NCBI GenBank assembly: GCA_003971905.1
Contig: RSEE01000006.1
Coordinates: 744,001-808,000, forward strand
Direction of reading: 5' to 3'
Length of the DNA: 64,000 bases
Source: Moniliella sp. 'wahieum'
Lineage: Eukaryota
Shown here: positions 1 through 64,000 of the stretch, one piece after another
Layout: the number at the start of each line of letters is the position of its first letter
Numbering within the stretch: the stretch's first letter is position 1
Notes under the pieces: model-generated
What the model saw: only the letters and a program-made list of their open reading frames with translations
Databases searched by the model: none
What the model was told of the DNA's origin: nothing
Position numbers and translations under genes: made by a program

Positions 1-2521
1 GCCGTCCCAGCAATGTTGGTGGGTTACGGGCACGGCCGCGGTTCGAAGGGGTGGCTCTTTGCCATCCACCAGGACGACGGCCAAGTTGGATTCCGTTGGA
101 AAAAGCCGTCCACCTGGACGCATGTCCCGTACACCACCGAATATCCCACGCACTTTCATCTGGACCCCCTTGTCCCTGCTGGTGGCGGAGAGGTGCGGGG
201 GGCGGAGAAATGGGTGCTGGTGGGAAGTCAGACAGCTCCCCACCCGGCGTGTGCGTTTTGCGATAGATGAACTGACCCGCGATACTAATGGTAAGAAAGA
301 CAATGCCCCATGGAAAAAAAAATTAAAAGAACGAAAAACAGAGGCACATCGCCCGGCTCAAGCCAACGAAAATGAGAATTCAGAGCCTGGCCCCACTCCA
401 CCAACTCCAACCCCCCACATGTATCCCCCCAACCTGTTGCATCTGACCCGCAGCATGGCACAACGCCAGGCAAAGCAAGCCGAAGAAAATGAAACTATCA
501 CAGAAGATGCCGTTGACACTGGCCACCAAGTCCTGCTTTCCCCTCCCTCTTCCACTTCCCCTTCTCTCCCGCCCTATCCCCCCTCCCCTCTCTCCCCCAC
601 CGACACGCTCGCCCCCGTGACCGTGCCCCTGACCGATACAGCCGTCCCCGCACTCGTGCGTCGCAATCCCGTTCGCCAAGCGCGTATCAACGCTCCACCC
701 CTCGACCTGTCCATTCCAGCCAACGACAATTTGCGCGATGGCACCTTTTCCCTGCTCGTCAACAAGGCCCCTAGCATCTTTGGCAACCCGGCCGCCCTCT
801 CCGCCCTAGGAATGCAGGCTTTGGTGAGTATTTTCGGACCAGCGCCGGACACATCCATGCTACCTGCTTCGGAGCCAAGCTCGCCCCCCATTGCACTCGC
901 AATCGAATCCGCGGCAAGTGACACCGAGGTCATACTGACCACCGATGGGGTCCCGGTGGCCCCCAAGAACATCAAGAAGTTGGTGGGTCACCCTGCCTTT
1001 GATGGCGTACTCGAGGCAATGCGCCTCGAGCTTCGGCGTTTTGACGAGCGTGACGTGAAGGAAGTTGTACCCATCCCCCCAGGGATCAAACCCCTTCCCG
1101 GCATGTGGGTCATAGGTACTAAGACGGATGCGGATGCTAACTTCCTCAAGTACCGTGCCCGCTACGTTGTGGGAGGGCACCGGCAAGTTCCTGGCACATG
1201 GGCGAAATCTTTTGCTCCTGCCGTTCGTACTGCTGCCGTCAACACGCTAATTGCGTTGGCCGAAGCTGATGGCCTCCACTTATTTTCTGCCGATGTGGAA
1301 GCTGCCTACCTCTATGCCGATATCAACGAGCTCGTCTATGTTCGACCACCCCCCTTCTTCCCAGAAGCGCCCGGTCATTGCTGGAGACTCAAGAAAAGTC
1401 TCTATGGCCTGCACCAGAGCGGGGCCAACTTTGGAGATTGGCTCCGCACTTTCCTTTGCGACCGACTCCACTTCACTAGCCTAAAATCAGAGCCTTGCCT
1501 GTTCATACGTCGCACCGAACCTCTTGGCCTGATCCTAATCGCCGTCCACACTGACGACTTTTTGGTCGCGTGTCGGTCCCAAGAAGCGTATGATGAATTC
1601 TTAGTGGAATTAAGGCGCAGCATCCAAATTAAGTCCAACGGCCCCCTACGTTTCCATCTCGGCTGCCAATACGACCGTATCGATGGACGACTGTACATCA
1701 GCCAACCCAAATTCATCGCTGAGACGCTTGCCGCGCATGACATATCACCTCACCGGCCCCGCTACCTTCCAATCGGCCACCAACTTCCGCCTCCCAAGCG
1801 ACCCGAACACGAAAAGCGTGCCACTCGAGACGAGCACCGTGCCTACCGTTCTATTGTCGGATCCAGCTTGTGGGCGGCTCGTATGTCCCGGCCTGATGCC
1901 CTCTTTGCGGCTACCTTTTTAGCGCGGTTTATGGACGACCCGTCCGCCGCCCACCGACGCGCAGCGGAGGACCTATTACGTTTCTTCGCCGGTACGTCTG
2001 ACTACTCTTTGTGCCTCACACCCAACCGATCTCGCCCTCTACTCGAGCTGCACACCGATGCCTCCTTTGCATCAGACAAGAGCAACTCTCACTCCGTTTC
2101 GGGCCATGTTGTTTTTGTTTTCGGTGTGCCTGTATCCTGGGGCTCCAAGTCCCAAAATCAAGGTGTGAGCAACACAGCAGCATCTGAATACCTAGCCATG
2201 GGAGATGGCCTTCGAGATGCTCTATTCATTCGCAACATACTGTTTGAACTTGGTGTCTGCAAGGCTAATCACCCGATTGAGCTCTTTGTTGACAACACCG
2301 CTGCCAAAGCGTTGGCCGAAAAGCTCGGCAGCCTAGGCAAAATACGGGAGATTGACGTCTCGTACCACGAGGTGCGGGAACGCATCCACCGAGGCGAAAT
2401 TAAAGTCCACTACACTCCAGGTGCACACCATCTCCCTGACTGGTTCACCAAACCTCTTTCTCTTCCCAAGATCATTTCTGCGCGTAACAATTTCGATTTG
2501 GCTTCTCTTTCTTCGCGCTGA
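1..2521 (+). mobile_element. Ty1/Copia LTR retrotransposon pol, 3' part (post-integrase region, reverse transcriptase, RNase H); 5' end lies outside the window
   Basis: ORF 59..2521 has Copia RT motifs KYRARYVVGG, ADVEAAYL, LKKSLYGLHQSG, AVHTDDFLV and RNase H motifs HTDASFA, ASEYLA, VDNTAA, DWFTKPL. The post-integrase motif PAMLVGYG..SKGW is in another frame at 1-60. The INT-RT-RH order is Copia-type. Confidence 0.95.
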
Positions 2522-2586
2522 TCCCCTTTCTACTTTTCTTTTGTTGATGGCCAACGGGCTTCTTTCGTTCCCTTGGCCCGGGGGGG

Positions 2587-2817
2587 TGTTGGGACCCGTG
2601 GTCCCGTACTTAGGCCAAGGCGCCTCATCACCCTTCACCCCTGATTTGTCCTCCGAAGCCTCCACGTGTATACTCAGGCTTGTCTGAACCCCTGTCTCTA
2701 GGTGTGGCACAAGGCTTAGACCTTAACCACCACCATCGCGATTGCATTGCTCTACATTTCCAGAGGTTCTTCACCCAATCCCTTGGGTTCCTCCGGTCTT
2801 ACACACATCTCACCACA
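2587..2817 (+). mobile_element. Probable 3' LTR of the Copia element, preceded by a polypurine tract
   Basis: A G run at 2580-2586 is followed directly by TGTTGGGA. The candidate end TCACCACA (2810-2817) is an imperfect inverted repeat of the start. The right boundary cannot be confirmed without the 5' LTR. Confidence 0.6.
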
Positions 2818-3386
2818 GCGGAACATCGACATGTGCACGGGCCTAGGGCCGGTTCCCAATGCAACGGCTCGCGATGCGCCAAGAGGGCAGGTGAACCCAG
2901 TTTCCGTCCTCCAGGCAGGTCCGACCTTGGCTTAGCGATCAGTGATCGATCATCCTGGTTTGCAATGCCCTGGAAAGGGAAATGCTGCCTCCTTTCCAGC
3001 TAGCAAAGACCTAGCTTTGGCGTGGTACCCTTCAAACCCCGCCACAGGCGGAGCGTAAGACTGATGCTGTAGTTTTCTCTCGCTTTGGCATGCTGGCGAG
3101 GCCGATGATCAATGACGCCGGGAGTTGGTCTGCTGCTGGAAGTTGAAGCTGAGCGCGGAACGTTTCGAAACCAATCTGCCGTGCTCACCCCGCGGAATAT
3201 GTGGCGTTCAACCAGGCAGTTCTAAGGACACGAAACTGACAAAGCATCCATGCCAGAGCTACAATTGCTTATGGGTGGTACACGTTCATGCGAGTGGAGC
3301 TGGGTCCTGGCAGCTGCGAGCCATCGCCCTGATCGTCGTCAAGCGCTGGCGAGAACTGTGATGCGGGCTGTGATCATGGCATGGAT

Positions 3387-3954
3387 TCAGCCCAAGAGCA
3401 ACTTAGTAGCGCGGGCAGCCTTGTCGAGCACTGCGGTACCACAAGAAAGGAGGTTAGCCGATGGGAGGGGGGGAGGGCAAGGTGGGGGAACAGAGGACGA
3501 ACCGGTCTCGTACGACACCTCCGAAAAGTCGGTGCCTTGGATTTCGGTGGAAATGCCAACAAGCGCTTTGCGGATGGCGTCCTTGGAGGACGCGTACACC
3601 ATCTTTTGCTTGATCTTGGACTCGTCTGGGGACCAGGCAAAAAAGCAGATCTTGTTGCGCTTCCCCTCGCCTGCCTTTTCAAACTCGAGGTCGTAGATGA
3701 TGGCTAGCGACAGTCCTGGGCGGGCAACTCAGCGAGGAACTCGTCGTAGTCGGGCGAGTCAGACGTCTTGGCGACTACGATCTCCGTGTTGTCATCCGAG
3801 AGCTTGTAGATAATGTACTTGGTCTTGCCCAGCTTGAGCGTCTGGAACTGATCCAGGCACTCGGGGTTGACCTTGAAGCCGGAGGACTGGGAGAGCGAAG
3901 GAGGGGGCCGCGTGGTCAGTAGCGCTCGGGGGGCCGGATACGGCAACGCACCAT
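3387..3954 (-). CDS. COF1: Cofilin / actin-depolymerizing factor (spliced; indels present)
   Basis: ATG-only first exon (3952-3954), then a GTGCGT..CAG intron, then [48 protein letters not shown] and [33 protein letters not shown] second intron lies near 3432-3504. Confidence 0.95.
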
Positions 3955-3976
3955 AGGGAGTAAAGTGCGGGGAGGA

Positions 3977-3998
3977 GTGGTGGTGGTGGTGGTGGTGG
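3977..3998. repeat. (TGG)n microsatellite just upstream of the cofilin start
   Basis: gtggtggtggtggtggtggtgg seen directly. Confidence 0.85.
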
Positions 3999-4163
3999 TT
4001 GGGCAGAGTGCAAACACCCAAGTCAAGTGTTGGCCAAGTGATGGCAGCGCCGCAGCGGCTGCTTGCCACCAAACCAACCAACCCCATCTGGCGCCACGCG
4101 CGGGGCCTGTGCGGTGGCACGGGGCCAGTGTGACCGACGCAGGACCAGGGGCGGGCAGCGGCG

Positions 4164-4420
4164 GAGCGCTGAGCGCTGACGCGTGACGCGTGACGCGTGA
4201 CGCCCCCACGTGACGCTGGCAGGCAGGGTAGGCTACGCGTGTGGCCTCGTGTTGCTTCGGCCCCGGTCTGACGTCAGCGTCACCTCCACCCCATCCGCGG
4301 AGCTGCTGAGTCAGCCACAGGTGCTCACGTGATGCACGTGATGGCCGGGGGTGATCGATGATCGGTGGTCGATGGTGGATGGTGGATGGTGGATGGCCGA
4401 TGGTCGATGGTCGATGGCGC
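4164..4420. repeat. 7-bp-phased TNA+palindrome arrays in the cofilin/ALDH divergent intergenic region
   Basis: (GAGCGCT)2(GACGCGT)3 at 4164-4198, and a degenerate TGATCGA/TGGTCGA/TGGTGGA run of about 10 units at 4352-4420. Confidence 0.9.
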
Positions 4421-4823
4421 TGCCCCAGCGGTTTCTGAAGCGGGAGAGGTGATACACGCGATGCCCGCTGTCGCTGCGCTCGGCCGCCTCGGCCTGCCTC
4501 GGCTGGCCACGTCGACAGCGCAATGATTAATGGGGCAAGCAGCGCCAGCAGTCAGCAGCACTACTCAGTAGGCCGAGTGAGCTAGTGGAGGGTCGGTGCA
4601 AGTTGCCCGTGCGCAGCGCCCATCCGGCATCACGCATCATCACACATCGCATGTTCGTGCCCTGCCATTCACGTGCACGCGCCCGGCCCAAGCCTGCCCG
4701 GAAACGCAGCATGCCCCAGCGCGTCCTGCCGCCCCACGCCCCACGCCCCACCTGGGCCCGTCTTGCCGCTGAAAAGACCCGCCTCCGCACTGGCCTGCGT
4801 GCTGCTTCGGTGTCCCCCACACC

Positions 4824-6321
4824 ATGTCTGTCTCTGCTGCCGACCAAGCCCGCGACGATTCCGGCCTGATCTACCCCCTGTCGACCAGGTCCCCGCCATC
4901 GTCGACCGCCTGCGCACCACTTCCTCACCCACAAGACCCGCAATGTCGAGTACCGCAAGAACAGCCTCAAGAACCTGTGGTTCGGCTTGAACGAGCGCCG
5001 CGCGACCTCTGCGCGCTGTCCGTCTTGATCTCGGCCGCGAGGCCAACGACACCGAACCTCGAGCTCTCTGGCATCGAGAACGAGATTGTGGAAATGATTC
5101 GACCATCGACAAGTGGGCCGCGACGAGCGTGTCTGGCTGGTATGGCCTGGGTCACCCACGGCACGGTGATCCGCAAGGACCCCAAGGGTACCACTCTGGT
5201 CCTGTCGGCTTGGAACTACCCCCTGGCGCTCGCCCTCACCCCGTTCGCCAGGCCATTGCCGCAGGCAACACGGTGTTCTCAAGCCAAGTGAGGTGGCAGC
5301 CAACACGGCGCGCGCGAACTTAACCATCCTGGTTGAGAAGGTACCTTGACCCCGAGGCGTTTGTCGTGATCAATGGCGGCATCCCCGAGACGACCGCGGT
5401 CTGGATCAGCGCTTTGAGCACATTCTACACTGGATCGGGCACGTGGGCCGCATCATTCAGGAAAAGGCGCCAAGTGGCTGTGCCCGGTGACGCTCGAGTT
5501 GGGTGGCAAGTCGCCCGTTTGGGTCGACCCGAGCGCGGATCTGACCGTGCCGCCAACCGGATTCTGGGCAAGACGGCCAATGCAGGCAGACGTGCATCGC
5601 CCTGACTATGTCCTGACCACCCCCGAGATGTTCCCAAGCTGGTTGAGGCCATCAAGAAACCGACAAAAAGTTCTGGGCTAACGAGGGTGGACCAAAGAAA
5701 TCCCGCTACTACAGCAACATTGTCAACAAGAATCATGCCAGCCGTTTGGCCAAGGTCTTGTCCGAGACCAAGGGTACCATTGTCATTGGCGGAGAAACAG
5801 ACGTGGAAGCCAAGTTCATTGAGCCCACAGTCGTGACCAATGTCACTGGAGACGATTCGTTGATGCAGAGTGAGCTCTTTGGCCCTATCCTGCCTATCAT
5901 TTCCGTGCCGAATGTGGAGGCTGGGATTGATTTTATCAATTCGCGTGACCAGCCTTTGACCCTGTACGTGTTTGGCAACAAAAAGGTCGCGGACCAAGTT
6001 TTGTCCTGCACTCGGTCGGGCTCAGCAGTGGTAGGGGACGTGCTGCTCCAATTTGTCATTAGCGCGCTGCCATTTGGAGGAACAGGCCCTTCGGGTTCCG
6101 GCGCCTACCATGGCAAGGCTGGGTTTGATCTTTTCACCCACCAGCGCAGTCTACTACTCGCTCCGCACACTGGCGTACTCGGCAAGGTGGTGGAGATGAT
6201 TATGAGCGTGCGGTACCCGCCCGTGATGGCCAAAGACCTTTTGCTTTGGCCCTCCTGACGAAAAGGCCAGCTTTCTTCCGACGGCCTACGAACCCTCACG
6301 AACTGCCTGCCACTAAAGTAA
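4824..6321 (+). CDS. Aldehyde dehydrogenase, ALDH3 / fatty-aldehyde dehydrogenase (Hfd1-like); frameshifted in the assembly
   Basis: Fragments IRKDPKGTTLVLSAWNYPL, FYTGSG, TLELGGKSP, PDYVL, LMQSELFGPILP and LPFGGTGPSGSGAYHGKAGFDLFTH across several frames. Confidence 0.92.
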
Positions 6322-7721
6322 GTCTGATGAACATGCATGTTACTAGTAACTCAAGGGAAGGATATTGACTTTACTTTGAACAGCGTCGCGGATTCAAGAA
6401 GCTTTTCCTTCTCATTGCTTTCTTGGCGGTTCTGCTCAAAGTTCTCCGGGGCTAATCGGTCATCAGCGACACGCAACAGCCAGCACTTTCTGGGATTCTG
6501 CGTAGCCCCCTAATCTGCCCTCATTAGGAGGCAAATCAGTAAAATGGTGCCTTGGACTCCGCTTGCCTCCTTCTGCTCTATGCCTTGGGTCTTTTCCTTG
6601 AATCCATGTTTCCTTCGTCCGCACTTTTTTGAGATGAGTTAGGGGAGCCCTTCTCGAGATGTGGTTGGGGCAACCCAAAAGGCGGTGGAAGAAACTGTTG
6701 TCATCGGCTTGTGCGTTGACCAATTCTGCATAATGGTGTCTTGGGCCTTAGCTGGGAGTGTGTTGCATGCCAACGTCCGACGTGAAAAGCTGAGCGGATG
6801 GCCGAACGGGTTGAATACCACCGGGTGGCCCTTGCATCGGGATGCTAGCACCCTGCCCCCCACGCCTGGTGCTTGTTTGGTGGGGGCATACATCCCTACT
6901 TTCGGTGCAGCGTCACTGTCGAAGGCAGCAGAGCCGCCTGGCCCAGACCGACGCTTGGCTCTTGCTCGTATCCTGGCACCACAGCTGGGCTCACCAACGC
7001 CCAATCCGCACCCCATACAGACCCAGAAACGGACGCATCCTGTTCGTCACGCATGCTCCCCTCGCTCGCCCCTGGCGGGTTCCACACCGCAATACGATGG
7101 GGTTACCTTGATCGCGCTATAAGCACCCCCTCCCAACAATACATAGCGAGAGTCGGGAGATTGAATCGACGGAAGCGCACCGAGATCAGCCGGCGGGGCG
7201 CTACTCCCCTGCCGTAGTCCAAAGGGAAGAGATCGTATAGTGCCAGCAGAGGCGAGCAATGAAACGAAGGAAAAGGGGGAAAGGGAAAGGGAAAGGGGAG
7301 GAAGGGGCATGAAAGTGGATGGTCAAAGCAACGAGGGGGAAGGCATGTAAAAGGAGTGAGCAAAGGTAGGTGGGGTACAGTGACAATAGAAGCGAAGGCA
7401 ATGGAAGAAAGGAGTAGACAGTTTTGGGCGAGTAGAGAAAGGGCGACCTCTTCCCCAAGGAACAGGCGTCGGAATGGGGGATAGGAAGGGAACCACGATT
7501 TGTGTGGAGCCAAAGCCGGCACACCTCAAGGCCAGGTTCCAGGGGATGAGGCCAGGGGAAAGCAAGACGCCCAAAGACGGGGGGGTGGTATCGTGTCAAT
7601 GTAGTCTGCAAAAGGGGGTGGAAGCCAAAAGTGGGAATGGGATGTGGAGCACATCCACGCCGAAATGGTGAAACAACGTCAGGGCCTTAGACGATGAGAG
7701 GGAACAGGCAGCTACTCTTCC

Positions 7722-9794
7722 TCATGGAACGTTGGCCTTGAACGGCCAAATCATGCATCTCACCCCGTCACGCGCCAATTCTTGGCGTAAGAGTTGAGCC
7801 AGCGTCGGGCGCGGTGCGGATGCTTGGTTGGCCGCCAGTTCTTCCGATGTTTCCCCGGAATTGTCCATGACCGAATGACCGTCGTGATCCCACCTTCTCC
7901 ATAGTGCGCGTGATGGGGGAGCCGGCACCGGACGCTTGTCGTACAGAGGCGAGCGCAGGGGAAGGAAGCGCATGCGCACTTTCGCCCCCCACAGCGGGCG
8001 AACCAGTCAAGATCGAGGAAGACTTGGCACGGATGCTGCCGTGTGGTGGACCATTGCCCGCTGCCCTGTGCTGGTTCCTGCGCCGGCGCACGCAGGAAGC
8101 AGGTGGGAGGTGGAAGCGTTGGCTGGGTCTTCGGATCCAGCAAACGAAGGTTGACGAAGTGCGTTGCGGAACGCATCCCATCCGGCTGGCCTCATCGGAC
8201 CAAAATGTGGGGTGAGGTTCTCCTCGGGCGGGGGCGCTGTGCTGCCATCTCTTGCTCTGGCCGTCGCAGCGCTTGCGCCTAACAAAGCAGTGGTCATCCC
8301 AGCTGACTCTTCGGTACCTGTCCCCATGGCAGGAGCGACAGGCGGACCGAGGCTGATGGGAGACCGGGATTCGTCCGACATGCTTGGTCCACTGGCTGCG
8401 CCGAGGATGGGCGATGTGGATCGCATGCTGGTTTGTCCCTGTCCCCGACCAGCAGCGGCCAAAGCTTGTTTGCGCCTCCATCGACGAGAACGAGGTAGGC
8501 GCCAACCAGCGCGAGGAGCAACGCCAGCGACCCAAACACAACAAAGCGATCGCGTAGCCGGGCAGATGATCCGAACCGGCTATGCCATTGAGCGTTCCAC
8601 CATTGGCCTCGGCGGTGGCCGTGGCGGTGATGATCTGACCATTGGACAGGGTAGTGGTTACAGTGGCTACCCCCGTCTCGGTTCCAGTGAAGCCATGACT
8701 GCGCAACGAAGACTCGATCGAGTTGCTGATCGATGAGATCACCGAAGCCGTCTCGGAGGATGGCCGAGATCGAAGAGAGGTAGGACGACAGAGCTGTCCC
8801 GGTCAACGTAGCTGTGCGAGAAGCGATCGAAGCAGACGCGACAGACGCCGAAGACCAGCCGATACCGACGCAGCGGAGAGGGACGAGATGTATCCTGATG
8901 ACAGGGACGCGAGAGAGGCAGAGGATAGGACGCGCGACGCAGAGGACAACGAGGCGGACGCCAGCGACGCAGATGACAACGATGCCAACGACGCAGAGGA
9001 TGCGGAACGCTGAGATGCGATCGATGAGGTAGTGCGGTCTCTAAAAAGCAGATGGTCAGTCATGAAGAATGGCCTGCGTCGCGCAGCCAAAGGAACCGGA
9101 CGAGCACTTACGGATTGCGGACCAAGTGGCAAGTCGACTAATGCCACTTTCCGTGCCGAGGCCAGAGGCAGTGATGACAAAGTAGAATGGCCACGAGATG
9201 TTTTGGTTGGGCTGGATGGTGGCGGCCTGGGGCAAATTCTGCCACCAGAGGTCGTTGGGGCTAAAGGAGATGCGGCCCAAATTGTTGTCGATGCTAGACC
9301 AACGGTCTGCAGCACGTCGCCATCGTCGCGGAAGAGATAAATGTCAACCGCCCCAATTTGCTGGAAGCGAGGGTAGTTGGAGTTCCAGATAAATTTGGAC
9401 CACTCCCCTGGACGACCTGGTGCCGGCAACGGGGTAGCAGCTGAGTACGTCGTTGCCAACCCAACATGTGTTTTGGGAGGAGGACTGGCGGCGGAGTACT
9501 TCCTCGGGTGGGGGTGGTGGCTCGCCTGGGAGCCTGAGGAGGAGCGGGAAGAAGAGGATGAGCGTTGGCGGCGAGATTGCTGAAGCATGCGCTTGACCTC
9601 CAGCACATCGGCATTGCTACGCGCGGCAAAGGGGCCGTAGAGCTGATGGGAGCTGTGGACCTGCGGGAGGGCGGCGAGACGGCCACGCGGTGTTCGATGC
9701 GTGAGCCATCATCAGGGTCGGCGAGGATGCGAGGCGCACGGGTGGCCGCCGGGAGCATGCCTGAGGTGCGGACTGATGGCATTGAGGGCGGCAT
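7722..9794 (-). CDS. Fungal single-pass membrane protein with a Ser/Ala-rich stalk (Mid2-like architecture); frameshifted
   Basis: Globular segment FIWNSNYPRFQQIGAVDIYLF..WWQNLPQ..WPFYFVIT, then SASSASLASLSSAS repeats, a TM segment (LPGYAIALL../SLALLLALVGAYLV) and a cytoplasmic tail. GTAAGT intron near 9020-9110. Confidence 0.6.
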
Positions 9795-10070
9795 AGAAGG
9801 CGGGGCTGGCGAGACAGACGGCAGCGCTGAGCTAGACAGCGAGCTGGGGGGAGGCGGGGTCGGGCTCAGACGCAGACTCCAGCTCGGGCCACAGTGGAGC
9901 TGACGCGCAGGGAGAAGGACGCAGGCGCAGACGGCAGCGCGATGGCGAGGGAAGGGCAGCAGGCGGGGCGCGCGCACGGCCGGAGGGTTGCCGTCGGTCC
10001 ACGCCAGGTTCTACAGTCCACGGCCAGGCGGAAGGCGGAGTCGTGCTAATCTCAGGCTGCAGGGGCGGCA

Positions 10071-10100
10071 GACGCTGTGCGACGCTGTGCGACGCTGTGC
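10071..10100. repeat. Tandem 10-mer (GACGCTGTGC)x3
   Basis: Three perfect copies seen directly. Confidence 0.85.
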
Positions 10101-10435
10101 TGTGCGCTGGGAGCGCATGCGGCCGCTGAGCACGCGCGCACACTGGCGCCCGGCCGCACAAGCTTTGCAGATCGCTGCATGCTGGCTCCGGGCCGCTCCA
10201 CCGGCACCACACCACTCTGGCCCATTGGCTGCTCCCGCGCGAGCAGGCGCGCTGCACGGGCTGCAAGGACAGGGGCAGCCATGCATGCGGCAGCGCACTC
10301 GCAGCACTCTGCCTCTGCCCCGCCGCGGAGCAGCGTGGGCGCGTTCGCCGCTCGGCGCCAGTACCCGCTCACTCGGCGCGCCAGGTGCTAGGGTTGCACT
10401 GCCGCCTGCCCCTTGCATTTTCTGCACAGGCAAGC

Positions 10436-10631
10436 TGACCGGTGACTGTCACCAATCAGGTCACCGGTGGTCATCGGTCACCCTGGTATGCGCGACTGAG
10501 CTCCTGCAGAACTTCAGCGCTCAGCCAGGCTTCGGCACGTTCTTGAACGTTCAGTTGAACGTTGCACTTGAACGTTGAATTTAATGAAGCTTGAAGCTTG
10601 AAGCTTGAAGAATGATCGATGATCGGTGATC
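10436..10631. repeat. Cluster of 7-bp-phased TNA+palindrome units
   Basis: TGACCGGTGA at 10436, TCAGCGCTCA at 10514, TGAACGT three times (10544-10575), then in register (TGAAGCT)3 TGAAGAA TGATCGA TGATCGG TGATC at 10585-10631. Confidence 0.9.
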
Positions 10632-10831
10632 CCCTGATTCGTTGTTCGGAAACTCGGCACTGCCCACGATTGGCTTCCCACAGCGCGCCACCGAAGGACT
10701 GTGCGGGCGTGGGTGACGCGGTGACGCGTCGCGACCGCGTGGCTGCGCGTGCACCCACCCGCCACCCGCACCTTCCACGTTTTTCCCGTTGCCTCTTGCC
10801 CAGCACCTTCCTGTCTCTCCGCTCTGCCAGC

Positions 10832-12398
10832 ATGGTTGTACCCACCGACACCGACTTTTCCATCTCTCTATCTGCCCCCTTCCATCGCCTGGATCAGCTG
10901 TTTGCCCAGGCAGTTGGGGACGATGACCAGGCACGAGTTAGCGCCGTTTCCTCCGCCTTTGCCGAGACCTTCAACACCCGCCCACGCATCGCCAAAATTC
11001 CCTCCTTGACTTCCCTCCCCCTTCCCAATGAGGCTGATGCCGGTCAGAGGCCAACCGTTGTGCGTTGGCGGTGCATGATTCAACAAAACTGCCGCGTCAG
11101 CCGAGATGTTCGTTCGCACTTTGCCCGAGGGAGGATGGGGTACTTTGGTGCAGCCGATTGGAGTGCTGCTTCGAACCCTACCGAATCCTCGGCAGATGCA
11201 GCCCAGCCCGACTATACCAATCTGGCCGAACGCAACGTTCTCTTTGGCGTATCGATCCCGGTGTGAAACGGCCTGGGACGCCGATGCTTGGGACCTCCCT
11301 GATCCTTCTACTCTGCCCCTTGCTCCCCCTGGGGTGCTGGCGCAAAAAACGCCTCTCGAAAAGGGTAGCGCTTCTGCTCTGCTCAAACTCTATGATAGTG
11401 CATTGGCCGATTCGGTCCGTGTGACCGACATTGTGGAGGTGGTGGGCATCCTGGGTATGAAAAGTATGCTGCCGTGAATGACTTTGAAGAACCTGTGGCC
11501 GACGCTCCTCTTGTTCAGTCAACGTCATTTTTCTCAACCAGACCCACTACCAAGCTCCCCAAACCTATCGACGTTGCTATTCCCGAGGATGTTGAGATCT
11601 TGGTTGACTACCTCACCTCTGTTCTCGAAGGAGACAAGGTTGCAGCTCGAATTGTCTTCTATGCACTTTTGGCGCACGTGCGCGGACAGCGCGCGGGTGT
11701 GACTTTGGGTGTGCTAAGCCTCAACTTGTCCGACTTGGCACCCGAGTCCACCGTCCCCCAAGCCCTCCCCAAGCCCTTTCCAACTCGTGCCGGCACTGGT
11801 GTGTCAACCCTTGTCCATCAACGCGTTGAATGCGGGGCGGTTCTTTCCCTCGTCCGACGGAGATGTGTTGCGTGCGGGTCGGCTCCAGCTCGCCAAGGGA
11901 ACTACTCTGCTTATCGACGAAACCCAACTGCAAGAAGGGAAATTGGCAGATACGGGGTGTGCAATGTGCGCTCATTGAACCATGCTTCAGACTCACAAGT
12001 TGGGCTATGCCTTCCCCTTTACTGAGTATGAGTTCGATGGACGTCTCTACCCTCGTCCTCTCCCGTACCAAGAGCATGCTTCCTACTGATGTGCGCGTCG
12101 TCCACCGCCCTGCCCCTGTTCAGCTCAGACCCCAACCCTCATCAGCTTACTGCCTGGCGGACTCATTCTCTCGGCGCGTGAGGCGCCCTGCCGGCCCTGC
12201 CGGAAGCTCTGGCAAAGCAGATTACCGAGGAATTTGTTGCAGCGCGGGGCAGAGCCCCAAGCCTCTGGCCAGGAAGATCTGCAGCGGAGGTTGAACCTCG
12301 CCCGCTTGGCGGCGCTGGCCAAGGGGTCGGAGCTGGACGAGCCGCTGTGGCGCTCGATTGTGCAGCTGGACGAGGAGATCCAAGCTCGCCTGGTGTAG
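10832..12398 (+). CDS. MCMBP: Mini-chromosome maintenance complex-binding protein (MCM-BP / Mcb1); frameshifted
   Basis: VVRWRCMIQ, ALLKLYD..VTDIVEVVGIL, LVDYLTSVLEGDKVAA and LRAGRLQLAKGTTLLIDETQLQEGKL, typical of MCM-BP. Confidence 0.85.
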
Positions 12399-12582
12399 GC
12401 AGCGGCTGGAGCAATCGTATTCTTGCTACTTAGCAGTTACTAGGTGCTGGTGGCCCTAGATCATGAAAGTTTCAGTGAATAGAAGCCTTCGCCACCGCCA
12501 TCTACTCTGGCCGAGATGCATGGAATTGAGCAGGCAATCAGCAAACGCTAAATCACCCTACACCACCACTCCTGAGCTCGCC

Positions 12583-13055
12583 ATGGAGATTGGGCACCAC
12601 TGCGATCTGGTCTCCTGCAAGCAGCTCAGCTTTTTGCCCATCAAATGTCCTTGTGTGGGAACACGTTCTGCGAACGGCATGGCAAGCAGGACGATCATGC
12701 CTGCCCCGCCGGCCGTGCCACCCTTTCTCCAGCGGCGCAGAGGGCGGGGGCAGAGCAAGGACGCAAGCGCTGCGCCAAGGCCGGATGTAAGAACACGTCG
12801 CTCGCCCTTCACACCAACAAACCCACCAATGGATTTACCCATATCGCCCCCCAATGTGCCCAGTGTCACCTCTCTTTCTGTCCTGTCCATGCTCCCCCGA
12901 TCAAACACCAGTGCACAGCCCCCCTCCCCCCCACGTTGGGAGATGCCAAACGCGCCCAGTACGCTGCGGAGGATGCAAAGCGCGATGCTAAGCGGATACA
13001 GGCACGTGAACTTCTCGCCAAGCGGGGTTTCAAGAAGAAGACGAATCCCGCCTAG
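12583..13055 (+). CDS. Double AN1-type zinc finger protein (ZFAND1/Cuz1-like)
   Basis: MEIGHHCDLVSCKQLSFLPIKC..CGNTFCERH....HAC, and a second finger C..GC..CAQCHLSFCPVH....HQC. One frameshift near 12650. Confidence 0.88.
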
Positions 13056-15895
13056 CCTCTCCAACGGTCTCCCACCTCTTCCGCATGTCATCTGCATTGG
13101 GTTTTCGTCGTCGCCCTGGCTGCTTGTACCGCTTTCTTGCATCCTGGTCTCAATACCACTCCTACTGGACCTTAATTCATCGTCGAGCCAGGGCGGGGGC
13201 ACCACCCCCAACGCGCCGCCCTTGTGCCAACTGCTCCCTCGTGTATCATTGGCCATACTTCCGTTACACCCTGCGTGAACTCAGTGTTTTAACCCATGCG
13301 GGATCAGTACGATCAGTAGTTGCTACTAAGACACGGAGCCGGTAGCAGAACTGAGCAGACAATATGCTGAGGAGGTACCACCGAACATCCGCATCGCAGC
13401 GGGGACTGGGAACAAAGTTCTCATCATATGCGCCATGCATCTTTCTTTTCAGACCTCAGGCGAGGTCAATCTTCCATCCTTTGAGCGTCAAGCCTCTGAC
13501 AATTTCAGGTGCCACTGGGCACGGTGCTTTGCGAACGGGCGCATCAAAAAGAAGGAGCGATCTTCATCAGCTTCATCGATCATCATTAATTATTAACCAC
13601 AGCGCACGTTTTAGCTGATGCGCAACTTGATTCTATTCGGGCCGCACCACCCAAGAAAGAGTCCCCCTCTTAGCATCGACAGGCACCAAGTCAATCATAT
13701 GCTGAGATCAAGGCTTCTGTTTGCTGATCAAAGAGACAGCCAACCTGCACCTACTCTCAGCGATCTCAGCAACAATAGTTTCTTACCAAGCTGAGGGGCT
13801 GGGACTGAGAAAAAACCTTAGCGCACTCGCGCTCACTGCTGCTGCACAGAATGATGGCTTGCCGATTATCGCCTTACTGTCTTACCGGTAAGTAAGGGAC
13901 CTTACCAACGTAACTTGCCCTACCACTTGAAGGGAAAAACGCTTTTATACCGCTGGATCAACCCCTGTGCTCTCTCATTTTGTCCAGTGCCGCCTTCGTC
14001 CATCCAGTGCTCAGACCTTTTCTAGTGCTCGCTCTTGATGTCAACCACCCCTAGTGACCGGTACGCGTTTCCCCCTCAACTCATGCACGATTCCCTTGGT
14101 CGTTGAGACTGACGCTTCATGAAGCAGTATGCGCCTGTACCGCAATCAGATCTGCTGGCGCTGCGACAAACCAACCTGCCCAGATCTTTCGGGGACCAAG
14201 TGTGCCGAGTGCGGACATGCTTACGGAGCACGACCTTTCTTCGTTTCGCCTTGACATGTTCAGTAGGTCCGGCATTAGCGGGAATGCAAGGAGAGAACGG
14301 AGGTGCCCTCAAGACCTACTCACCCGAAACAAACACATCGGCCATCGAGGAACCCTTTCACCCCGAACGGACGTTCCACTATGATATCAAGACAGCCGCT
14401 TCGTCCGCCGTCGCTCAAACGGGAACACCCGAGCCAGAAACTGTGTGCAGGTGTGCAACGCGCGCTACAGAAACGATCGGAGCAGAGAGGTTTACACAAT
14501 GGTGCCTCGTTCTGCTCTCCTATCTTGTTCCATATGTTGACACGATCCTCCACTTGATCCTTGCCCGCCCCTGTCCATCTCTAGAGCGAGATGAGTATGT
14601 TTAATAATCCAACACACCGTGTCTGACCGGATCGATCGAGTCCAAACCTAGGCCTCATCCTCCGTCGTCAATCGTCCGGGGCAGATGGCATGCGTTGCTG
14701 GGTGGGCCAAAGCATTTTTTTCACGCTTGCCACAAGCTTGTGAGCTGACGGGGGATGACCGATGGTCGATGGAGACGTTAGTAAGAAAACAGGGGTGAAT
14801 TATAGTGTCCATCTCGTCGATGAACTGGCAGGAGCGAAGATGCCAGCGGGGCGGAGAGCTCTATATATGCACACGATATGTGCTTCGCAGTGGAGATGAA
14901 ATCTCCGTGCCGTGAAAGGACGAAGATCGGGAGCAATCTTCTGGAACTGGGCGGTGGGGGTGGAGCGTAACGTAGAGGAAGATTGGTATACTGGCGCCAA
15001 GTGAAAACATCGTGTGAAACGAGAGGGTTGTTTGGATTGAGGAAAAGACGGAGGGAAGGGGTGGAAAAAGAGCCTCGGGCACGATACTGCAGCCTCTTTA
15101 TTAATTGTGGTTACCCTTGTCGCTGTGTCTAGAGATAGCGGGTACCCCTGAGAGGGTAGGGAGACGTGGAGAGGGTCGCACACACGCCGCAATGGCCCAA
15201 TAACAGTAGTAGTAACTAATAGTAACCAGTATCCGCTCCGGTATACGGACCACGCCGGCAGAGACATATAGAGAGGTATTATACCAGTCAGGGTTCAGGC
15301 TGAGAGAGGGGAGGAGGGGCACCCTCGGGCAGTGCATGCCTCCCGATCGGAGAGAGCATCAGGCCCAGCGGGCAGGCGCTGAGCGCTGAGGCCGCGCTGA
15401 GGGCTGAGGTTGCCGATGCGCTGAGGTCTTCTAACATCTGAGATTCTCAGATCTGAGATCCAAGATTGGACGAATTGGTACCAATCAGAGCGACGTGAAA
15501 AGGTCACGTGATGGGCACGGCGCCAGTGTAACGTGGGGCTGCTAGTGTCCATCATGAGATTAGATAGCGGAAGAAGATCCGAGCAATGCTGGTAGGCCTC
15601 AAGCTTCAAGCCGCCACTATCTCAAGGCAGTCCATGTAACATGCTACCAGTTACTAGGTTTGCGGCCTTAGGCCTTATCGATCATCGACTCAACCAGAAT
15701 TCGTCCCTAATGACGGCAAGTAACCCGCTACCCACACCCTCCTACCATCTTTAGCGCTCCCGTCAGCTTGTGCGTGGACCACCAGCAGCTGAGTGCAGTG
15801 CCTTTGCATATATACCCCCACCTCAGCCCTCGCCTCCAGCTTTCAACCACCACCCACCTCGTCACCGTGTATCCCTTGGGCCAAAACCCACCAAG

Positions 15896-17560
15896 ATGCA
15901 GCCCCGTCGAGCTGGTAATCGCCAGCATCGCCATCAATGCGCTGACGGCGGGCAGTTTGTTTTGCTTCCCACTCATTGGCCCTTCGCTCATGGCGGATTT
16001 TGCCCTGGATCTCAAGCAAACCAACATCCTATGGTCTGTCACCGTGCTGGGCGAATACCTTACGGCAGCAGGTTGGGGCTCTCTCGCAGACCGTTTTGGC
16101 CCAGCCCCTTTAAGCGTTGGTGCGAGTGTGCTCTTTGGTCTGGGGTACAGTCTTATGGCGCAGCGTGCGCCGGCTGAGGACGATGGTCTTGGCGCGTCAG
16201 TGGTTCTGGCTCCACTGGGGCTGGGATCCACTATCTACCTCGGCATGTGCTTCGTCATTGTCGGAGCCGGTGTAGGAGCGGCCTACTTTGGCTCCATGAC
16301 GGCGGCTACCAGGGTATGGCCCCAAACCGGGCTTGCCATCGCCCTGCCTCTTACGCTCTTCAGCTTGAGTTCCATGTTCCTCACTGCTGTGGGGGAGCGG
16401 TTCTTTGTGGACCCCAGTACTGGTGATCTGGACACTGCCCGCTTCCTCACCTTTCTTGCTGTTCTCTTGGGTGGAACCAACGTATTTGCTGCCTGGGGAA
16501 TGCTCTCCGCTCCCAAGGTCGACGAAAAGAGGACGAAGCAAGCACACGGACAAGGCGTGCGACATGAGCAGTATCAAGCGCGCGCCCGTGCAGCCGCTAA
16601 GCAAGCTCGGATTACTGCTCAAGCTGACGAGGCAGATGAACGGACGCCTCTCGTTTCTCCTTCCCTTGACCAAAACATTGGGTTTCCTTCCGACCCCGAA
16701 AGTTCCATGTGCGATCCAGGGGGCGAGTGGCTGGAGTGTGCGGTCCAGCACGTCGATGCTCACGCCTCGTTCCGAGACTTTGCGCGACTTTATCACTTCT
16801 CCCTCGGTCTGGATTTTGGCCCTCATCCTCGTCACCGCTGTGGGGGCCGGAGAGATGGTGATGTCGAATGTGGGATCCATGGTCGCTGCACTTTACCCAC
16901 ACGAGAGCAACATTGGCGATCTGGCGGACGTTCCCGGAGTGGCACGAGACGAACTGCGCTGGCGCTCTCGCGTCATCTCTCTTCTCGCCATAACCAATAC
17001 GATCTCCCGTCTGCTTGCCGGCGTGGTCGCCGATGCCGTAAGTCCTGCGCGGGCAGTTGAGGAGCGGGCCGTGCCCGAGGGAACACTGGCTCGGATCAAG
17101 TACACACTCTCCCGGGTGCGGATATCGCGTGTGACACTCCTCATGGCCGCCACTGGTTCCCTTACGCTCATATTTACATTTGCCGCTGTCGGACTTGGCA
17201 CGCTTCGCGGGCTGCTCTTCTCGCGGCCGCAGTCGGGTTCTTGTACGGATCGACGTTCACTCTGGTGCCTTCCATTGTAGCTTCCGCCTTTGGCCTGTCT
17301 ACCTTTGGTCGATCCTGGGGGCTGCTTTCATACGCCAGTGCGCTCGGATCGTTTGGCTTTCCCATGTTGTACGCGACGGTTTCCGATGCCGTGGCCAAGC
17401 GCCCTCTGCCCCATGGCCTGGTTGTTTTGGATGAAAGCCCACAGCCCGCCATTTGCCATGCCGGTCGCGCTTGCTCTCTCTCTTCTCTGTGGCCTCCATC
17501 AGTACCTTGATTGCCACCTTACTCCTTCTTGTTCTTCGCTCCCGCTGGCACAAGTACCTT
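15896..17560 (+). CDS. MFS transporter, Mch1/nodulin-like; frameshifted
   Basis: Multiple TM helices, AGSLFCFPLIGPSL, GWGSLADRFGP, GAGEMVMSNVGSM, RLLAGVVAD, FGLSTFGRSWG. Start and end are approximate. Confidence 0.85.
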
Positions 17561-17748
17561 TAATTTGTCATCTCTGTGTCCCTCTCTGTCTCTGTCTCTG
17601 TCTCCCCGTCTCCCCTACCTTCACCGTTGAGGCCCTGCTTGGCCATTGCTCTGCTCAACGTTTCGCTATTGTGTGCCCTACTACTAGTATGCTTACCCGC
17701 TTGGGCTTGTATGGACATGAAACAAGCATGAAATCAATTTGGTACGGG

Positions 17749-18712
17749 TTCAACCTATTCAACGTTGAACGTTCGTTCAACGTTCTATGTTGACGCGTCA
17801 CGTCCAAGAACCCACTCCCAACTGAGGTGTATATATCCTCCTTTTGCAGCTCTTCCTAGTTACTATTAGTGACTAGTGACAGTTACTAGTCTCGGTCGAC
17901 TCCGAAAGGTCTACACTTGCACTGGTGTCGAAGAGCAGGGTGGTGGTTATGGTGGGCGATGGTAGCCATGGCGCATGGACATGCGTGGGAACTGAAAACG
18001 CGACCAGCTGGGTACAGGCTGCTGGTACAGATGAAATGCATCAGGCAACTTGCAATCATAATGGAGGCTGCATAGAGTGAGCTAGTGCCTGCGCTTCGTG
18101 CGCAGCGTGGCTGATGATCGGGGCCAGAGAGAGTAGGGGTGCACGGATGCGGCAGCAGCAGCACACAGCAAGCAGGCTCAGAATGTGGGGTGGCCAATTG
18201 CTGTTGCCTGAGAGGGCAAAAGGCGCAGCTACAACAGCGCTAATACGCGCATACGCGCTAAATCGGGCCAACATGCCGCACCGGCTGCACGACGCCGGCA
18301 CATACGTGGCGGGTGACATGCGTGACATGCTCCCCCGTGCCGGAGAGGTGGCACCGGCCCGCACACCGTTCCTGTGCCGACATGCGGCAGCGCGGAGGCA
18401 CAGGCACCCAGCCATGCCGACGATCACCTCGATCACCATCGATCAACGATCACCGATCACCGGACGATCATCGCTGGTCGCGAGTCGCGTGGCGCCAGTC
18501 ACCCGTCGCTAGTCTTGGGGGGGCGTGCGGATTGGACCAGTGTTAGGTGTAAGACCTTAGACTTCGGTAAAGAGCCCAGGCCGACCCTTAGGCCTTAGGC
18601 CTTATTAGACTTTACCCGCTCCTTGGGCCTTACCCGCTCCCTGGGCCTTAGAGCTTGGGCTCTACCTGGCCTTGGCCTTACCGCGAGAGCTACGCGTGAC
18701 GTCACGCGTCAC
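17749..18712. repeat. Intergenic clusters of TNA+palindrome heptamers
   Basis: TCAACGTTGAACGTT and TGACGCGTCA (17759-17800), TAGTGACTAGTGAC (about 17867-17880), a degenerate TCATCGA/TCAACGA/TCACCGA run (18420-18473), CCTTAGGCCTTAGGCCTTA (about 18586-18604), ACGCGTGACGTCACGCGTCA (about 18692-18711). Confidence 0.85.
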
Positions 18713-19102
18713 TTGCGAGATTTGCTATAGGGTTTGACGTTTGCCGCGAAATACTGGTCACTAGATCACCCACACCACGGCCGCTCCACACCACTGTCCT
18801 GGCCCAGCTGGTCGCTACGCGTTGACATGCCAGAGCTGGAATGTAATCACCGACAAGGTCAAGGACTGCTGACAGTGCCACTACAACACCATATCCCTTA
18901 CAGTCTCCCATGATGCACTAGCAGTACAGCAGGACCATTTGGGTGTGGGAGGCCAGGACGCCCTACCACCAGCAGATCCATCTTTCTCCTCCTCTTTCTC
19001 TCCATCTCCGTCTTCCTCCTCCTGCTATTCCTCCTACTCCCCCTCCCCCACTCTCTTTTGACGCCCCCACGGGCACCTCGACTCCCATCCCCCCCTCGGA
19101 AA

Positions 19103-22100
19103 ATGCGCTTCCGTCGGCGCACCGTTCAGGCTGCCACAGCCGCCGCGGCAGCAGTCGCCACCACGCTCCTTACCGCCCATGCCCAGACCCAGGTCTCCCT
19201 CACGCCGGCCGCCAGCATTGCCGGTATGGGCAACGGCGTGTCGCCCTTGCTCGATGGAACCTACATGGGTGTCGGTATTGCCCAGCAACCTCCTTTCTTT
19301 TACCGGCATTGACACGCCCAATCGTCTCTCCAACCAGCTCCTGACCAACATTGCCAAATACATGGCGCGTACCGCCGCACATCCGTGTCGGGGGTAATTC
19401 AGGCGACAATATGCTTTACGACGGCAGCAACACATCACTTGGCATCGTTCCCAACCCCGGTGCCAAGGGTCAGGGCAACCCAGGGAGTCAGACTGACAGC
19501 TGGACCTATGGTCCTGGTTACTATGCTGCTCTAGACAACTTTCCCAAGAACACGCCCATCACTTTTGGCCTCAACCTGGCTTACAATAACGCTGATGCCC
19601 TGACCCGCATTGTTGCCCAAGCACAGTCTCTCTTGGATTCGATTAAGAACGTTCAGATTAGTTCCCTCGAGGTGGGCAACGAGCCGGATCTGTTCCTGGT
19701 CAACAAGTATCGTGATAGCACCTGGACTGCAACGGACTACGGCAACGAGTGGTTTGCCCGTGCCGATGCGGTCTACAAGCAGGTTCTAAAGCCCAAGGGG
19801 ATGCAGACCGACATGTTTGAGGCAGCGAGCACAGCCACCACAGCAACCAAAACCGGACACGCCTACCGTATCGCTAAGTTGATGCAGACGGGTGTCGCGT
19901 CCAACAACGGACAGTATCTCAAGGGCTGGTCCCAGCATGACTATTTTTGTGCGTGTCACCCCCTCTGTCGACCGCTCTGAAGAAACTGACACGCCTTCTT
20001 CGCTATTGTGCAAGATTATGTGGGCGTCTCCAATTGGAACTTGACCATCGACCGGCTGCTGAGCGTGCCAGCCATGACTCAGCAGTACACCGAATGGACC
20101 AATCAAGCCAAACAAGCCAACGCAAGCGGGAAGCCTTACTTTGTGCGCGAGATGGGGTCGGTGGGCCCAACAGGCATTCGGGGCATTAGCGATACCTTCG
20201 GTTCGTCGACCTTCCTGAACGTATTCATCAGTGGCACAACCACAAAGTACTGACATTTTGTCGTCCTGCAGCCAACACGCTGTGGACACTAAATTACTTC
20301 CTCTTTGCCTCCACGGTCGGCGTGGCAAGTACACAGATCCATATGACCGACAACTCATACGGCTCTCCTTGGCAGCCCAACCTACAGAATGGGGAAGGCC
20401 CCCATGTACGTTCATCCTACTATGCGTTTGCCGCGCTGGCCCAGCTGCTTGGAACAGGTTGCAACACCAACTTTGCCGCCATCGCCCTCAATGGAGTGCC
20501 GGCTGCGTACAGCACACGTCTAGCCGCGTACGGCGTCTATCGACACAACACATTGCAAGCCGTTGTACTTTTGAACACCAACCCTTACGGTCCCAACACG
20601 ACCTATGCCCCGCCCCAGCGCCGGTCGCGTCTCCACTCGCAACACCATGACTCGTACCGTCGTCAAGGCGCGCCCACGGTCACATTTTCTTTGTCCTTAC
20701 CCAACCACAGTGGCAAAACTTTCTTCCTCTCATCCTTGACTGCTCAATACGCTGCCAGCACCACCAACACTACCTGGAACGGAATGGAGTACGAATCGAG
20801 TGGCGATGGGAGCCCCACCTTGGTCAACGCCACTAGCTCTGCTGCCAAGCAGCGGTCTGTTCAGGTCGGGACAGATGGTACCCTCTCGGTTACGGTGCCT
20901 GACTCCTCCGTCGTTGTGGCGAACCTGAATGTGGTACTAGGTGCTGATGATCATCATCCCTCGCTCTGCTCCCGCGCATCAGGGAGTTCAAGTAAAAGTC
21001 CCTCAGGGGCAGGTTTCAGCGGCTCTGTCAAAAGTGATTCCTCCCCGCTCAGCACGACGGCCATCATCGCTATCGCTGCCGGTGGGGGCGGCGGCCTCGC
21101 CCTCCTTGCCCTCATTGCCGGCATCGTGGCCTTTTGTTGCGTGCGCAAGAAGCGTCGCAATGCCCAAGTCAAACAAGCCATTGCGGATACGGTGTCATCC
21201 AGGCGCGACTCGATGGCAGCCAAGGCTGGTGGATATGCGTCGGGTCTGTTGGGTGCCGGGCTCGGTATGGGAGGATACCAAGGCAACATGACATCCAGTC
21301 GAGAGGGATTGCTGACTTCTTCATTCTCCTCGAATGGTGATGAATATGCCCTTACCGATCGTACGGGGGCTCGGTTCGCTCCGAACCATCCTATGGGCTC
21401 TTCCACCACGTTGGTCCCTTACTCCAATGTGCAAGGTGCATCAAAGACATTGGATGCGAGCAATGGATACGGGTATGAGCACGGGTACGAGCATGGGTAC
21501 GATGCTGATCCACACTCATTTACCACCAACAGTGCCCCTAAACGTTCCTCCACCTCCAGTGCAACCACTAAGGATCACATGAGTGAGGGGCACGATAAGT
21601 ACGATGCGCTTCTTTCAGAGATGACGCCCCAATTGGCGTACGGGGCTGGCCCCAAGTTCGATTCCCCCCAGCCATACCAGCGAGACTTTGACGATTACGG
21701 TGCGTCGCCCGTTGCATTGCACGCGGCCCCACGGGCGCCGATAGGTCTGGATACAAACGGGTATGACGCCGTACCCACCTCTTCTCCCTTGCTGTCGAGC
21801 CCCTTGGCGCCACCGCTGCCACCCGCAGGCACCTCTGTCTACCCTCACTCCTCTTCGCCTTCGGCATATCGAGCACCAACAGCGGATCGGTCCCAATATG
21901 AATACTACCAGGGCCTGGGTCTATCGGAAATTGGCTCGGAGGAGCCACAGGCGAGCCACCATCCGGCTTCCTCCTCCATCAGCCCTGCCTACCGATTCAA
22001 GCAGCAGGCGGCGGGGGCAGCGAACCCGCCTTCCTACCACATGGAAACATCCGTGCCTGGTTCGGGGGGAGGCTGACACGGGAGACCAACCCTTATGCAG

Positions 22101-23089
22101 TTTCACCTGTTAGCCACCCCGGACCGGAGGAACGGTTTGGGACCTCAGATACCTACCAGGGAATGAGGGGGTACAATGTCCGCAACGATCCCGCCTACGT
22201 TCAATATGCCCGTGCCACAGCACCTTCTCCCTCGCCCACACAGCAGCCAACGCGCCAGTCGCGCATGCTCGTCAGTGCTGGGGAGACACCTGGGCGCCTC
22301 GCCAACACGCATCCCGTCCGTCCTCTTTCGCCACCCCCAGCCGACCTGGCGAGGGAGAGGGGGAGTTGGGGAGCGAACGCTCCACGTCCAGTCAGAGGTG
22401 GCAGAGCACGTGAACTTGACCCATCCGACGAGCTGCAAGGGGGGTATGTCGCTCCAGTTACGCATGTGACCGAGGCGTCCCAACACTCTACTCGCCCCCT
22501 TTCGCAGACACGAAATGCGCAGTTGGGCACCACGGCGCATGGTGGAGAGGCCCAACGTCGCTCATTGGCCAGGAGGGGCTCCCGGCCAGGCTCGCTTTCC
22601 CAGCCTACAACTACAAGTGAAGGGGATGGCGAGGCCTTGGGTAGAGGTAATAGCAACCTCGACTCAGACTGGCAGGGAGATTCCGGTTCGTCTGCGCGGC
22701 GGCGCACACGGTCCGTCAGTCGCCCCATCTCTACAGGCAGAGGTACTGGAGAAACGGCCGCTCCCTCGGGTGGCACACGTCAAGACTATGCGGCATGGTA
22801 CGAGGACACGTATGGCGTCCCTACGTCAAGCATGCCCTGGGCCCCCGCGACAGCGGACAGGCTAGCAGCGACCTACCCTAGCCAGGAGGCTTACAATGCC
22901 GCGTACCATGACTACTACGCCCGATACTACCAAGCCCAAGCCCGTGCGGCCGCCGAGGCAAGCCTGTCGACTACAGAAAGAGACGGTGCGCAGACGAGGT
23001 CGCCCGGATCAGTAAACCCTTCTGTCCACCAAGCCAGAAACCCTCGGGAGGCAGTACGGCAAGCGAGGGAGGCGAACCGAAGGTCGTAA
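19103..23089 (+). CDS. Glycoside hydrolase family 79-like protein with signal peptide, C-terminal TM helix and long low-complexity cytoplasmic tail
   Basis: Signal MRFRRRTVQAATAAAAAVATTLLTAHA; IRVGGNSGD, FGLNL, LEVGNEPD (acid/base), YFVREMGS (nucleophile); TM IIAIAAGGGGGLALLALIAGIVAFCCVRKKRR. The ORF stops at 22076, and extension through 22163..23089 is inferred via an indel. Confidence 0.8.
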
Positions 23090-23898
23090 ATTCTGAATCA
23101 GTTCGGTCCCCCTCAGTCCATATCATATACCTCTCCCCCCCTTCCTTTTTATCTTCGGTTCCTCCGATGCTCTTTTGTCTCTTTTAATATCTGTGTTGTG
23201 CCTACGCCGGGCGAAGGCAGAGCCGTTCCCCGGTTGGATTGAATCGTCTGTATTACCATCATAACTGGCCTTCGTCACATTCGTAACTGGTCGCGCAGAA
23301 AACAAACCTCTCTATACTCTAGTACAAAATCCCTGAACCCTCTCTAATGATGTGTTTTTTTGCTACGTGTTTTTGGCAGCGAATGACAAAACACTTCCAG
23401 AGCTGCGAGAAGCTGGACTGGGAATGGAGACGGTGTAGCTGGAAGGGAACCCACACCGCGGGACTGGACTTGGCTTCGATGTAGCATGAGGAGGGCACAC
23501 GCGACTCGATTGGACGAGAAGTTGAGAGCGAGATATGGGAGCTGGAGGACGAGGCCGAGGAGCAGGGAGAGCAGTTAAGAACTTAGGGAAGAAACGCTGC
23601 CTGTACTGGGTCGAACAATTGGCCAGAGGACAAGAGGGGAAGACGCCATTGGACCGTGGGGGAAAACCACGAACCATTGCTTACAGACTGTCTCCACCAC
23701 TGTTTCCTCTCCCTTCATCACTTCACATCCGTCATTGGACATCTGTGTAACACAGTCTCAATAAGGCCTCGAGCATTTAATGCTTTACTAGCCATCTTCA
23801 CAACTTGGAGCTGAGAGGAGTCCTACGGGTGACACAAAAAGGAATTGGTATGAGTGCAATGCCAGAGAGACGAGATTTGGATCGGCAGCATGATGGGC

Positions 23899-25136
23899 TT
23901 ACTTGTGCATCGTCACGACACAGCGGATCGACTCTCCGCCGGTCATGATCTTGAATGAGTCATTGATGTTGTCGATGTCCGTCGAGTCGGTGATGTACTC
24001 GTCCAATTTGAACGTGCCGTTTAGGTACTTATCGACCATGCCCGGCAACTCGGTGCGGCCTTTGACGCCTCCAAAGGCACTGCCTTGCCACTTACGACCC
24101 GTGACCAGCTGGAAAGGGCGCGTGCTGATCTCTTGCCCGGCAGCAGCAACACCAATAACAGTGCTGACGCCCCAGCCCTTGTGACACGCCTCTAGAGCAG
24201 CTCGCATCACATTGACGTTGCCCGTGCAGTCAAACGTGTAGTCCAGCCCGCCGTCAGTGAGCTCGACCAAGTAGTCGGTGATCGACTTGCCTTTAGGCAA
24301 GGCGGCCGAATTGACAAAGTCAGTCGCACCAAATTTCTTGGCCCAAGCCTCCTTTCCAGGATTAATATCCACTGCAATGATCCGCCCAGCCTTCTGGTGC
24401 ACGGATCCATCAATCACGCCCAGACCAACACATCCGATACCAAAAACGGCTACCGTGCTCCCTTGCTCCACCTTGGCCGTCTTGACTGCCGCGCCCCAGC
24501 CGGTCGTGACACCACACCCAAGAAGACAGATCTTGTCCATGGGAGCCTTGGGATCGACAGCCACGAGCGAGTACTTGCTCACGACTGTGTATTGGCTAAA
24601 AGCACTGCATCCCATAAAGTGGAAAATGTCCTTGCCTGAACGAAAATGGTGACGAGATGAGTCAGAAGTTAAGGGACACGAGAAGAGGGAGCAGAAAGGA
24701 AGAATGTGTAAAGGGAGTAAGTCAACTTACCCTGTGCATGGAAACGGACTGTGCGGTCGGGCATCAGACCCTGACCTTGCGTCGCACGCACCGCCTGGCA
24801 CAGGTTGGTCTTGCCCGACAGGCAGAACTTGCACTTGCGGCACTCGGCAGTGTAGAGGAGAATCACATGGTCGCCCACTTTTACATTGTCCACGTGTTCT
24901 CCCACCGACTCGACGATTCCGGCGCCTTCGTGGCCGAGAACAACAGGGAAGACACCCTCAGGGTCCTTCCCTGAGCCACCAAATCGGTCGGTTTCGCAGA
25001 CGCCAGTGTATTCGACCTTGACTCGGACCTCATCAGCTTTGGGCGGGTCGACCGTGATTTGCTCAATCTTGGCGTCCTCGCCAGGGCCCCACGTAACGGC
25101 TGCGGTGCATTGGATGGCCTTGCCAGCTGTGGACAT
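23899..25136 (-). CDS. SFA1: S-(hydroxymethyl)glutathione dehydrogenase (class III ADH, GSH-dependent formaldehyde dehydrogenase)
   Basis: [85 protein letters not shown]. One GTAAGT..CAG intron at about 24636-24730. Confidence 0.96.
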
Positions 25137-25540
25137 GACGGGGGGGTGCGTAGAAAAGGGGGAGTGGGAGGGGAGACGACCAAATCTGGTGGTGGTGGGA
25201 ATTTAAGATGATGGAGCCACGCCACAGTTGGTGCTGGAGGCGGGGGCGGGTGGGAAGAACAATTGACCTGCTTTAGCTGAAGCAGTCAATTGGTCCACGG
25301 CATCTTCCTAAATCTACAGGTGACGTTAACGAAATGGACATAATGTTGACAACCGGTCGAAGCCTGAAGCAGCAGTGGCACGGCCTTGGGCCTCCCGGCC
25401 CACGCAGCTCTCCAGATACTCTGCACAGGACCCGTGTCACCGCGCTTACTTGGCTCGCTATTTAATCTCTTGATCTAAGCGCGATGTCTGGCCCAGCGTC
25501 AGTGTCGTGCTGGGTATTTTTGGTTTGCGAGGCGATTGAA

Positions 25541-25640
25541 CGGTGACCCGTCCGGTGACGTGACGGTGACCAGAGTTACCAGTGACTAGTGACTAGAGTG
25601 ACTAGTGACTAAGATATTATGTGTGATGATTAATGACTAC
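25541..25640. repeat. TGAC-/TGACTAG heptamer cluster in the FDH / amine oxidase bidirectional promoter
   Basis: AGTGACTAGTGACTAGAGTGACTAGTGACTA at 25581-25611 and TGATTAATGA near 25627. Confidence 0.85.
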
Positions 25641-26168
25641 TGTCGTAGTGGCTGGTGGCTTAGCTAGTGGTCGCAGTGATCAATGATATTGATAAGCGAT
25701 GGTGCGGGGCGCTTCTCTGCTGTAGCAAGGCTACAAGCCAGACATCTGCTTCTTCGGACACTGTCATCAAGCTTCATACGCCGTATCTGCACCTGTCCGC
25801 TCTTTTTGACACAACAGTCTCTCCGCATTTTTTCTTTCGGTGGCTATCAACTATCAGCCCTCGAGCATCGGTCACTCAGCCTGATGCATGGTGAAGCCGG
25901 TGAAGCGAAGTGCGGCACACTTGCGCCTGTCCGTCCGCACGGCTCAGTGTCGAGTATCCCCCCTCTTCAGTGTCTCAACCGAGGACCTGGTCCGTGTTGG
26001 ATTTGTGGACAGGAAACTGCCGAAGCAAGGGAGGCCGCGGTCCCACTCCTCGCCTCTCTGCGTGCGCCACCTATTTAACTGTCCTGCAGTGTCTCCTTGC
26101 TTCTTTCCTACAGTTCTCCCATCGTCCATTCACTGACCCCAATCCACTCGACTTCCAGACTACGCCCC

Positions 26169-28530
26169 ATGTCGCTCCCCTTCCACCCTCTCGACCCGCC
26201 CACACCTGACGAGATTGCGGCTGCGGGCGCGGTCGTCAAGACCCACGCCGTTGAGAAGCTAGGTCTCAAGGCCTTCAAGATCACCAACGTCTATCTTAAA
26301 GAGCCTGAGAAGAATGCAGTCATCGAGTACATCCGGTGGCCTGGCGGTCCTGCAGAGAAGCCAAAGACCCAGATCCAGCGGCAGGTCGAGGTCCACGTCG
26401 TTGACGCTGTCAATGGCCGTGCATACGAGGTGTACGTCACCCTACCCCCCTCGGCACCTGTGCCCACAGTGGTCGAGGTGGTCCTCCTTCCTGAAGGAGT
26501 ACAGCCTGCAATTACCGTCCAAGAACTCGAAGTGGCGGAGGCGAACCTGCGCAAGTCCCCGAGGTGATTGAAGTACTCAAGGAAATTGGCGTTGAGCCGC
26601 ATCAGCTCTATGCTGATGGCTGGTCTGTTGGTTGGGATGAGCGCTTCCCTGGTCGCCGCCTACAGGAAGCCTATTGTTACGCCCGCTTTGGCAGCCCGGA
26701 CGACAACCACTATGCTCACCCGCTTGACTTTGCTCCTGTCCTGGACAGCAATACGGGCGAAGTGTTGGCGATTGACTTCCCTCCTATGCGCACGCAGGGA
26801 CCCAACCGCGACTTGTCCACCTCTGCCACCAGCGCTCCTCCCCCTCCTGGCTTTGCCAAGCCAGACCCTGCCTTGCGTCCCCGTTACGGCCCTCCTCGCA
26901 AAAAGCACGAGTGGCACCCCAAGATGCTCCAGACGCCGGATGGCTCTGCCCCCAACGGGTTCCGTGACGATCTGAAACCCCTGCAGGTCGTTCAACCGGA
27001 GGGCGTCTCATTTGTCCGTACTGGTAACTTGCTGGAATGGCAGAAGTGGAAGATCCATGTTGGATTCCATCCACGCGAGGGGATTGTTCTTTCGACCATT
27101 TCCTATAAGGATTCGGAAGCACCCGGTGCCAGCCTGAAGAACCCTGAGGAGCGGCCCTTGTTTTACCGTGCCTCGTTGGCCGAAATGGTTGTTCCCTACT
27201 CACACCCCGATTACCCGTGGTACAAAAAGTTTGCATTCGACGTTGGCGAGTACGGATTGGGCATGCTGTCCAACTCGCTTTCCCTTGGGTGTGACTGCTT
27301 GGGCAGTATCGAGTACATGGACGGTCATCTGGTGCAACACGATGGTTCGGTTCGTACCGTCCAAAACGCGATTTGCATCCACGAGGAGGATGCTGGCACG
27401 GCCTGGACCCACGCCGACTTCCGCCCTAACGGTTTGCGCGCAACGGTGCGTCAACGCAAGCTAGTCATCTCTTCCGTCTACACGGTAGCGAACTATGAGT
27501 ACAAAGTAAGAAATCATCCAACTGTGCCGCTTCGCACCCCTTCTCTTTTGCACGCTACTCTCACCGCATTACATTGAGCTAACTATATCACTTATTTGCA
27601 CAGGCCTCGTGGGAATTCTTCCTTGACGGGACGTGGGGTTGCAAACTTAACCTCACTGGCATTCTCAACCTTTCGCCTCTTGGGCCCGGCGAGACGACTA
27701 CATACGGTAACGAGGTTGCTCCCCGGATCAATGCCCAGTACCACCAACATCTGTTCAGGTATGTCTCTTTCTAATCACGACTTTCTGAGAGATTAACCAT
27801 CCCTACTGCAGTGTCCGCATCGACCCCCACATTGATGGTCCACTTAACAGTGTGGTGGAACAGCACGTCGAGTCGTCTCCCTACCCGACGGGACATCCGC
27901 GCAACTGGGCAGGCAACGCCTACATTGCTCCTCAAACCACATTTGAGACGACGGGAGATGGTGTTCGCGATGCCGATGCAAACTCGGAGCGTGGCTGGGC
28001 AATTGTGAATGAGAGCAAGAGGCATTATGCCAACAACAAGCCTGTGGGCTTCAAGTTGGTCATTCCTCAGCAGCCCAAGCTCCTTGCTCACCATGACAGC
28101 CTCGTAGCCACCCGCGCTCCCTTTGCCAAGCACGCGCTGTGGACCGTCCCCTACGAGGGACGCCTTTACCCTGCGGGTAAGCACGTGGTGCAGACCACCA
28201 AGACCCCTAAGGATACGGTGGAGGCTTGGGTGGGGGATGGTACAGAATCGATCCGCAACAAGGACATTATCCTCTTCTTTACTACCGGCATCACCCACTT
28301 GCCCCGGGCAGAGGAGTAAGTCCTTCCTCCCATCCCACTTATTGTTCATCTTACTGACCGGCGTTCCCCTGTCCTTCAGCTTCCCCGTCATGCCCTCGGA
28401 CGAGGTGTCGTTCTACTTTAAGCCCAACTTCTTCTTCCCTCGTAACCCCGCGATGGACATTCGCCCAACGGATGACCCTGCCTCTGTCCCAGCCAATGCC
28501 GGGGCGGCCTGCTGCAAATCTAAGCTCTAA
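26169..28530 (+). CDS. Peroxisomal copper amine oxidase (primary amine oxidase)
   Basis: TPQ consensus TVANYEY, copper ligands QYHQHLF and GITHLPR, LAEMVVPY, FDVGEYGLG, IHEEDAG, and C-terminal SKL (PTS1). Introns at about 27506-27603, 27759-27811 and 28317-28379. One indel near 26560. Confidence 0.96.
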
Positions 28531-28809
28531 GTTCTCATGAGCGGTCCTGTTTTGGTTGTGGCTACTGCTTCTCCCCTTGCTTCCTCCCCCGGTCCCAGCG
28601 TTTTATGTGAAAATCCATGCGAAATGATACGCTCTGTTTATCAATCCCATCCCCTCTTCGTGGTTGGTGCGTTTGCACTGCAGATGGAGGGAACAATGAA
28701 CCCTCTGCCTCAACATCTGCTGCAGGGAACTGGCCTAGTAGGCATACGTTGGGATATGTGCAGGTGCGTGCAGTGAACAATAGTAACAACGAGTGTGTGC
28801 CCCGTTCTC

Positions 28810-29120
28810 AGCGTTGAACGTTGAACGTGTGTTGTTCAACCCTCAACGTCTCAATGTTGAGCCTCAACGCGCACCCATGGCGCCAGGCTCGGTGCATGCT
28901 GACTGGCTCAGCGCCCAGCTCTGGGCGCTCAGCCTCAGCGCCCTCAGTGCCTCAACGGAGATGGATGGTCCTACATCGGTCACCTTCAAGCTTCAAGCTT
29001 CATCTGTTTTCTTGCGAATCTTGCCTCATCGATCATCAGGCCTCAGGCCTTGATGAGCTTGATGCCTAGATAGGCCGTGTATAGTTTGACGGGCGAGGAG
29101 ATGGGTCACCGGTCACCAGG
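28810..29120. repeat. Cluster of TNA+palindrome heptamers upstream of malic enzyme
   Basis: TGAACGTTGAACGT (about 28815), (TCAAGCT)2TCA at 28986-29002, TCATCGATCA at 29026, (TCAGGCC)2 at 29036-29049, TCACCGGTCA (about 29106). Confidence 0.88.
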
Positions 29121-29983
29121 CCACCGGACAAGCCCGGTCGCTCCTTGTCCCGTCTTGAGCGCCCTGAGAGTGAGTGATCGATTCCCTGCCGTTTTTGTGT
29201 CCGAAGAGAGAGCGCCTGGAAGTGTTGCGCAAAACTCGTCCAGCAGCCCACCCACCCCTAGTTTGATTACCCTCCTGACCCTAGCGCAATACCCCTGTGT
29301 ACCCCGGGACCGGGACCGGGGGACCCCTCTTGACGCATCGCACCCGCCCCCAACAGAGTGCCCTCCTCCCGCTCATAGCTCATCACTGATCGATCATCAA
29401 ACATCCTTAATCATAGCAAACGTTGCCAAGTTGCATACGGCGCGTATATCCTGGTGAGCCACCCGGTCGTTTCCGGTACCTTCGGGACCACCCGGGAACG
29501 TACCCCTGCTGGAGCTGCCCACGGTGGTCTGCTACCTGTTCTCTATAGAAGACCAGCAGCAGGTATGCCCCCTCTAATGCGCTCGCCGCCGGCGTTAGTA
29601 TGTCTGAGACATCGGATGGCCGCATGGAATTAGCGTTAGCGCGCACAAAGTTTGTACCTCACGCACCACACCGCTGATTCTCGGCAGCTGGCCGGCCACA
29701 AAGCAGCTCAGGGCGCTCAGGGCCAGTCTCGGAAGCGCGAACACCTCGCGATATTTTTTACACCAAACTTAACAGGTTTAACAGGGGCCGCAGGTGGCAA
29801 TGCACATGACGTGACGCTGTGCCTGTGGTCTCTTTTACCTGCTATCCCTGGATCCTCGTGTAATAAATAGCACCTGGCTCTTGATTGAGCATTTTGAGTC
29901 AGCTCCATATCTGCCCAAAACAACCCAGCCTCTTTCTCATTCCTCTCTCATCCTCGTCCATATCTGTGCTTGCCTTCGTCGAG

Positions 29984-32234
29984 ATGTTCTCTCGTCGATT
30001 CGGAAAATCTTTCAAACATGTTAACCGAGTGCCAAGTCCTCCCAGGGAAAAGGCCCCGATCATCCAGTTACGCGACACCACCAACAGCTCTCACCCGAGC
30101 TCTACGGAATCGCTCCCGCGAGTGAGCGGACATTTGCAACGGAGGCGAAGCATACTCCTCCTAGTAAAGAGACCGATTTCCCACCCAGCCGGCTGCCTTA
30201 TGGCCCTTCGCGCCGCGCTCGTCCCGCCAAGTCTGACTTTGGTACTCCCTCGGTCGAACGCACGGTCCACCCCAGTAACCCCCCCGGCTCTCCGCCTTTG
30301 CCCGTGCTCTATGTAAGTAAGCGTGGAGGTGAAGTGCTAGAAGACCCGATCAGCAACTATGGCGCCGCCCACAGCCAGGCCGAGCGTGATTCCCTTGGCT
30401 TGAGCCCCTTCTTGCCTTCAAGTGTTCATACCTTGGCGACGCAAGTCGAGCGGGCGTACAACCAGCTCAAACTACGTCAGCGGATTGCCCAGTATGGTGA
30501 CGATGACGATGGCAACATCATGCAGTACACGTTCCTTCGCTCGTTGAAAGACCAGAACTCGATTCTGTTCTACGCACTACTCCAGCGCAACCTGAAGGAA
30601 ACTCTGCGTGTAATCTACACACCCATCGTGGGCACCGCGATTCAAAACTATTCTCGCATTTTCCGTCGTCCGGATGGCACCTTCCTATCTTACCCCGCGT
30701 ATAAGAATGCCATCGACGCTGCCCGGGGCGACCGCGAAGCAGGACGCAAGTATATTCAGGATGCCATCACACACTACGGACACCTTGGAAAAGAAGATAT
30801 TGATGTCTTGACCTGCACAGACAGTGAGGGCATCCTTGGGATTGGTGATCAAGGTTCGTGTTCCGCTTCATTGTTTTGCTCCTTGTTGGAAACCCACGAC
30901 TGACTGCTTTTCGCTCTACAGGAGTTGGCGGCATCAATATTGCCATTGGCAAGAACACAATTTACGCCGTCGGGGGCGGGTTCGATCCCCAGCGCACCCT
31001 TAGTATCGGTTTGGATGTGGGAACCAACAATGCCAGTATGTTGGCCGATCCCTTATACCTTGGATGGCGCAACCCGCGTATCCGTGGGGAAGAGTACGAT
31101 GCATTTGTGGATGACTACGTTGGCGTCGCGAGCAAGTGCTTCCCTCATGCCCTTCTTCATTTTGAGGACTTTGGCACTCAAAATGCCCACCGTCTAATGC
31201 TCAAGTACCGCCCCACTTCAACTTTTTCGGAGATATGAGCAGGTGCGTATAGTGCATGATGTGGTTTGATATGGGTGGATTCTTTCTTTGCTAACGGGTG
31301 CATTTTCGGATGACAACAGGGTACAGCAGCAGTAACACTTGCTGCTGTTCTTTCAGCTGTCAAAGTAACCAAAACGACTCTCAAGGACCAGCGTTTCGTC
31401 ATCTTTGGGGCGGGTACGGCCGGTCTGGGCATCGCATCTCAGATTCGGGATGCTATTGCCATCCGCCAAGGTTTAAGCAAGGAAGAAGCAGTCAAGAGAC
31501 TTTGGCTAATCGACCGGGATGGACTGCTGGTCAAGGGTGAGGTGGAGATGCGGGACGCGCAAATCCCCTTTGCTCGCTCAAAGGAAGATGTAGCGAACTG
31601 GCCTGCTCCCAATGAGGGTCACGGCTTCCGCCTGCTTGATGTGGTGAAGGAGGTCAAGCCTACCATCTTGATCGGGGTCTGGACAAGGGGGTGCCTTCAC
31701 AGAGTCGGTGGTAAAGTCCATGTCCGAGGGATGTGAGCGCCCAACGATCCTTCCCTTGTCTAATCCTTCACGCTTATCGGAAGCGCGTCCGGACGAAATC
31801 TGCCAGTGGAGCAGGGAAAAGCACTTGTCGCCACGGGATCTCCCTTTCCCCCTGTTCCAATGCCTGGTTCAGAAAAGATGTACAAGGTGGCCGAATCAAA
31901 CAATGCGCTTGGATTCCCTGGCTTGGCGGGGGGTACAATTCTCGCTCGCTCACCTCGTTTGACGGACAAAATGATCATTGCTGGTGTTGACGCAATTGCT
32001 TCACTCAGCCCCGCGCTCAAAGACCCGGATGATGCTTTGTTACCTGACCTGACGGACATGCGCAACGTCAGCATGAAGGTGGCAGCGTCAGTCGCCTTAG
32101 CGGCGAAGAAAGAGGGCTTGGCTACCGTTGCTCTTCCCGATACAGTTGAGGAGTTGGAAGAGTTGGCTCGGCACCGGGCCTGGGAGCCTCTCTATCGTGA
32201 ACTACGGCCTTTGGAAGACGGCCCAGAGGAGTGA
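29984..32234 (+). CDS. MAE1: Malic enzyme (NAD(P)-dependent malate dehydrogenase, decarboxylating); spliced, indels present
   Basis: IYTPIVG, TDSEGILGIGDQG, LDVGTNN, HFEDFG, FGAGTAGLGIA, PLSNP, ALVATGSPF, NNALGFPGL. Start codon uncertain. Confidence 0.93.
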
Positions 32235-33057
32235 GAGTGGTAACGAGTGAATTTACGGTCCACACTCTTAATGGCACAACCTCTTTATCTGTTCTCTACC
32301 CTCACGTTGGAGGACCACTTCGGTATACCACACGCTTGTTTGAGTAATGGGGGGCTATACCCCGTTTTGTGTATGTCTGCACCAGCTTTTGGCTTCGTGC
32401 CTCTCGCTTGGACATAATTATGACTGTGATTATCAACATCATTGCTATTAAGTGTCGATAATTGATTGTACAGGGACAAAGAGACGCTGGGGTTCCTAGT
32501 GGGTACCCAGGACATTCCCGCGGTAGATGGTCCGACGTGTCGCGTGTTGCTATATAATTGCCCGATTGATTTTGTTCCCTATGTCCGACGTGTCATGACG
32601 TGGAAGGCAAAGGGGGTTATCAGAAATATTTCAACATCACGCATGATGCATGACATGTGGCAGGCCACGGTGACCGGTGACGGTGACCTACCTGCTTCGT
32701 CCGCCACTTGCAAGCATCGCCAGCGCCGTGTTGCCTTTTGTAGCTCCACACCTCCACCTCCGGCCCGTCTTCCACCGCTCGTTTCGCAATGCCACCAGTC
32801 ACCAATGCCACCATCTCAGAAGACAATTTGGCTCAACTTCAAAAGCTACCAATTGGCCATATGCGTCGACCGTCTTGCCCGCAACCAGCTCAAGTCCAGC
32901 AACTGAGACGATAGCCACTTCCACATCCACTATCACACCCTCCTTCTACACGGCGCATTTCGGCTACGGCGTCTTCTGCCGTTTCAGCGCTCCGAGCCAC
33001 TCCCATATCAAGTCAGCCAGCCACACCGGCCACTGCTTTGCCGCTGGTACTACCGGC

Positions 33058-33980
33058 ATGGCAGTCTGCCCTACAAACCATTACTCACAACATTCCTTAT
33101 TTTGAGGGCCCCAGCGGAGGCGATCATTGGCGAGGTGTGTTTTTCTTCCTGTATCTCAGCGCAATCCAACTAACGTATCGCTGTTTTCAGGAGTGCTACA
33201 CGACTTGATTTACGATGCGGATCTAACTTCAACTCACTGCATTCGCCTGTCCATTTCCAAGGGTTTGGGGCTAGGAATTGTGGTGTTCGGTTCGATTATG
33301 AAAGTTCCACAGATCTCCAAGATCATTCGCGGTCGTTCGGCTCGGGGCATCAGCCTCAGCATGTACGTTCTCGACGGTACTTGCCTACACCATCAGCTTG
33401 GCCTATGCCGTGCGAAAAAGGATCCCCTTTAGCACGTATGGGGAGAATGCTAGTCTCACCGTGCAAAGTATGTTCGTGTCATGCCATTGTTTGGTTATCC
33501 TCTGACGAGCAATTTTCCCTCTCTTCCAGATATGGCCATCACTCTGTTAATCATGCCTACGCACCTATCTGCTGATTTGAACAAGGAAGCTCGTCAAAGG
33601 CGAGTCGTGGTCGCCCTGCCCTCATGGTGGCGCTTTCCATATTTTTGTTCACACCTGCTTTGTGTGCCCCTGATTCCTTTCTTTTCTTCAAGCCCTTACG
33701 ATTCCCATCTCCCTGATCAGCAAGTGCCCCAGATGGTGGAACTACACACGCGAAAGGCACCTGGGCAGCTGAGCGCGATCGTGTTTTTGCCCAATTGGCG
33801 GGGACAATGGCTCGAGTTTTCACTACCTTGACTGAAACGAACGACTCCCTCCTCTTCTGGGGATTCGCTCTGGCCACGGTATTTAACGCCGTCATATTCG
33901 TCCAGCTGCTAATGTACTGGAATGGAAACGAGCGCACCATGATCATCGGTCTTGATGGCAAACCCCAAAAACTTGATTGA
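33058..33980 (+). CDS. MPDU1: Mannose-P-dolichol utilization defect 1 homolog (PQ-loop protein); spliced, indels present
   Basis: CIRLSISKGLGLGIVVFGSIMKVPQISKI..SARGIS, PFSTYGE, second PQ motif VPQM..GQLSA, ARVFTTLTETND..QLLMYWN. Confidence 0.9.
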
Positions 33981-34775
33981 GCATGACCTTAACCCCGCCC
34001 GCACCAGATAATGGACTTTTCAATGGACATTTTCTTGAACTACCCCGTATTCCTTGATTTGCATGCTATATGCTAAGACAACAGATCGCTCAGTTATCCC
34101 CATATTTTCTCTCAACGTATGTCTGATGGGAACAGGCCCAGCAACTAATGCCAGATGAATCTATGATGAATGCCAATAAAAGCAGATCTTTATGGCATTG
34201 ATGAATGGGGAGCAGGGGATGGTTAAGATGATTAAGGGTACAATAAGTACAGATGACATACTAGGCCAGTATATGAGTCTGCTCGAAGTAGGCAATGGGC
34301 TCTGTGATGCACGCGATCAGTGATGATGAAAGGAGATAAAAGAGAAAGTGAAGGGGGAGAGAGGATGGGATGTGGGGGCAGTGATAAACTCGCGTTTCTC
34401 CATGTCAAAAAACAGGTCGCATGTGCATCAACAGGGCCTCGGCAGAGGCATATTACAGCGATATGTGGCGGTCCGACGCGGGTGAAATGAAGAGAGAGAC
34501 AGCATACCAGCGGCAGCACGGCTAGGCCTGTTCCCACCCTTCAGCGAGATCCATAAGTGAAGGGACGTGTGTCGAATAAAAGTCGAAATCGATCGTTTGG
34601 GGACACAGGCTACCCCCGTATGGGCATCGCATTCCTGAAAAAACGGTGTGAAGTCGTGCCGCACACTTTTTGTTTGATGGATGCGGTCCTCGATGTCGGA
34701 CTCAACCTGAGATGCTTCGGTTTGATCTTGTCGGATCCAGCAGAGAAGTCGTTGGCATCGCCATGAGCAGCCATA

Positions 34776-36527
34776 TTATTCTCTTGCATTCTCTTCAGCA
34801 TCGAATCCAATTGAGGTAGCCATTTTAGAGTGTGCTCTGATGCGATCGCCAAAGAAAAGGAGAATAAAGGGAACGGCACCCAGGAGCGTCGCAATCCCGC
34901 GAGGATGGAGGTCATGTTCTGCGGCTTCATACCAGCGTACGCGTAAACGCCAAACAACGGGAAGACACCTGTGGGAGAGAAATGGAGAGAGGTCAGTCAT
35001 ATATCCCACACGCATTCGACCATGACAACGCTGAGAGAATGCAATAACATACCAGCCCACATGTTGCGAAGGAAAGAGCAAGCAGCGAGTGCGCTGGAAG
35101 CGTACTGTCGTAACAGTCAGAAAGGTACTCCCAGTCGAATCGTAGATGAGAAATGTCCCAGCTTGGCAAATCACAAGCCCACAATGCTACGACGGGGGTG
35201 AACTGATTTGATGCAGGTACGGGCGTACACCACAATCCGATAGGGTACAATACCCCCCACGCAACCATAGTATAGACGTGTCAGGGTTGACAGGCCATCT
35301 CGGCTACGGAACGGTCGCGACGAAAGAGGGACTCTTGAGGCAGGTGCAGGATCCAGGATAGGGATGCTCCAAGACCAACACCAAGAAGCACGAGGGATGA
35401 TTGGAGACTATTCCAACCATATGCGTCATTGAAAGCCACACCGACGGAAGTGAACATGAGGAAGAGCATGCCCCAGGAAAGGCGGCCCAGATGGAGAAGG
35501 CGGTGGTGATAGGTTCAAACATGAGCATGCGGAACGGACGGGTGCAAGATGGAGCATGGCCGCTTTGAGGGAAGACGATCCTCTTCCAGACGCGAGACAT
35601 ACAGGACGTTAATGCCCTGCTCGTCTGCCTCGCTTGCAAACTTGTTAATCGGCGACGGAGTAATACATTGGCCCGGGTCTCTTTGATCGTCGAAAAAATA
35701 AAAATACCATAGGCTGCAGATAGAATGGCTGATAACCAAATGGTCCACTTCCATCGCCATTCACTTCCGTGCCCGGAGATGATGGCGTTTACTGATGATT
35801 GGAGCAACAGATTGGCCCATGAAGTTGAACCACAAGTATACACTCATGGAATACCACGCTCATGCTGCGCCCAAAGGTCAGCAACCGAGCCGCCGACCAT
35901 ACAGTTTCCAGCGGAGCAAGCAATGCCTTGGAAAAAACGAGTGATAACCAGACCCTCCACGTTGTACGAAAGGGCTTGAGGGATGAAGAGGATAACGTAA
36001 AGGATGACCGAGGCCTGAGCAGAACAGTAGTATTAGCGTTGGCGAAGGAGCAGAAGAAGAGAGATGGTAAGAAAGGGAGGGGGTAAGTATCTTACACAGT
36101 AGAGTGGAACACGGCCCACAGTTTCAGAGAGCGGGGTGATAAACATGTCGGCGGTACTATTGGAGGACTGAAGAGTGCAGTTGCCAAGCAAGATCACAAC
36201 TTTGGCGACGTGATACTTTTTGCCCAACAGGCCAGCCAGGGGAGAGTATGCCGAGGCGCAAAGCGCAGTGGTGAATGCCCACATGGAGGCCAGCAAAGTG
36301 AGGTACCAGCGCTTGGAGTTACTCCAGTTCTGTGGGTTGCCGGCATCGTATGGACGCTCCCAGTCGACATAAATGATTTGGCGGCCATCAGGGGCACGCT
36401 GGCCAGAGGCGGCGGTGGCCACCTCGCCGCTGGAGCCGTCATCGACAACTGCGTCCGCGGTGGCCACCTTGGTTTGATCAACCTGAGCCTTCTTCAGGCC
36501 AGACCTGGGAAACGGTTGGAATGCCAT
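34776..36527 (-). CDS. MFS transporter, DHA1 (drug:H+ antiporter 1) family; spliced, indels present
   Basis: VDWERPYDAGNPQNWSNSKRW, PLSETVGRVPLY, WKWTIW, KETRANVLL, TRPFRML..EP, YLSDCY, VPFILLFFGDRIRAHSK. Confidence 0.9.
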
Positions 36528-36709
36528 TTCTGCAGGTTTTTAGGCGTCCACAGGGTCGGGCACAATGTTGGAGGAGGCGAAGGGCGTGAGGATTTATATG
36601 AGGGAGTTCAAGAGGGGCGTATTCAGAAAAGGAGAAGGGGGAGGCCTGAGCTTGTGCTTTTAATATACTACTAGCCTAGTATCCACCCACATGCGTCAAA
36701 GGACGGTGG

Positions 36710-38830
36710 TTACACTCAGTACTCAGTTACTCACTGTACGCTTGCAGTATACTTAGTCTGAGATCTGTGAGTCTCACAGCTCAGCCTGCGACATGCTCAC
36801 ATCATCAGTGCTGGCTGTGAGGCTGCGCTCAATGAGTCTGAGTAGTAGTACGTTTAGTGACTAGCGACTATAGTGAATCTGGAAGCTTGAAGGACGCAGG
36901 TTGGTGCCGCAGCAGAGAGTCACTAGTCAAGCTAGTCACTAGTCACTAGTCAAGCTTCAAGCTTCAAGCGGCATTGCTTCAGAGGTCTGGGGGCGTAGGC
37001 CATTCGCGTAAAAGATGTGATGGATGGGACAGCATGTTCTCAGCGGGCCACATTTTTCGGTCACCAAGGTCATACACGTGGACAAATGCCACGCCGTCAC
37101 AGATCCTCACCGACATTCGCGTGCGCGTGACCGCACCTGAACCTAGTAAAGCTCCTAAGGCCGGCCTAAGGCCTAAAGGGCCTAGGCCCTGAGAGCCTCT
37201 GCGCGTGAGCACCTGAGCCTTTGAAGCATGACCGGTAAACGGTAAACGGTAAACGGTAAACGGTAACCGGTGACCAGTAACCCGTAACGGATTGTGACTT
37301 GTTCGTCCCAGACTATTGTGCCGTCTTGCCACGATCTGCATCCATCGATCCATCGCCGTGCCCGTTCGGGAAATATGTAGAGCGCTCAGGCTGAGCGCCC
37401 CGTGTGGCGAGCCTCTTCAACGTTGAGATCTGAGAGCCGCTGGGTATGATGAATGATGTGCGCATATACTTTTTTCCCCTATATAGATCTCTCTCTGGCA
37501 GATACTATCAGTAGGTCTACACGTGTTATGCGCTGCTACCTCTGCTCTGCTTAATAATCCTCTTCCCAGTGATAGGTCACACAACCACACCAGATGAGAG
37601 GCGCTGTGTGTGAGTTGCGGGGCTCCGGCACCGGTAGCTTTTCAGCACATATAAGGCACACACACATGTACCTCCGCTCCCATCACATGTCGCACAGCCA
37701 TTATCTGCATCATCCCTGTGTGTGGTTTGTTGAAGATCGGTACGCCCGTTATGGTTCCTGGCATTAGTACTTAGTTAGTACTGAGTCTTGTCAGCGATCT
37801 TAATCATTAATCATTCTTCATTTTAACCAATCTCAGCAAGCTTCCGGCCGAGGTGAAAAAACGTGGAAGGTTGCCGTCGAACGGTGGCCGTACGGCTGCC
37901 GGTGACCCGCGGTGATCTGAGTTTGGACCTCCGGGGGAGAGATGCTCGATGGTGGAAGGCGATTTACAGCCAGGGTGTTACATGTTACAGAGGCGTTGCA
38001 TGCTTTTATTACGCGCTAACGCCGCGTAACGCGCAGCGCGTAACGGCTACATGTTACACGTTACATGTTGCGCTTCGCGTTCAAACGTTAATAAAAGCTT
38101 AAGCACTTACGCGCTCATACTGTAAGTACTCAGTACGAAGTATGAAGCTTGAAGCTTGAAGCTTGAAGCTTGAAGCTTGAAGCTTGAAGCTTGAAGCTTG
38201 AAGCACATATCCACGACACACAACATCGCCCGCCACCGCGCCACCCTTAGGCCTTAGGCCTTATAACATCACCGATGCAAGCAGTTCTTCTGTCCGCGCA
38301 ATGTCTCAGGAACACCGCACTCCCCACATATACGGGCACGAGACACCGGATGGGCGTCTTTTGAACGTTGACTAGTGACGCGTGACGCGTGACGCGTGAC
38401 GGTGCATGTGACCTCCGGCTCCCAGTCGGTAGTCCAGGTTCGTCTCGCTCATCGTGTCACGCTCTGTCCATGTGCCCTACAGTATCTCCTATGTGCCTCA
38501 CTGACCCTGTGCCCAGTCCGGCCTCCTATATAGATGCCTCTGCAAGCTGCACCCAGACCCACACGGGCTCCAATCCATCACCTTCTCCTCATCGATCATA
38601 TCCTTCTGCGCGTCCGGCTCTCCCTATAGGCCAATAGCTTCTGTGCTTTGTGTTGTTGTGTGGGGACGCTATTGCACAGAAAAACATTGTGCGAGCGTTG
38701 CGCGTTACGCACAGTCTGCATTGCATGTCACACTTACTGTGCTTCCGCCTTCCGCCTTCCACAAAAGGTTCAAGCTTCATCGACTTCAGCTTCATATATC
38801 ATCGCTCAGCCTCAGCGCTCAGGGCGCCCA
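36710..38830. repeat. Densest field of 7-bp-phased TNA+palindrome arrays in the window
   Basis: TCACTAG/TCAAGCT run at 36920-36969; TGAAGCA TGACCGG (TAAACGG)4 TAACCGG TGACCAG TAACCCG at 37222-37290; TTACATGTTA near 37978; (TGAAGCT)8.9 at 38143-38204; (TTAGGCC)2 near 38247; TGAACGT TGACTAG (TGACGCG)3 at 38362-38400; TCAAGCT TCATCGA..TCATATA TCATCGC..TCAGCGC TCA at 38770-38821. Confidence 0.92.
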
Positions 38831-38988
38831 ACAGTCACAAAAGGCTCAGTCCCAGTGGTCAGTCTGAGCGCTTATTAGCCCGGGAATAGGAACTGTGTGG
38901 TACGCTGCGGTGCTGGCTGAACTGAGGGGGGTAGTGAGACATAAGGTGACGCCGTAAACCCACAAGCCTGGTTCCGTTCGGTATGCAT

Positions 38989-39848
38989 TGTCACGGGGGG
39001 GTCCCGAGTGGGACCCCCCCTGTAGTTTAGGGGTATAAACCCTTGGACAGGTCAATCGGTGGCTCGTACGTTAGGTCCTGCTCCAGATCCTGGTTGAACC
39101 GAGCGGGTGTAGAGGCTAGGGAGAGACCCTCTAGTTTGGGTGGCTGCCTGCGTGCAAAGGCCGCAGTCCAGACCCTCCGAGGTAGGAGCCGTGTACGTAG
39201 GTCGTTAGACCAGCTGAAGGGGTCCAGGAGCTCCGGAGCTACTCTGTTCCTCGCCGCGTTACCACACTCGGTACGCTGTAGCCGGCGGGAACAGACAGAG
39301 TCCTAAAGAAGAGCAAGCGCTACTGATGTGAGTAACCGCGGCTTGCAGTGCACTCGACGTAAGTCGTAAATTCGTAAGCGTAAGGGTGGTAGAAGGTGGA
39401 AGGGCGAGAGAGGAACTGGTAGTCGGGGAGACCAACGGTAATAGACAGGATGGTCGACCAGGACCACAGCTAGCAAGCCTTAGACATGGCTGCTTATATA
39501 CCCACAGCAGAAGGAACCAGGCCTCGAGTGCCTCATGACAAGTATGGACAGAATGCGGGGCACTTCCCAGAAAGGTAAAGACTAATGTACAGCCCTTGCT
39601 TCCCAAGGCGCTGACGCTGCGTAGTCGGGCGCAGCAGTAAGGGTTCTGCCAAGACTGGACGCAATAGTCACAAAGCATCGTACCGATAAGCCCATGCGAC
39701 CATGGCGGGCCGCGGATGATATCCGCAGCAAGGATAAGGTGTCGACTGGCTCTCTCTCGCTAGTCTATCCGGACTGACGCGTGTTGTACTGAGATGTCTA
39801 CGACATGCGGGGCTCAGCGTCCGGAGATAACCGGAGCGCCCCGTAACA
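38989..39848 (-). mobile_element. Solo LTR (860 bp) with a 5-bp target-site duplication
   Basis: Ends TGTCACGGGG ... CCCCGTAACA (9/10 inverted match), flanked by TGCAT at 38984-38988 and 39849-39853. A minus-strand TATATAAG at 39493-39500 suggests the orientation. Confidence 0.85.
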
Positions 39849-41091
39849 TGCATTCTGATATTCCTTCCTGTTAGAGGACAGGAATAATTCCACAGCCTCT
39901 TTAGCTCTCCGATCTCATCATATGCACATGTGCTATGCAATACACTATCAACTGTTTTCTCCTTGGGTTTCTACAAAGTCAAGGTCAACAGCGCCCATAT
40001 ATCTTCATTGGTCATTTTGTATCTCACAGGCTCCAACAACGATAGAAGAGAGGACGATACTAGTGATGGCAGTTGAAAACTTTTCTCCTGCATAATGCAA
40101 TTTTCGGCACAAATCGGGCCTGTCTCCGTAGGTTTCCCCCCATCCGTGGTGGTGCATACATGGTAATACACCCACAGCACATGTTTTCAAGTCCGGGGTC
40201 TGAGGCCCCATCGCCTGAGGCCTGACAGGACTCATGGGTATCTCGATGTGAGAGAGTTGGCTGTGTGAAGCAGCCGAGCGTTCTTTTCTTTTCTATGAGA
40301 TATAGGTAGGGACATTATACACGAGCAAATATCGTCGAAGAGCCAATATGGCAGAAGAGTTCCGAATCTCGCAGATTGCGGTCCCCCTCCCCCTACTCGC
40401 TCCATCTCCCTTATCTGTCTCTCTCCCTACATAGTACATCAGACGTGCCACAAAACGCTTATTGAAGAAGTTGGAATTTGTAGCTCTCCAGTTTCGCCTT
40501 CGTGCTTTATCTGAAGGCTGCCCGGTATAGCTGCGCTGAGATAATCCCGTAATAGAGGATCCCGGAATGCTACTGTAAGTCTCATTCTAGCAGTTTATAC
40601 AGGGCCAATGGGGCAATAGAGCGGCGAAGGAGACTGCGTTGGACAACTGAGGCAGGTGTGCTATGATATATTAGGCGTCTTTCGTGGCCCGCTTTTCTCG
40701 TTCATCTTTTTTCGTCTGACGTTGATCGCTCTTAACTCTCAAGACTTCACCTCGGTTCTCCAGTAGTCTCCTGTATACAATTGTTAACGCTTGTGGTTTC
40801 TTCACGCTTCAAGCTCCATTCCTCAAAGCTTTGCCTATTTCCTCCATATCCTTTTCGTTTCGGCCTGACTACTTTTGCCTCGTCGGGCCCTGGACTGTAT
40901 ACACCCCAACTATGCACCACAACTATGTAAATAGCTTTTGAGACCCCTGGCCTGTGGCAGAGTCGGCGCATTAAGCAGTAGGGTTGTGCATTTGCATCTG
41001 TTTGAAATTGGAATACTACTCCACACACACTATTGTCAGCCGGTTCAGCGCGCTATCTTCCCACCACCACCTCGTTGCCAGTACAGCATTA

Positions 41092-42092
41092 ATGATGCTC
41101 GATCGAGTGTACGTCGCACGTCATGGTTTCCGAATGAACTGGCAAGGAAAGGAGATGTTCCCGCTCACCGGGCGCCCCCGTGATCCTGTCCTCACTGCTC
41201 ATGGTACGGTGCGTACGCTATCAGCCCTCGTACCCACTGGCTTTGATCTTGACCCTTCTCCATCACTGTCGCATTCCCCAGGAACAAGCAGAGCAGATGG
41301 GCCAATGGTTTGCGTCTCTTCCCGAAAATGAGCGTCCACAAATGATTGTTTCGTCGCTCTACTACCGCTGCCTCCAGACCGCCTTCCCTACCGCACAGAA
41401 ACTCAAGATGCCCATTATGCCCGAGCCTGGTTTGGCTGAATGGTACCCACCTGTCTTTCCGCCGGAGTCGGGAAAGCACCCTTTCCCACCACGCCTTGAG
41501 GATGTGGAAAACCTTTTCCCCCCTGGAACACTGAGTACCGAATGGACCCCGCTGCTGTATGCCTCCCCCTTGGGCGAGTCGACCGAGCAGTTGTACGCGC
41601 GCATGAAGCGTGTCTTCCAATTGCTGGAATCCCGGTGTGAGAAGCTAGGTATCAAACGTGTATTGATCTGCTGCCATGCAGCGCCGATTATTGCGCTTGG
41701 ACGGGCCATTATGGACCTGGACATGGGCCCTGGTGGAAAAGGCTTCTCGGTGGGTGCAGGCACTGCATCTTTATCTCTTTGTCCCGCTAGAAGCCAGCTT
41801 CCCTCTCGGGCTTGCCGGACCCAATGCACCGACCACTACCCCTTCGGCTGCTGGCTCGAAATACCGTTTGGTGCTCAATGGATCGGCGCACCATCTACGA
41901 CAGGGGGTCGAACGCAATTGGGACTTTGACCACTTGCCCGATAACCCAACCGAGCGGGGCAATGGCGAGTGGACCGACGATGCTCGGCCCTCGCGCGAGA
42001 CCAACGGGGACACGGTGTGGATGGAGGATGAACAGGCTGTCTTGCACTTTGACAAGGATGGCGTCTCGGTCTTTGAGGGTGTAAAGCTCTAG
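41092..42092 (+). CDS. Histidine phosphatase / phosphoglycerate-mutase-like protein (resembles the Tfc7 N-terminal domain)
   Basis: VYVARHGFRMNW..TGRPRDPVLTAHG, intron at about 41207-41281, SSLYYRCLQTA, EPGLAEWY, VLICCHAA, GVERNWDF. One indel near 41780. Confidence 0.88.
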
Positions 42093-43264
42093 CTGGGCGT
42101 GTTCACGCTAATGGCAACGGCCTGGATTCGGTGAACGCGCCGCGTTTATCACAGAGTACTCCTTCTAAATCGCACTGAAGTGCGCGTCTACATGCATACT
42201 GCTTCCTGCATCATGGTGGGGCGAGGCCCCATGATGGAGTTTACGTGCCAGAAGGCGAGGGGAGGGGGCATCTGGCAGCGTGGACACATGTGACACTCGG
42301 CCATGGTTGATGTGAACAATCACGTCAGCCTGCGTACCCACGGCTTTTTCATAAAGTCGCCCATATTTCCTTCCCTCATGGTGTTGAGGAGACTGGAAAG
42401 CAGTTTGGCCAAGCACAGTCGTATACGAGAGGGTAGGGTCCTCGGTCTGACCGGGTGGACAGGCGATGTGCACAGTGTATTAGCGCAACCGAGCCTGCGT
42501 CCCGAAGAAGCCAACGTGCCACACCTTTCCCCGTCTGCCTTTTGTCGGCGATGGATTCATGTGGTGCGTAGCTGAATGGGTAAAGTAAGAGATCCCCCCT
42601 GACGCGTGACCGCCCAAGGTCGAGCTGCAGTGGTGGAATGCGTCCGCACCAGACGCCGAGTCCTGCAGCCATTACGCCGCTCTGGGCAGGGCAAAAGAGG
42701 GCGCTTTACTTGGCCCTATAGCCAGCGCGAACAGGGTCAACGACATGAACTGTCAAGGGTTTGTTCCGCTCAAATGCTCGCCTTCTCAGGTTTTGCGCGC
42801 CTGCTCGCGCCCCCCCAACCGCTCCACTTGGGTGCACTTCTTCCGTACGCCGCTCTTCTCTGCCTCTTTCGCATGATTGAACACATTCTTTGAGAGGCTG
42901 GTCAACCTTCTCATGCCCCATTCAGCCTCTCTGCAAGCTAGTTGTCCATGATGCTGGAACGGTGGACTGGAGCGGTGGACTGGACAGTGAAACGGTCGAG
43001 GATGAGCGCGATGAGCGCCCGATGAGCGCTGAGCCTCAGCGCGCTGGGCCTGGTCCTCTTGTCTCTGCTCATCGTATTGAACCAGCGCGCAATGAACATT
43101 ACCTTGCACAGTTTGCGCATATCGCACCGCTCGACATGCTTAGTCTGCTTCTGGCTGTTGGAGTGTTAGACCACTTGGTGTGATGGCTTGATCGGCCACG
43201 TCGCTGGCAAGCGGAACTGGCTATAGAGTTCCGCGACTCGCCCGCTCTGGATTGGTTACCGTCG

Positions 43265-43517
43265 CGTCCTCGTTCCCAGGCTCCTTCCTCTTCTCCCAGT
43301 TGCACTGCAGGTTGGACTAGCGTCAGTAGTTTACGAGAAGTTATATCTGACTGTTCCCACCCTGCACAGGTGAGCTTCCTGTTCTCTCTCTTCTTGTTCT
43401 CGTCCTGTTTTCTGGCGCTTGTCCTTGTCCACGGTTGCATTGAAGGTTGGACTAGTGTCAATATGTCAATGGCTTACGAGAAGCTACTATCTCTGAGCGT
43501 ATTCCCACCCTGCACAG
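43265..43517. repeat. Diverged tandem duplication (about 135-bp unit)
   Basis: GTTGCAcTGcAGGTTGGACTAG..TTACGAGAAG..TTCCCACCCTGCACAG occurs twice, ending at 43369 and 43517. Confidence 0.8.
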
Positions 43518-43712
43518 TGTAAACGTCCTTAGCTTGGTAGGGTAGCTACTTCTCCTATACGGAATACTTCTCAGTTAACGTTAAAACGTGTAACGCGCGT
43601 AACGGACAACCGCGGTTCTGTCTGGGCTCCCATTGGTGTGACCGATTCATAGCGCTGAACCCATTGATCGCCTTGTCTAGTGTTCGACGTTCGCCCTAGT
43701 CGGCTAGCCCCC

Positions 43713-44011
43713 TGTCACCGAATGACTAAGCTCGCTCCAATTTCCAATTCCTCCTGTGTCTCTCGCTCTTCCCTTCCCTTTTGCTTCTGTTCTCTGCCTG
43801 ATGCCTTCTGTTTCCTCCCACGAACGATCTTGCCTTTCCCCCCGCCTCTGACAGGACCTTGGTCTCCCTCGTTTAGCCCCGACTGTTACATTATCGTTCG
43901 TGGGAGGAAACAGAAGGCATCAGGCAGAGAACAGAAGCAAAAGGGAAGGGAAGAGCGAGAGACACAGGATGCGGAATTGGAAATTGGAGCGAGCTTAGTC
44001 ATTCGGTGACA
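43713..44011. mobile_element. 299-bp foldback / MITE-like element with long terminal inverted repeats
   Basis: Arms 43713-43828 (116 bp) and 43893-44011 (119 bp) are exact reverse complements except for one 3-nt indel. 64-bp spacer, termini TGTCACCG..CGGTGACA, CCCCC on both flanks. Confidence 0.9.
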
Positions 44012-44597
44012 CCCCCATTCTTTCTTGAGCGACTAGTGAAAAAGTCATGTGACATGTGATGTGAGACTGGTCAGTTCGGGACTTCCACAGACGTGTGATT
44101 TGCGGCGGCGCCTGACGCTGGCCAGACGCCAGGCAATCCCAAGCCCATCGCGATGGCGGGCAGAGACGGGAGCAGCACTGCCCCTATGCCAGCATGACAA
44201 CACCGCAGGGTGCAACCCTAGTGCAGAACGGCAACAAATTTGTAAGCGCAGGCGGGCAGTGTGTGTGAACCCTTCTCTCGCCTGGGGCCTCGGCCTTACC
44301 CGGACAGCCACTAGTCACTAGCCTCCCTGCGCTGTTAGTTCCTTAAGCGCACATCATCACACGCAACCGACAGCTGCCCCTGCTGCCTCCCCCCCGTGCT
44401 TGCCTCCTGCTCGCCGTTCGTTGCTTCGTTCGTTGCGGCGTTCGTTGCGGCGTTCGCTGCTGCTGCTCTGCTCCTTCTGCTGCCGCCACCGCCCCCCTCC
44501 CCCCTGCTCCTTCTGCTGCCGCCACCGCCACCCCCCCCTTGCGGTTTCTGCCGCCGCCGCCGCCGCCACTCCCGCCACCAATTCCGCCACTGCCACA

Positions 44598-45963
44598 ATG
44601 CCCTTCGACGCCATGGACATTCCCGACGACGACTTGGACCTCGACGATGGCCTCTTCCCTGCTTCCCAGAGCCGACGGACCGGTTACGTTGCGGCTGCTC
44701 AACATGCCATGTCCAACCGCCGGTCCAAGCATATCCATGCTCACCAGCACAGCCTAGCAGGCCACCCCCAGTCGCCTTTGGCTGCTGATCCAGCGATGCA
44801 GGTCGACCCTTCGCTCGAGGCATTGGCTGCTCAGACTTCTACGTCTGTCTCCACTCACGCCTTACCCCCTGCTGGGGATGCTGCCTTGACGCGCAAGGCT
44901 CAAAACCGTTTGGCCCCGCGTTTCGTCAGCGCAAGCAGGAGTACATTCGTGCGCTTGAATGCCGTGTTGAGCTTCTATCATCTAAGCCGGCGACGCAAAT
45001 TGATCGTCTGCGGTGGCTCCTGCGGCAACTGATGTTCGAGAATGCCAAACTGCGGGTCATGCTCGGTGTGGCGGCACGGATCGCGGCAGATGGCAAGGGT
45101 GGGTTTCTCGGCGCCCACAATGATGTGCGTCGCGAACTAGAGCAGTTTGTGTTTAACCCAGATGAGCAGCGCTCTCTCAGATCTTGGGACCCCCCTCTGA
45201 CGACAATGATGGTCACAACGTACTGAATGTACTTCGTGCTCACTCTCAATTACCCCCTGAGGCATCCCTTACCTCCGTTCACTCCGGTCGCCATCGCCCT
45301 TTACCCACACTGCCCGATTTGCGCAAACCACCTCCCAAGCGACAGCGCAAACGATCGGCAGCTCGTAAAGACAGCAAAAGCGAACGCAGTGGTTCGGCTT
45401 CTCCTTCACCTTCGCCCTCTCAGCAGGAGACTGTATCTCCCACCTCTGGGTCTGTGCTTCCTCCAGCTGGTACCAATTCCTCTGCTCTTGTAGCTGCTGC
45501 CGCTGCCGCAGCTAAAGCTTCTCCTGCGTCTGTCGTTCAAGGCTTGCCCGCTTGGGGGTCCAATCCTTGGGGCCAAATAACTGACTGGTCGCCCCAAGGC
45601 ATGCTTAATGCAGCCTCAATGGCTGGCGCGCAAGGGCAGGGAATGGCTATGGGTGCATCAGTACCCGCGGTCTTTGCCGCACGCTATCGAGCCAGTATGT
45701 CTCTTGCGCCTGAGCAGGGGGCCCTCCCTGGGCTCGGCTCGTTCGGATCGATGCCAAGTGCGGCTCTCATGAACCAAGGCCAAGGCCAAGGCACAGATCA
45801 AATTCAAGGCCAAAGCAAAAGAGATTCCCTAAACACTACTGAAGGGGCGGCGCAGACGTATGTCGCCATGCCTGCGTCGCCTCCTGCGTGGTGGGGCGAG
45901 CATGTCGAGGGACATTCACCCGCTGCTGCCAATGTGTTCGATAACAGAGCCGAAGTTTCCTGA
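44598..45963 (+). CDS. bZIP transcription factor (AP-1/Yap-type basic region); indels present
   Basis: ALTRKAQNRLA then, across an indel, FRQRKQEYIRALECRVELL..IDRLRWLLRQLMFENAKLRVML, followed by a low-complexity S/P/A/Q tail. Confidence 0.85.
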
Positions 45964-46305
45964 TCTGCTGTGCGTTTCTCTGGCCTGCCCATGGCCGTCA
46001 GGCCTCAGGCTCCAGGTGAAGTCTTGGGCTTTATATGGTGTCTATATGCTGTTTCCCTGTTTTTTACCTCTCGTAATCCATCCGTCTGCACCGCATGCCG
46101 GCGAGTCGAACGTACTGCAACCCGACGACGTAACCTGTAACCACGTAACCATGTCCTCGAGCCAAGATAAGTATGTACCTCGAATCCAGAAGCGAAACGA
46201 GCATCACACATCACATGTCGCATTGATCTCGCTTGGTTGTAAAAGTATCAATTGTGGAGGGGCATCGCAGTGTGCGTTTTGGTGCCACACCTGCTCCTTC
46301 CTACC

Positions 46306-49084
46306 ATGACGCCAGCGGCTGGCGTGCGGGTCCCACGCACAGCCACACGCACCGGCCACCTGGCCCTGGCTGGAGTTCCTCTCCCTCCACCGCGGAGGCG
46401 GCCAGCATTGACCTCGCCACGCCCCGCACTGCCTGCCTCGCTTCCGCCACTGCGGCCGTCTCCAGCACACGCATTTTCTACTTCTTGTGCCTCCCCCTCC
46501 CCCTCGACGCGTCCCGACCCAGGCCTCGACACAGCCCTCCTTCAGTCCTGGCTTGCTGCCGTCGGTGCACACTCTCTTCCCGATCTTTTCCGCCTCGCTC
46601 CCGCCCTTGAGCGTGAGTTGCGCTGTCCAACGATCCCGCAACTCTGATCCATTGTACGATCCTTCTTCTCGCTATCTCCTTGCTGTCCGTGATGGCCTTG
46701 AGTGTGCGCTCCAGGTCGCCGCGAGTCCCGAGATGAAGGGCGTTAGCGCCTGGCCTTCCCTATTGGCCCATCATCTTGCTCGCATGATCCCAAGGGATCT
46801 CCTTTAGTCTTCCTTTAGCCCAACGCACCTTTCTGCTTTGCTCCACGCAGTATCCAGCGAGGCGGGGGCTCCATTGGTCTAGGTCAACGCTCTGACTTTT
46901 CTGGAGGACCATGAGGACATGGCATGCGACCCATCGTGGTGGGTACAACTCCTGGCAGCTCTCGTTCTGCGAGGTGATCTGCAGTGGCCAAATCAGTGCT
47001 TGACAAAGTATGAGTCGGTTTCCTGTTCTGGCTTCGTTCCCTGACTCGGTCAAAGACGCATCTCTCTTGCCCTTGGTTGCCATTGCGGATACAATCAATT
47101 ATCAACTTGGAACACCCACCGACCTTCTCACCAGCGTGGTCGAGGCGTGCAACCTCTCCACCATCCCCACTGACGATCTGAGCCAGGCCCTGCACTTTTT
47201 GTCCCTTCCCAAACTGAAATCAAGCACAGGAAATCGGCTTTTTTCGGAACTCGCGAGCGTGCAGACCGGACGCAGAACTGTTATGGGCAGCTGGCCTACC
47301 TTGCTTCCGCCTTCGTGGATCCAGCTCAAAATATGGATACGCTCTGGTCAGCAATCTCACCCCCCAAGAAGGGGGATATGATACCAACGATCTGTTCACC
47401 AATCTCTTCCTCCTTTCCGTGTGGAACAGTATCGACCAAATTACAGACTACGATGAAGCCCTCGCCTTGATCCACCAGGCCGAGCATGTATTTGGCCGCC
47501 CAGCGCCCCCTATGGTATGGGAAGCCTGCGTGGAGGGTATGCTGGGAAACCAGCCATATGCGTGGTGGAGATCTCCCGTTTTCTCCTTGACCACCCTGTG
47601 GCAGGCAAGCACGGAGTGACCGCTCTCTCGCCCCTGCGCGTGATTGAGGCCGGCCTTCTTTTGGACCGAGGAACATCTGCCCATGGGCCATTGCCTGCCG
47701 GGGTGGACGAGGATCCTAGAGACGTTTGCAGGCTTCCTTGTTCCTGATCGCGAGGCCATCTTTTCTTCCTGGAATCACGTGTTAGTCCAGTACTCAGCCC
47801 CCCTCTCCCTCTCTGGTGGTGGCGGCATGTTCGAGGTGATGATTCCATTGGTATTGGAGCGAGAAGGGTTGAAGGGGCTCATCAACTTGCTGCGCGTGGC
47901 CGAGGCGAGGCAAGAGCTACTTTCTGTATCACAACTTGGCTCTCCAGCTGAATATGTGGCGTTGGCCACGACGGAGGAGGAGCTGCTTTCCTTTCACCGT
48001 ATCCTGGTCAAACTGGTTTGGCGTAGCCTGGTCGCACCGGAGCCACCTCGGTGGCACGTCGCCTACCTGACGGCTGTGATCAACCACCGATTCCCTCTGC
48101 ATAATCGAAGGGGTACGCTGCTTCCGTGGGACTTGCTCTTTCGGGAGAAGGTTTGCTGGAGGTATGCCGTGGCCTACGGAGCATAGGCCGTGCGCCTGAC
48201 GGAGTACAGTTTGTCAAGCTTCTAAACCATGTCAAGCGAGCTAGCGCACGGGAAAGCGATACGCGTCGCTCGATGGGATCTAGGGACGATTCGATGGCAC
48301 AGGCTGTGCTTCGCCAGACGGGAGAACACGTTGTGGCCCTGCACACTGCGATGCAGGAGGATGCAACAGTGGAGCCAGACATACGATTGCTCAATACCTT
48401 GATGAACGCCTACAACTTTGCTGGGGATGCCGACGCGCTCTTGGCATTTGGTTTTCCCTCTTACAGGATCGACATGCTATCACGCCTGCCACCCTGTCTA
48501 TTCTCTTTGATCTTTGTGGCTGGGCTCGGCGTCCACAACCGGCAACGCGAGCTTGGAATTGGGCTCGTTCGATGGATCGGGCCAAGGACGAAGCGGAACG
48601 GCCAAAGAGGCGATTGGTATCGCCACGGCTCCCGCCCCTGGCACCGACGCAGCCCAATGAATCCCTTTCCCGTCTCCGACCGGGACAGTCCAATGCACCC
48701 AATGATAACGCCAGCTCACGGCAGTGGATGGCACGCGACACGGCTCGGTTGGTCAACGATCACGTCAAACTGTCGTACCTGGAGATGCTCTGCCGCTGTT
48801 TCCTCTTCCGAGCCGCCTGCGATCTGGCGTGGGGGCTTGTGGAGACGGGCGAAATGGAGGGAAAGGCGGGGGTGGAGCGGGAGATGTGGAGCGTGCTACT
48901 CAAGTTCTTGGCGCGCAAGCGCGACCGAGTGTCGGATCCGTCCGAGCAACGAGGGTTGTACGATGCCCTGCGGGCGCGCATCCGCTCCGAACGACGGCAT
49001 ATTTGGGACGATGCGTTATCCCGCGTCGGGAAAGATCTGCGGCCAACAGGGAGAATTCGGGGCAATTACGATGATGAAGTGTAG
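46306..49084 (+). CDS. Probable PPR-like helical-repeat protein (possibly mitochondrial); heavily frameshifted
   Basis: PDIRLLNTLMNAYNFAGDADAL, PMVWEACVEGM and NDHVKLSYLEMLCRCFLFRAACDL resemble PPR repeats. Arg-rich N-terminus. Confidence 0.55.
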
Positions 49085-49272
49085 CATGGAGTATCGTCGG
49101 GTAGGCGTGGGAATGGCGATGGGGCTGCAGGGCAGTCAAACGGGGCGCACACCCCAGACAGAATAAATATGCCGCGTCCTACCGCACCCCGGCAGCTGCA
49201 ATTGAAACAATCCATCGCGCTTACCCGCAGCTCGTGCCCACCTCCATCACCACTGTCGTCGCGTCTACCACC

Positions 49273-52200
49273 ATGCCCGCCGCTGGGGGCAGCAAGCACA
49301 GACAGGGTGGTGCCGGACGCCCCGCTGGGAAAAATGCACCCGCTGGCAGTCTCAAACCCGAGCCTGTGTCGCTTGCCTCACTCAGCATGGACGACTTCAT
49401 CCGGCAGGCTCATATGGCCCTTCAGGTGCCTGGGAGCCATACTGACATCGAGCAGGCGCTGCAGACTCGTGCCTCCAATCTGCGCATCATCGACAACCAC
49501 TGGCCCTTGTGCGTGTTTTTTCGTGTTCATTTCCACCTCCGTCCCTGCCGCTGCCGCTGTGCTGCTTGCTGTTGTCGTGTTCGCCGTCGGACATACTGAC
49601 CCACACCGTCTCTCCAGCTGCCAGGTCTGCAAGCTGCCCTGCACCTGCAGCGCAGCACCAAATGCTCGCTGATGGCGTCAACCAAACATTCCCTTTGCCA
49701 ACCGCGGCGACGGCAGCGACCCAGTTCTCGCTGGCAGCGCTGGGGGGCTGGCTGCGGTGCACCGAGTGCACCGCCAGCCTCCACTTCAAGTGTCTACCCA
49801 AGGACCGCCAGTCCAGTATTCTTAGCGATATCAACGAGAAGAATGCAACGCTGGCGCCCAAGGGCCGCAGAGCACCCGTCCTGACCGGTCTTCCTTCAAG
49901 CATGGTCCGTGAGGACATCCCATGTTTGACGTGTTACGAAGAACCGGCGCTGTGCTTCATCTGTGGCCTGGATCCCGTTGGCCGTTCCTCTCGAGAGGCG
50001 GATGAAAAGTGGGGCCAAGAGAGCGATGACGACGTGTCGGAGCTAGGCGACTACGCGCGGCCCGTGTTTCGCTGCCGTCGGTGCAGGCGCTTTGCCCATT
50101 ACGAGTGTCTCGTACCCACTTACCACAGTGCACCGGGAACCGAGCATGCCGCTGCATTCCGTGCCCAGCTCCTGGAGCATTGGAATTGTCCGGATTGCTT
50201 CAAATGGCCGCAGGTGGAGAAGATTTTGGCCTGGCGCAAAATGGGCCCTGAAAGCGCCGAAAAAGTTCTCAAGATGTACCATAGCACTCCACCCGAGAGA
50301 CTTGAGCTGCTCACACGTGAGTATCTCGTCAAGTTTACCAACGAGTCGTGGCGTTCAAGCGGTTGGGTTCCGCATATTTGGTTAGAGCGGGTCTTCCCTG
50401 CCCTGCTCAAGTCCTTTCTCGCTGAGCCAACCCTTCGTTCCAAGCCAGGACCGGTTCCTGCCCAGTATCCCTTCGTGGACAGGCACCTACTATACGGACA
50501 TCGCCAATGCCGACAAATGGGAGCAACTCGAACACAACCCAAATGAGCCTTGGGTGCACTACCGCCCTCCCCACCCCATCGTAAGGACGCGAGTCCGACC
50601 AGCGGGGGTAAGAAAAGACCGGAAGCAGACCCATCGGCAGCGAAGCGCATTCCAGCCAGTTGGAAAGCACCTGAGCGTATTCTTGATGTTTTTTATCGCG
50701 CCACCATCGTTCCTGTAAATGAACAGCTGGCTGAATTGGGGGTTCGTATGACGGAGAAGTCGCTGGATCGATTGCGCAAGTGGCCAGCAGGTCTGCCCCC
50801 CCGCTCGGTCAACGGACTCATTCATATTTCCCAGCTGGAAGGTACCCAGCTTCTCAACCCGGCCGAAGCGCAAACTCGATAGCCCATGTTGCGTGGGTGC
50901 TTGTCAAGTGGGTTGGATTGGGCTATGGAGATTCATCGTGGATTGAGTTGCCGTGGTCCAGCCTAACTGACGGAACGTATCGCAATCAGCTACTCGAGGC
51001 TTACTACTATCACCTCAACGCCCGTGATGTCCTTGTTCGCACTCCCACACGCGACGAAAGGAAGGGCATCACCGAGACGGAAGCTAGTCTTCAGGCTGCC
51101 AATGCTGGGCGCGTTCTGGCCCAATACCAGCAAGATACGGTCCGCGAAATGATGCACTTATGGACCCAGATGCGCTCTGTCCTTCTGACGGATGATTCGG
51201 GGATGGGGAAGACGGTTGAGATTGTTCAGCTCATCTCATGGCTCTATACTGTCCGTGAGGTCTCCCCTTTCCTCCTTCTCGTCCCACGTCATACTGTTGC
51301 TCATTGGGCTCGCGCCTTCCGCCTCTGGCTTCCATCTGCCAACGTTGTGGCGGCTCACGGGAATCACAAGATACTGGAGGCATACGAGCTCTTCCATCCC
51401 ACATCGGAAATCACCTCCATGCCCGGCCTGACCGATCTCAAGGCGGAAATGGTAGTGGCAGACGCGAACGACCACGTATTGATGAAAACGTTGAACCGCC
51501 GGGTTAAACATTGGGAGCTGGTCGTCTTCCATGCTTCTGCCTGTGCAGATCTCGCTCGTGGAGAGGATGTGGGACGGATACCGTGTTCGAGACGCATCAT
51601 CTTCTCCGACACCACCTTGCCCCCCTCTCTTCTCCCCAACGTATTCCACGCCGTTCGTGCCGCCGAATCGTCTGGCCGGGCAATTGCATCTGACAGCGGA
51701 TCCCGACGGATGGAGATGGAAAAGGAACTGGAGTCTTACTGGCTCCGTCGGGGACGTACCGAGCTTTTGACCGGGCACGGATTGAGCGTGACGGAACTGG
51801 TGGTAGCGACAGCGCTAAAAGCTGCGCAAAAGGAAGCATATCAAGCAATTTTGAGCCGACACTTGGAGGATATCAAGAACCTATGTGCCCCGGCCGCTCG
51901 CGCTACCCCCAAAGCAACCAAGGATGGTATGCTTGCTATCCTCTTTGAGCTGCTTCGGGTGTGTCAAAACGCGTTTCTATGCGGGGACAAAAACCTCAAT
52001 AGGGATCACATTCCCAACCCCCCGGTGACCCGGTTGCTACAAGGGAGCGCCAAGCTCATTCTCCTCAGTCAGATTTTGCGTGGCTTGGACAAGACAGGGC
52101 ACCGGTGCGTGATTGTCACGTCCTTAACGATGGATCTGGATGTGATTGAGGAGCTAGTGCTTTCGGAGCACTACAACTATCTTCGGATTGACCGAGAATC

Positions 52201-52889
52201 TAGTGCGGAAGACATTGATCTGACCCAACGCGCTTGGAACCAAGATGGCGCGTCTGAATCGGTTCTTCTCCTTCACTCGCGAGTGGGATCGGCGGATATG
52301 AACTTGCTGGCTGCTGACACCGTGATCGTATGTCTTTTTTTTCCTTTTTGCTGCGGGTTAGGTTCGATTGCTAACGTGAGGTGCCCGGCCAGTTCTTTGG
52401 GCAGACTTGGTGCCCATGACCAATTGGTTCAATCTGGGCTACGTATGGCGTTTTGGGCAACACAAGGTACGCGTCCCCTTCTCCTTTGGTGGTCATGTGA
52501 CGGCGCTCTCTGACAGTGACATTCTAGTCGTTGCTGGTGCTCAATTTGTGACAGATGATAGTGCTGAGTCCCATTTGTTCTTGTGGACGCAAAGGGAGCT
52601 TGCCAAGCCAAAGATGGTCCGCAATTTGGATTCGTTCCCGACCAAGGAGTTGGAGCATGCTCTCAAGAATGGTCAACGGGACCTGTTCCTCGAAGGCGGC
52701 CTGAAAGAGAGTCCGTTGGACATTGCCTATTTGGACGAGGAAGTGGCGCAGCTCTTGGCACTGCGTGGGAAAGTGCAGACGCATGACGATGTCCCAAATG
52801 GGCTTCGGGGTCGGGTCGGGTTTGTGGGTCATCCTTCCGCCAGCGTCAAGCCCGTGGCCCGAGCACCCAAACCGACAAATGCCGGGTGA
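49273..52889 (+). CDS. PHD-finger + chromodomain-like + SNF2-fold protein (Mit1/CHD Mi-2-like) with degenerate ATPase motifs
   Basis: GGWLRCTECTASLHFKCL, CFICG, FRCRRCRRFAHYECL..WNCPDC; chromo-like VEKILAWR..REYLVKF and VLVKWVGLGYGDSSW; VLLTDDSGMGKTVEIV, PFLLLVP, SAKLILLSQIL..GHR, NLLAADTVI. Confidence 0.82.
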
Positions 52890-53442
52890 GCCGGGGAGCT
52901 CTCGAACATGTGTCTGGTATTCAGAGGATCGGCACATGCGAAACAGAGCTGTTAGCCTGAGGTCTGTGTCGAGGATCCTTCGCGCCGCCCGTGGTTGGGC
53001 CGTGTCTGTCTACCTTCTACCTATCGTGCACCGCATCCCATGTCACAGCCTGTAAGCCACCTCAGGCCCTCTAGCCCAGGCCGCCTCAGCTGAGGGCCCC
53101 ATTAATCAATCAAAATAATACATCATCCATCATCCATCCTCCGTCCTCTGTATCCTATCACCGAGACATGCTCGTTCAGACTCTAGTTTTCAAGACTTGT
53201 TTCACAGACCTCGCACCGCTGCCGCGCGGGTCTATAAAACGGGGCTGCGGACAAGGGGTTTCTCTCCTCCCCCCACCTCCATCAGTGCTTTGCGAGCCAC
53301 TTCTCACCGCTTGCCCCTTAGAGCCTGGTGCTCTTTGTGTCCTACCCCCTCTTCCCCCACAGCTGGATCTGTATCTCCCTTCTCCGAGTCCTGGTGACCG
53401 GTAAACCCCCCCCTCCACCCTTCCGCTCGCAACATCCACACC

Positions 53443-55598
53443 ATGGTCGTCCTTTCACCCGCTCTTGCCGCATTGACTGCACTGCTTGCCCTGGTTGGCG
53501 GCAGCCCCGTTGATGCGGCCTATTCTCTGGGCCGCAGCCCTCGCCGCGCGCAACCGCAGCGGAAGGCGTCCCAGCCTCGCGGTGCACCCCTGCCCGTCTC
53601 CTCCATTCGGCTCAACCCGCATGGGCGAGGGCCCAAGGCCCCGGTGGCATCGGCGAGCAGCGCTTTGCTGCCCGCAAGTCTCATCGCTCCAACCGATCCA
53701 ACCGTCAGAAGAGGTCGGTTGTGAACAGGTATGTCTGCCCACTCACCCTTATTCTTGGTGTTCTTCCATTCTGACCCATCCTTACCACGCTCAGAGTTCA
53801 AACTGCAGACGTGATGACCTTTCGGCTGGCCCGAGCTCGATTGCAGGGTACGTCACGGTCTCACACGAGTCTCTCTTGGTGCTCCCGCCCGCGGCCAGCC
53901 CGGGGGAACGTCTGGTGGTGAGAACACCATCCTCGGCAGTATTTTCCTTCACCCTGTCTACAATGCCAGCCTTGCTCAGCCCAATGCCACCACAGTAGTC
54001 ACAAGGGAACCCAGGAAGCACACAAGCTCGCTCTCCTGGATGAGACCGTGACCAACTACACGCTTGAGGCCAGCCAGCTAGAGCGTACGCTCCTCTACAT
54101 TGTCCCGTCCGATGCCACGGAGCAGCACATGCTGGGTCAGATCATTTCCCCCGACCAGCGGGGTGACTTCGGACGAAGTGAGCGATGTGGTGCTCGAAAC
54201 GGTCACGGTCAACGTGGTTGTACCGATGCTCAATGCCACAGCTACAGCTCAAAACTGGTGTGCAACCTTTTCTACCGTGCCTGCACCACTGCATCTCGAA
54301 GCCTGCACCTACTCTCCTGGGTATGTGGGAGAGCTGTCTAGCCAGAGGTTCCAGTACTCTCCTACCACCGGAACGCTCTTGCCGCTCTTCGTCCAGGAAC
54401 ACCCTGGCTCAATTGCGACTGGCAGCTGGGGCAAATCCGCCAACAAACATGCTGGCGGGCAACGACAACAGAACCAGATTCTTGACCACCACGGTTCTAG
54501 CGATGACCTGAGCCTCAGCACCAGCATTGAAGCCTTGATGACCAACGATGACGCTTCGAGCTTTGCCGTATCGCAAACCATGTATTACAACTTGACTTTT
54601 GTCCCTGCGGCTGCTGAGCCACCTCTGCCGCTTGCCCCGTGCGCAAACGGATCGCCGACGAGCTCGGTGCCTGTTCCTGTGCCCACCGTCCGCTCGTCCG
54701 CGTCGGCTCGCTCGGGTGGAGAACGGGGCACGGCAACCAACTCGGCTAGGCCAAGTGGGTCTACGAGCTACAAATGGCACTCGCACAGCAAATCGCGCAG
54801 TGCTGCTCCTTCCTCCCTGGATTCACTCAAGCCCATCCGGCATAGCCATCACTACTCGGCCTCCAAGCCGAGCGAGACGGTTACGGTTACGGATGCCACC
54901 CCTACCCAGCATCAACGGAGCAGTAGCTCCCTGTTGTCTGTGCTGCCCAGTGCGAGCCACCACCGCCACCACCACAGCCATTCCATTGTCAACAGCCCGC
55001 AACCGGTCGCGTCCAGTGTGAGTCATTCCGCTCATCACCCGGGGAGCAGCAGCCAACCATCAACTCCATCGATGGAGTCGTCCGCGACACACCACCACCC
55101 CGCCCACTCGTCGGGTCACACTTCCCACCACCGGTCCTCGAGCGTGATGTCCGTTTCGTTGCCCATGTCATCACAGGTCACCAGTCTCTCCATTATGCCG
55201 CTCCCCGCCAACTCGGGCAGCGGGTGGGAGTCGACGGCGTCCTGGATGCCCATCTTATCTGGGTCGCTGCAATCATCGGAGCCGACCAAGAAGTCGGAAT
55301 CGAAGAGCAAGACGGAAGAGCAACCAACCAGCGCTTCGTCCTCCCCGGCCGGGCCAGCCCACGCTTCTACCTCGTCTTCGGACGGCAAGCCGTCCCCGCA
55401 CCCGCTCAGTTCCAACGCCCACCCCTCCAAGTCGTCGTTGGTTGTGTGCCTGCCGCCTCGTCGCAGCAGGAGACTTCTTTGACACTGGTACCTTCCCTCC
55501 CGGCTTCGTCCTTGAGCTCAGCAGTTCTGCGGGTACCACCCTCTTTGCTGTTCCTGTGTAAGGGCGAAGCGCAACCAAGTAAGCCCACCTGGTTCTAA
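53443..55598 (+). CDS. Predicted secreted protein with a Ser/His/Pro-rich C-terminal half
   Basis: Signal MVVLSPALAALTALLALVGGSP, intron near 53729-53794, segment NWCATFSTVPAPLHLEAC..SQRFQYSPTTGTLLP, then S/H-rich low complexity. 3' end uncertain. Confidence 0.6.
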
Positions 55599-56142
55599 CC
55601 GGAGCCATCGACGGTCAGGCCGCCTTGCCTCAGTGTTGATGATCATCTCGCAGGCGCACCTTGGCTTTTTGGGGGGTCCTATGCACTTGAATCCCTGACT
55701 TGTTACTAGCACATGCTCCTAGTGTCACTCTATCCACCGTTCAATGTATATTTCTGTCCATGCAACGGCTATGTACAAAGGGCATAGTATTCGGTTCGTT
55801 CTTCAGACGCAGCAATCGCGTTCGCTTCTCGCCCGCCTGCTGGGTCAATCCGAACCCTGACCTAAAATTCTCCCGCCTGGGGTCAAAGAAACTCAAGTAC
55901 CGTTTTTGTGTCGAGGCCAAAAGAAGGGGTGCATTGGTGTGTTTCCAAGCAAGAAAACATGTTCCGAGCAAGGGAGAAAGGATAGAAAGAAGGAAAGAAA
56001 TGGTGAAAAAAAGAAAGGCAGGAACGCTGGCAGGGGGGAACAAAGGAAAGACGGCAGCCAAGGCAGCCAGCGAAAGGATAAGAACGAATGGAGGAGTAGC
56101 CACGGCAACCAGCAGGATGAACGCAGCTGGGACAGGGTTGTG

Positions 56143-59100
56143 TTAAGCGCTGGCCAAAAGGCGCTCCAGGGCCCGGTCCACACGGTAGTTGCTCGCCTCC
56201 AACGCGGCCAGCACCTTGACACGCGGGAAACCCATTGCGGTCAACTGCTTCACCGGCCGCGCATCGCCCGGCTGAGCGGCATCGGCCGCAGGGGCCGCAG
56301 CAGGGGCAGCGGTAGGGGTAGCGGCAGGGACAGCGGCAGGGACAGCGGCAGATGCTGGCTTCGAGGGGCGCCAAAGGAATCATCAAATGCATCAGCAAAC
56401 GGGGCGGGAGCCGCCGCCTTGGTGGCGACAGGGGCGGTCGAGCCAAACGCATCGTCAAACCCAGCGAACAAATCGGGAGCCTGGGAACGAGAGGCGGGTG
56501 GACCAGACTTGGCCGCGGTGACCGGGGGAGGAAGCAAAGGACGGAGCAAAAGTAAAGTCCGGTTCGAATGGATCCTCCGAGGCTGGCGCCTTGGCCAAAG
56601 CAGCCGAGGCGGCAGGGGGAGGCGCACTAAAGTTGGCAAAGGCAGAGTCAAAGTCGTCCAGAGCCGATGTAGTGGGCGCTGGCGCTGGCGCAGCCTGGGC
56701 ACGCACAGGTACAGCGGGCGGCGCACGACAAGTACTTCCTTCTTCCGGGCGACGGGCCGAACGCGAGCCGTTCAGGTCCTCGGGGCCTCCGTCGTCTTGC
56801 GACGAATTTACCGTCTGTGGCACTGGGGCAACACCAGTGAATGCATTGCCAAATCCATCATCAAAGCGACTCGGCACGGCGGAAGGAGCGGCGGGAGCAG
56901 GAGCGTCGAATGCGCCAAAGGCATCGTCAAACCCACTCGCACTGGCCTTGGGGGGTGCAGGTGCAGGAGCCGACGCGACATGAGAGGCATTGCCAAATGG
57001 ATTGGCAGCCTGCGGGTCCTCGCCTGCTTCCACTCCCCGGGCAGAGGGTGTGGCCGCCACTGAAGTAGTAGCGCCATGGCTTTCCTTTTCGGTGGGGGCA
57101 GCGTCAACCAAGGTGGTGGGTTCAGGAGCAGGGTTCTTGAGCTGCTCCAACTCGTGAGCCAAGCGGTCGTGATCGGCCTGGGCGGAGGCAAGTTGCTTTT
57201 GCGCAATAGCATGGAGCCCCTTTTGGTGGCGGGCGTCCTTGCGCACCTTGTCCACTTCCTCGCGCAGGGCTTGGGTTTGAGCTTCCACCTCCCCCACGCG
57301 AGTCTGCAGGGTCCGCGCTTCCTCCCGGTCCTTTAGTAGCGCTTGCTCCAACTCATCTTTGCTTGCCTTGAGGGCACTGAGCGTGCTCTCTTCATGGATC
57401 AACTCTGCCCGCACCGCCTTGACCTCATCCGTTTGAGCCTTACTTTTGCGTTCCAGCTCCCGCACCAGCTTCCGCTCCTTTTCCAACTCACTTTGAACCT
57501 CGCCGTACCGCCCAGGGCCGGTGGCAGAAGCCGCGGCATCAAAATGTTCTCACTCTCAGGGGCCACTGGGGTGGCTGCGCTCGGCGGGGCTGCCGAAGTC
57601 GATCGAGCCGCCGAGCCCGACGCGGCAGCCGATGCCAATGGGGCAGCCGAAGCGGCAGGAGAAGGAGCGGACGGGTTGAAGTTGTCTTCAAACCCATTCG
57701 TGGCCGGCAGCGGACTCCGGACAACAGCGGGGGATGCGATCGAAGGGGAGGCAGCGGCTGCGGGACCCATGCTACCCGTCCGACTGGGTGGGGGTCTGAA
57801 TGCCGAGTCGGCCCGAATCGGCGGCTGCGGCAGAGGCGCATCGTCGTCCATCAGCGAGAAGAGATCACGCTGTGTCTCATTTTGGGGCGCCGGAGCAGGG
57901 GCTGAGATGTGGCGGAGCGAAGGGGGGATGAGAGTCGAAGGTAGGGTGGAAGGAACTTCTTTCCCTCCCAACTTGCGGTTAATGAGGTGCATGGCAACCG
58001 CAAACTCGTCGCGGGAGAGGGATCCTGTCTGGGTAATATCGGCCAAGTCCCTGAAGAGCCACATTGAGGTTAGTCCCAGAGAGGAAAAAGTAGAGATGAA
58101 GGAAAAAGAAGGACGCACCAAACATGAGCCAGTGTGGCCTCGTCCAGCTTGGACTGCATGAGGAACGGGACGACAGCCGCTCCTTCTAGCGCACCCGTCT
58201 TGCCTGTGTCAAGCCCATCAAAGTACCGATCAAAGTTGCCCTTTTCAGCGGGGCTGATGTCCCATGCGGCTCCAGCGGACACAGGCGCTGCGGCAGCGGG
58301 GGCAACCGAAACAGGACGCAACGAGGTTTGGCCCGTGTGTTGGGCACTAAGCCCAGTCGTTTGAGGCCACACCAGTGTATTGCGATGGAATGCCAGTGTG
58401 TTGCGTTGACACGCCCGACACCCGTCGTGCTGCCACGGAAGGCGAACGGGCAAAGCCGGTAGAAGCGCCGGTGTGCTGGGCGGTGAGCGGGAGCGGGAAG
58501 AAGACCGTTCGTTGCCAAAGAAACCGCCCAATGCAGAACCGGAGCGGGTAGGCCTCACGCCACCAAGAGCCTGCTCGTAGAGACCAGGCGGCAGGCTAGT
58601 CGGGAGGGAGGGTATGTCGTTGTTCATGTGTGCTGATAAAGTACATGCCCAACGTAAAGTCGGTCAAGTCGAGCGCCCCACGGCTGCCGGTGTCGGCAAG
58701 AGTCAGATGGCGCCGAGCTTGTCCCAAGGCAAGTTGGACTTGACAAAGATGTCGCGGGCCTTGTCGCCCTCGAGCAAGCCGCCGACGGGCGCAGCAGAAG
58801 CAAAGATGCGGCTGTAGCGGGCACGGTCGTCGGCGGTGAGGGGCGGAAAGGCAGGGATGCGGCTGAGGGCTGGGGCAGAGTGATGCCGTCAACTGGGGTG
58901 GGGGGGGCGGGCTGGGCGATGAGAGCGGGTGATGGGCTGGCCACGCTGGGCATGGGCGACGAGGCGGAGTGCGACGCTGAAGGCGGGCGGGGTCAGGAAG
59001 CCGTTTCTTCCTGGTCGGCAGGCTCCAGATCTCGCTGAGGGTGGAGGCAGGCAGGCGGGGCGGGCGCGAAGAAGCGGACGGCGTCGGCGCCGGAGATGAG

Positions 59101-59184
59101 GCCGTGTTGGATGGGTCGGCGAGGCGCCAGAGATGGGCAAAGGCGGGCGCCTCGGGGCGAGAGCGCGATGCTGGGCACGGGCAT
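56143..59184 (-). CDS. EDE1: EH-domain endocytic scaffold Ede1/Eps15 (three EH domains, coiled coil, DPF/NPF/FDDAF motifs, C-terminal UBA); indels present
   Basis: FAHLWRLADPSN..ISGADAVRFF..LSEIWSL; WDISPAEKGNFDRYFDGLD..SKLDEATLAHVW|DLADITQTGSLSRDEFAVAMHLI; coiled coil at 57150-57490; UBA LTAMGFPRVKVLAALEASNYRVDRALERLL. Confidence 0.92.
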
Positions 59185-59638
59185 GCGGCAGGCACGGGGG
59201 GGGGCAGGCAGGCGCCGAAGAAGGCGGTTGCGTGGTGAGGTGAGTGGTGAGCGTCGCCTGAACGCTGAGCAGCGCCGAGGCTCAGCCTGGGTCTGGGTGC
59301 GCCCATCCGAGACGTGCTGAGTCCGAGGCGCGCTGGCCGCTGGCGCTGCGACGGAATGCCGCTCCCGGGCGGAAGCAGCGGGGCGGAAGCGGAAGCCGCT
59401 TTGGGTATTAGTAGTGGGTGTGGCGGATGCGCTGATGACGCGATGACGCGCTGCTGGTCGCTGCGCTGGTCACCTGATCGGGCTGCCCCGATAAGCAAGC
59501 GGTGATGACGTAGGCGGCGGCTCCTGTTTGTCCAGTCACGTGCACCCCGCCGCCGGTGGCGCAGCACAGGGCGACAGGCGCCAGGCCGAGGTCATAGGCA
59601 GCAAGTTGGACCTGACATATACTCCCACCCACCGCACC

Positions 59639-61915
59639 ATGTCCTTGGATGCCGATCGCTTGGCCGCCACCGTGTCTGCGTGTGCTCAACTCCATCCGGC
59701 CACCCTCCACAAGCCGCGCCCCTTCCCTCCCCGCCGCCATCCTGGTTGCCCGCTCCACGACATCTTCCAGGCCTCCCTCTACACCGTCTGCGAGGGCAAT
59801 GCGCTGTGGTACCCCTATGCGGCCGCATCGGCGATGTGGCATTCGAGTCGCGACGGCCCACCTCCAGGTCCTCTTCAATGCCCTCGACGGCCCCCCCGTC
59901 TCTGAGCCGACTGCGACCCAGAATGCCCCGCCCCACCCTTATCCGCCCGCCCGCCGCACCAGCAGGCGCAGCCACAGTCACAGCCCCAGCCCAGCCCCAG
60001 CCCCATCAGGCGCACCTCTCGTTCCCATCTCTTCCAGCCCCCGCAGGCGCGATGTGCCCGCCCGAATAGCTTCCTCGTCCCCTACCAGCCCCACCCCTCC
60101 CTCCCCTCCCCTCCCGCACTCTTTTCACGCCCGGCGTCTCGGGCCAGCTGCGTCGGCAGGCCTCTCTGAGAGATATGCTGCATCTCCCCCATCACCGATA
60201 CCCTGTGCACCGCCCTCCCGCCCTCGACCCGGCGGTGCTGAACCTGCAAAAACCACGAGATGGCCTAGTGCGCCACGCTTTTCCCGTGACGTGAGCTGGG
60301 TCAAAGCGGCCCCAGGTGGAGGCTTTCCTGTGCATGGACTCCCCGTGGGCGGTACGCTGGGGTTTACCGTTGGTCGCGATGATGGCGCAATCATGGTGTT
60401 GCGCAACCCCGTAGAGCGTGAACTGAGCCTGGCCCAAGGCGTTGTTCGAGCTTACCTGTCTCAGCACATGGGATGGATCATGCAAACATATGCTCCCACC
60501 TTCAATTTACGCGAGGGTGACGTTTTCTTCATCACCACCGTCGAGCGTACCTCGGATTGGGCCTTTAGTGTTCACCATAAGGCAGAGCGTGCCTTTGAGA
60601 TGACCTGTTACATTTCCCCCTTTGTCAACACAGGCTTCTGGGGGCATTGGGGCTGCCACTGCAAATGCCAAGCAGGGTCCTCCCCGGACGACGACGGGAA
60701 GCTATTCCAGCCCCACGCACAGACCACCCCCACTCTCACTTCCCATTCCCCCCACCTCAACCTCCCCCTGCAACACCCCTTCCAAACAAGCCACCTCGCC
60801 TCTTGCGCAAACGTATGCACATCCCTCCACGTGGTCCCCGAGACCGTCCCAATTCACCGCCTCCCCTTCCTCCAAAGGACAAAGCCAAAGACGCAACTCT
60901 CCACGAAGTGTCCCTGGGGCCTGTCCCTTCTTCGGACCAGTCATTATTTGGCTGGGTCCCCGCGCCTGTCACGCCCAGCTCTGTTGGGGTTATATTTGCT
61001 CCTACCCCTTACCAACTCAGTGTCCCCACCAGTGCCCCGCCCTCTGGCATCGTTCCTTCCCAGGCCCTGGGGCAACCTGGGTTCCAATGGGGGACTCAGG
61101 CGCAAGTCGGACTGACCGGTACAGGGCCCAGTGGAACTTACTCTGTTGGACTCAATGCCTCCTACCAATCGCCTCTTTCAGTGGGCACGAATTTGGGGGG
61201 CGGAGGACCGGCACCGTCACCTATGCCGGCCCTCAGCGTTGGCCAATCGACCCAGCCTCCCTTCTTGGGATCGGCTGCTCCAGCCGGTGCAACGCCGATC
61301 CCAATGGAACCTGCACATCCCGAAGGACTGTTATCCAACTGGTGGGCCATGCATCCTTCTACTGCCTCCTTACCCCGAAGCCAAGCGGTTGTCATTCGTC
61401 GGCAAAGTCTCTCCCGGCCCTTGTTGCTGCACGCGAGCGCTGATGACGGACGCCCCTCTCACTTGCCCCCCCGTCCGTCCGATGGCGAGGGTTGCCAGGA
61501 CCCGCTCCTCCATCTCCACTCCATCCTGCACTGGCACGCAGGTGCTGCCAATCCCACCTGGGCCACGGACCAGCTGGTTGCGCACCTGCTCCGTAAGACC
61601 CTCTCTTTCAGGAACGGCACGGTGGAGAAACGGTTGTGGGCGGCGGCACAATGGCTCGAGGTGTATACGGAAGATGGAGTGGTGCTAGGCCGGATGCGGT
61701 CTACCCCTCGTCCGTGGGTCGGCCCGGTGCCTAGGATTGCTTGTCAACAGACCTATAACGAAACTTCACCCCCACCTGCCAGGTCTCCCGCTGCGCCCGA
61801 GCAGCGCTTGGGGATACCTCTTGTCCTGCGCTCCGCTACTCCCCGCTCGTCGGATACCTCTTCGTACACCAGCCCACGCCGAAGTCCCTTGTCGCGCAGC
61901 CGACCTGTAGCGTAG
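59639..61915 (+). CDS. Hypothetical protein, candidate gasdermin-like fold with Pro-rich insertions; indels present
   Basis: EGNALWYP..RIGDVAF..VLFNAL; PVGGTLGFTVGRDDGAIMVL; VVRAYLSQHMGWI..DVFFITTVERTSDWAF; later SQAVVIRRQSL and DPLLHLHSIL. The gene is credible; the fold call is inference only. Confidence 0.5.
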
Positions 61916-62057
61916 CCCAGATGCTGCAATCACACAGGAAGGAAGCAGGAATCACTATGAATGTGTGTGGATATATAAAACTGCGGTACCTGTACCCCAT
62001 CGGAAACCAATTCTGAGTGTGCCATGCATGAGGTAAGACAGCGAGGAGAAGGCGGTT

Positions 62058-62568
62058 TTAGGCCACCAGCTGAATCACACCGCCCGCCTCCTTGATCTTG
62101 TACTCGGCGGCAGCCGAGACAAAGCGAGCCTTGACAATGAAGGGGAGCTTGGGAAGGTTGCCCTTGGCGAGCACCTTGCCGTAGCCAGCGGCCAGGTGTC
62201 AATGACAGGCACCTCGGTCGAGCTCTCCGTCAGGCCCTCGCGCGCCGAAGCCGGGACCAAGGTCCAGAGCTTGTCCAGGTTGATCACAGGGCGCCAGTAG
62301 TGGTTGTCAAGCTGGTGGAAGTGGCGCATACCGACCTTACCAAAGTACCCAGGGTGGTACTTGTCAAAGTTGGTGCGGTGGTGGTGCTGACCACCGGCGA
62401 GACCGCGACCACCCGGGTGCTTGCGGTGCTTGCTGTTGTCGCACGGGTCAGCGCATGCCTTGGGCCAACAGCAAAGGCAGGAAAAGAGAGAAGTACGCAC
62501 CCGATACGGCCGTGACCGGAGGAAACGTGGCCACGGTGCTTGCGGGTGTTGTGCAGACGAGTGGGCAT
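62058..62568 (-). CDS. RPL28: 60S ribosomal protein uL15 (yeast L28 / L27a)
   Basis: [23 protein letters not shown]|intron|[56 protein letters not shown]. Confidence 0.97.
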
Positions 62569-63128
62569 GGCTGGTGGTGGCTTGGCTCGAGTGGGATCAG
62601 GCCGAGTTGGGGCATTCAAAGGCGGCCCTGGCCGCAGGCGTTGGCCGTCGTGTTGTGCAGTAGGGTTCCGCACAGGTGCACAGGGGCAGTGTGCTCCTAC
62701 CGCAGCATTTTATTTTTCCAATGTAGGGTTGTCTCCCCCTCTCAGATCTTCGTGACCATGGATTCGTCTTTGGATCGTGGTATGATTCGTGGTTCTACTA
62801 CCTCAGATCGACTACAGCACGGGTGACCTTCAAGCTTCACTCCGGAAAGAATCGGATGTGTTTGGATATCATATCTGGTCCATCACGGTTTACCTTTCCA
62901 AGTCCAACGACAACCGTTGAGATGTGACGCATTCGGTGCGCTGTGCCCTGCGCCACCTCGATGCTACGGCAGGAATTGAGCTTGCTGGCGGAGGAAGGGG
63001 CAGGAAAGTGATCGTGCAGCCGGCCGAGCAAGATCAGGAGGGGCTGAATCGATGGCAGCTGTCGATGGCGGGTTGCCTGTTGACCGTCGGCAGGTGAGGC
63101 AGCTGGTCAAGCATCTTTTCGAATTGAA

Positions 63129-63184
63129 CGAGCGAGCTTAAATGGTTGTTCATCTCGAGCGAGCTTAAATAAGGTTGTTCATCT
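63129..63184. repeat. Tandem duplication of a 27/29-bp unit
   Basis: CGAGCGAGCTTAAAT(AA)GGTTGTTCATCT occurs twice. Confidence 0.85.
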
Positions 63185-63467
63185 CTTGAGGCCTTTTAGG
63201 ACCCTGAGTCTGACTAGAGCTAGTCATATTCTTCTGCTGCATCGCCATCGAGTCATCACCAAAGCCTCAGCGATCCTTCAGGTATCGGATCTCTCATCTT
63301 CCATCTCTGAGAGGCCTGAGGGCCGGACGTGTAACAGACACGGACACTTGTTGTAGGATGCGAGATGTGAGTGGCGAGAGGCATCGATGATAGTACAGTC
63401 ATGGAAGTGGCAGCAATGCGGGGGGAGGGAGGGCAAGAGACCGGCGAAGCGGGTGCACCAACAACAT

Positions 63468-63991
63468 TTACTTCTTCAGCGTCGCTGGGTGAGCATGAGC
63501 TGGTACATCTTCCTCATGGTCCGGATTGTAGATTTGGGTGGTGGCTTCCTTGAGCTCGGCAAGCTGGGCCACCTGCTCGTCTCGACAACTGGGCAGAAAC
63601 AGGTCAGAAGCGGTCATGGGAAGAGTACGAAAACAGCCCTACCTGGTCGAGGCGGCTGAGAACCGAAATGGGATCAGCGTCCACAGCGGAAGTTGAAGTT
63701 GAAGCGCGGGGCGCCGAGTGAAGGAGCATGCCAGGGGCAGCGTATAGACCGCGCACATATGCGTTCCATTCAGCAAAGAAACGATCCAGCTGGGCGGCTG
63801 AAGCACCGGTGCGGTGGCGGCGGAACTCATCCTTCACATAGGCGTCGCCCAGCGAGCGCATCTCGGGAGCGGATAGGTAGCGGTGCACGCGCAGGACCGA
63901 GCGGTAGAGGAGCGAGCGGCACGGCCGCCGTCGGCGGCGGGAGTGGCAGAGGAGCGCCGGCGGCAGCGCGCGCAACGAGCGAGGCAAGCAT
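63468..63991 (-). CDS. SDH7: Succinate dehydrogenase assembly factor 3 (Acn9/Sdh7, LYR family)
   Basis: LYRSVLRVHRYL..EMRSLGDAYVKDEFRRHR..FFAEWNAY, intron near 63591-63644, last exon ..DEQVAQLAELKEA..LKK*. Confidence 0.88.
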
Positions 63992-64000
63992 GGCAGGCGG

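Follow-up and report, generated by a model that had tools for sequence, protein, structure and literature searches.

The non-coding DNA of a 64-kb window from the fungus Moniliella sp. 'wahieum' (the window being the whole analysed stretch of contig RSEE01000006.1, whose assembled sequence supplied all window counts) carries a large family of short units in which a 4-bp palindrome stands between two T-N-A trimers, mostly in direct orientation. The best explanation for these units is that they are mutational scars without a functional role, and we tentatively favor as their source a transposase-like process that duplicates TNA, with later amplification by slippage. The host is a smut-related member of the Ustilaginomycotina, one enzyme of which has at most 63% identity to named relatives in protein comparison. 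Open frames named in the window include an alcohol dehydrogenase (- strand), a copper amine oxidase (+ strand), an aldehyde dehydrogenase, an MFS-type frame, and a Copia-like frame spanning positions 2–2521.

Palindromic cores occupy 88 of the 215 TNA-N4-TNA decamers in the whole window, where about 6% (1/16) would be expected. The full grammar, which adds the same N in both trimers, is followed by 69 decamers, whereas 30 second-order Markov shuffles of the window predict 2.1 (33-fold); the one-mismatch class numbered 101 against 48.5 on the same basis. Within a non-coding proxy the full grammar occurred 50 times against 0.8–1.2 expected (about 45-fold; maximum of 4 in 100 shuffles), and 4-bp palindromes generally were not in excess there (6.2% of 4-mers). 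These counts establish as genuine the TNA-palindrome-TNA family proposed in a preliminary description of this DNA; the comparison of palindromic cores with a Markov background, which it had listed among its checks, was run on the window and yielded a strong excess.

The effect is limited to three of the 64 trimers tested, namely TGA (38 palindromic and 14 non-palindromic cores), TCA (23 and 27), and TTA (7 and 6), with 0–7 palindromic cores per 3–59 decamers for the remaining 61. Symmetric control trimers (ANT, CNG, GNC) were at background for cores of length 4 (16 observed, 19.6 expected). Enrichment is likewise confined to a core length of 4, with none at lengths 2, 5, or 6: TGA and TCA enclosed 61 palindromic cores of length 4 against 6.4 expected, while their counts at lengths 2 and 6 were 9 (9.2 expected) and 1 (0.8 expected). 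To the at least 12 cores already reported we add TGCA and TATA, giving 14 of the 16 palindromic 4-mers (AATT and ATAT are missing). Cores begin with all four bases and occur in near proportion to base composition (chi-square p = 0.075), bearing out the earlier impression that the grammar is conserved rather than the sequence. The direct form prevails, with the same N in 69 decamers and a different N in 19, seven of which (7/88 overall) have the inverted form TGA...TCA or TCA...TGA.

The 88 units fall into 64 loci, 54 of which hold a single unit. Stop-free frames of at least 150 aa make up 66.6% of the window, yet wholly contain only 11/88 units as opposed to 47 of the 127 TNA-nonpalindrome-TNA decamers that served as controls; none lies in the Copia-like frame. 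Scarcity in coding DNA and absence from the Copia frame, first judged by eye, thus hold. Among non-coding sites, 103/819 TGA/TCA trimers (12.6%) and 28/367 TTA/TAA trimers (7.6%) lie inside units. All nine cluster positions listed previously contain units, and the features are as follows (window positions, no strand assigned):

4164..4417, cluster: TGA.GCGC with three TGA.CGCG, a single TGA.TCGA, and a worn (TCGATGG)9 array
10436..10631, cluster: CCGG, GCGC, ACGT (twice), three AGCT, and TCGA; flanking open frames on opposite strands
13573..13891, units: abutting pair TCA.TCGA.TCA / TCA.TTAA.TTA, plus TTA.CCGG.TAA
15376..15690, cluster: GCGC, GATC, AGCT, and the mixed array TTA.GGCC.TTA.TCGA.TCA; upstream of the MFS-type open frame
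17749..18712, cluster: ACGT, CGCG, CTAG, two TTA.GGCC, CGCG
25541..25776, cluster: two CTAG, TTAA, AGCT; between the alcohol dehydrogenase (-) and copper amine oxidase (+) frames
28810..29396, cluster: ACGT, two AGCT, abutting TCGA/GGCC, CCGG, TCGA
36710..38874, largest cluster, with the next four arrays
36936-36966, array in the largest cluster: two TCA.CTAG and two AGCT
37229-37273, worn array in the largest cluster: (TAAACGG)4 between perfect CCGG units
38143-38201, array in the largest cluster: (TGAAGCT), 8 cores
38362-38399, mixed array in the largest cluster: TGA.ACGT.TGA.CTAG.TGA.CGCG, the last three times
40216..40673, units: single TGA.GGCC.TGA and TGA.TATA.TTA
42600..44059, cluster: CGCG, GCGC, ACGT, and CATG, each single
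62830..62839, single unit: TCA.AGCT.TCA

In the favored scar reading, a transposase-like enzyme would break T-N-A sites with a 3-nt stagger in open non-coding DNA. Fill-in of both overhangs would produce the direct TNA...TNA repeat, and two extra nucleotides at each end, presumably mirror images of one another, would form the 4-bp palindrome on joining, for a net gain of 7 bp per event. The best-known route to such geometry is transposon insertion followed by imprecise excision. The preliminary description had suggested this route in the form of a 3-bp TNA duplication with 2 nt left from each terminal inverted repeat, and four of its predictions agree with the window: the TNA repeat is direct rather than inverted (69 same N versus 19 different), the filler is symmetric with a fixed length of 4 bp, most loci are single units (54/64), and junctions between unlike cores (6) are compatible with random re-hits on non-coding TNA sites (4.1 ± 1.9 expected). 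Core diversity, donor elements, and flank coupling are where it falls short. The weakness conceded at the outset, a need for many different termini, is real, since a near-random spectrum of 14/16 cores would call for many transposon families with different ends. Cataloguing terminal-inverted-repeat elements with a TNA duplication within the 64-kb window yielded none above controls: a search for inverted-repeat ends next to such a duplication produced 26 hits, of which 15 fell in one array, and control trimers produced 14 and 23. The sole long inverted repeat in the window is flanked by CCCCC rather than TNA, and no DNA transposase domain was found among the 83 open frames scanned there (24 + 59). 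It also counts against scars that end-joining footprints usually vary more in length than the units do here. Coupling of the cores to their outer flanks, described below, is predicted neither by this route nor by simple terminal-repeat remnants, and a plain terminal-repeat-remnant version of the scar reading fits poorly.

Arrays record what happens after a unit is born. Each event makes a new TNA that is open to a further hit, as the mixed-core arrays show, and replication slippage afterwards copies whole 7-bp units, palindromic or not. The worn arrays (TCGATGG)9 and (TAAACGG)4 expanded despite not folding (z 0.30 and -0.10); perfect arrays, in contrast, fold as single-stranded DNA (z -7.2 and -4.0). 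Because worn units that neither are palindromic nor fold were still amplified, palindromy is made at the birth of a unit rather than maintained. Perfect units exceed expectation by about 67 but one-mismatch forms by only about 52, so the average unit is young.

Among the short tandem repeats of the window, period 7 predominates, with 453 5-mer repeats at lag 7 against about 120–140 at neighboring lags not divisible by 3. This dominance, together with the strong folding of perfect arrays (z -7.2) and a single 7-bp unit that separates paralogous copies in metagenome contig L042, would suit an origin as heptanucleotide microsatellites in which single-strand hairpins favor the expansion of self-complementary units. 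We nevertheless consider that origin quite improbable: 54/64 loci are single and too short for two full periods (periodic stretches are most often 12 nt long, below 14), the effect is seen in TNA alone and not in ANT, CNG, or GNC, neighboring cores differ by 2–4 paired changes, and worn arrays that do not fold grew to 4–9 copies. We rejected both a target duplication of 7 bp and a simple tandem duplication of that length, as the required four or more extra periodic bases occur in only 22/64 loci, and a reading of period-7 TGA arrays as three-frame stops was dropped because loci are mostly single units. A selected regulatory or structural promoter code, such as sites for dimeric factors or nucleosome-excluding sequences, had also been put forward and is in our judgment improbable. 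Units are intergenic and often lie between divergent genes, their halo of one-mismatch forms is small, and some hexamers may resemble known palindromic sites. However, no sequence is conserved among the near-randomly used cores, some units follow genes rather than precede them (e.g., 6340 is downstream of the aldehyde dehydrogenase frame and 17759-18711 of the MFS frame), and worn, non-palindromic derivatives expand freely; proteins, moreover, would be expected to read bases and not symmetry per se. Readings as bZIP, heat-shock, or MluI-box sites were dropped for want of a single conserved sequence. That the pattern, seen in assembled sequence, is an assembly or base-calling artefact is exceedingly improbable given its position specificity and scarcity in long open frames, the presence of a worn halo and mixed arrays, and units of the same form in a few unrelated fungal metagenome contigs.

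The two bases outside the TNA match the adjacent core half at 34/64 loci on the right and 27/64 on the left (42–53%, chance 1/16), the two sides being independent of each other. Of 128 flanks, 84 match the core at position ±1 and 75 at ±2, with matches at a baseline of 24–32% from ±4 outward, and the total flank extension is most often 2 nt (19/64 loci). The coupling reflects either target preference (e.g., 2-nt end pairing) or a filler partly copied from the flank. Copying would be expected if breaks were repaired on the flank as template, TNAxy becoming TNAxy.y'x'.TNAxy without any transposon ends, as a repair signature peculiar to the lineage and perhaps due to a domesticated nuclease that cuts at TNA. 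Such repair accounts for the near-random cores, flanks being near-random too, and fits both the positions of the matches and the commonest extension. It is also in keeping with isolated TNA sites, which are not palindromic beforehand (8.1% versus 6.3–7.3% in controls), so that the flank match arises with the event. Even so, we regard it as unlikely. Templating from one flank predicts matches on both, one, and neither side at about 4, 51, and 9 loci, but 12, 37, and 15 were observed (chi-square 24–26); thus 15 loci have no match on either side, and some mixed-array cores, such as ACGT at 38362, match no neighbor at all. We know of no mechanism that yields a direct trimer together with an inverted dinucleotide. 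Fold-back copying would give the inverted TNA...TN'A, which is rare (7/88), and fold-back template switching was rejected on account of this predicted trimer. If hairpins formed at a 5-bp duplication, alternative products would be expected, but these are at trivial levels (TNAxy.N'A.TNAxy three times, its mirror once, a period-9 form once). The earlier suggestion of hairpin-mediated or template-switch repair would explain flank coupling, but the inverted form and the hairpin footprints it entails are rare or absent.

The pattern may instead represent an undescribed, lineage-specific mutational process, a possibility we hold with some doubt, in which a T-N-A-cutting enzyme attacks open intergenic DNA and leaves a flank-coupled 4-bp palindrome at each hit. 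Its agent might be a PIF/Harbinger-like nuclease that has been domesticated, or else highly active elements whose ends are not fixed. The process would by now have marked roughly one non-coding TNA site in eight, and in Ustilaginomycotina it would keep varying the length of promoters and adding palindromic sites of 6 bp. If the units are scars, roughly 21 kb of non-coding DNA would preserve traces of about 64 independent events, and promoters of a compact fungal genome would owe many of their indels to a major, sequence-specific process. Every event makes an A-xyy'x'-T hexamer, to which a dimeric protein could come to bind. Near-random cores and flank coupling lie outside textbook transposon footprints, and the pattern could thus expose either novel transposon behavior (targets chosen through 2-nt end pairing) or a new repair signature.

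TA-CATG-TA is an example of a Tc1 excision footprint. Like Tc1/mariner (Stowaway) footprints, the units have a direct target repeat on both sides of a symmetric filler that is short and constant in length. PMC4561436 describes Stowaway footprints as arising from staggered cuts inside the element, and mariner-type elements as leaving the target duplication plus their own end nucleotides. In contrast, the duplicated target here is a 3-bp TNA rather than TA, fillers are of 14 kinds out of 16 rather than one per element family, and neither donor elements nor a filler matching resident TNA-duplication elements was seen within the 64 kb. PIF/Harbinger, the best-studied TNA/TWA superfamily, shares with the units a 3-bp symmetric T-N-A or T-W-A target. 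Its member mPing, however, excises precisely by cutting in the duplicated target (PMC4561436), whereas scars are abundant here. The NuwaII group, known from two basidiomycetes, uses the target C/TNA/G with any N accepted, and its inverted repeats mostly start with GG; extended palindromic targets are known in PHIS (PMC4482050, section on these elements). On the account in that section, GG ends would yield GGCC cores only, but GGCC is found at 6/64 loci (4 of the 6 flanked by TTA/TAA). Cores here start with all four bases, unlike the G/A element ends of PHIS or the GG ends of NuwaII given there, and the units do not need the C...G flank. Short break-born palindromes coupled to the flank also recall hAT (Ac/Ds) hairpin footprints, treated as background in part of PMC4561436, and V(D)J P-nucleotides. 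P-nucleotides of the hAT or Transib type pair with the flank end itself and predict TNA.TN'..., which is not seen in the window, hairpin forms being trivial as counted above. Heptanucleotide microsatellites likewise form period-7 arrays that gain or lose whole units, but the constrained TNA + palindrome grammar and the predominance of single loci set the present units apart.

A closer parallel may exist within the subphylum. The cluster 19A portion of PMC4081816, citing Laurie et al. 2012 and Schirawski et al. 2010, reports numerous unexplained intergenic 10-bp repeats in Ustilago maydis that are called transposon footprints, 26 of them between cluster 19A effector genes. Compared by description with that portion, the units agree in subphylum, 10-bp size, abundance, intergenic place, and proposed origin; the repeat sequence is given neither in that text nor in the part of its supplements that was searched. 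If the two are the same, the U. maydis repeats would gain a concrete, testable definition.

Full-text literature searches turned up no account of a grammar joining TNA to a 4-bp palindrome, and the literal array strings matched no paper. A metagenome scan seeded with the TGAAGCT array returned 121 stretches from many taxa, mainly plain (TGAAGCT)n. In the 62 pooled loci of at least 3 kb, non-AGCT cores were palindromic in 23/405 cases (5.7%), which is chance level and indicates that the grammar is not universal. Pooled contigs of low open-frame coverage gave 13/138 (9.4%, hand tally), and we therefore make no claim of the grammar for Agaricomycetes. Extra units or mixed arrays, few in number, did occur in five fungal-looking contigs (L042, L068, L025, L071, and L077). 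In L042 most of them are paralogous copies belonging to 5.5-kb tandem duplications, and L068 is Russulaceae-like, its HIRA having 85% identity to that of Lactarius.

Self-complementary cores were found in 88 of the 215 TNA-N4-TNA decamers in the window (1/16 expected), bearing out the intergenic family of TNA trimers around 4-bp palindromes claimed in the preliminary description. The comparison of palindromic and non-palindromic cores with a Markov background that it had proposed was made with second-order shuffles of the window: the grammar with an identical N in both trimers occurred 69 times versus 2.1 expected, the one-mismatch class 101 times versus 48.5, and more distant classes matched expectation. 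Across all 64 trimers in XYZ-palindrome-XYZ, the only outliers were TGA (38 palindromic, 14 not), TCA (23 and 27) and TTA (7 and 6), with no comparable excess in the window for the symmetric trimers ANT, CNG and GNC. Core length is strictly 4. Around TGA/TCA, 61 palindromic cores of this length were observed versus 6.4 expected, lengths 2 (9 versus 9.2) and 6 (1 versus 0.8) were at background, and a peak at length 11 (16) represents two units in succession. Fourteen of the 16 palindromic tetramers serve as cores in the window, in keeping with the at least 12 types first noticed. In the non-coding proxy (window DNA set apart from coding DNA, ~21 kb), 4-bp palindromes as such are not enriched (6.2% of 4-mers), yet it contained 50 TGA/TCA units versus 0.8–1.2 expected (maximum 4 in 100 shuffles). 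Among non-coding sites, 103/819 TGA/TCA and 28/367 TTA/TAA lie in units, a per-site difference of only ~1.7x in favor of TGA/TCA, and the trimer originally given, TNA, is therefore the right description. The pattern is real, strong and sharply defined.

The window has a G+C of 57% and is nuclear DNA from an Ustilaginomycotina fungus. Pfam-supported genes include aldehyde dehydrogenase, MFS transporter, GH79, alcohol dehydrogenase, malic enzyme, histidine phosphatase, PHD and SNF2 proteins, and copper amine oxidase, of which a fragment has its best named matches (59–63% identity) in Meira, Tilletiaria, Ceraceosorus, Jaminaea, Microstroma and Tilletia. One further frame is of transposon type:

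2-2521, Copia-type reverse transcriptase fragment, 839-aa open frame cut by the left window end (RVT_2, E=1e-37)

Stop-free frames of at least 150 aa cover 66.6% of the window, yet only 11/88 units lie fully inside them versus 47/127 control decamers with non-palindromic cores, and the Copia-type frame contains none, which agrees with the early impression that units largely avoid CDSs and the Copia ORF. The gene-dense right third (44000-64000; PHD, SNF2, long open frames) holds just 4/88 units, at 44050, 45998, 53395 and 62830.

The 88 units form 64 loci, of which 54 are single, five are double, and the rest are arrays of 3, 4, 4, 5 and 8 cores. Nearly all period-7 repeats detected in the window by Tandem Repeats Finder are TNA-palindrome units or one-step derivatives, and masking units leaves 194 of the 453 5-mer repeats at lag 7. 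Neighboring cores within one array may differ completely, as in TGA-ACGT-TGA-CTAG-TGA-CGCG x3 at 38362, a pattern that point mutations in an initially uniform array fail to explain. A hand tally gave 6 mixed-core and 18 identical-core junctions; simulated independent insertion at random non-coding TNA sites gave an expectation of 4.1 +/- 1.9 shared-TNA events. Duplications inside clusters can also exceed one unit: at 10537-10579, where TRF reports periods of 13 and 7, three copies of the word TTGAACGTT are spaced 13 bp apart. Two pairs of complete units abut at a TCATCA junction with no shared trimer:

13573-13592, TCA.TCGA.TCA followed by TCA.TTAA.TTA

29026-29045, TCA.TCGA.TCA followed by TCA.GGCC.TCA

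Cores are coupled to the bases outside the unit. The two bases beyond the outer TNAs extend the 7-bp period above chance (84/128 flanks match at +/-1 and 75/128 at +/-2), followed by 47/128 at +/-3, 40/128 at +/-4 and 30–41 beyond. The right flank dinucleotide equals the first core half in 34/64 loci (p about 1e-24) and the left equals the second core half in 27/64 (p about 1e-16), each versus 1/16 by chance. Both, one or neither flank matches in 12, 37 and 15 loci, which fits independent matching per side at p=0.48 (chi-square 1.6) and rules out exactly one flank as template (chi-square 24–26). Only 22/64 loci carry the 4 additional periodic bases that a simple tandem duplication of 7 bp, or a target duplication of that length, would require; the commonest value is 2. 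Odd palindromes did not pre-exist around isolated non-coding TNA sites (8.1% versus 6.3–7.3% for control trimers).

The units are most likely a mutational scar. A staggered 3-nt cut joined to two symmetric ends would leave an inverted dinucleotide pair between direct copies of an asymmetric trimer. Insertion of a transposon and its later imprecise excision, as in mariner elements, is the known way to such geometry (PMC4561436) and is the reading we prefer, albeit tentatively and at somewhat under even chances. TNA-duplicating elements are present in basidiomycetes (NuwaII, C-TNA-G; PMC4482050). The excision footprints first suggested, with a 3-bp TNA duplication and 2 nt from each transposon end, keep the direct TNA repeat and the fixed 4-bp symmetric filler, and fare less well with the cores, the donor and the flanks. 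Core usage is indistinguishable from base-composition proportions (p=0.075), and excision would therefore need many kinds of element ends. TTA/TAA units with GGCC are the sole subclass fitting PIF/Harbinger-type elements with GG ends; GGCC is the core in 7/8 same-trimer TTA/TAA palindromic decamers, at four loci (15668-15684, 18588-18604, 37167-37176, 38247-38263). According to PMC4561436, the model TNA/TWA element mPing excises precisely, whereas scars abound here. No candidate donor was found in the window, whose only long repeat, and sole long inverted repeat, has TG...CA ends and is not flanked by TNA:

43713-44011, 299-bp foldback, arms of about 116-119 bp (perfect segments 77 and 39 nt), 64-nt loop, CCCCC on both sides resembling a target duplication of 5 bp

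Flank coupling lies outside the predictions of excision. Repair templated by the flanks would account for it and for random cores; however, it is at odds with the both/one/neither counts and the direct trimer orientation, some cores match no neighbor, and hairpin products specific to a 5-bp duplication are absent from the window, so we consider it rather unlikely. For insertion and excision, we speculate that pairing of 2-nt single-stranded element ends with the target flanks during capture would produce the coupling.

Palindromy is made at unit birth and not maintained later. A (TAAACGG)4 array has perfect TAA/TGA-CCGG units on both sides and (TCGATGG)9 runs on from a TGA-TCGA unit; each derives from its unit by one mutation and kept expanding. 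As single strands, neither folds more strongly than shuffled sequence (z -0.10 and 0.30, respectively), whereas perfect arrays do (z -7.2, -4.0, -4.2, -2.2). Slippage therefore copies units regardless of symmetry, which counts against both hairpin-driven expansion and selection for symmetry.

The existence of the pattern was probably noticed earlier in a related model fungus, Ustilago maydis, whose 10-bp intergenic repeats are called transposon footprints in PMC4081816; the likeness is by description only, as that paper, which refers for the repeats to Laurie et al. 2012 and to Schirawski et al. 2010, does not give their sequence. No description of TNA with any 4-bp palindrome, or of flank coupling, was found in the literature searched, whose coverage leaves out most subscription journals. 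The grammar, near-random cores and flank coupling appear undescribed in searchable literature, and are unexplained.

A metagenome scan seeded with a TGAAGCT array retrieved 121 stretches; at least this many carry (TGAAGCT)n with a minimum of three units. Many of these contigs look prokaryotic (open-frame coverage above 0.9) and lack other palindrome-core units. Pooled over 62 loci of at least 3 kb, non-AGCT cores are palindromic at the chance rate (23/405), a useful negative control. Extra units or mixed arrays, a weak signal, are on a few fungal contigs including L068 (Russulaceae-like), L071 (with DUF6535) and L077 (with an NLR-type domain). On another contig, L042 (1-20024), tandem paralogous ~5.5-kb segments share 80–89% identity and each carry an open frame for an AAA_11/UvrD-like helicase; a single TGAGATC unit and the length of a TGAAGCT-type array distinguish the paralogues.

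Follow-up and report, generated by a model that had tools for sequence, protein, structure and literature searches.

Flank-templated palindromes at T-N-A sites in a Moniliella genome: candidate stacked scars of hairpin-type break repair

Short perfect palindromes bounded by T-N-A trinucleotides recur, often in tandem arrays, along the 64,000-nucleotide window of Moniliella sp. 'wahieum' DNA analysed here (contig RSEE01000006.1; positions are counted from the first letter of this stretch, on its forward strand). We consider it probable, though far from certain, that each unit is a scar left when DNA was broken once and rejoined at a 7-bp staggered, T-N-A-centred site (pq-TNA-xy), an event that resembles the insertion and subsequent excision of a cut-and-paste transposon. 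Most likely a hairpin-forming transposon produced the scars by inserting and excising repeatedly, and slippage acted afterwards. The sequence rules on which this reading is built can be read directly from the window, namely cores templated by their flanks, a T-N-A centre, 7-bp repeats, distinct junction classes and neutral-like decay.

All window counts come from this single 64-kb window, and for the word counts 100 dinucleotide shuffles gave the chance level. Heptamers composed of T.A and a palindromic 4-mer numbered 280, compared with 172 ± 12 in the shuffles, while in-register neighbouring pairs numbered 37 (0.5 in the shuffles, maximum 3) and palindromic 4-mers with T.A on both sides numbered 88 (7.4, maximum 15). 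On the reading of the first-pass annotation of this DNA, in-register arrays with differing cores should exceed random juxtaposition, and a check within the window bears this out: 11 in-register pairs have unlike palindromic cores, against 0.45 in the shuffles (maximum 3). The palindrome excess is specific to the 4-bp spacer between T.A trinucleotides (88 of 215 palindromic), compared with 29 of 101 at 2 bp (about 25 expected) and 4 of 161 at 6 bp. The other 127 of the 215 spacers, which are not palindromic, lie near the background of other spacings. The same middle base stands on both sides in 69 of the 88 words (GG 38, CC 23, TT 7 and AA 1, versus GC 4 and CG 3), and 14 of the 16 possible palindromic tetramers are used, roughly following base composition. 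After symmetrisation, 100 of 112 centres are G or C (T-S-A), and a strong extended consensus is lacking.

Scars occur at more than one per kb, and the loci cluster in ORF-poor stretches adjoining genes. Their strand orientation is random (21 G loci, 19 C loci) and showed no clustering along the window (20 runs, about 21 expected; 41 loci). Decay amounts to about 0.07 per site (88 perfect words against 7.7 expected; 214 one-off variants against about 166) and is similar at the constrained positions and at the free middle base. The signal was absent from 30 fungal metagenome loci (277,463 bp, none from a close relative), where 62 of 720 T.A-N4-T.A spacers were palindromic, compared with 88 of 215 in the window. 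The published literature that was searched yielded no description of T-N-A plus palindrome heptamers or of stacked footprints, and six 14-mer unit strings returned only unrelated literature matches.

The cores are predicted by the bases next to them. At 49 of 64 loci the core consists of the dinucleotide that flanks T-N-A joined to its own reverse complement, whereas shuffling the flanks among loci 10,000 times gave any match at a mean of 9.65 loci (maximum 21). The left flanking dinucleotide is identical to the 3' half of the first core at 27 of the 64 loci and the right one to the 5' half of the last core at 34, with agreement at both ends in 12 cases and at neither in 15. Counted by array end, 61 of 128 agree (permutation mean 10.0, maximum 23). 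This modifies the earlier proposal that units are added independently at a reused TGA: addition in 7-bp steps at a reused T-N-A does appear, but the cores are not independent, since the flank dinucleotide predicts them. Match lengths at the 128 ends have their mode at 2 (0 bases, 44 ends; 1, 23; 2, 32; 3, 14; 4, 12; 5, 2; 6, 1). The 26 ends that match over 3-4 bases exceed a strict 2-nt rule plus chance and weigh against our preferred explanation, as do the 15 loci at which neither flank matches.

Most mixed arrays are two-part, their left cores copying the left flank and their right cores the right flank. Of five mixed arrays bounded by T.A, all five have the right core expected from their right flank and three have the left core expected from their left flank, and the mixed array at 32642-32662 obeys the flank rule as well. 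Plain duplication of palindromic 7-mers followed by decay was rejected, as it predicts both flanks intact at about 72-81% of loci, compared with the 12 of 64 seen (P ≤ 2e-18 at d = 0.08). Duplication and random point mutation cannot account for the unlike palindromes, as the first-pass annotation had argued. In the T.A-bounded chains, 5 of 6 adjacent unlike cores differ at all four positions.

In another junction class, two copies of a T-N-A-centred 7-mer stand 2 nt apart. At 10 of 10 such loci the 2-nt spacer reverse-complements the dinucleotide beside it, compared with 7 of 58, the chance level, in the other 15 centre classes (Fisher p = 6.7e-8 versus the T-N-A centre). It complements the following bases in the repeats of CTTCATC (13562..13577, AG from CT), TCTCAGC (13755..13770, GA from TC), GATCACC (18422..18437, TC from GA), GGTGAAG (25890..25905, CC from GG), CTTGATG (29049..29064, AG from CT) and GCTCAGG (29706..29721, GC from GC), and the preceding bases in those of CGTGATG (4328..4343, CA from TG, a duplication plus two P nucleotides) and GATGAGC (43001..43016, GC from GC). 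Between the copies of GATCAGT (13302..13317) stands AC, the reverse complement of GT, and AGTGACT (25588..25603, spacer AG) lies within a TGA-CTAG array region (25581-25611). Together, T-N-A-centred 7-mer repeats and reverse-complement spacers are characteristic of a 7-bp target duplication whose ends were joined as hairpins cut open 2 nt from the tip. P-type junctions with a 4-nt spacer have the same preference, with 57 at a T-N-A centre and at most 5 in any other centre class. Among 41 exact 7-bp duplications, 11 lack T-N-A and none of those 11 is palindromic. Neither the 7-mer repeats nor the junction at 15387 is compatible with a 5-bp duplication of TNAxy with two P nucleotides.

Several longer arrays record both flanks of a site. 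At 4168..4202, between flanks GC and CG, one TGA-GCGC is followed by three TGA-CGCG and a TGA; one ancestral GC-TGA-CG supplied its left flank to the left core and its right flank to the right cores. Similar two-part arrays lie at 36934..36968 (between AG and AG: TCA-CTAG twice, TCA-AGCT twice, TCA), at 15666..15686 (between CC and TC: TTA-GGCC, TTA-TCGA, TCA) and at 32642..32662 (between CA and CA: TGA-TGCA, TGA-CATG and a final T-N-A decayed to TGG). The compound locus at 15378..15409, with target GC-TGA-GG, combines a left-type GCGC unit, a junction with both palindromes (TGA-GGCC-GCGC-TGA, at 15387) and a plain 7-bp duplication (GCTGAGG GCTGAGG, at 15396). At 37154..37178 the palindromic target CCTAAGG carries a double junction and an ordinary unit (CC-TAA-GGCC-GGCC-TAA-GGCC-TAA). 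Junctions that keep both palindromes in the predicted order number two (15387 and 37156), compared with 0.00 in 40 Markov resamples.

The pure array at 38143..38204 consists of eight TGA-AGCT units plus TGAAGC, and its right flank AG predicts the core. In single-stranded form the array makes a stem built of 5-6-bp blocks, with N.N mismatches and a triloop of T-N-A (z -6.35 for 38140-38207); the fold of 4160-4206 has z -2.97. At 10583..10631 two T-N-A sites 4 bp apart (TGA-AGCT three times, TGA-AGAA, TGA-TCGA, TGA-TCgg) have each expanded from their own right flank, which shows a route for adjacent sites to come into register. Plain slippage also copies existing units, as indicated by four TAA-ACGG units adjoining TAA-CCGG at 37229..37288 and again by the degraded array at 4352..4417, where TGA-TCGA has changed to TGG-TCGA and to three TGG-TGGA and mutant units without T-N-A have been amplified.

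The course of events that we infer involves hairpins, their opening at +2 and a transposon as the agent. Insertion would duplicate 7 bp as the target-site duplication, and at excision both flanking ends would be closed as hairpins. A host nuclease would then cut each hairpin two bases from its tip, leaving 4-nt self-complementary 3' overhangs (xy.y'x' at the left end, q'p'.pq at the right end) on a duplex that now ends at T-N-A, and end joining would retain one of them. Each event would add a net 7 bp and leave TNA, a 4-bp palindrome from one flank, and TNA; if more were retained, the gain would be 9 bp (7-mer, two P nucleotides, 7-mer) or 11 bp (both palindromes). Whenever a T-N-A within a scar was visited again, a further unit would be stacked there, each core lying on the side of the flank that it copies, and once a flank base had been substituted the following visit would yield a different but again perfect palindrome. 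Arrays may then grow longer by ordinary slippage.

Published chemistry offers parallels: the footprints of Ac/Ds copy the flanking DNA as palindromes (PMC4561436); flank hairpins are made by hAT, Transib, MULE and RAG and opened by host enzymes (PMC5499845); Artemis cuts hairpins mostly at +2, so that 4-nt palindromic 3' overhangs dominate its products (PMC2175297); and the basidiomycete hAT7 and Kyakuja transposons have 7-bp target duplications (PMC12730594). Hairpin footprints are recognised by direct target duplication at the junction, which is present at the ten 7-mer/2-nt/7-mer loci, two double-palindrome junctions and one plain duplication, all T-N-A-centred, and by inserted bases that reverse-complement the neighbouring flank, as found in all ten 2-nt spacers and at 49 of the 64 loci with 4-nt spacing. 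A further mark, a transposon of a hairpin-forming superfamily with matching duplication length and target, was not found in the 64-kb window by structural searches or among the 144 ORFs scanned. The scar density is very high for transposon footprints, and so nearly exclusive a 4-nt spacing implies that hairpins were opened and trimmed with unusual uniformity; both count against the explanation we prefer.

The array at 38362..38401 had been singled out by the first-pass annotation as the locus most diagnostic of the mechanism. Between flanks tt and CG it reads TGA-ACGT, TGA-CTAG, three TGA-CGCG and TGA; the letters reported for 38362-38400 match exactly, and the 7-base period runs 1 base past the end noted earlier (TGACG, then gtgc). 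Neighbouring cores do differ at two to four of four positions (ACGT versus CTAG at 4/4, CTAG versus CGCG at 2/4), and TGA repeated six times with period 7 occurs 7 times at three loci in the window, against 0.00 in 100 dinucleotide shuffles. The right end alone obeys the flank rule: the right flank CG predicts the CGCG core, whereas ACGT would call for GT on the left, where the flank is TT. Arriving at these three cores takes two flank substitutions or the fusion of two adjacent arrays, and this too counts against our explanation. In the order of events that we infer for the substitution route, an ancestral GT-TGA-CT would have given ACGT and CTAG, a change of CT to CG would have led to CGCG, and the change of GT to TT would have come last. 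The fold of this array is not unusual (z -0.44), and a structure-driven origin was rejected on that ground. With the flank rule fitting the right end only, the locus loses its rank; more diagnostic are the two-part arrays at 4168-4202, 36934-36968, 15666-15686 and 32642-32662, and also the compound locus at 15378-15409 and the ten 7-mer/2-nt/7-mer loci.

Among known systems, hairpin footprints with P nucleotides (hAT Ac/Ds, Transib, MULE Muta1 and RAG/V(D)J coding joints) share reverse-complement junction bases and a retained target duplication with the window scars, according to excerpts of PMC4561436 and PMC5499845, and the +2 opening product of Artemis described in part of PMC2175297 matches the 4-nt palindrome seen here. 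The window scars differ from these systems in their 7-bp T-N-A-centred duplication, iteration into tandem arrays at the same site, near-uniform junction length, even palindromes and an element that was not seen. In Hermes and Ac, the terminal base adjacent to the element is complemented in the footprint, and the target is an 8-bp duplication with an nTnnnnAn preference. A Hermes-type odd hairpin fits one locus (38812) compared with 57 even-type T-N-A pairs, and classical hAT elements of the Ac/Hermes type are a poor fit to a 7-bp duplication of the form nnTNAnn with even palindromes. The hAT7 elements of Puccinia and Melampsora and the Kyakuja elements of Laccaria are likewise basidiomycete cut-and-paste transposons with 7-bp duplications, and the superfamily of hAT7 is hairpin-forming; they come, however, from other subphyla, and the excerpted text of PMC12730594 does not describe their target preference or footprints.

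PIF/Harbinger-Tourist elements (mPing) likewise target T-N-A with a free middle base (PMC4561436, in part), but they make a 3-bp duplication and excise precisely via complementary T-N-A overhangs, whereas in the window both flanks bear 7 bp and the excision-type junctions bear P nucleotides. PIF/Harbinger footprints were rejected, as xy follows the left T-N-A and pq precedes the right one, which makes the repeat 7 bp. Canonical Tc1/mariner footprints share the form of a duplication, a short symmetric insertion and a duplication; their insertion consists of the end bases of the element and is constant per family (PMC4561436, in part), whereas that in the window varies with the flank. This type was rejected on the 14 of 16 palindromic tetramers predicted by local flanks. 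The long heptanucleotide repeats of prokaryotes are likewise tandem 7-bp non-coding units that change by slippage, the STRR of cyanobacteria being heptanucleotide simple-sequence repeats; they differ in having no palindrome rule, T-N-A centre or flank templating, and the window carries fungal genes. Identity of 38-42% to named proteins places the window near Ustilaginomycotina.

A Pfam scan of 144 of the 183 stop-to-stop ORFs of at least 120 aa in the window found no DNA transposase, and neither hAT7 nor Kyakuja was found in the same ORFs. The window contained no terminal-inverted-repeat element flanked by a T-N-A-centred 7-bp duplication. Inverted-repeat elements flanked by T-N-A were limited to six chance-level matches with 8-9-bp repeats, not above other trinucleotides, and a search for 7-bp duplications with inverted repeats returned the arrays themselves, two weak 9-10-bp chance-level matches and one LTR-like element for which a 5-bp duplication is the better reading. 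A low-copy element could easily escape a 64-kb sample.

The same consideration tempers an alternative that we regard as unlikely, in which the hairpin-type breaks and repair at T-N-A sites with a 7-bp stagger are due to a resident non-mobile enzyme (a domesticated transposase or other dimeric nuclease) or to aborted transposition, the element never having been resident. The failure to find an element or transposase in 64 kb, the scar density above one per kb and a sole target requirement as simple as the T-S-A centre argue for it, and hairpin-making domesticated hAT-type nucleases occur in yeasts; to our knowledge, however, no chemistry yields two hairpin ends with the same 7 bp without an intervening element. 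Slightly less probable again is an origin in replication errors only, with slippage making and expanding 7-bp repeats and strand-switching (quasi-palindrome correction) creating and keeping palindromes, without a double-strand break or hairpin nuclease. Pure arrays can fold, as the z values for 38140-38207 and 4160-4206 indicate, and slippage certainly acts, given that non-palindromic mutants (TAA-ACGG, TGG-TGGA) were amplified too. This account nevertheless leaves the first palindrome at a non-palindromic pq-TNA-xy unexplained, because there is no stem for switching, and it explains neither the T-N-A centre (57 junctions versus at most 5) nor the ten reverse-complement 2-nt spacers; moreover, the fold of the mixed array at 38362..38401 is ordinary. 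Generic slippage in the window makes no palindromes, as seen in the 11 exact duplications without T-N-A. The traits of a slippage microsatellite, identical tandem units and variants one step from their neighbours, are seen in the pure arrays and the amplified mutant units, but not in unlike-core neighbours or in the birth of units at non-repeated sites.

We give little credence to the literal insertion of arbitrary palindromic 4-mers, independently, at a reused TGA, for example as Tc1-like footprints made of the two terminal bases at each end of a PIF/Harbinger-like element that duplicates T-N-A. A duplication, a 4-bp palindrome and a duplication do mimic mariner-type footprints that keep the duplication and element-end bases (PMC4561436, in part), PIF/Harbinger targets are T-N-A, and the 15 loci where neither flank matches would suit it. 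Nevertheless, 14 of 16 tetramers are used roughly in line with base composition, flanks predict cores, junction duplications are 7 bp and not 3 bp, and excision of mPing/PIF is reported as precise in excerpts of PMC4561436; element-end dinucleotides at a 3-bp T-N-A duplication were rejected on the same tetramer usage, flank prediction and 7-bp duplications. At least as improbable is that the arrays are selected promoter protein-binding sites, for instance for dimeric factors favouring TGA-containing palindromes. The loci do cluster in ORF-poor stretches beside genes, and some units resemble bZIP or E-box-like half sites; selection would not, however, be expected to give 14 different cores, flank templating, random orientation (21 G versus 19 C) and even decay. 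Least credible of all is an assembly or sequencing artefact, as the loci show graded decay and we know of no artefact that copies a flanking dinucleotide into a reverse-complement pair at T-N-A alone.

If the scars do stem from repeated hairpin-type events, we would tentatively suggest, as an attractive possibility less secure than the origin of the units itself, that each visit of a hairpin-forming transposase to a T-N-A, whether the enzyme is mobile or domesticated and perhaps even active today, is tallied by an inherited +7-bp mark, and that these marks, at more than one per kb, rank among the main origins of new intergenic DNA and its 7-bp microsatellites in this lineage, single flank substitutions being turned into perfect new palindromes. 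A familiar hairpin-type footprint with P nucleotides would then act at a scale and regularity not described in the literature searched, with scars stacked into tandem arrays, microsatellites seeded and coordinated double changes appearing compensatory. The rules can be checked: an empty site should hold one pq-TNA-xy, scars should measure +7, +9 or +11 bp, and flanks should predict cores. A candidate element or enzyme with a T-N-A-centred 7-bp stagger would be implied in this smut-related fungus. Its genome would constitute a natural, genome-wide record of fungal hairpin opening (+2) and joining, offering thousands of natural junctions in which to study hairpin opening and end joining in fungi.

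Units made of T-N-A followed by a palindromic 4-mer (the core) are in clear excess in the window, with 280 observed compared to 172 ± 12 in 100 dinucleotide shuffles. In-register pairs numbered 37 (0.5 in shuffles), including 11 with different cores (0.45, maximum 3), and there were 88 T.A-palindrome-T.A words (7.4, maximum 15). Period-7 runs of six TGAs occurred 7 times, at three loci (0.00 in 100 shuffles), and Tandem Repeats Finder reported many 7-bp arrays across the window. Palindromic spacers between T.A's were in excess at 4 bp only (88/215); at 2 bp (29/101) and 6 bp (4/161) they were close to the naive expectation, and the other 127 4-bp spacers, all non-palindromic, were at the same level as other spacings. 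The 88 words, 69 of which have the same middle base in both T-N-As (GG 38, CC 23), fall into 64 loci, ten with at least two cores. Of the 16 palindromic tetramers, 14 occur at these loci, roughly according to base composition. Among 41 exact 7-bp tandem duplications (≥14 bp), 25 consist of T-N-A plus a palindrome, 5 combine T-N-A with a core that is not palindromic, and the remaining 11 lack T-N-A.

The window is eukaryotic; its ORFs are short, and its fungal genes include aldehyde dehydrogenase, class-III ADH, copper amine oxidase, malic enzyme, and an SNF2/chromo protein. For its GH79 ORF, the closest named relatives come from Tilletiaria, Violaceomyces, and Exobasidium (38-42% identity). 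A set of 30 fungal metagenome loci (277,463 bp), retrieved via relatives of this ORF, had 62 palindromic spacers among 720 of the form T.A-N4-T.A (8.6%) versus 41% in the window, indicating that the pattern is not a general fungal feature.

The key result is that the cores are copies of the flanking bases. With the target site written as pq-TNA-xy (primes denoting complements), the last core equals xy plus its reverse complement at 34 of the 64 loci, and the first core equals the reverse complement of pq plus pq at 27. When the flanks were permuted 10,000 times, the 61 left and right matches compared with a mean of 10.0 (maximum 23), and the 49 loci matching on at least one side with a mean of 9.65 (maximum 21). 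Both sides matched at 12 loci and neither at 15; these 15 loci, at odds with the flank rule, are among the main weaknesses of the reading. Match lengths at the 128 ends show a peak at 2 (0:44, 1:23, 2:32, 3:14, 4:12, 5:2, 6:1). The majority of mixed arrays have two parts arranged as predicted, with left cores copied from the left flank and right cores from the right, as at 4168-4202 (gc-GCGC, CGCG x3-cg), 36934-36968 (ag-CTAG x2, AGCT x2-ag), 15666-15686 (cc-GGCC, TCGA-tc), and 32642-32662 (ca-TGCA, CATG-ca). Plain duplication of a palindromic 7-mer followed by decay at the observed rate predicts both flanks intact at ~72-81% of loci, whereas 12/64 were observed (P ≤ 2e-18, d = 0.08).

A search for T-N-A-centred 7-mers repeated across short spacers revealed ten loci with a 2-nt spacer, which was the reverse complement of the adjoining two bases in 10/10 (e.g., CGTGATG-CA-CGTGATG and GGTGAAG-CC-GGTGAAG). 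The other 15 centre classes gave 7/58, the chance rate (Fisher p = 6.7e-8 versus the T-N-A centre). Both palindromes are kept, in the predicted order, at the junctions at 15387 (GC-TGA-GGCC-GCGC-TGA-GG) and 37156 (a CCTAAGG site); the GCTGAGG target of the former is also plainly duplicated at 15396. Three 1-nt-spacer loci fit, two of which could be simple 8-bp duplications. We counted 57 P-type 4-bp junctions on the T-N-A centre, and no other centre had more than 5. The target that is duplicated spans 7 bp. In 56 reconstructed targets (47 loci with the same middle base plus nine of the ten 2-nt-spacer loci, omitting 25590 inside an array), the centre was G/C in 100 of 112 symmetrised counts against a background of 2.8:1 (40 vs 5 loci, p = 0.012). 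Palindromic targets were enriched (12/64 versus 1/16 expected, p = 5e-4), and no strong wider consensus was found around the reconstructed sites.

These junction rules match those of a target duplication that is retained and joined via hairpin ends; hairpin formation, opening at +2, and a transposon as the agent are inferred. Ac/Ds footprints are described as palindromic copies of flanking DNA (PMC4561436), flank hairpins are attributed to hAT, Transib, MULE, and RAG with opening by host nucleases (PMC5499845), and Artemis is reported to cut hairpins for the most part two bases 3' of the tip, with 4-nt inverted-repeat 3' overhangs as the dominant product (PMC2175297). If both flanks of a pqTNAxy duplication were opened at +2, the duplex would stop exactly at T-N-A on each side, leaving the overhangs xyy'x' and q'p'pq. 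Retention of one overhang would yield a +7 scar, the common class; P bases retained next to an intact second copy would give +9, and both overhangs +11. Any of the scar's T-N-As could be re-used, which would stack units in the observed two-part order. All scar evidence comes from a single 64-kb window with no empty allele seen.

Comparing neighbours in 25 chains in which T.A recurs every 7 bp, we found 18 identical and 6 different pairs of adjacent palindromic cores, and 7 single-step non-palindromic variants. Five of the six differing pairs differ at all four positions, and the argument of the first-pass annotation against duplication plus point mutation holds. Perfect words lie ~80 above the first-order Markov expectation, one-off variants ~48 above it over eight constrained positions, and words with unequal middle bases show an excess of ~13; together, these excesses give a unit decay of roughly 0.07 per site. 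The decay counts showed no sign of selection keeping palindromy in the window. The tract at 37980-38140 is dense in decayed TAA/TTA units (TTA-CATG, TTA-CACG, TAA-CGCG, TAA-GTAC/TCA-GTAC), suggesting that entire intergenic tracts may consist of old scars.

The mixed array at 38362-38400 reads, exactly as first annotated, TGA-ACGT, TGA-CTAG, three TGA-CGCG units, and TGAC, then G and gtgc. Its right part fits the flank rule, with a CG flank and a CGCG core. CTAG-TGA-CGCG would be the expected product of an AG-TGA-CG context, and ACGT and CTAG may be left- and right-type cores from a single ancestral GT-TGA-CT. Flank base y would then have changed from T to G and been palindromised, turning CTAG into CGCG at two positions at once, and the present TT left flank would require one later G>T substitution. 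Alternatively, a deletion between TGAs could have fused two adjacent arrays; the pair of sites at 10583-10631 lie 4 bp apart and are already in register. Either route involves more steps than a two-part array requires, and this locus is therefore not, as the first-pass annotation proposed, the most diagnostic one for the mechanism. At 10537-10579, adjoining an AGCT array, TTGAACGTT occurs three times (as TGAACGTTCA, TGAACGTTGC, and TGAACGTTGA) at a 13-bp period, which is unlike the heptamers and outside the scar model.

Basidiomycete transposons with 7-bp duplications include hAT7 of rusts and Kyakuja of Laccaria (PMC12730594). No transposon of this type was found in the window by a Pfam scan covering 144 of the 183 ORFs that reach 120 aa. 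The only mobile-element match was a reverse transcriptase domain of copia type (RVT_2, E 1e-37) in an 839-aa open frame at 2-2518 (+) that runs past the window start, and this frame is a fragment or copy of a retrotransposon. Structural searches of the window for elements gave nothing convincing. The 860-bp element at 38989-39848 (start TGTCACGGGG, end CCCCGTAACA, i.e., TG...CA ends), with TGCAT on both sides and a G7/C7 hairpin at its 5' end, probably represents a solo LTR bordered by a 5-bp duplication. A 299-bp near-perfect palindrome at 43713-44011 (arms of 39 + 77 nt at 100%, 3-nt offset, 64-nt centre), which begins with TGTCACC and has CCCCC on both sides, may represent an insertion of foldback or MITE-like type. 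The 36-bp repeat at 44468-44573 (~2.9 copies, CTGC/CGCC-rich), within long overlapping ORFs, is probably a coding low-complexity repeat. Hermes and Ac footprints have a complemented terminal base, whereas the window's junctions are even palindromes; the Hermes/Ac form fits 1 locus, while 57 T-N-A pairs show the even type.

The same junctions made by a resident nuclease or by aborted transposition would account for the absence of elements in the window, but identical 7 bp would have to reach both ends without an element, for which we know of no route, and we consider this origin unlikely. Slippage acts as well, since units breaking the rule have been amplified (TAA-ACGG x4 at 37233, TGG-TGGA x3 within 4352-4417); in single-strand folding, pure arrays performed well (z -6.35) and the mixed array at 38362-38400 did not (z -0.44). 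Replication slippage with strand switching as the sole process explains array expansion but leaves over the birth of palindromes at non-palindromic sites, the T-N-A centre, and the 10/10 reverse-complement spacers, making it quite improbable. The first-pass annotation had units added independently at a reused TGA. Re-use of T-N-A is retained in the hairpin model, but independence is not, as the cores follow the flanks and 14 are in use. Taken literally, with the terminal dinucleotides of an element left at a T-N-A duplication of 3 bp, that proposal is contradicted by the same two observations and by the precise excision reported for PIF/mPing (PMC4561436), and is very hard to credit. Selected binding sites and an artefact have little support.

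A literature search with partial coverage found no published description of the pattern. While hairpin-type footprints are already known as a kind of event, four features appear to be new: a 7-bp target centred on T-N-A, a junction that is nearly uniform, scars stacked into arrays, and a density above one scar per kb. Three junctions of the +9-bp type lie within 500 bp (13302-13317, 13562-13577, and 13755-13770), and 9-bp additions of this kind would preserve the reading frame.
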